This document shows, piece after piece, positions 1 through 64,000 of a DNA stretch of 64,000 bases (the first letter of the stretch is position 1; each line of letters opens with the position of its first letter). This DNA is from Balanoglossus misakiensis (lineage: Eukaryota; Animalia; Hemichordata). The notes under the pieces were generated by a model. The model made no database searches and was not told the DNA's origin. It was given only the letters and a program-made list of their open reading frames with translations. The stretch is taken from positions 4,606,093-4,670,092 of the forward strand of contig CM082587.2 of the NCBI GenBank assembly GCA_040954595.2, read 5' to 3'. The position numbers were made by a program, and so were the translations under genes.

Positions 1-162
1 AGATATCGTTTGTTGTATTATCTTTATCGTTTTGTATTCCTTTTCAACTGGTTGGTTTGAAAGTAAAAATCAAGCTGTGTAATATGCTCAACAAAATTTG
101 ACTAGGGACAAGTTTTCCCTATTTTGGTGCTCATGCACTTTTTTGCACGTGATGACAATCGT

Positions 163-188
163 TACCCTAACCCTAACCCTAACCCTAA
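163..188. repeat. Short telomere-like (TAACCC)n tract, about 4 units
   Basis: ttaccctaaccctaaccctaaccctaa read directly. Confidence 0.8.
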
Positions 189-636
189 TAGCGCCACCGA
201 CGGTGAATACGATTACTCTTTCGGCAAACGCTGACGGTACCGATGTCACTGCCTGTATGTAATTAGTTGACTGACAGCAGAGATGAAAAAGATCTAATGT
301 ACTGGTAACTTGTTTTGAAGATCAAGTGAGTCTGGAATATAATAAATATAACACACATATATGCACATATTCAATCAATATATACATGTATCCAGCAACA
401 TCTTTATTCGTCGGTTGATCTATTGTACATACATATCACACTTTGTTCAAACGAATTTAATTTGGAAGACTTGTAGGGAAAATACCCTATAACTTAAATT
501 TATGAGGGAGATTGCTGAAATACTTCCATAGATGATAGAGGATGACAATGATTGATGTGGTCAATCTTATCAAATGGACAGGAGAACTCCTGTGGGTGGA
601 CCAGCACAACCTTTCTTGGTAGTACAACAGCGGAAA

Positions 637-1356
637 TCAAAGTAAATCTGGTGTTGAAGCTCCAAGATAGCTGCGCAAGTCGGCGATATTCGATTTGAAC
701 AGTTTACAAGGAATTGTCTCCAGGTTTAGTCTTTTATAGGCCTCGTATCTATGGCAACCGCCGAAGGAATAGAAGTAGTCTCCGCCTTCTCTGCCTTTCA
801 CCCATAGAACGTCAATTGGCGGAACAGTGTGTCTAAGTTCTGGATCCTGTTGAGGTAAAAAAAGAAAGATAATACAAAGTGTTAAGTTTTAACTTTTATA
901 CACAAGCATGGATGATGGATCCATGTTAAAAGTGACCAGATAGACTAATCTATTACTAAGTTGAATGAAAAAATGTAGCATCAATCTCACCATCACCGTT
1001 TCCATCAAACTCAAAACTTTGTCCTCGTCTAGAACTGGTGGAATGGGCCTAATTAAAACCCCCACAGGCACTTCATGGACTTCCGCAATATGTCCGGCAT
1101 GGATGCTGGTTTTCTCAGAACTCATGGCACGGTCACCGCAGTCGGTATGTGACGACATAGTGCTAATCGTTGGGAAAGCCGAAAATGCTCGACCAGCGAT
1201 AGTGGTACTTGCTTGATCTTTCAGTGCCCGAGACCCTGCGAAGCAGATTTTAGTCGCCTGACAAAATAAAAACACGCCGAATAACCTCTTACTTCTGCAC
1301 CGAATAAAGCTTCTACCTAATGATAGTCTTCCGAAAAGCCTGAAACTTGACCACAT
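637..1356 (-). CDS. SRXN1: Sulfiredoxin-1 (2 exons: 1356-991, 846-637; alternative starts at 1158/1125)
   Basis: [39 protein letters not shown]|[40 protein letters not shown]...[10 protein letters not shown]. Contains the catalytic FGGCHR motif; phase-0 GT-AG intron. Confidence 0.95.
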
Positions 1357-1439
1357 CTCGTGGTTTTGTTTACATGTATGTGGGTTTGCGTTCAGAAAAT
1401 AAATTTGGGAATCCCTTTCAAAACAATGTATATTACAAG

Positions 1440-1760
1440 TCTTCGCTTCCGGGATTGACGTGCCGGAAATGCGGATAAATGTACAATTATTTATTTTTGA
1501 GGGGCTTGCAAATTTATTTTGGGACAGGTGGTAAATGGTTCATTAATTCGCGAAACAACCACAACATCTAACGAATATTACTATACTTTATAATTTAGTC
1601 TCGGGTCTGCGGAGAATTTGAGACCACCATTCAAAATTTCACTGGCCCACCCTCTAGTGTTGACCCCGTCGGTAAAATGGTATGTCTCCCAAATGCGCAC
1701 GCACGTCCTTGTAATCACAGGCTTCTCCTTCCGGTAAAATAGGATCTAGCATACGTCAGT
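1440..1760. promoter_or_regulatory. Putative bidirectional promoter between SRXN1 and EEIG1
   Basis: Divergent start codons at 1356 and 2011. ETS-like cttccgg/ccggaaat (1447-1470), CRE-like tgacgt (1456) and tacgtca (1752), NRF1-like tgcgcacgca (1694-1703). Confidence 0.5.
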
Positions 1761-1974
1761 AAACGTTATTTACAAATCGGCGGTATTTCAACTTAAATCG
1801 AACGGGTTTCCTACGTACCTGATCATTCACCAGCTATCACCATGACTACTGTGAGGGGACGGAGCTTCGCCTACGAATAGGAACCCACCCTTCGTCGGAG
1901 AGCGGACAGAACTTATCTGGACTGCGACTGCAGTGTACTCGTACTGTGAGAGAGTGATGTGTTTTGAGATGTAG

Positions 1975-25754
<23,780 letters not shown>

Positions 25755-28700
25755 TGGAACTATCGCAGCGCTGGTATTCCACTGTCCATCCAGCAGTACA
25801 TCAGCCAAGCATTCAGAGACCACACATTCGACAGAGAAACTCAACCATCCAGAGGACAGGTGGAGAGACCCACACAACTCGCGAACATGAACATATCGTC
25901 GGACGAACTCGCAGGAGATTTTGTCAGTTATTGGGGTTTTCATTTTTCGTACACTCATACTCATCGTGAAGTTTGTAGATTTTTTTGACTGAAACTTTGT
26001 ACAGAATCGGGCTGCCCTACATTTTGTGGGTGTAACTTTCTCCAGGAATCAGTGTCTTTCCGTCAAATCATGAAGTAGTGTGAAAAAATGGTGGGAATTT
26101 TTTTTAGGATTCCTGACGTATTAATGAGATACATGTATTACATTTTAGCACTGCAACTTGCAACTATTCACTGTATAGGCTACGTGATCACTCGATAGAC
26201 AGTACATGTATAACTGCACTCATTAAATTGTCTTTAATTGTGGCATCAAACAAAAGAAAATGGCTTCCATATACATGTAAAAAAGCGAAGCCAAAGTCAT
26301 TTTTGTTTCATCGCAGGTATCAGTGTAAGTTTGGTAACCGTAAGTTTTCGTGTTGCCGTTCCATGTCCATTCCAAGTATTTTCGTAAATGTCACCAAGGA
26401 CATTTTTGTCGTAGTGTGATGTGCTTTACTTGAGAAGTACGGTACTGCCATTTTAATTTTGTTTCACTGGAAATCAAGTGTCTGGCAAGATGGCGCTTCT
26501 CATTTTTTATCACCATGTTAAGTAGCCTGCATAGGTCAGAGTTCATACATAGACACCCTAAGGGAGTGTTCAGAAAATACTTCCAGGGCCCCCTAGTGGT
26601 CGAACGGGAACAGGTGTAAATTGCAATTTCTTTTCCCTCCATCAAATATTTTGATATATATCTATATATTATGAAAAATTTTAAGCATCGTAACCTATTT
26701 TATGGCTAGATTTTATTGATGTTTCTGTTGAGTGTTGCACGGTATTGCTGTTTGGTTGTATGTTGTTCTGATTGTCTTTGTCCACACTGCTCCGGACAGA
26801 ATAAGTCGCCAGGCTCATTTTGTACCTCTGACCATATTTTTTTCACAGGGTGGATCCCCCCTGGACGTCCACCACCAATCAGTTAGTCGGGGCTTGGGCC
26901 TAGGATGGGTTAAGTTTCCAGGGGGTGACTGTCCTAGAAACCTTGTTTCTTTCAAGCCTGCATGGCAGACATTGCTGTCATCAATTAATGCCATGCGTGA
27001 CCATCCTCAGAAGTTTGACCTAAAAGAGATATTAAACTAAACGACATGTATTAGAAAAAGGGTCTAAAACACAGACAGAATGAGGTCTCTTTAGTGATTA
27101 GAATAATTTTGAGTTGTGCTGTTTGAGGTGTTGCAGGGTTCAGTGTCCACAATAAGGAACAAAATACGATAGATATGCCAAGGTCATGTTTTAAACCAGC
27201 CAATCAAAATTGATTAACCTATAATATTCCAAACAGTCCAAACCAACATTAATTCTTTGGGTGAATATATATGTGACGGGTTTCTTGCTATACTCAATTA
27301 TGAAACTTGAGATTTGATATGTAAATTTTCTGTAAAATTTTTCATATTTATAATGTCTTTTGGGGGGGGGTGTAGTGTAACTGGCAGAGATGAAGAAATC
27401 ATGTAAAAAGTTAAAGCCTATGTGAACCTGCGTTCTGTTCAGATTCAGCAACTGAAGTGTACAGAGTTTGTAGATTTAGAAATAAGATTGCGTGTTGGCT
27501 AGAGTGACGCTGTGATGTGTAGCTGTGTTGTACATGTACTTAGTGCCTGTGTAGATATGTGGTTTGTAATCACAAATAAATATTTTCACATCTTGTAAAA
27601 TTGAATGAAAGCAGTAGATGTTCATTGCACAACGCATAATTCGACAGTAAGCTTTCATTTCTCTCTTCTTTTAATCGTTAATACAATTCTCTCTTCACTG
27701 TGGGCTGTAAAATGTATTAGACCAAAATCTCCTTTACTTACTTACGTGGACAAAATTCACATTTCAAGTGATTTTATGGAGCAATTGTCAGTCAGCGCAT
27801 CCAGTTTAATCATGCAAATCTATCACTTCCATATTTGGCAGTTTCATCCATTTGATAGGCTATCACATTTTTTCAACTGTCGTTAATATTTATTACTTCC
27901 ATATTTGGTGGGTTAGTTGGAATTCATTGGCTGCCAACATTTCACCTGATAACAAAGTTTGCTTTTTCCATATATGGAAACAGTGGATTAGTTGGTTATC
28001 ATTCAATTTGATCATGAATATTAATTTTATCACTTGTCCAAATTGGGCAGTATTCTGAGACATTTTCTTGGTCAATTATGTTTTCTTCCAGAATCATATT
28101 TAATTTTGCAGCTATTTCTGCCTCATATGAGATAGCTGTAGAAATTTAGATCTTAAATAATTTTAGACGTAATGGTATTGGAAAGATGGTATCATATCAC
28201 TGTTGCAGTATAAACTGTCTTCTTTATAATTTTTTTGTCCGAATATAATTCCGGAATTGCCTCTCTGAAATTGGCAGTACGACCTGCAGCATCTTGAAAA
28301 CAGCTGCAAGATGTTATTTTGGTCAAGAAATCTCGCGTCCGCTCTTAAGACGCTGTTACAATTTTTTTTCTGCTTTGTACTTACTTCACGTCTGACGAAA
28401 ACTTCTCTGACTTGCGGCTGTGGTGAGGAGTGGTGGAACACACTTCTCCTCAGTTGTCTCCTTCACCCCTTTCTCTTATCTGTGCTGTGGTACCACCCCC
28501 ACCGCTTTCAGCACAGGGCTGGGCCTGTTTACTGCAAAACAGGGGTGGACAGTGAGTGTCCCCAAGGAAACTCGGTATTCGATGATTCTATGTCAGTGCA
28601 AAAATCCCAGAACAAGCTCCTCTTTCTTGTAAGCATCTTTTAAAGTTTTGCAAGATGTAAGGACAGAGGTTTTTATTAGTGGTATTTTAAGTGAACTTGG

Positions 28701-30766
28701 TTTGAACAATTATTTTCTGGAGGGTTTGTTTTGCCTTATAGTTATCTTTTCACTTCACTAGCCAGCTGGTCTGGCTAGTCTTCATTATCATTATTGACTC
28801 AATTTTAAAAGCTATGTTTTAACACCCCTGTACCTTCGTGCATGTGGTATGATACCATTACTCTCTGTGTAGTGAAAGTGGACTAATCCACTGCAACATA
28901 GGGGTGTAGCAGGGCAACAGTGGGGTGCAGATTTTTACTCTCCCCGAGAATCATGAGAACGAGTACTTTTTATCTGAAAGTGACAACAATACATAATTTA
29001 AGAAATTTGAGTTTAAAATGCTTGTCTTTCAAATACTTATATCTGGGCATATGGTATAGATGGTTCATTGTGATGTTCAAATTTGAAATGGTTGCATACC
29101 TCTTCAACTGCAGCTTGTTAAAATTAACAGTTTAATTAATAGCAAACTTTGAGTGTTTTCAAAATCACCGCTCACCAATGAATGTTTAAAGATGTCGCTA
29201 TAGCAACATACATGTAGTAAAATACATTCCAGAACCGATTTCTGATTAGTTGATCATCAAGACCCCAAACATAGAGATTTAGTTGTAGAATCAGATAAGT
29301 TGCAGAGACCCCAAACGTTTTTCTGCTAATTTACACTGACTGCTATGGCTACGGTCTCCCTGGGTAACTGTTTCTCAGTGGTCATGGATAATCAAAACCT
29401 AAGAACACGGTAAATGAAATTCTCATTCCAAATCCCCCCCCCCCCCTCCTTCGTCCGAAGGTCATGACCTCAAGTAACGGTTAAAGAGACAAAACAACTG
29501 ACCACCACATGAAACTGCACTTTCACACTGGACGATCAGTCTGCAGTTTCCAAATTTTGTCAAAAGTGACCACTACCTGAAAGACCGATTGCATTATTTC
29601 TAACCACAAAACCGATTCAGAAAATCAAGTTTTTACCTGGCAGACCAGAAGAAGTATTGAGCATTGTAAGCGAGGAACGGAGAGATTAAAGACCAGGTTC
29701 TTAAATTCAAATGATGTTTCTTTCTCTGCTCAACCTCAGTAGATCTGGAATTTCATTCTCCGTGTGTGGACTTCCCAGTTTTTCCATGACCACTCTGCTG
29801 TGACTAGTACAAACCGATCATCTGTCACTTTCTTTGCTAATTCTTACTTCAATTAAAATTGCTTTGTCTTTTTTCTCCTAACAAAATGTTTTCAATCTTC
29901 TTTCTGATCTTTGTATTAATTACTTTTTAATATCTTTATAGACACCGGTCACTTTTTTGGATCAATGCATTGTAAATAAAGAGCTGCTCTAATAGTACAC
30001 CGAGTATTACTCGTCATATATTTCACCCCCACTTCCCTCTTTAGAGGTTCAACCTTACCATACAAAACAAAGGGTTTGGACTGAACCATAGTGGTGAAAG
30101 GGGTGTTATGTTACTGAACACCCTGAGGAGGGGAAAGGGGGAATCTCATCATGTCTGTATCTCCGTCACTGCCACAAAGATCGGAAATTCTTTCCTGGAT
30201 GGTGTAAATTCAAGAATCAATTGACCCAGACTCTTATTAATTTAAATATGGCATTTCTGCTTTTGGTTGGAAAAAAGTGAAGTGAGACAAATATTTCTAA
30301 AATAATTTATTACTTATGGAACATTCCAATGTCACTTCTAACAAACTTACAAAAAAAATGTGATTTGTTAAAAAACATCAACATGACACTTACAAAATGT
30401 TAACGAAATGGCAGCAGAAAAAAAACAAGATGCGATGATCATAGATCAAGATGACTTTGTACAGTGAAGAGAAAACCACTGCAAGATGTTCACACAGTTC
30501 AGTCATATGTCGTTTAGCAACCAAAAATCAGTTTCTGGTATGTTGCAGTGCTAAACAAACAACTGCAGATGTCTTGCAAATTGTAAAATAAAAGCCTCTA
30601 AATTATACTGTAAATGAAATGAAATTGAAAAATGATGTGCATAGTTCACATTACATATACAATGTACATGTATGTTGCTTGCATATGTTAACTTTAATAC
30701 AAAACAATGCCACAGTTTATTTCATAAACCTAGATGGAAGAAACATTATTAAGGTTGCCATGGTTT

Positions 30767-32396
30767 TCACAGACTATCGTATCCGTCTGGTTGTTTTGTC
30801 TTGCAGCGACCAGACACAAAGCCACACCCATCTTTGATGAGTCCCGGCAGGGATGACCAGAACTGGTAGTGTGGAATTTGGTTTGTTCCTTGTGCACCGT
30901 ACACGGTTCTCAGAAAAAGGCAGCCTGTCATAAAAGAAACCAGAATGTTAGAATTCAGGCTTTTCATAGTATGCAGTGATGTTACTCTTGTACTGTCACG
31001 ATTTTTTCTGCTTACAAAAATCAACTTTCACTGAGTTGTTAGGCTGCATTCATAAACACCTGTGGGGGGGGGGGAAGAATTGAAATTCTTTTAGTTTTCT
31101 TTCAAATCCCCCCCCCCCCCCCCGAGGTGTTTATGAATGCAGCCTGAGTTTGAACCCCTGCATGCACATGTACTGTAACAATTGGGAAAGGCTCTGATGT
31201 GACTTACCAACACCACAGTAGAGTATCATAGCACTGAGAACAATGACTATCAACATGGTTCCAATGCTGACTCTGTGCGGTCTCCCCGGCTGGGGCGCTG
31301 GTGTTCTGCGCAGGCACCCGTACCGTGTTTCCAGGGTCATGTTGTAGTACTCTGCAGGGGGTCTGTCGGTGTCTCTGCCGTGGACCAGAAGTCGGTCATT
31401 GCTGGACTCGATGCACTTGACTACCACTGACGTGAATTTCAATTTAACTCCCTCCTCGCCTGTAAGATAAAGTCACTGTTTAAACCCTTTCACTGTTACC
31501 CCCTGACCACACACAGTATGTGCTCTCATGTCATCAGAACTTTGGAGTGTGTTAATGCAACCAGTACATCTGCTGTATCTACCAGCAACTTAAAAGTGCT
31601 CGCAGTGGTTGACAAACTCGTACAGGCACATTGACAAGACTGCCAGCAATATTGCTTGTAACCTATTTCTGTACATATAATATTAGAGACCAATAATAGA
31701 CTTCAGTCTAGCAGCTGATTCACGTTCAAACTTTCAAATGGATCAAGACATTCCAATGATCAAAATCATTAATTTTCCACACAGTCTGCTAAACTGAGGT
31801 CTTTGAGGAGTAAAGGGTGGGGTAAAAGAAAGCGAATGCACACTAACCATTGGCCGTGCAGTGACACCCAGACTCAAGCTTAGCTGCATGCGATAGATCA
31901 ACATTGACAACACCAGACTACGAATTGAGCACCATACCACTGATACGAAATACAACCAAAAACTTCACATACTGTTGTTGTAAATTAAGGTTATTGAGTT
32001 GTTATGTTCAAAGTACACGTATTCCGGTTGTTGCTTTCCACAGTTGAAGTACGTCCCCTGCCCAACTGCGTATCTACACACCGCCACGTCCTTGCAGGAG
32101 GACGAGGAGTCGTTCGCCGGACCACTCAAAGAAAATTCCACGCACGGATCGAACCAGTAGCGATCCCCATCGCCGCCTGTAATGTTGCTGAACCTGGGTT
32201 CGGAGCTGTTGCCCGCGAGGGCGGTCAGGTCCAGCTCGGCGCTGCCGTCAGACAAGCTACACTTGCAAGGTCCCTTGCCGACGCAAGTGATCTGGCCCGT
32301 CGCGCCGCTGACGATACATAGACCTACGAGTAAACACCGCACGAAGAGAACTACAAAAGTACTAGGAAAAAACGACCACCCGATTGCGCCCACCAT
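30767..32396 (-). CDS. Cation-dependent mannose-6-phosphate receptor / ATG27-like type I membrane protein. Exons 32396-31973, 31459-31208, 30924-30767
   Basis: Signal peptide; Cys-rich MRH-like lumenal domain (CKCSLSDG...LDLTAL...YWFDPC...CKDVAVC...YFNCG); TM segment SIGTMLIVIVLSAMILYCGVG; family-typical tail GAQGTNQIPHYQFWSSLPGLIKDGCGFV; terminal YDSL YxxPhi motif. Confidence 0.85.
31041..31145. mobile_element. ~105-bp MITE with 21-bp terminal inverted repeats (Tourist/Harbinger-like) in the M6PR-like intron
   Basis: aggctgcattcataaacacct ... aggtgtttatgaatgcagcct, plus inner G-run/C-run pairing; flanks tta/tga. Confidence 0.7.
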
Positions 32397-32782
32397 AGCT
32401 TACAAAAATATCTGCCGTACAAATCAGGAAGCGAAGTACCCGTTGTTTCATGAAAATGGACTGCTAACAACAAGAACGAACATGTTTCCATTCATTTCAC
32501 ACATCGGCCATTTTTAAATACAGTTAACTTTATTTGCAACACGAAATTCGAGAACTAAAACTATTGTTAATAAATACCCATCATCATTTACACCATAAAT
32601 TTGTGCTTCATAAAAAGACAAAAGTTTACTTTGTCCTTGTTGTTTATTCCATATTTTTATTAGATGAATTCATAAGAATATAATCTTCATAAAACTTCGG
32701 TTTCAGCTGTTCGAACAGACAGTCTGTATATGTTTTGCTAATGAGCATAGGGCGATCGCGAAGGGCACTGACAGGCTTAGAC

Positions 32783-33662
32783 ATGGTGAGTTAGTAGTTG
32801 GCGTTGTAAAAGAACAGAGTGCTTTTAATGTATTGTTACACCGGGAATAGCATGTGGAAGTTGGCGCAGACAAGTGAAAATAAAGTGTCTGGCTATTCGA
32901 AATGTTTAAATGCACAAAATATACGATACTGGGATGTGTGTTCTTCACCCCACATTACACAGCTCTATCACGCAGTCCCAGAACCCAACCAGATACTTTG
33001 GGTGTTACCTGGCCGCCTGGCAATCACTGTTTGCTCATGATCCTCATGGAAAGTTTACAAAGTTGTACGCTGTATTTACAGCAACTTGCAAACACTTTTA
33101 GTGACGCAGTGCGTTTCTTCTCCCACACAGGCCACTGGTGCTGACCGTGTTGCTGGTCTGGGCATGGTCGCATTGGCTGGTGTCATCTTCCTGTACTACA
33201 CAATCTGGGTCATCGTGTTGGTATGTGTATGGCCTTCGTCGAGGCTTTTTAACGATTAATGAACTTGTTATTCTGAAATTTGTATGAGTGCCCAAGTCAC
33301 CAAATTTACAATTAACACGAGTTCATGTTGTTCCCTCGCCAGCCATTTGCAGAAGCTGACCATGTAATCCACCGGTACTTTCTACCAAGAGCCTATGCAG
33401 TAATCATTCCAATCGTAGCAGGGGTCATAGCGCTGGGGTTCATAGGTAAGAGGCATTCAAAGTTAAACTTCATTGTGCCCAAGAATGAAAAAATTATCGT
33501 TTTTCTTGCACATATTCTATGAAGGTATAATCACAGATATTTTTCTCTAAGTTTCAATCATATTCAAATCAATCAGGTCATATACAATTATTGTGTTTGT
33601 ATCCATTCACAGGAATTTTCATGGTTGTAGTCACAGCTGGCAAAAAGAAGAAAACCAGTTGA
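32783..33662 (+). CDS. DPM2: Dolichol-phosphate mannosyltransferase subunit 2. Exons 32783-32785 (ATG only), 33131-33220, 33343-33445, 33613-33662
   Basis: M|[30 protein letters not shown]|[34 protein letters not shown]|[16 protein letters not shown]. Two TM segments and a C-terminal dilysine motif. Confidence 0.93.
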
Positions 33663-33826
33663 AGATAGCGCGTGCTTGGTGTTCGTGCGTCGACCATTTC
33701 ATTTCAAGCAGAGTGATTTGCATTTTTAAATCTTGACGAAGACAATTTTTTATTAAATGAATACAGAATTTAACATTTAATTCCGCTTTTTGTGCTAGAA
33801 ATATTTGTGAAGTGAATTAGGCTGCT

Positions 33827-35377
33827 TCACAGTTCTGGTTTGGGCGTGGCCATTCCACCAGAGTTATCTTCCTCCCAGCAATTGTCTTGCGGCGTGGACA
33901 CGTACTCTATACTCCGTGGGTTCAGACCCATGGCCAGTGCTTGGTTTAACAACCTCTGTGTCAGCTCTGGGTCTTGGGTGGGCTTCCTTGACAGGATGTG
34001 GATGCAGTAGTTGACGGTGCCCCACCAAGACTTTGAACAGTCGTATGTCACCGCGTAGTCGTCTTCCAGTAGAATCACGTTGAAGTCAACCTGCAAAACA
34101 GTGTATGTTATTGTTCATGACAGACTTGACTCGATGTTCACAGTTCTCAACGTCACAAAAGATATGTGGAATTCAAGAATCGTACAGTTTTTCATATGAG
34201 TGCCTACAGGTGGAATGGAACCAATGTACTGATAGCCAAAGTTCGTTTATGACGATGAGACAATAGGTGATATACTGTAGTTTCTATCGCCTGAATTGCG
34301 CATTGCAAAAACAATGAGTGTTCAGACTTACGTAGGGAAGAAACCAGAAGAAGCTGATTTTCCAGTGACCAGGGCGATCATAATAATACAGAGAACCTGA
34401 GAGTGAGATGCGAAAAAGATTTATATAAATTACAATGCAGTTCACTGTAATATAGAATATTGAAACACCTGGTCTGTTCCATATACAATAGGCCTAATGT
34501 AATTTTTACACACCTGTTGCAGACTGCAAGTTTCCAGTAGGCGATTCCCAGTTACAGCTGTTCACAGTGATGGCGTCCTTTGGAGGTTGACCCTCCTCCG
34601 CGCGTTTCACCTCCATGTTGGTGCAGTGGCAGTCTTTCTGCCACTTAGCGCCACCTGCGGTCTGCACCTGTTGTGGGATATGATGTAAATTTTACCGGTT
34701 TGTGATTTTTTGGAGGCTGTGAGGTTCGACTCGAGGTTCCAAATGGCCGCCTGCATGATTCCATCGTATGCGCAGTTTTTTCCCCGAATGTGCCGGGTCT
34801 TCTCTTATACATGTATTGCAAAATTGATTCAAGTTTCACGAGACAAAATGATGATAGACAGATGGTGGTGACGACGACGACACTGCTGCTGTTGGTGGTA
34901 GTGATGGCGATGGTGGTGGTTGTGATACAAAGAATTTTGGCCAATCGGTACTTACCCTGCCGATTTCATACCAAGTACCTAAGTACTTTTCATACGTAAA
35001 GTTTTCGGCGGTTTGGGGAACAATGCAGTTGTCTGCAAATGCTGCCAGTGGCAGCATCAGCAACAGCACAACCTGAAAGAAAGAAGAAAAAACATAACCA
35101 TAACTTCTCTGTTGGACCATTCAAATGCTTTATCAAAACACACTTTTAGGACAATCCGATAGAGGCATCACACGAGCACTCTGTGTTACATCATTTGAGG
35201 TCGCTCGATTGTGATCCGTGATGGCGCGCCAGAAGGCTGAGGGATTTACTGACATATACCTTCAGTTTTCTCTCACACAAACGAAATACAATGGACGCTG
35301 AATACGTGTTACACCAAAATCCGTCAGATTCACATTCCTACCTGTGAGAAAGGCCCCATCGTCCAACAGTCAGCCAT
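33827..35377 (-). CDS. Lipocalin, apolipoprotein D-like. Exons 35377-35342, 35072-34956, 34667-34514, 34396-34332, 34090-33827
   Basis: Signal peptide; NFTYEKYLGTWYEIGR (lipocalin GxWYEI motif); DCHCT; DDYAVTYDC; HILSRKP; STPQDNC; phases consistent. Confidence 0.88.
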
Positions 35378-36059
35378 TGGGGAATATTTTTTACGGCAGA
35401 AACAGTTCCTGTCACAGTTACACGTCCGCCACCAGGTGAGAACAGAGCGGATCAAAGTTCGACGTCGAACGAGCGAGTTACGTAACTACAATCAACTGCA
35501 AGTTTAATTTTTAAAATCAGTCGAGGTCGAATAGACGTGAAGGTGATTGCTTTGATTACAGGGCTCATCGTTCTAAATGGTCTGCGTGCTTGCCCGTTCA
35601 CATCATTACGCTTGTTGCGTTAATATTTTGGGGGGATGTTTTCAGTCATTCATTGCTTGGAAACTGCTCATAGACGTACTTGCGTTCTCGGCTTATATAC
35701 ATGTACTGTGTTGTAACCTGGTCGACGTCGCTTTTGACCTTTGATTTCCGTAATTTTCTGAGGAGAATCCTCAACACAAGTTACAAATGCTGACATCGTC
35801 GATATCTGCATGATCGTAATAGCGCCACCAACCAGTATACACGAGAAAAAACAGAATGGCGACCACGGTGCATGGATGTGCAAATGCAAATCGACGCAGT
35901 CTGCAGTCCAGGTTATAATATCGTCTATAATATAGTCTACGAGAGGACAGTGTGGTATGTAGATAAGTGGATTGTTGATGAAGAGGACAGCGACAATGCG
36001 TGCGTCACAAGTATGTAGGTCCCAGATTTAAGCTGAAGAAACGATATTTGAATCGTGCA

Positions 36060-38747
36060 ATGGCAAGTTCTCGGAATAGAGGTTCAGGAAACGGGGGAAT
36101 CCGGTGTTATCGAAAAGCCCGAAAAGAGTCAGAGAAAATAGGCGGAATTCTTCCTGTCTCTATTCATTCCCTTGCCCGCCGTGCTGGGGTGGTTCGTATC
36201 CAAGGGCTGTCTTACAACAGAGATGCATGGACACCTCGAGGTATGCTTGGGCTATTAAAAGAAGCTACGCTTTGTCCCGTTAGAGGGCGTCTCGTGTTCC
36301 GAGCCATGGGCCGCAGTATCCCCGAAGAACTCACTGCCGCAACGCCCGTGGCCGAGAAGAGCCGAGTTAGCTTTGCTAAAACAGGTTGTGGTACGTCAGC
36401 GGATGCGGTTGTAGACAGTGTTGACAAGAACAAGAAAAGACGTTCAAGTTCAGGCACAAGAACAGTTCGCAGAACTAGGTGGTCTTCACGGAAACACGAT
36501 GACGAGCTTCAAAAACCCAAGGAAAATCCGGGCACAAGGACATACAGTCTTTGCAAGAGTCAGATTGTGAAAGAGAAGGAGTTCCTGAAGTTATCCGTTA
36601 ATGATGTTTTCTCCATGCTCCGTGGAGATGATCATCTTTGGATAGACAGTGAAGTTACCATCTACAGTTCCATTGTTGCTTGGTACAAACATGACAAACC
36701 CAACAGAAAAGCATGGATTTCTCAGGCAGGGCAAAGGGGGGGTAATTAAACAGCAGGGGATTATGCAATGCAAACACTTGAACTGGCCAGTAACGTTTGA
36801 ATTCCTCATTTGCATACAGTTTTTCAACTTTTTTCAGAACGAAAGTTCAGTAACTTGCAACCCATTTCTGACAATTATTTCACCCCAGGCACATTACTGG
36901 TACTATGAATGTACTACATGTGATTTTTCATGAAGTTTTATCGAGAAGAATTTCTTTAATTCCACTTACAAAATTGTGATCACGAAATTCAAAGTGACCT
37001 TGAAGTTAAAAAATCAAAAAAAAAATATCTGCCATACCCACACAAAAATTAACCCCCTCAGGTTTTAGAAACATTATTAAACTCCTCTATTCATAATTTT
37101 GACATGAATATATCCATGCCGTGGGTCAAGGACCACAATTTACGGTGCCATAGGTCAGTCCTGAGAAGTCAGTCAGCGTGAATAGTGTATAGACTCCGTA
37201 TGTAATATGCTAATGAGAGTTAACGACGCGTTGAAAAGGAAGCCATTACGTCATGGGTTAACATGCGTTGACCTACTTCAATGCATACACATATGGCAAA
37301 CACGGCTGTACTCGTCGATGGCGAAGGCAATTTTTACACCGTCATTACTCCACAACGGAGCGGCTCACACTATTATAAATTCACGGTAACTTAGTTCAAT
37401 ATCTTCCTAACCTACCCAATTTTTTTCAAGACAAGAAATCTTTTCCGTGAGTCAGGGACCACAATTTAAACCAACATACCGAAACTGTCTTTCTCGGGAA
37501 CGCGTCGTTAAAACTTCACGAAAAATCATCCTATCATTGACTGTGGTGTTTCATACACGTCTTAGAAAAATGGATGCACTACGATCACTTGAAGTACCGA
37601 AAATCTCCGTTTGAAAATTTTTCCAACCGGCCGTAACTGCCACTCAGTGACGTTCACATTCAAATAGATCTCTTTGATGTCACCGCCGTAATTACCCCCC
37701 CTTTGCCTTGCCTGTTCTGATCTGCTGGATTGCGTGCAGTATTCGAACCTCCCTCAGGGATTTCTTAGAAACATTGCCCTGAAGGACAGGCAGATGAGTA
37801 AATATGTAAATGCTGCAATGTCGAGAGAAGGGCCTGGGAGATCATTGCAAAGGACTTATGATGATCTTGTGCTTCTCCTGAGGAAGAGAGAGATGGTGGA
37901 CCTGTACGACTTGCGAGACCAGTCCTGGTCTTGCGTGCCGCTGTTGCCATGGCAATCTCACACAGGTTTCCTAGCCGTTGAGTGGGTGGGACAGAGTTTG
38001 TGGTTCTGTACCATGAGTGCCGAAACTTGGATGTACACCCCCGGGCAGAGGAAATCCGGTTGCAAGGTGCCGGCCCCGCCGTTCGGAAAGCGGGTGTTGG
38101 GGCTTGGAACGACAGTCTTGGACGGGAAGATATTCGTGGTGTGTGGATTGCGGACCGGTTCTCTGCAGCCAACTTTCACCATGACGTTTGCGTGCTTTGA
38201 TCCGGCCACAAAGGCCTGGCACACCGACCTGCCACGACTTCTTGAGGTTGTCGGTGGGGGTGCTCTTGTAGCCTGTAATGGCAGCGTCTACCTCATCGGT
38301 GGCTTTGACGGTCAGAGATTTGTGCAGACAGTCCAGCGGTATGACCCAGAGTTGAAGCTGTGGACAATAGCTGCTCCCCTCCCATATGAACCGAAGGGAT
38401 TTGGGACACTCAGTGCAGTATGCTGCCATGGCAACATATACCTTACTGACCACCGTAAAGTATTTTGCCTTGACACAGCGGCAAATGAATGGGCTCATCT
38501 CGAGCCCGTCTCAACGCATTTAAGGGAATCATACTCGTGTATCGCCCGGTGTTGTGACAAACTGCTGATCTTTCAAGAAGACAGTTCATCCGTCATCGTG
38601 TTTGATCCACTGACCAAAGACATGAACACAGTTCCAGCATATCTCAGGGTTCCAATTAAGGCATCAACCAGAGTTCCAAATAAAGTGCCAATCATGGTCA
38701 CTGTGCCGAAATGGAGACTCTATGATGAGATACACAACTTGTGCTGA
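36060..38747 (+). CDS. Intronless Kelch-repeat protein: histone H4-like N-terminus + basic linker + BACK + Kelch propeller, interrupted by a TIR element (possible pseudogene allele)
   Basis: BACK segment EKEFLKLSVNDVFSMLRGDDHLWIDSEVTIYSSIVAWYKHD...WIS/DLLDCVQYSNL; Kelch repeats (VLDGKIFVVCG, ACNGSVYLIGGFDG...VQRYDPELKLWTIAAPLP). Removing 36723-37718 gives one 563-aa ORF. Confidence 0.8.
36723..37714. mobile_element. Non-autonomous DNA transposon, 992 bp, 26-bp TIRs, 4-bp TSD TTCT
   Basis: Left end caggcagggcaaagggggggtaatta; right end taattaccccccctttgccttgcctg (1 mismatch). TTCT at 36719-36722 and 37715-37718. Excision restores the frame. Confidence 0.9.
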
Positions 38748-38980
38748 TGGCATGATGATTTCATGATGTTAGGTTTTTAATAACATACTTTATTGAGAAA
38801 AACGTTACAGTTGATACATAGACCAAAAACGAAAAAGTTTCCATACATGCATGTACAGTTGGTATAGTGATTGGTGATTTTTAAAGGCATAGATTTGAAT
38901 CCCATGTACCTGAATAACCGAACCCAAAGCTCGCACATATGTGAAGAGTGAACCAAACCACGATATAGTAAAGATGTTTA

Positions 38981-39554
38981 TCAACTGCCTAAGAATTCCT
39001 CCAAATGTTCCAGTTCCATGATGTACTCATTGTCAGCCATGGCTTGCTTGAGCACGCCGGTGGTGGCGCTCCTGCCGTCGTTCAGTCTCCACTTGTGGAG
39101 CATCTGGTACTTTTGTTCCTGTGCGTTGTTGGGATATTTCTGCTCTATTCTGTCCAGGTCATCCTCGTCCACGCCCAGGTGCCGCGCCAGGGCCCTTGCC
39201 TGCAGCGGGGATAACTTCTTGTGCAAGAACGAGATGGCCTTTCCGACATTATCACCTGCGTTTGAGGGCAAGGAGAACGATTTGCATATGTACACTATGC
39301 TTTGAGAGTAGAAGATTTACAACCGTGATCACAATGCCTTGCTTGCGCACATGCGTATAAAATTCGTTCGCTCTGGCCTCGGGTCAACCATAGACCCTAG
39401 GGTCTACGGGTCAACTCGCGCACCCCCTTGAATAATCTGGAAATTTGTGTTGTCAAGATGTCAAGTGATTCAAAGCAGTTTAAAGTAGATTGTACCCGCA
39501 ACTTCACGGCCCGGTTTTCGTGGTGGGCACATTACCTGGTTTGACTGACGACAT
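38981..39554 (-). CDS. Death-domain-only protein, 97 aa, FADD/RIPK1-like DD. Exons 39554-39536, 39255-38981
   Basis: MSSVKP|GDNVGKAISFLHKKLSPLQARALARHLGVDEDDLDRIEQKYPNNAQEQKYQMLHKWRLNDGRSATTGVLKQAM; polyA signal on the - strand near 38790. Confidence 0.85.
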
Positions 39555-40661
39555 GTTCCTGTACCAAATACGTCCAGTCTAGATCACGGTGGTATACCTG
39601 AACCGACCACTCCTAAAGAGAAATAGGCATGTTTCGATTCTGTTATGAAGCAAGCCCAGATTATCGTTCTGTCGACTTGCGTACATGTTTATGTACGAAT
39701 TGTCCATCAGATACCAGTAGTTGGTGATAATAGAACAGGCCAAATCTCACAAGATACTACTACGCGCACATCACACACGCACAAAGCCAGTCAGGCTACC
39801 ACCTAGAATATTTTTTATATATTCAGATATATGAAATGGGAATATAGCTGCAGCCTTACCGAAGATCAACCTCCCACTGTGCAATTGGCTAGCGAATGCA
39901 ACGGCATGGGTGTGGCGGGGGTGTTTGGTCACTAGTAAACAGACCGGTGATTTGTTTGACTGTATTGACATTTTGATACTGACTTATTCCAATTTGACAG
40001 CTCAATAAATTAAAGTGGTATCAGGCGGTGATTTAACGAACGCCCACGTGATGAGCGTGGTGATATCGGCGGGGCGATTGGAGTACTTAGCAACGCCGGA
40101 CAGATCGAGATCGGTCGGTTCAAACTGCACAGACGTCACATGAGTGACCTTTGACACCTTCACACCTGCCAAGACCAATTTCGTAAAATATGAAAATAAT
40201 AGCGTCTTCTGCAGGAAACAATGCAAAACGGAACACTGAAGGATTGAACCTTGCAGTCTGTCATTGCAGGCCAGCCAGGTGTTAAGTTATACGACTGCAT
40301 GAATGTTGAAATCGATAGTGAACATGCATGTCGACGTCACCTGACACACAAAATTGAATTTAGCCGAGTACATTTAAAATAGAGAAAATTGTTACTTTAT
40401 TAAACATTTCATTACTTCTCATATATACACATATTATATATACACATATTAATCAATTAAATTAAAATGTATTTTCTTCAAAGTCTGTGTGGTGTTCACA
40501 CACATTAATACTCATTACGTGCAAATGTGTGATTGTTGTAGAAAACACTGATTTCCACATCAGCCCAGGTATTGTCATTATTTTCTACGTTTTAAATAAT
40601 TTTCATCTCATGTGAGGACATCTGCTTGTGCCTTCGCGTTTTGAAAGTGTCTATGAGTTGA

Positions 40662-42953
40662 TTACAGCAGGTCGGCGTATTGGCCCATGTTCAACTCCAC
40701 CAGAATGTCGTATAGATGACCAACGGTACCACTATCACGTACTTCCCAAGTTTTGAAGACCTTTTCCATGGGTAACTCAGACTGCGCATAAAGCTGGATT
40801 GTAGGCGTGTCAATGCCTATTTTTTCAGCCACGGCTCTCCAGTCACGGGGATCTGTTGATGTGAAAACGTTCTGTTTTTATCACCATGGTGAAAAGTGTG
40901 CCCAGATTTGCAACTATTAGTGCATTGTGTTCGCTATGGAAAATAGAATAAGTCCGTGAGATTTCACTCCTTTTATAAAACTTAATTGTCTGCAGGTGCT
41001 ATAGGAAAATGAAACCAAAAATATTGCTCAACGTCAAATTAAGCATATACAATTGTTACATACATACTTTAATGATGCGCCTCTTCGGTTATGTCACGAT
41101 GCACCCTATGGCAGGTCAACTTGTCAACTGCCAACGTTACGAATTTTTAACGTGTATAAACATCTTGAAATCGTACCTGCTGCGTTTGGATCCTTCACAC
41201 TCAACATAGCAGTAATTTTTTGTCTGACTTTGAATGGCATTGTCAACAACGGAGTCTTTTCGTCAAGTTTTGGACCTATGAAGAGAACAAATGTATGTGT
41301 ATATGGATGAATCTGGTCAGCTCTACTTGACGTGCTTAATGTATGGAAAACCTATAGATAATAAATATCCCGAGCTATACCATGCTGAAAAAATGGTACA
41401 TCGACTTGACAAAGCAAGTACGGCAAGTCCCAGTTTCTGGGCATACTTACCTGCAGTTCCTTTTGGAAAGTGATCTCGTAAAGTAACTCCAATATCGTCC
41501 CTTTTCAGATTCTTTTCAAAGAACTTGACAAGATATCTTGGCTTAGGCCTTGGATTCATCCTTCCCCAGTATTCTATAAAACCGCGCACATTGTATTTAT
41601 TCTGTAACAAATTTTAGAAGACACACTGAAGGACTTGAAGCATATTCGAACACCATCTACATATTGATGCTTTGACAATTGCTTCATGCATAGGTCACAT
41701 ACCTCGCCAAGTTCTTGAATTTGTGATTCGGATAATTTGCATAAACGGACCAAGTCTTCGAAGTGAGCTGCTGTGAAGTCTGGCATCGTTTCCAGTTCAT
41801 CTAAAAGTTCTGTTTTTATCTGAACTTTCGCAGGACTTGTATCTCGGCCTACAGCAGAGACAAAACCGCCAGACACATAACCCATAAATTTATCCCGCAT
41901 TTGGCGACTTTCAATACTTTTTTGTAAACTTTTTTTGAATCAAGAAATAGCAATGCACTCGAAAAAGAGATTGAAATTTGGATCACAGACCTTGAGAAGA
42001 CAGGTTCATTTCTTGGACACCTCGCTGGAGAGAATCGACTGCTCCTTTGTGAATAAAAGCGGGAAATATATTTTATACGAGTTGGTTTGTAGATGATGAC
42101 TATGTCTATTACTGCACATCGAAATCTGACGTTCCGGTAAGATTTACACTTAAGTGCTTACCACAACCCTTTTCCGTCAAATGCTTTAGTAGCTCTTCTG
42201 CTTGTTGGGTATGGCCATTCCCTTTTAAAGCGTTTTCAAGAGTTTGTACAGTAAACGACATTCCGGTCTTCTTTCTGCACTTACAGACCCACCCATGCTT
42301 TTCTGATTCTATGTCATCTCTGTTCTGTCGCGATATGGTGTCAAACTCCACGTCCTTCAGGCCAAGGTCACGACACACTGCCCTGCATTCGGGCGCAGTG
42401 AGTCTCTTCGCAACAAATAGGATGGCTGTGTCAACCGCATCTATTGGAAATTGACCATACACGTTGTAGTTAACGGTGAATACGGTCACCTATGCAAATT
42501 TAGCTACAGTTACCAAGGTAAATTGAGATATAGCCAATCACAGATTTTCAGTGGGTGGCAACACGCGAAAAAAACAGCGCCACCATATGTTCTTTAGAAC
42601 ACTCAGATACGCCATTTATGGACATATGTAAATTGGAGGTGACCGTGTACCTTTAATGGCGCAGAAATATGTGTGTTGTGGAGTACCAGTAAATCGAATG
42701 CTGGACCCTTTACTCTTGTACGCGTTTTGTATATGCTTGGTGTATGAATATGGTGATAGCTTGGACGGCATCAATGTGTTTAAAATTCCATTATATGAAT
42801 CCGTAGGCACGAATTAGCACAGTTCTAAATAGAGTGGAATTGATTCTAGAACATATTATTGTCTCACTTGATATGGGCAGCAAATTGTGTTTGCAAAAGG
42901 ATAAAAACGCAATCGCAAAAAGAAACCATAAACTGTTCACCTTGTTGGGCCAT
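40662..42953 (-). CDS. Triple death-domain adaptor, 292 aa. Exons 42953-42941, 42440-42162, 41848-41703, 41601-41451, 41275-41177, 40852-40662
   Basis: DD1: DAVDTAILFVAKRLTAPECRAVCRDLGL...TVQTLENALKGNG. DD2 (divergent): FEDLVRLCKLSESQIQELGENKYNVRGFIEYWGR...LKRDDI. DD3: KVRQKITAMLSVKDPNAADPRDWRAVAEKIGI...VFKTWEVRDSGTVGHLYDILVELN. GT-AG junctions, 879 nt in frame. Confidence 0.8.
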
Positions 42954-44956
42954 CGTATGTTCGGTTACCAACACTTCCCAGAATGCGTAGTTGTATGTAG
43001 ACCTTTATAGCCTTCAAAAATAAAATAAATATCATCTGGATTATTGCTTAGAGAAAATAGTTAACCTCTAGAGTTACTGCAATCATAGCCTGTCTGTGCT
43101 ACAATCATACAAGTGCGACGATGAACATACCTCTTTGAGAACCTCATGCAAAATAACAACGGCCTCCCGTTGACTTCTGTGCTGGGGTGCCTTCTTGTGA
43201 CTCTCTTCAGTTTTCACCAGTCCCTCTTCAAGTTCAATGTACTTTATAAGTATCTGCAGTACAACTTGACATCAACAGAGGAATGTATGTCGTTACTAGT
43301 AGCCCGCAATCGTTCGTTGCACCGAGGGAAGTCTCTCATGATAATGTCACGAGCTCAATTCTACCGGGCGCTTAATATATGATTTCCCTCTCATTGCGAG
43401 ATCGCGCGAGACTTCGTTGATTACCATAGCAACGAGTGGCAAGCAATATAAATCAAGCCTTGTGTGAACCATAGACAGTATGTGTGAACCTAGAATAGGT
43501 TCAGAGTTTATCAAAATTAATCGTATGTGCCGTTTAACACGATGGACCATGTGTTGTTTGCCCTGTCCCCCCATGTTCATGTTGCTCAGACACGCCAGAT
43601 CTCACAAGGTCTGTTGGGTTCGGAAGTTGGATTTTTCAATATACATGTACGCTATAAATAAGAGTCTTGCCACTGGCACAGGCGGGTCTGCTACGATATT
43701 TATTTCGGCATTCATACCTGCGGCGGAAAGGTTAGCATTTGGCAATCCACATGCACCAGAGAGCTCAATTGGTGGCAACACTTGTACACCATTTCTCAGC
43801 GAGAGAGTGACAAACTCACATGTTAACAGCAGATTCGCGGTTCACTTAAAAAAATGTAAAGCCGATTCTGACCTTAACTGTGATTGGTCACCAGACAGTT
43901 GTTACACAGTAATATCAACACCCCTAGCCTATCGCCTGCACCATTACAGCTTCAGTGGGTTCAAAACACATAAGCTTATGAACCCGGAACCTAAATGCTC
44001 ATGATTCCAGGAAATGATTTGACTATGAATGCAATATGGTGACATTGTGACCAAGTTACCAGCTGTGATTCGTTTAAGAATGGTACAGGTGGTTCAACTG
44101 GTGATATTTTAATATATGAGGCACTTCTGGGACATGGGTCTCATTTCTGTATGTGATCATCGTAGCCTTAAAATGGGTGGAGGTCGTCCCGTCTGAAGCT
44201 GTTCGTAGTGGCGCCATAAGCAGGCTCAAAGTGTAATTGCTACAATGTACATAATTTCAAACAATCATTTTCGTCACATTTTTAATTTACTTTCAAATTG
44301 ATGTATCATTGGTTGGCAGAGTTTCCCTGAACAATGTAAACAATAAAGGTGGTGTGTTTATAAAACAGAAAAGTCGCACATGTGCAGTTCAGACGACCCT
44401 CCCCTTTACGCTTTGAATCCAGGGCGCTCAGTCAGTCACAATTCATAATTATAGAAAATGGCGCACAGCCCACTGTTTCTACCATCAACCAAACACAACA
44501 ACATGGTTATTTGAAGATAACGTTGTCGAGTTTCCAAAAGGACCCGTACAATAACACCACACACCCTTTCCTTTCACAGTCATATTTTCACACATTCGAA
44601 TACTAGTACATGTAGTAGGACGAGGAACTATGTATTCCATCAATGAATCATACTGAAAGTACTGATGTTAAAATATGACTTTTGGCACAAATGGTTCTAC
44701 AGCGATGATCTCTTTAAACCTGACATTCAAAACAACTTAAATTAACACTTTTCATATCCAAGTGTTCTGCTGCTTTCGCTTTCCCAAATACCATACCAGG
44801 TTTATAATAACATCTGGCCTAGTTAAAATCAGGTTACAGATAGGCATATATCTTCTAAAACGGTGATTAATACATAGAATACTAAATATATTAACATTTG
44901 TAACTGCTGACATAAAATATAGACCCAGCGCAGTAGGCAGCCGAGGAAATGAAACA

Positions 44957-46171
44957 TTATTTTTTCTTCTCTTTGATATAATTGGATAGTTTCTTTCGAT
45001 TCAGAAGCATACTGGCAACACCATCCAATTCATTGTCCATGAGTATATCATAAAGCTTGCCCACAGTTGCATTGGCGTCTCTTCTGGGCCACTCATCCAA
45101 CACCTCCCCCATCGGCCCCAACGTATTCTTCGTTCTTGAGAGGGCCTGCATCTCAACATATTTGATACCGATTTTCTCAGCAACAATTCTCCAGTCATTA
45201 CCTGAAAACAACGGGACGGGGATAAAGGTCAGAATGGCGGTTGAGAAACGAGGGCAGGGTTTCGCAGGCTTTTCAAAGTACCTTACAGAAATTACTGCGA
45301 AGACTTGTTCACAGCACAGCACACGAATGTTCCACTCACCGGTTTCGCGTTCAGTGTTCAGAATCAAACAGAGGTCTTTTCGTTCTATAAAACCCATATC
45401 GCTTATCTTCCTTGCCCTGTTTAATACTTGGAACAAAAGATATAAAACGCATAAAATGAACTGTTTACCATCGCGATGGGGGTCAGTACATCACTGCATA
45501 TGACACTATTCGTGGCTCAAGGATCCATTATTTAATAGGGATCAACAACATTCTTTAAATCACATGTCCACAAGACACATCGATTAATTTCGAAAATATG
45601 GTAAAGTTTGGTCCATTGTGTCCCCATTGTGCATGCGTTGAAAGGATGATAACTTCGGGGGAAGTTCATGTCTTTTGGTTTGAATTTGAACATGCAAAAG
45701 TCAAAGTTGTAGCTGACTAAGTTGCAATGATAGCTGTATATATACATTTATTTTAAACTGATTCTGAACAGCAATGTCCCAGTAGACACAATCGAATCGC
45801 AATTACCATGGTAACTAATATTAAATGTACCTTGAAAACGATGTTGTCTTTGTTCAATATAAAAGAGCTCAAAATCAAATGTTGTTACCTGCTATTTGTA
45901 AATTTGATGTCTTCTCGGTTAACTCACTCACACTACAGTCATTTTTTCCTCCTATATTCACGAACACATGCAGGTAGTTACACAAATGGCAATTCAATAT
46001 TACTTTATTTGCTTCAAATCTGCGCAACTAAAAGACAATGCCTTCACCGTACGACAAAGTATGTGATTGACGAAAAATCCTAACAAAATCGAATTATATC
46101 TCAACAAATTCAATGGCAGGAATGTGTTTCAAAAAAGAAGAATGCTTACCATCCGGCATCTTTTCTGCCAT
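44957..46171 (-). CDS. MyD88-like death-domain-only protein, 117 aa, no TIR domain. Exons 46171-46150, 45426-45340, 45201-44957
   Basis: ISDMGFIERKDLCLILNTERET|GNDWRIVAEKIGIKYVEMQALSRTKNTLGPMGEVLDEWPRRDANATVGKLYDILMDNELDGVASML. Resembles the MyD88/UNC5/p105-type DD pattern. Confidence 0.82.
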
Positions 46172-47202
46172 TTTCTTCAATAATTGTCGTTCTCAAGTCT
46201 TCTGTCGAGTTTATGTAATTAACACCGGTTACTATGACACTATGACAACCAGAAAAAATGCCATCAGATGATCTGACCAAACGATCAGTGACCAGTGCAT
46301 ATGCAGTTCCTTGAAATATGTACTATTACTAGTATTATGTGAGAAAATGAATATATACCAATAGCATAGACAGACCTGTAACTTTTACAAGGGTGTAATA
46401 TATTAACATGAATGATACAGTATACAAACTTGTTATTCGACAATGCGTATTAACAAACACGAACCAGCAACTTCAGCACAGGTATATCTTATTTGTGTCT
46501 GTTTCATGGATCAACCAGGCTGTGCAGGTGGAACCCGGAAATAACTATCACCGGAATCTAAAATGTCCCCGTTTTAGCTGCAGCGAGATATATGGTATCA
46601 TTCGATGGGTATCCAGGCGATAAACAAACGCTCAACGTGAGTGGAGAAAGCAACTTTAAAAAACATATAGTTCAAGAAGTATACTTGACCATAGAGTTAT
46701 ACTGAGATGGGTAACACTTGCGCAAATGGTCAAGGGTCATCTACGGCCACAATATACGCATCTCGCAGAGGGCGCTGCTCCAGGCGATGTTCTCTGTGTT
46801 TTACATGTACATTTATAACACAGAAAATAAACAGAGACATAAAAAATGAATTATTGTCTTATCAGTCTACAAATCAAAGTATGTAATGGCTATTTGGGTC
46901 AGAAATTACTAATCTTTTATCAAATGCCAGTCCACTTTTCCCTCAAGGCATTAAAGAAGAAGTCTTCTTTAATTTCCTCCGCAACATTTGTCAACATTTT
47001 TTCTCCTCAAAAATTCCCCCATCCACCCTCCCAGAAATCAAATGGTTCTCCCCTTAGCTCCCGTGTTTACAACGTGAGATAAAATGCTGTCACAATGGTC
47101 ACGTCGAAACAGTACGCCCCCATCAGTGAATGGTCCGGACCGGCCTTTCAGTGATAACATACACTGTGGACATTCACCACAGTAAGACGTACATCAAAGG
47201 TC

Positions 47203-48045
47203 ATGGAGACCAACAGCGAAGAGGGGACGCCTTCGAGGCGGACTCGGAAAGATGGCGGGTGCCACGGTTGGCTCGTTGTACTCGGCTCTTTCATATGTAG
47301 TATGTTCGTGTTTGGAGTCTATCCGGCGGTTGGACCATTGCTTGTCGCGATCCAGAAGTCCTTTGAGGCGACTTCAGCCCGAACATCGTGGATACTTTCT
47401 CTGCTTGTATTTCTCGAATTCGGTTTAGGTAGGTTTTATTACAGTCTGCAATGAAATCAACGCTGGAATTTCAGAGCCAACAGACTGGTAAACACGGTGT
47501 AGAATACTAGTAATCTCTCCATCCGGCGAAAACACAAAACCACTGCGTCAGGGACCGTTGATCATGTTGTCATTGTTGGTCAGTGTCGATCCTTTCGCCT
47601 CGACATTGCAGGTCATAGGTCAGGATGTCGTGGTGGGATCGACCAATCAACGTCACAGCTTCGGGGGTCATCACCCGGGGGTGTACTTCCTATATTTGCT
47701 AAACACGGTGACAAAGTGTTTTCTTTATATCATTTCATAATACCCTCACCAAGCAACAGCTGCTGCGGTGATGACAAATGTGACGATAAAAGAACATTAG
47801 TTTGTCTCTTTACATTTTATTTATAGGTCCAATAGTAAATGTAGGCGTGAAAAAGATTGGATTTCGAATGACCGTCATGTGTGGGGCAGTTTTATCCACC
47901 ACAGGGTTCTTTGTCAGTGCATTTGCGCCGAACATTGAATTTTTGTACTTAAGTCTGGGAATTTTAGTAGGTGAGTATAAGTTGACATGTCAGAGACGAT
48001 CAAATGTTTATAAAACAATCGTATAGATATCATACAGAAAGACGA

Positions 48046-48080
<35 letters not shown>

Positions 48081-49887
48081 ACACATAGACACGGGTACCT
48101 CAAGCCTTAGTTTGTGAACACGGGAGCTGATAAGGTCTCCTGTTAGTATCCTGCCTGGGCTTTATTTTTCTGTGTATACCAGCATTTCCAGCAACACTAT
48201 ACTACTATTAGCATTATTCATGTTATTAGCCGGTGATAAATTCATTGCCATATGGTCTGGTGTAAATCAGTTGTGCTTCTTTTTGGGGCACTGTCAGTTT
48301 ACCTAGCGTCGTTATCTGTTGCGTTGGCAACCCTGTGCTTTGTCACGTGCATCGCGTACATGAACGCCAGAAAGATATCGAGGAACGACTTAATATATAA
48401 AATCTGTACAGAATTCTCCGTTTTATATCGAGTGAATGTAACAGAGACCGTCCTTTAGACACACACTAGTTAAGTATTTTATAAGTGTGTAAATCTCGTG
48501 GATATCATCTGAATACGCTCTCTTTTTCTTCGTTTTTAGGATTAGGATATGGGCTGATTTTGACGCCCGCATTCGGAATTGTTGCACTGTTTATAGAGAA
48601 ACGGTTCTTGATGGCAAGTGCCCTTGTAGTTGCTGGCGGTGGAGTGGGTGTATTCATTTTCCCGCTGATATTGCAACCATGCATTGATACTTACGGATGG
48701 AAGGGCGCTGTGATTGTGTTCTCCGCCATAAACGCGCATACAGGTGTCGCTGCTGCTCTGTTCAAACCGAGGCGAACCACAGCTGAAGAAGGAAAAAATA
48801 AGGAAGAAGAAGTAAATGGAAATCACTCGCCAAGCATATTTAAAAAACTACTGCACATTTGTGATTGTACTATCTTGACCAGATTTCCAGCATTTTTGGC
48901 ATTTGCCGGTACGGCATTAACCGGGATAGGCGTCGGATTCTTCGGGGTCCCCACGCATATTGTGGCCCGCGCCGTTGACCAGCAGATCGGAACGCCCGAA
49001 GAGATTGCGCTCGTCGTTTCGTTTCTTGGAATCGGTAGCCTCGTCGGCAGAATGACTCCCGTTGTCTTGTCGTGTTGTAAATTCAAGCGGCTGACTTTCT
49101 CCCTTTGGTACGGACTTGCCTTTCTGCTGGCCGGGATCGCCTGTTTTCTGAGTACTAGTCCGTTCGCAAATACCTACGCAGTGTACGTGGTCTTTACTGT
49201 GTTTATTGGGTTCATGGTGGGATTTTGGTTCGCGATACTCGGGACAGTCCTGAAAAACATTGTTTCCACTCAGTTTTACGTCGCGGGATATGGACTCTCC
49301 ACAGTGTGTATGGCCCTTGGAGGATTAGTTGGACCAGTTTGTGCAGGTAGTCGCTCGACTTGTTCATCTCCACTATTTTTGTCAGTCCATGTCGTCATCA
49401 CCTGTTGTAGACGTGTTTCCAGTTTCTACGATTTATGAAATAGAAATTTCCTAAAATACAAAACGTAACTCACTAGTATTGTTTGTGTTAAATAATAAAA
49501 ACTCTCCGATATAAAATACCGATCAGAGTCAACATAGAACCATCGCTTGTAAATCCCTCAGTGGTTTGTCTTCATTTCAATAGAATCACGATTTCACATT
49601 TATTCAAAAATTAATGTTTTTCAGGTTACATATACGACGTCACCGGAGATTACAACAACTCCTTTTACTTCTACGGTACTTTCTTGTCGCTTGGCGGCCT
49701 CATAACCTTGGTTCCCGAGCTCTGCATTTGCATACGCCGTCAACTGTCTCAGAATGAAGACGATGAAAAAGATAGCATAGATGCCGTGCACAATGTTCAC
49801 TGCCGTATTAATGATGTCAAAGAAGCAGCAACACAGACGGGCGGAGACGTCAACTTCGATTTAATTTTGGAAACTGGGACCGCATAG
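47203..49887 (+). CDS. SLC16/monocarboxylate-transporter family MFS protein, copy 1. Exons 47203-47428, 47827-47970, 48540-49346, 49625-49887
   Basis: DGGCHGWLVVLGSF (MCT DGGWGW-like motif), ATSARTSWILS, YLSLGILVGLGYG, YGWKGA, GGLVGPVCAGYIYDVTGDYNNSF. Confidence 0.9.
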
Positions 49888-50692
49888 CAAAACACGAATT
49901 ACCCCTCTGTAAAGACACCAAACGCATTGAACACATTTTATAATCATGTATTCCATTGCTATTATTTATTTATATAATACGAACCATTGGCCTAATGACA
50001 AACAGGACCAAAATTTCGTACTGGAGGAAGTGTCAAATTTTGTGATTTTACTGCTCTTTATATCGACAATACAATCGTGACTTAACACCAAGAATAAATG
50101 TATGTCATGTATGAGATGGTGCGTTATTCCCGCAGTGGACGTTATAAGTGGGGATATTGATTTCTTCAAAAGTGTGCGTTTCATCATGATATTAGTGTGT
50201 TTAGGGGACATGAGCCAATCTTCCGCATCCAACGAGGTAATTGAATGTAGGAATTGTGTTTATTTTTCGACTAGAATGAGTGGTTGAAAATACAAGCCGT
50301 GCGTATTTTTGGACCGTCGTTTCAAACCTCTTGGTTTTTGCCCTCAGCGACTGTGATTTTAGTGGTGAATCTATTTTCGTCTACGCGCATTTCGTTTTGC
50401 TGACTTATAAGTGGTAAAAACCTTAGAAGACAAGGAAAATGCTATATTTCTCTCACGTTTCTGTCATACAACCTGAAGTGGTGGGCAGGTAACCACGTAT
50501 ACGTAAGAAATACTGCGATTTCGCTTGTTTTCTAACATTTTTGCATGCATGACTCGGCAAAAAAAGGTAATTGGCGTAGACGAAAATACATGTAGATGAG
50601 CAGGTGTTCATTCATGCAGATGATCAACGTCATCAATTGTGCCCCAACCTTTGAAGCAACAGTACAAGTACTGTATCCATGCTTGAAGTAGG

Positions 50693-53600
50693 ATGGACTG
50701 CCGTGTACAGGAGCGAAAAAGGGTGGCCGTCGTCGGCGCCGGAGTCAGCGGTCTGGCGGCAATCAAAAACTGCCTCGAGGAAGGCTTAGAACCTGTGTGT
50801 TTTGAGAGACACGACCAGATAGGTATGTGACACTGAGCACGACTCGCCTGCTCATTTTTTTTTTGGGTGGGTGGGTGGGGTGGAATTCGGAAGTACACAT
50901 AGAATACATTCACATTGACCCAATCTAACCCACTCGACGCCGTCAATACTCCGAAGGTTATTCGTTCCGTAACTCACATTCCTTATTACAAAATGACTTT
51001 TTTATGGTTGAGGGCCAAAATCAGTCGTGATTTTAGTTGCCTTGCGGATGTATGTACACTGCACTTTTTGAGGTCACCGTAGTCCGACATAACAATACAA
51101 TACGTATTCATTTCAGGCGGCCTTTGGTATTACTCGGATGGTCTGAGAGAAGGTCAACATGGTGCGATATACCGTTCAGTGACCGTGAACTCCCCAAAGG
51201 CACTGATGGCGTACTCCGATTTCCCCCAGCCTAGGGAGTTTCCGGTTTTCCCGTGCCGAGAGCAAGTCTACGAATACCTGAGCAGGTATGCCGACCACTT
51301 TGAACTTGTGCAGCACATCCGCTTCAACACCGACGTCGTCAGAATAGACAGGTCACACGACTACGCGTCCTCTGGGAAATGGGACGTCCACTTTCAAGGC
51401 GCTGAAGACGACCAAGTGAAAGTTGAAAACTTTGACGGGGTTTTAGTGTGCTCGGGGGGAATCGGAGATGTCTACATTCCCCAAATCCCGGGACGAGAAG
51501 AATTTCATGGCGTCCTGCTTCATTCTAATCGATACCGAGAACCAGCGCCTTTCAGAGGCAAGCGGGTTATTGTTGTAGGTAAGGACGTCGTTTCATCGTT
51601 CTGTAGGCCCACGAATTCCCTTTTTTCTCGGATTCGTGTTTGGAAAATGGAAAATGTGTATTTCAAGAAATTTAAGAATTCCGGTAGTAGCTTCATTTGG
51701 ATGTTAATATCGGTTATAACAGGATCGGCACACCATCAGAAATGACGGAAGTAGCCCATTGAAAAGTATAATTATTAGAAAATGGCAAAGGGTGAAGACA
51801 CTGCGATTTAGTATTATTGATCACTCTAGTTAGCACCAAGTTGTCTAGATAAAGGTACTCAATTAGGAAACGGAAGGTAGTTTTGAAAAAGAGCGTTTTC
51901 AATATGGCGAGAAAAATTGAAACGAGTCATCTTTTATACACCAGGCGCAAGTCACACCGCCGGGGCCATTGCTTGTGAACTTGGACGTAATTATTGTGAC
52001 AAGGTGAGATGTTTCCGTATCATCCGTTATATGATTGATTGTTTAAATGGTGTTTGACTACATGTACATGGATGGAAGGACTTTTGATGTTGGTTTTTTT
52101 CCAAATCCAATTTGATTCATTATAGGTATACCTGAGCATGCGCAATGGTACCAAGGTAAAACCCAGGCTGGCTACATGTGGTTGGCCGAGTGCGATGATT
52201 TTTACCAACCGGGCGTTTCTCACGTTTCTTTCTCACTGGAGCAACTGGCTGCTTCACAGGCAACTGAGGGGACATATCGAGGATTACGAACGTTTTGGAC
52301 TAGAGGTAACAAACTGTGTCACGTCATAAATTGTACTGCGAGAAAAAAAAAATAGGAAGGAAATTAATGATAATGTTTCAAACGAAAAACTTTCTCAGTG
52401 TTATAGTATGCTTTTCTGTCTTTTTTATCCAACAGTCAAAGTTTCCAAACAGACCAATATCTTACATGATCAATGATGACATCCGTGATAGCATTGCTGC
52501 CGGCGAAGTGACAATAATACCAGAAATCGTCGAACTGGGGAAAACGGATGCAATTTTATCAGATGGTACTTCTCTCACGGACATCGATGTGATTATCTTT
52601 GCCACGGGTTATCTCGCCAAATATAGAATGTTAGAAGATTCGTGGGTATTTGGTGAGTTGATATCTCAAAGTAATAACCTCAGGCAGGTATTGACATGAC
52701 AGGAGTTTTGGCAAAATTCAAGGTATATTGTATTGCCCTGTAGGAGAGTACCATATGTGAACGAGGTATACCCGGCATCTGTTGGGTCATTGATATTATT
52801 TTAACGTTAACACATGCTTTTGGGCGGTGTTATCATGTTTAGCTAATGTCTGATGTGTGCATCATATAGGGAAGATGGAGACTCGTGACAGTGCCAAGAA
52901 GACTGTACAAATGAGAAAATGTCCCGGATAGAAATACCACGACATTTCTACTCGTTTGCAATCTCTCCACGTTCGTTTCCCGCGATGGTTTCTCTAATAA
53001 CTGTGGCAAATTTGCGGCACAGAATATATGGCTCATTTCACCAAACCAATTTCACCAAAACCAACTTTCACCAATCTCTCGTAGATGATGTAGGACGCGG
53101 GAAACTCTACAAGTACATGGTACCCGTGGATTTGGAGCACCCGACGCTGTTCATCATCGGCGCTCCCAGATTCCTGCCTTCCCTTTTCCCATCGGTCGAC
53201 ATGCAGAGTCGTTGGGCGGCGCGCGTTCTCAAGAAACAAGTAAAGTTACCTGGTAAAACAGAAATGGTGCGGGACATCCGCCGTAGACAACCTCTTACAG
53301 AGTACTCTCGTGAGGTAAGAAGAAAATAAAATGTTTGTCTTCTTAATATACAGCGCGCAAATCTATGCTGTAGTTCTTTGCTTTCAGTACAGTCCCGTGT
53401 TAAAAATTCTATGCATGGATCCCGCCATAGACCGTCTATGATCCCACATTGTTACACGTCAAACGTTTGCAATTGTGTGTTTAGGCACACATGTACATTG
53501 TATATTGAAGCATACCATAGCGATATTATCTCTTAATGTCCTAGACACATTGTACACTCTACATGGACGATCTCGCGAGAGACATCGGGGTTCTTCCAAG

Positions 53601-53880
53601 CTTTTGGAAGCTGCTTCTCACCGACCCGAGACTTGCCTATGCGTTCTACTTTTGGCCGGTAGTTGGCCAGTGGTATCGTCTCCAAGGTCCGTCTCCGTGG
53701 GGTGGCGCCAGGAAGGCCATTCTCGACGTGTGGGAAGACACGGCTTATGCCTTTAATCCCAGGTATAAAAGGAAGACTTGGAGAGAGACGATTTCGGGGA
53801 AAGGCTATGGAACGTGCGCCATCGTCGCGTGCGGGCTGGCTGTGGTTGGCATACTCTACATGCGGTCGTACTGCCCATAG
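50693..53880 (+). CDS. Flavin-containing monooxygenase (FMO). Exons 50693-50822, 51117-51578, 51945-52003, 52126-52305, 52436-52652, 53085-53314, 53545-53880
   Basis: [37 protein letters not shown] signature [37 protein letters not shown]-terminal TM anchor. Confidence 0.92.
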
Positions 53881-54265
53881 AACGGAAAGACAATCATCAC
53901 ACTACATATATTATATTAAATTGAGGGTCATTTTAAAAATAAATAGTTAATGCAGGGACTGGCGGTCATTTTGAATTTCAAATGTTTCTTTCGAAAATTT
54001 GCACGGAACCCTTTCTTTTTTTATTATCAATTTTTAAAATAGACGATCGGGGGTGGGTGCGAACTATTCCCTCTACATGACCTACGTCATCACAGAAAAC
54101 AATGGATGTGGACCAAACCATGATGGTGGAAGGGTCAAGAGAACGCATGCCTCCCAGGTGTACGACCCCACCGGAGAGTGAAAGGTCCCTGCCATTCTTT
54201 TCTGTCCCAGGTGACGCAAGGTAACCATCTGTACGAGAAAAAACATCTGTGTCGGTTATTGGGGA

Positions 54266-56947
54266 ATGGGGAACAACAGACAAGGTATGCAGGCACAGAA
54301 AGATGGCGGGTGCCACGGTTGGCTCGTTGTACTCGGCTCTTTCATTTGTAGTATGTTCGTCTTTGGATTCTATCCGGCGGCTGGACCACTGCTTGTTGCG
54401 ATCCAGAAGTCCTTCGAGGCGACTTCAGCCCGCACATCGTGGATACTCTCGCTGCTTGTGTTTCTCGAATTCGGTTTAGGTAGGTTTTTATTACAGTCTA
54501 CACTACTATACGGATGGGGTTTCAGGTAGACTTTTGAGAACACAGTTTGCAGCAGTCTTCTCACTTACCGGGAGAACAATGAGCGAGGGCTCCAGGCACA
54601 ATTGCCTCGAATATATGTCACAACCCCATAACTATCATCAGTATGCTTGGAGAAGGCTCACTGTAACATAATAGCCTCAAGGTCTACCAAGCACGTTTAA
54701 AAGCTCACCATACTTAAAGCTTGCCTTGCACTAAAGAAGATGTTCCTTAATTAGCCAGGCACCAAACGCATATTAGAAAGTACATCAACCTCATTTCTGA
54801 TGGTGCCTTCTCACCTTCCTGCAAAAGTATTGGGAATCATCATACTTAATCCTTGTAAACACTAGCAGACTTGTTACAAAGTACACACCACACCATACCA
54901 CATGTACGCCCAAGAACCACATACCAGCACACCATGCCATGTTCCAGTTGGAGCATTATTAATAGCTCATATCGTTACCACCAGCAGCCAATTGGAAAGG
55001 AAGCTACTCAGCCCGTTTTCTGTTTTATTTACAGGTCCCTTAGTAAACGTGTGCGTGAAGAAGATTGGATTTCGAATGACGGTCATAATTGGATCCATTT
55101 TGTCCACTTCTGGATTCTTTGTGAGTGCATTCGCACCGAACATTGAGTTTTTGTACTTTAGTCTGGGGATTTCAGTCGGTGAGTATGACGTTTACATTTA
55201 TTGATGAAATTATTCGCATTAACTATCATGAAATGCGAGTTATATATAAATTGATTAATGCGTCGTTTTGTAAACCCACTGATATCGGACTTGTTCTTTA
55301 CTTTATATTTTAGGATTGGGGTATGGAATGATTCTGACGCCCGCATTCGGAATTGTTGCACTGTTTATAGAGAAACGATTCTTGATGGCGAGTGCCCTTG
55401 TAGTTGCTGGCGGTGGAGTGGGTGTATTCATTTTCCCGCTGATATTGCAACCATGCATTGATACTTACGGATGGAAGGGCGCTGTGATTGTGTTCTCCGC
55501 CATAAACGCGCATACAGGTGTCGCTGCTGCTCTGTTCAAACCGAGGCGAACCACAGCTGAAGAAGGGAGAAATCAAGACCGCCACGATGCGCACAACACT
55601 GAAGAAGAACAAAATGAAAACCACTCGCCAAACAAATTTAGAAAAATACTGCGCATTTGTGACTGTACTATCTTAACCAGATTTCCAGCTTTTTTAGCAT
55701 TTGCCGGTACGGCGTTAACCGGGATAGGCGTCGGATTCTTCGGGGTCCCCACGCATATTGTGTCCCGCGCTGTTGACCAACAGATCGGAACGCCCGAAGA
55801 GATTGCGCTCGTCGTTTCGTTTCTTGGAATCGGTAGCCTCGTCGGCAGAATGACTCCCGTGGTCTTGTCGTGTTGTAAATTCAAGCGGCTGACTTTCTCC
55901 CTTTGGTACGGACTTGCCTTTCTGCTGGCCGGGATCGCATCTCTTCTGAGCCCGTTAGCAAATACCTATGTATTATACGCTGTGTATACGGTCTTTATGG
56001 GGATGATGATGGGATTTTGGTTCGCGATACTCGGGACAGTCCTGAAAAACATTGTTTCCACTCAGTTTTACGTCGCGGGATATGGACTCTCTACAATGTG
56101 TATGGCCCTTGGAGGATTAGTGGGACCAGTTTGTGCAGGTAAAATTCTGAAGTCACTCTTGTTCATTTATTTATTTATTCGCAAGTGGAGTATCTTCACT
56201 GCTGCTGTTTAATATGGTATTCAGTCCAAGCATGGAAATATTAAAGGGAACCTGATGATGTTGAGCAACGCAAAGTGGTCGCTGCTCGTTTATGGTAGAG
56301 CGTAGGCTGGTCTTTTGAACTACATGTACCTGTATAGAGGACATGCACAGTCACATATCCAGCCATTCTCCGTACAGACCCCCTAGCTAGGTTAGAATTA
56401 TCCACGCGCTTACAATCTCTGTACGTAGGATGAAATCCAACAACAGATCAGTTGCATTTGTCGTCATGCTAGCTGTGGAAACGCAGCTGTACCGTGGGGG
56501 TGGGGATATGCTGATTGTCCGTGAGGGAGTCAGCACATCCCCCACGGTACAGCTACGTTCCCACAGCTATCGTCGTTAATTATCCCCGGTTACTAAATGA
56601 TGACCATGCATACTTTTATCGCCTGTATATTCCTCAGACTTAAATTACTCCTCTTAGGTTTTTAACCCAAATAGTTCACCATTGCCTTTTATTCGAAATT
56701 TGTTGCAGGCTACATATATGACGTCACCGGAGATTACAACAACTCCTTTTACTTTTACGGTACTTTCTTATCGCTTGGCGGCCTCATCACCTTGGTACCC
56801 GAGCTCTGTACTTGTAGTCGTCGTCGACTGTCTGAACAGAATAAACAAGATAGCATTATGTCCATGGACGAAATCCAAAGCCGCGACGATGTCAGAGAAG
56901 TTGGTACACAGACGGACGAAGAGGCCAACTTGGATAATATTCTGTGA
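54266..56947 (+). CDS. SLC16/monocarboxylate-transporter family MFS protein, copy 2. Exons 54266-54479, 55035-55178, 55314-56138, 56709-56947
   Basis: Paralogue of 47203-49887 with the same intron positions; start codon uncertain. Confidence 0.9.
56470..56569. mobile_element. 100-bp imperfect hairpin (MITE-like, TA at both ends) in MCT copy 2 intron 3
   Basis: tagctgtggaaacgcagctgtaccgtggggg...gatatgctga pairs with tcagcacatcccccacggtacagctacgttcccacagcta. Confidence 0.65.
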
Positions 56948-57440
56948 TTCACGTATTGAAGGACCTGCGGCATTTTGACATTAATATTGCCGTTACACCG
57001 AGAGTTTGATTTGGATCCAGGGTAAACGGAGTCTGTGATTTAATCATGCTGATTAAAATCTCTTGTGTTTTCCTGCGCTGGAATTTTGTTTTCGCTTTCT
57101 CAACATCAACAAGTCGATGTCAGAATCATAAGTTCATTTGAAGTTGATGATAGTCACCTGGGGTGTGTTCTTTTGGTCTTTATAGGCCTATTTTACTTTC
57201 TAAATTTCACTAAACTGATAGAAAGTCGTCGTTTATTTCATATTGCGAGAAATTGCTCGATGTTTTCTTTTGTGCTATCTAACTTGCGTTTGGATCTTAT
57301 TTTCTATGTTTTTTATTACCGTTATATTGTCAACCTGTTTTATCCTTGTTTCTTTTTCTTTTTTGCGTGACTTTATTCACTTATCGTGACTATTTTCAAA
57401 GTTGATGTTGTTTTAATAGATGTATATTTACATCCTGATT

Positions 57441-57501
57441 TAAACAAACAAACAAACAAACAAACAAACAAACAAATAAATAAATAAATAAATAAATAAA
57501 C

Positions 57502-57532
<31 letters not shown>

Positions 57533-57533
57533 A
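57441..57533. repeat. (AAAC)n(AAAT)n compound microsatellite
   Basis: Read directly. Confidence 0.9.
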
Positions 57534-58501
57534 AGAGTAAACATTATTCAATGTTGTTGATGAAGTAGCATGCCAAAAGCTACACGAATAATGGGATGTA
57601 AATGTACATAATGATTTCAGTAATGTTTTACTACCCTTACCGAGAATTCGGGGTCATTTAAGGTCAGCGTAGCCAGGGCAGCCATAGATCCAGTCGTGGA
57701 CGTGCTCTCTCTTCGCAGTTACGACAAGAACTAAAAAGGCAGGGATTGAGTGATATCTGACCCTTCTTGCTGGCGATAGCTTGAAGTATAAACTGTAAGT
57801 ATTAACATATTTCTTTTCTGCAGAATATTTAAGGCATTATACTATTACTAGCCCGGGGTTTTGTATATACACAAATATTAAATGTACTTCCTCATCCTGG
57901 TGCAGTTGTCATGAATATAAAGTTCAAATATCCTAAATTTAACGATATTTTCCCTATAGACAGAGTGTTGAACTTTCTCTCTCGTATTAGTGAGACAGTT
58001 AAAGCAACAACAATGCATGATAATCTATTGGAGTTAAATCGTTGAACATCTTAAAATGTGTAAATTCCTTGCATAGCCTATATAGTACCTAGCCTACTCT
58101 ATAATTACCCAGGATTCAATGCGAAATTTAATGTACATTGTACTTTGGACGCCTGTTGTACTCCAGTTCCTATGCAGACATAATTCCGACATTTTTAGTA
58201 CACCTGCGCAAATAGACATGCAACTGTGTTACATAAATACATTAAGCTTAAACCACCAACACCACCACACATCCAATATAGCACAGTTGAAAATGTTTAC
58301 TATAGTATAAATGTGAACATTTTTTTTTTTTTTTTGGGGGGGGGGTTGTTATAATAGCAACACTGTCTTGTTCATTAATTTTGTTGCATACATCGACACG
58401 TGTACAAGTAAAGGAAGTGGAGTACAAGAAATTGGGAGGAAGACACGATCGTCAAAGACCTACAAGCCCTATTAACCTCCATTATTTTTGAGAAGGGGAA
58501 T

Positions 58502-61500
58502 ATGGCCGGCAAAGGTAAGCAACATATGACTTGTGTGACTGGGACATAATAGTGTCTAGATTTACTGTTGATTGTTGTTATTTTAAGTCGACTGAGCTAT
58601 GAACTGAGTAATCGCATCACAAATGATTCTCTTAATACTCGCTTGCTTAACCTTCAATTTTGAGTAATTTCTCTCACTCGGTCGTCTTCGTAAAAAGAGT
58701 GAAAGAGGAAATTAAGTTTCAAATTTCAGCAGGGATTGGCCTCTTGTCTGTGCTTGTAACATACACAACAACAACAACTCACTCACTCACCCACTCACTC
58801 ACTCACTCACTCACTCACTCACTCACTCACTCACTCACTCACTCACTCACTCACTCACTCACTCACTCACTCACTCACTCACTCACTCACTCACTCACTC
58901 ACTCACTCACATATAATCACCCAAAAATCTAATCTTCGGTTAAACATATACATGTACCGGTATGTGGTCAACACAAAACTCTAGCAACACACAGATTGTA
59001 AATGTGCTGATTGATTTTCCCCATTTACAGGTGATATTCTTGATACGGCCATCAAGTTTGTTGCAAAGAAAGTGACAGTGCCCCAGTGTAAAGTGGTCTG
59101 CTTGGACATTGGTTTGAATAAAGTAGACTTTGACACCATAATCAACAACAACCCTAATGATGTAGGGACACAAAAGTATTTGATGCTGGATAAATGGAAG
59201 GACAAGTTTGGAAAAGAGGCAACATTACAGGCTCTTGAAAAGGCATTGGAAGAAAATGAGTGTGCAAAAATACCGGTAGACCTCAGGCAACATTTAATAC
59301 AAAAAGGATTTCAGAGTAAGTGATGTTAATCCTGAGGCACAGATTTTAGAATGCATGGGAAAAGTACTTGTGGCTTTATTTTGAACATTTCCTTGTGAAA
59401 TTTTGTTTGCTTACTTGACTGGCACCCTTGGTGTTACTAAAACACATAAAATCAATTGTACTTCCCTTCCTATGCTGATTGTCAATGGAAACTGTTCTTT
59501 TCTTTTTCACTGTTCAAGTTGCAAGTGGAGATTCCATTCAAACTCCTCACCGACAAGAAGATATCCAAGGTGGTGGTCAAACCTCTTATCAGAAAATGGT
59601 GACAAGTAGAGCCAGAGATGACGGCAGTGCGACAGGATCGAAAGCACGGGATGAAATGGATTCGCCGCAGTCGGCATCCGCAGGTGATAACCTCATCTTC
59701 ATCGCCTGGGTGGGGGTGGGGGATGGAGGGTGAGGGGCAACGTGGTAGTACCAAAGTGACAGCTTTAGACGAAGGAAGTGTTTATAGAATTAATATTGCT
59801 TTTTCGGATGTTATAAAATAAAGCTACATACATGCATGTTTTGATATCGCCGACGTTACTGACTATAAAGGTCAGTGCAAATAGCATGTGTATTTGTCGC
59901 ATTTGCGCGGACCAATGTTTTCTGCATCAAAGTATGAAAATTAATAAAACTTCGCATTTTTAATTGCTTGTAAAATTCTCCTTGGTACTTTGCCGGTCTT
60001 CATGGTTGTGTTCTGTTTTTTTTTAAACAGATATTGCAAGTCAAACGGCAGTTGTGGGAAATGTTCTACCGAAATCTAACCAAGAAAACAACATATCTCA
60101 AAGTTCAATGTCACAACCCCAAAACACACCGGCATCAGGTGACAACGATGCAAAACACCAACCAGATACCCAGCCTTTAGAACAAGAGGGACGTACCCCT
60201 GGCACTGCAACAACGCAACCTCTCGAAGACAGACCCACAGGGGAGCCATCTGTACCTAAGGCTACAGCTCTGCCTACCGACAGTACACCAACAGTCCCAG
60301 GTGTCATCAATGGTCAAACTGCACAGCCGCACTCTCCACAAACCGAAAGTTCTGCTGGTGAAAGTTTTGCCCACCCATTCCAAGAAACACCTGCAATGGC
60401 TACAGATCCTCTGAGGCAATTGAAAGATTTCAAACTAGGACACAGGCTTAAGGTTTTTACAAGGGAAAAGATTGATGCCATTGCCAATGAGTTTGTAGAA
60501 TGCATTCAGAAAGGGAGCTTCGGCGATGTGTATAAAGGTGGGTATAATAGGCCTAGTCTACACTAAAATGTTGCACGTACATTTCTACTGCAGTGTCCTG
60601 TGGGAAATGTATGAACAGAGACACTTTAGCCATGCAAACAAGCACTCGTCAGAGAGTGCATACATATTTCTGCAGGAGTTTTACACTCATATTGTTTAAC
60701 GAATTCATATCGGGGACAAAATAAAGGTCTGTTTTATTTTTGACAGGTAAGCATTAAAAACATGTGGTTGCAGAGGGCTTTAACTGATTTAGGACTATTA
60801 CAAAAACTCTAATCATTGCAACCTTTGTTGACAAGGTTTGTTTTGTTTGGCTTATTAATAGGTAAAATGGAGCTCGGCGGCAAGTTCAATAATAAAGTTT
60901 TTGAGGTTGCCATAAAACATGTAAAACTGAACATTTTGCCTGATCAGGTTGTAGCAGACTTTAAAAGAGTGAGTATACAACATCATCGTAATGATCACAA
61001 TCTTGAGAATAAGAATTAAGTGAATCTTTGTTGGTATTGAATACATGTGAAGTCAATTGTTATGGGTTTCCCCCCAAATATACAACAAAAATATATCAAC
61101 ATTTCTTGTGTATAAAATACACATGAACATGTAGTGTTTTGTATAATCAAAATTGGTTTGCTTTTAATATGGACTAGCTTCTATTCCAGTTGATCACAGC
61201 CACATTACAGATAATGAATATTGTTAAGATTTAGTCGGTAACTTTACTGTCACATAAAGTGAGAGGATTACAGGCCTTAGGGCAAAGTCCAATCGCAGGA
61301 ATAGATTGTTTGTCTATGTACGGTTCTGAATTGTACATTGCATTGAATTTCATATTACTTACAGTTATCTTCTCTCTTCATTTTTGTGTTGAACAGCGAA
61401 GTGTTGCCAATGTTCGTCATCCCTACATTGTCCCTATTATTGGCACCTTTGACGAGCCAAGGTAAATTAGCTCCCATTATGTATAATTCCACTGACAGCT

Positions 61501-64000
61501 GATGGGTTTGTTGGCATGTATACATTTATGTATACGTATGTATGTGTGCCCGTGTGATATGTATATTTGTGTGTGTGTATGTTTATGTACATACATACAT
61601 TGGTTTCTTTCAGAGGGCCACTTCACATGGTGTACTCATACATGAAGCGTGGAGATTTAGAGCAAGCTTTGGAGAGATTGTCGGATGGCAAACTAGATTC
61701 CAACAAATGCATCACAATTGTTGCACAGATCAGCGCAGCTTTGACATACCTCCACAACCAGAGGTAAGTTCATATATATAGCTGTTATTTGTATTGTATT
61801 GTATTGTATTGTAGTGTGTTGTGTTGTGTTGTGTTGTGTTGTGTTGTGTTGTGTTGTATTGTATTGTATTGTATTGTATTGTATTGTATTGTATTGTATT
61901 GCATTGCATTGCATTGCATTGCATTGCATTGTATTGTATTGTATTGCATTGCATTGCATTGTATTGTATTGTATTGTATTGTATTGTATTGTATTGTATT
62001 GTATTGTATTGTATTGTATTGTATTGTATTGTATTGTATTGTATTGTATTGTATTGTATTGTATTAATAAGACCAGCAGTTCAATTGTCGTTTCTAATCA
62101 GTTTTAACTGTGAAAAGGGACAATTTATGGTTCGAACATCCTTGGTTCTTATTGAGACCATGCACTAAATCAGCAACCAGGTTCATTTGTAACAGATGAT
62201 CATGTCAAGCTTATCCAATGTTTTTTCTCTTTCAAGCCCACCAATTATCCATCTTGACGTCACACCAGCAAATATCCTGCTAGATGAATTCTTCAACGCA
62301 AGACTTGGAGATGTTGGTTTTTGCCATGATAAAAAAACTGTGGATAGTGATCCTTTGAAAATTCATGCCGTATTCTCTCCTGGTACACCCGGATACCAAG
62401 ATCCTTCTCTGTTGGAGGATTGGTCCTTCCAGCCGACAAATGATGTGTTCAGTCTAGGTGTTGGTAAGAATCCAGAGTTTTGTTCTGACGTGTGCTTGTG
62501 CGATCGGAGGTTTAATTTAGACAGACTGTCAGTACATGGTTTGAGGTTTGACACCTGTAAAATGTCTCACTTTAGCATAATTTGCATGTAATAGTGCCCA
62601 TGTCCACATAGAGCTCTACGCAGTATCATTTTTAAAACCAATTACTTTTGTTTTGGTTTGTATAATGTGCTGTGTTGTGTTGTGTTGTGTTGTGTTGTGT
62701 TGTGTTGTGTTGTGTTGTGTTGTGTTGTGTTGTGTTGTGCTATGTTGTGCTGTGTTTTACAATTACAGTGATGCTGCGAATGTTGACTGGAATGCCAGCA
62801 CTCGTCAATGATGTACAAAAACCACCACTGTCCTTGCATGCGCATCTCCGAAAGCAAGATTGTTTCAAAGACATACAGAAGCTGTTCCAAAAAGTCATCA
62901 GGGTATAGAATTAATAATGTTTATTTTGAATTTTGGCCACTTGAACATGCGCAGGGACGTCTCATCTTAAACCAATTGGGGCAAAATAGATGACATTTTT
63001 TTTCAATGTTTTAAGGTTACATAATTATTTAGGCAATGAACAGATATAATAATCATGCATTCAGTGTATCAATACATTGGAAAGATTTGTTTAATTATGC
63101 CATTTCTTTAATCTTTTTTCCCTGCAGTGTGTGTGGCTTTCTGATGAGAACAAAACAAATGCTAAAGCATTTGCAGAACTTATGTGCAAGTGCATTAAAC
63201 CAGCGTCGGAAGAGAGAATTTCAATGGCAGAACTCCACAAACAAATGAAGGTAAAGAGTTTTTGTGCTTAATAAATGGCGACAAAAATTGCATCTATGAT
63301 GAACAGATCACATGATATTATATGGAAAAATTCGATTCAGATTGCATAATGCTGCTTGTTTTAAAGTCGTACTCTTTTTTGTATTCATGGTTTGCATACA
63401 GGACCTGGTTCTTGACCACCTCTTCCATAAATCAGTGGATGGGACTGCAGAGGAACTGTGTGTCTTTTGCCATTTAAACCCAATTGGTAAGAAATATAAA
63501 AAGGTGTAATTTTTCAGCATATTCACATGATGTTTATCATCAAACAAATATATGTGATGTCGGGGATGTTTTGTCTCACGCTTGCCAGTGACCCATTGTA
63601 AGACAAAAGTCCCCAACTTGTGTAAGGTATATCTACCGGTAATCCCAGATAATTTAGGACGTGTGATTCACTTTATTCACTCTTTAATTTCAGTGCGTGA
63701 TCTCCACTTAATCAGCAAACAATGTACTGATACATGTGATGTAGCGTGTGTACAGTGTCTGATAGATTCCAAGACAAATCCGTTGGTATGCCCTGAGCAC
63801 GGGCCAGCACAGCCACCCATTGGTGAGTTACTGAGATTGGAATCATGAGTGTTTTCCAGAATCATTCTCTGATTCACTTGTGGCAGCACAAAATGTACCT
63901 TACATTAGTGCATCCAATTGCAATAATCCACAGGAAAGTTTCTTTACTCATCAATACTTAAAACGTGCACACATATGGATCTTTGTATTTCTGACAGATG
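58502..64000 (+). CDS. Death domain + Pro/Ser/Thr linker + Pelle/IRAK-type kinase + Cys-rich RING-like region, 3'-partial. Exons 58502-58514, 59031-59315, 59519-59683, 60031-60537, 60862-60968, 61397 (or 61382)-61461, 61614-61763, 62237-62463, 62769-62902, 63128-63250, 63402-63486, 63694-63822, 63998-
   Basis: LKVFTREKIDAIANEF...IQKGSFGDVYKG, VAIKHV, RHPYIVPIIG, MVYSYMKRGDL (Tyr gatekeeper), ISAALTYLH, IIHLDVTPANILLDEFFNARLGDVG, GTPGYQDP, NDVFSLGVVMLRMLTG. Confidence 0.88.
58780..58910. repeat. (CACT)n microsatellite
   Basis: Read directly. Confidence 0.95.
61790..62065. repeat. Compound pentanucleotide microsatellite (GTATT/GTGTT/GCATT)n
   Basis: Read directly; source of several spurious ORFs. 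Confidence 0.95.
62666..62756. repeat. (GTGTT)n microsatellite
   Basis: Read directly. Confidence 0.95.

What the first reader, a model, noticed from the sequence alone, without database searches (positions are those of the whole stretch)
38981..64000. Clustered death-domain signalling kit: two DD-only proteins, a triple-DD bridge and a DD-IRAK-like kinase
Seen: four genes within 25 kb use two DD types. Type A (D.[VL]..AI.F[VL].K[KR][LV]...LG[VL]...D.I...A[LM]..N, FADD/RIPK1-like) occurs alone (39 kb), at the N-terminus of the triple-DD protein and at the N-terminus of the kinase. Type B (DWR.VAEKIGI...PM..V...W....TVG.LYDIL, MyD88-like) occurs alone (45 kb) and at the C-terminus of the triple-DD protein. 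No TIR, DED or CARD domain is visible. Known: Myddosome/PIDDosome-type complexes assemble by DD-DD polymerisation, and DD-only proteins often act as decoys. Inference: a lineage-specific, self-contained innate-immune or cell-death module in which the A-x-B protein couples a MyD88-type surface to the type-A kinase, with each DD-only gene as a regulator.
Basis: partly seen in the sequence, partly recalled or inferred. Interest (0 to 1): 0.85.

Follow-up and report, generated by a model that had tools for sequence, protein, structure and literature searches.

The report
Acorn-worm death-domain kinase-protease locus
Four genes in this likely acorn-worm stretch carry cell-death 'death domains', and the kinase among them runs on into a zinc finger and, judging by its relatives, likely into a bacterial-style caspase-like protease just past the end of the sequence, so the cluster is predicted to be an adaptor plus a kinase-protease effector rather than an ordinary immune kinase pathway.

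Summary
The death domains are real. The four gene models have GT-AG introns and open frames, and there are two DD types: A (Fas/FADD/RIPK1-like) and B (MyD88-like). The middle domain of the three-domain gene is a divergent death fold of unresolved subtype.

1. The kinase gene continues into a Cys/His zinc finger and runs off the window. In 4 of 5 related genes found (Ptychodera, Glandiceps, Owenia), a caspase-like C14 domain follows. It has an SGH...DCC dyad and its nearest look-alikes are bacterial.
2. The set is not local. Ptychodera and Glandiceps have the same adaptor with an extra N-terminal CARD, plus A-B two-DD genes. In Ptychodera the adaptor and the kinase orthologue have consecutive accessions on one contig.
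3. The kinase has lost the catalytic-loop Lys and, under the best splice, the alphaC Glu, so it may be a pseudokinase.

Nothing here shows expression, binding or a decoy role, and the protease exons lie outside the window. Verdict: a new variant of invertebrate domain-shuffled death-fold signalling, with an apparently undescribed kinase-zinc finger-protease family.

The parts
38981..39255 (-). Gene 1 terminal exon: type-A death domain only, ends in TGA. Candidate first exon 39554-39536 (MSSVKP). AATAAA at 38794.
   Evidence: Pfam Death 51.3 bits; best PDB hits RIPK1/TNFR1/FADD DD; model
40662..42953 (-). Gene 2, three-death-fold adaptor A-middle-B. Exons 42953-42941 (candidate start), 42440-42162, 41848-41703, 41601-41451, 41275-41177, 40852-40662; 292 aa plus stop; no CARD found.
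   Evidence: orthologues P0128/P0277; CARD search
42162..42440 (-). Gene 2 type-A DD exon, phase 1-1. Degenerate: Pfam below cut-off, and Cys in place of the Trp kept in 9 of the 10 type-A rows aligned.
41451..41848 (-). Gene 2 middle domain (two exons): divergent six-helix death fold, subtype unresolved
   Evidence: 41-43% identity to the relatives' middle domain; relative's model pLDDT 83.8; all 50 listed structural matches are death-fold entries or designs based on them, best Z 7.7
40662..41275 (-). Gene 2 type-B (MyD88-like) DD, two exons, ends in TAA
44957..46171 (-). Gene 3, type-B DD only. Exons 46171-46150 (candidate start MAEKMPD), 45426-45340, 45201-44957; 117 aa.
   Evidence: Pfam 35.8 bits; best PDB hit MyD88; 42-48% identity to the B half of A-B two-DD proteins P0147, P0172, P0178
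59031..59315 (+). Gene 4 type-A DD exon, phase 1-1, donor GTAAGT. Candidate first exon 58502-58514. Its joining to the kinase exons is inferred, not shown by RNA.
   Evidence: groups with the adaptor's A domain
59519..60537 (+). Gene 4 low-complexity linker exons 59519-59683 (optional) and 60031-60537. The latter ends in the kinase Gly-rich loop.
60862..63250 (+). Gene 4 IRAK/Pelle-group kinase exons 60862-60968, 61397-61461, 61614-61763, 62237-62463, 62769-62902, 63128-63250. Motifs VAIK, HLDVTPAN, DVG; no alphaC Glu under the best splice.
   Evidence: family placement via relative P0001
63402..63822 (+). Gene 4 RING-like Cys/His finger, exons 63402-63486 and 63694-63822 (C-x2-C-x15-C-x3-C-x3-C-x2-C-x10-C-x2-H).
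   Evidence: 68% identity over 44 aa to P0009 and 61% to P0001
63998..64000 (+). First three bases after a splice acceptor, at the position where relatives begin the caspase-like C14 domain. The domain itself is outside the window.
   Evidence: acceptor and phase; relatives

Best explanation
This is a likely acorn-worm locus in which a three-death-fold adaptor (gene 2) is predicted to recruit, through related Fas-like death domains, a fused effector (gene 4) made of a death domain, an IRAK-like kinase that is likely impaired, a zinc finger and, likely beyond the window end, a bacterial-style caspase-like protease that clustering would switch on.

Shown here: the domains, the open exon chains, the kinase lesions, the zinc finger, the adaptor's orthologues, and the C14 His-Cys dyad in relatives.

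Inferred: that the DD exon is spliced to the kinase; that this copy has the protease exons; that the adaptor's B domain plugs into a MyD88/IRAK-type death-domain assembly upstream; that A-to-A contacts bring in gene 4; that proximity activates the protease, as for initiator caspases and MALT1 (established knowledge); and that the finger acts as a RING E3.

Gene 4 likely gained its DD by shuffling of the adaptor's phase 1-1 exon, where its closest Glandiceps relative carries DEDs. Genes 1 and 3 are likely partial duplicates of an ancestral A-B two-DD gene and may or may not act as modulators.
For: - Gene 4 model: 13 exons, 664 aa, no stop, all GT-AG. 54% identical over 242 aa to P0009 and sister to it in the kinase tree (SH-aLRT 98).
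- P0009, P0001 and P0008 meet Pfam Peptidase_C14 (42.9, 27.8, 33.4 bits; cut-off 21.4). P0010 has the same SGH/DCC motifs. That is 4 of 5 related genes.
- The window's finger ends with the same PPI(G) and a GTGAGT donor, with the next acceptor at 63997.
- The C14 region of P0009 is nearest to bacterial caspase-like clusters by features (0.95) and by model (TM 0.61-0.65), and has no PDB sequence match at E<=10.
- The adaptor is conserved in two other acorn worms.
- In Ptychodera the adaptor (XP_070532868/9), the kinase orthologue (XP_070532870) and an A-B gene (XP_070532859-61) share a 40,999,305-base contig.
- g2A and g4A group with the adaptor's A domain (91/92).
- N-termini of the kinase family vary: DED in P0007/8 and P0010, DD-DD in P0282.
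Against: - The protease exons are not in the window and no genome is held. One of the 5 related genes (P0030/P0282) stops right after the finger.
- P0009 is an N-terminally truncated model and P0001 has no death fold, so no database protein shows DD-A fused to this kinase.
- Three unrelated genes separate gene 2 from gene 4.
- Linkage in Ptychodera is read from accession numbers and contig length, not from DNA. In Glandiceps the kinase relative found lies on another contig than the adaptor.
- Gene 2 lacks the CARD of its orthologues, its A domain is degenerate, and gene 4 has kinase lesions. All of this could mean decay.
- The Atlas warns that bacterial rows are no sign of gene transfer.
Confidence: 0.4

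Rival explanations
1. Duplication history without a shared complex. The genes sit together because an ancestral A-B gene array was duplicated and shuffled locally. Genes 1 and 3 are truncated copies, gene 2 lost its CARD and gene 4 is drifting, and each works alone or is decaying.
For: Gene 3 best matches the B half of A-B proteins (42-48%), and gene 1 matches an A half at up to 41%. g2A is below the Pfam cut-off. Kinase lesions. Intervening MFS and FMO genes. g1A is a long, unplaced branch.
Against: No stop or frameshift in any exon of the four models. Paralogous A exons keep second codon positions (58-71%) far better than third (33-46%), which fits past purifying selection. AATAAA/ATTAAA signals follow all three minus-strand stops. 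Adaptor-kinase adjacency appears to recur in Ptychodera.
Confidence: 0.3
2. One reading: a Myddosome-like module in which the bridge couples a MyD88-type surface to an active IRAK-like kinase that signals by phosphorylation, with the two DD-only genes as decoys.
For: B is MyD88-like. The kinase belongs to the IRAK/Pelle/RLK group. VAIK Lys and the catalytic Asp are kept. Weaker splice sites (donor 3-4 of 8 consensus matches) could restore a Glu before the conserved RHP motif.
Against: Catalytic-loop Lys is Thr here but Lys in 5 of 5 related genes. The best donor (6 of 8) gives no alphaC Glu, which 4 of 4 relatives covering that region have. The kinase's DD is Fas-like, not IRAK-like. The reading ignores the finger and the likely protease.
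Confidence: 0.15
3. The 59 kb DD exon is a third DD-only gene (it can read on to a stop a few codons past the donor). The kinase-finger-protease gene starts separately, like the DD-less models P0001 and P0009, so there is no DD-kinase fusion.
For: The ORF 59015-59323 ends in TAA just after the donor. None of the 163 proteins from the DD search, with their cluster members, carries type-A DD plus this kinase-finger unit, apart from P0282, whose DD match to P0178 is on the B side.
Against: Consensus donor AGA|GTAAGT. The following exons are phase-matched and stop-free. No other start or N-terminal death fold was found for the kinase. Three relatives of the kinase do carry N-terminal death folds.
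Confidence: 0.15

Closest known systems
IRAK4/Pelle kinases and the Myddosome (MyD88-IRAK4-IRAK2)
   Same: N-terminal death domain, low-complexity linker and a kinase of the IRAK/Pelle/RLK group (via P0001). The B domains are MyD88-like.
   Different: The kinase's DD is Fas-like. HLD rather than the RD of IRAK4 (PMC3498205, passages). Catalytic-loop Lys lost. Extra zinc finger and likely protease. No TIR in any model.
MALT1 type 1 paracaspase (DD-Ig-Ig-caspase-like)
   Same: A death domain heads a caspase-fold protease that is activated on an adaptor scaffold (PMC5978004, passages).
   Different: Kinase and finger replace the Ig domains. The relatives' C14 region has no PDB sequence match at E<=10, to MALT1 or to caspases.
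RAIDD/CRADD, FADD and PIDDosome/DISC-type adaptors
   Same: Adaptor made only of death folds. Orthologues start CARD-DD like RAIDD (fold matches Apaf-1 CARD Z 15.9 and FADD DD Z 15.6).
   Different: Three or four death folds in one chain, mixing a Fas-like and a MyD88-like DD. The window's copy lacks the CARD.
Invertebrate 'shortcut' fusions: amphioxus TNFR-caspase, LRR-caspase and DD-caspase; kinase-prodomain caspases of Macrostomum lignano and Eisenia andrei
   Same: Domain shuffling joins signalling and protease domains in marine invertebrates (PMC2575513 and PMC11463336, passages).
   Different: The amphioxus TNFR- and LRR-caspases have the canonical QACxG site, and the worm kinase-caspases were placed in caspase trees. 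The family here has SGH...DCC, a finger and an N-terminal death fold. I did not have those proteins to compare.
Bacterial caspase-like C14 proteases (metacaspase/orthocaspase-like, e.g. NCBIfam caspase_w_EACC1)
   Same: Nearest look-alikes of the relatives' C-terminal domain. Weak NCBIfam hits, E 2.5e-9 to 4e-4, far below the family cut-off.
   Different: Embedded in an intron-rich animal gene. No tree was built, so transfer is not shown.

Membership tests
IRAK/Pelle kinases | Kinase domain of the IRAK/Pelle/RLK group | tested here: met
   Relative P0001: best PDB hits are plant RLKs and IRAK4 (about 101 bits) versus RIPK4 73 bits. Gene 4 groups with P0001 (no vertebrate IRAK rows in that tree).
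IRAK/Pelle kinases | N-terminal death domain of the IRAK type | tested here: not met
   The type-A profile matches Fas 59, FADD 40 and RIPK1 35 bits. No IRAK chain is among the 49 hits at E<=0.01.
IRAK4 orthologues | RD motif in the catalytic loop | tested here: not met
   HLD in gene 4, P0001, P0007 and P0009; HRD in P0010 and P0282. Feature from PMC3498205 passages.
Active Ser/Thr kinase | VAIK Lys, alphaC Glu, catalytic Asp, catalytic-loop Lys, DFG Asp | tested here: not met
   Lys of VAIK, Asp and DVG are present. Catalytic-loop Lys is Thr. alphaC Glu is absent under the best splice, present only with weaker sites.
MyD88 | MyD88-like death domain | tested here: met
MyD88 | C-terminal TIR domain | tested here: not met
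   Both B domains are followed by a stop in the same exon. No TIR in Pfam scans of these ORFs or of the orthologue P0128.
RAIDD/CRADD-type adaptor | N-terminal CARD before the DD | tested here: inconclusive
   Present in P0128 and P0136. No hit better than E 5.6 in the window with a two-sequence profile; a very diverged or split CARD could be missed.
Death-fold superfamily (middle domain of gene 2) | Six-helix death fold | tested here: met
   Model of the Glandiceps domain: six helices, pLDDT 83.8. All 50 listed matches are CARD, DD, DED or PYD entries, or designs based on them; best Z 7.7, rmsd 2.8, 86 aligned. The tool notes that Z under 8 can be a common arrangement.
Death domain (DD) subfamily (middle domain) | DD rather than CARD, DED or PYD | tested here: inconclusive
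   CARD (7.7, 7.4), IRAK2/Pelle DD (7.0, 6.8) and DED (6.6) are tied within about 1 Z. Atlas top hits are Death clusters at 0.88, a lead only.
Peptidase C14 (caspase-like) | C14 domain with His-Cys dyad in this gene | not testable with these tools
   Would start at base 63998. No genome held. Dyad present in 4 of 5 related genes.
Canonical animal caspases | QACxG active-site motif | tested here: not met
   Relatives have DCCY; no PDB sequence match at E<=10. Tested on relatives only.
MALT1 type 1 paracaspase | Ig domains between DD and protease | tested here: not met
   No Ig domain in Pfam scans of P0001, P0008, P0009 or P0010
RING E3 ligases | Eight zinc ligands in RING spacing | tested here: inconclusive
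   Seven Cys and one His in RING-like spacing; all eight are shared with P0001, P0007, P0009 and P0010. No Pfam RING hit.

The most novel reading that the evidence does not exclude
Acorn worms and the annelid Owenia share an undescribed death-signalling effector that joins a swappable death fold, an IRAK-like kinase, a RING-like finger and a bacterial-type (non-caspase, non-MALT1) C14 protease in one chain. In acorn worms it is paired with a dedicated adaptor that bridges MyD88-type and Fas-type death-domain assemblies. This would be a third kind of caspase-fold protease in animal immunity, wired straight to Toll-type signalling.
Probability: 0.3. Interest if true: 0.8.

Novelty: new variant of a known kind. 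Interest (0 to 1): 0.55.

Why it matters
Animal death-fold signalling is usually described with two kinds of caspase-fold protease: QACxG caspases and MALT1-type paracaspases (own knowledge; PMC5978004 passages). A family with a bacterial-like SGH/DCC protease fused to an IRAK-like kinase, in a deuterostome and an annelid, would be a third kind and would link Toll-type and death-receptor-type surfaces directly. It is testable with ordinary protease and binding assays. The locus also shows exon-level swapping of the docking domain (DED in relatives, a DD like the neighbouring adaptor's here). If the protease exons are absent or the genes are decaying, it is one more example of domain shuffling in marine invertebrate immunity.

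Tried and rejected
- No whole genome is held, so bases beyond 64000 could not be read.
- RNA run search on 38700-46400: no RNA holder listed, which is no evidence either way.
- Word-index search with the gene 3 DD among longer proteins: 0 of 48 candidates.
- Complex prediction of g2A with g4A: no answer (score 0.00; alignments not used).
- Foldseek on the four-domain adaptor model: nothing at E<=0.001. The wide search covered only the first two domains, so the middle domain was folded alone.
- A putative CARD/DED relic at 43086-43271 had no Pfam hit and was not among the CARD or DED profile hits; rejected.
- A hidden type-A exon upstream of gene 3 was sought and not found: the next-best hit in the window was E 0.23, at 30 kb.
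- The idea that g4A is the displaced A half of gene 3 is disfavoured, because g4A groups with the adaptor's A and not with the A of A-B proteins.
- The 66-row DD tree did not finish its careful search; the quick tree is quoted. It kept the 60 best of 115 candidate domains and left out 12 redundant isoforms or cluster members.
- Searches contained off-by-one exon ends, and a mis-signed acceptor phase. These were corrected.
- Literature: ten searches listed no paper describing this architecture. The library lacks most subscription papers and I read no supplements; those of PMC11463336, PMC2575513 and PMC8195603 could list such proteins.
- Earlier scan findings: none near this locus, none by words or by P0009 sequence.
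Full report
SETTING. The window is intron-rich animal DNA of about 40% GC. No whole genome is held. The best database matches to the kinase and to the adaptor are acorn-worm proteins (Ptychodera flava, Glandiceps talaboti) at 40-60% identity, so the source is likely an acorn worm. Unreviewed notes on other pieces of this genome say the same; I treat them as a lead only.

OBSERVATION. Pfam finds Death in five ORFs: 39 kb (51.3 bits), 40.8 kb (32.0), 45 kb (35.8), 59 kb (36.3) and, below the 22.6 cut-off, 42.3 kb (18.7). Exon chains with GT-AG introns and matching phases give four models without internal stops: gene 1 (A only, minus), gene 2 (A-middle-B, minus), gene 3 (B only, minus) and gene 4 (plus). 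First exons are candidates chosen by ATG, donor and phase. The A domains are 29-43% identical to each other and the two B domains 35%, while A-B matches are short. A profile of A and A-B proteins matches Fas (59 bits), FADD (40) and RIPK1 (35) over A, and MyD88 (50) over B. Profiles of the relatives' CARD, DED and caspase-like domains found nothing better than E 0.4 in 2802 six-frame ORFs. Two MFS transporter paralogues and a flavin monooxygenase lie between gene 3 and gene 4.

GENE 2 IS A CONSERVED ADAPTOR. An HMMER search of 1.84 billion representatives with the three A domains gave 600 hits at E<=0.001, of which 150 were listed. The best single-stretch hit is P0128 (Ptychodera XP_070532869), and the next single-stretch hit is P0136, with isoform P0277 (Glandiceps LOC144441476). 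Both read CARD-A-linker-middle-B and match all three domains of gene 2 at 39-51%. The window's copy lacks a detectable CARD and the long linker, and its A domain has Cys where 9 of the 10 type-A rows aligned have Trp. The middle domain, folded from the Glandiceps sequence, has six helices (pLDDT 83.8). All 50 listed structural matches are death-fold entries or designs based on them, with CARD, DD and DED tied (best Z 7.7). 'Triple death fold' is therefore supported; 'triple DD' is not resolved.

THE DD-ONLY GENES. Relatives have two-domain A-B proteins: P0178 (Ptychodera), P0147 and P0172 (Glandiceps), P0285 (Saccoglossus). Gene 3 matches their B half best (42-48%, against 35% to gene 2's B). 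Gene 1 is a long, unplaced branch among A domains. So the two types travel together because the ancestral unit had both, and genes 1 and 3 look like halves of it. They are intact, have downstream AATAAA or ATTAAA signals, and A exons show stronger conservation at second than third codon positions. Nothing tested here bears on a decoy role. In the careful 21-row tree, g2A and g4A group with the adaptor A domains of Ptychodera and Glandiceps and with P0166 (91/92). A clade of the three window A domains is neither found nor rejected (p-AU 0.08). In the quick 66-row tree, g2B pairs with the Ptychodera adaptor's B (92).

GENE 4 IS MORE THAN A KINASE. The best hit of one kinase exon was P0001 (Ptychodera, 943 aa): kinase plus Peptidase_C14. 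A search with its residues 270-943 (lengths 518-1651 only; best 120 of 1122 hits listed) returned five animal genes: P0001, P0009 and P0030 (Ptychodera), P0007/8 (Glandiceps) and P0010 (Owenia); nearly all the other listed rows are plant receptor kinases. All five have a Cys/His finger after the kinase. Four continue into a domain with SGH and DCC motifs; Pfam C14 is met in three and NCBIfam gives weak caspase hits in all four. The window encodes the same finger in two exons (68% to P0009 over 44 aa). It is followed by a GTGAGT donor and a phase-matched acceptor three bases before the window ends. Gene 4 is sister to P0009 (SH-aLRT 98; 13-row quick tree without vertebrate IRAKs). The C14 region of P0009 has no PDB sequence match at E<=10, and its nearest Atlas clusters are bacterial caspase-like proteins by features and by model (counted as one source; not evidence of transfer). 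That gene 4 has the protease is an inference I put at about 0.8. N-termini differ across the family: DED in P0007/8 and P0010, two DDs in P0282, none in the models P0001 and P0009. The A exons of genes 2 and 4 are both phase 1-1, which fits exon shuffling (inference).

KINASE STATE. The domain belongs to the IRAK/Pelle/RLK group (on P0001). It keeps VAIK, the catalytic Asp and the family's DVG, but reads HLDVTPAN where 5 of 5 related genes have Lys. Of 9 in-frame splice pairs around helix C, the one with the best donor (6 of 8 consensus matches) omits the Glu seen in 4 of 4 relatives covering that region. Four pairs with weaker donors (3-4 of 8) would supply a Glu behind an insertion. A pseudokinase or weak kinase is likely but not certain, and assembly error cannot be excluded without reads.

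LINKAGE. In Ptychodera the A-B gene (XP_070532859-61), the adaptor (868-869) and the kinase orthologue (870) lie on a contig of the same length, 40,999,305 bases. That consecutive NCBI accessions usually follow gene order is my own knowledge; I could not see the DNA. In Glandiceps the adaptor and two A-B genes share a 25,083,287-base contig, but the kinase relative found is on another.

MECHANISM. Most likely the adaptor's MyD88-like end joins an upstream death-domain assembly, its Fas-like end recruits gene 4 through the related A domain, and clustering activates the C-terminal protease, with the impaired kinase and the finger as scaffold and ubiquitin control. In relatives the CARD would add a second output. 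Every step after the domain anatomy is inferred from how Myddosome, DISC and CBM complexes work (established knowledge); none was shown here. Joint confidence is 0.4. The rivals are duplication history without a shared complex (0.3), an active Myddosome-like kinase module (0.15) and a separate DD-only gene in front of a DD-less kinase (0.15).

COMPARISON AND NOVELTY. It works like a fusion of IRAK, a RING E3 and a MALT1-like protease, but fails membership of IRAK4, MyD88, MALT1 and canonical caspases on the tested features. Fusions that shortcut immune pathways are known in amphioxus (PMC2575513, passages), and kinase-prodomain caspases were noted in Macrostomum and Eisenia (PMC11463336, passages). 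Marine invertebrates, hemichordates included, have lineage-specific death-fold architectures (PMC8195603, passages). Bivalve p10-less caspases re-BLAST to metazoan caspases (PMC7836458, passages). RD/non-RD features come from PMC3498205 (passages) and paracaspase types from PMC5978004 (passages). PMC8662601 (passages) added nothing on this family. Ten searches listed no description of the death fold-kinase-finger-SGH/DCC protease family or of the CARD-A-middle-B adaptor; I read no supplements and the library is incomplete.

VERDICT. It is a new variant of a known kind, interest 0.55. The most interesting part, the protease, lies just outside the window and rests on orthologues.

Noticed in passing
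window 35982-38747 (+): One ORF starts with a degenerate histone H4-like stretch (about 49 aa, E 1e-4 to H4) and continues into a BACK domain, followed by a Kelch-repeat ORF. Either an H4-derived piece fused to a BACK-Kelch gene or a decayed H4 copy inserted in it.
   Followed up: partly
window 47158-49887 and 54215-56947 (+): Two MFS transporter paralogues, 83-94% identical over exons only, flanking a flavin monooxygenase gene at about 51-53.9 kb.
   Followed up: partly
P0282 (Ptychodera XP_070576017): Related kinase-finger gene with two N-terminal death domains, an intact HRDIK loop and no protease. One DD matches the B type, making it a candidate partner type for the B domains.
   Followed up: partly
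P0185 (Glandiceps XP_077985144): A type-A DD nearly sister to that of the A-B protein P0147 heads a 671-aa protein with a P-loop-like motif (seen by eye; tree), suggesting the same exon was also shuffled onto an NLR-like NTPase.
   Followed up: no
window 46171-38981 (-): All entry acceptors of genes 1, 2 and 3 are phase 1, so one short first exon could in principle splice to any of them as alternative terminal cassettes. Separate candidate first exons also exist.
   Followed up: no
window 43131-43253 (-): A 123-base open stretch flanked by good-looking acceptor and donor sites (phase 0-0) upstream of gene 2, with no Pfam or CARD/DED hit. Unexplained.
   Followed up: partly
window 31131-35120 (-): Exons with weak hits to ATG27 (E 0.016) and Lipocalin_2 (E 0.033), likely a mannose-6-phosphate-receptor-like gene and an apolipoprotein D-like gene.
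   Followed up: no
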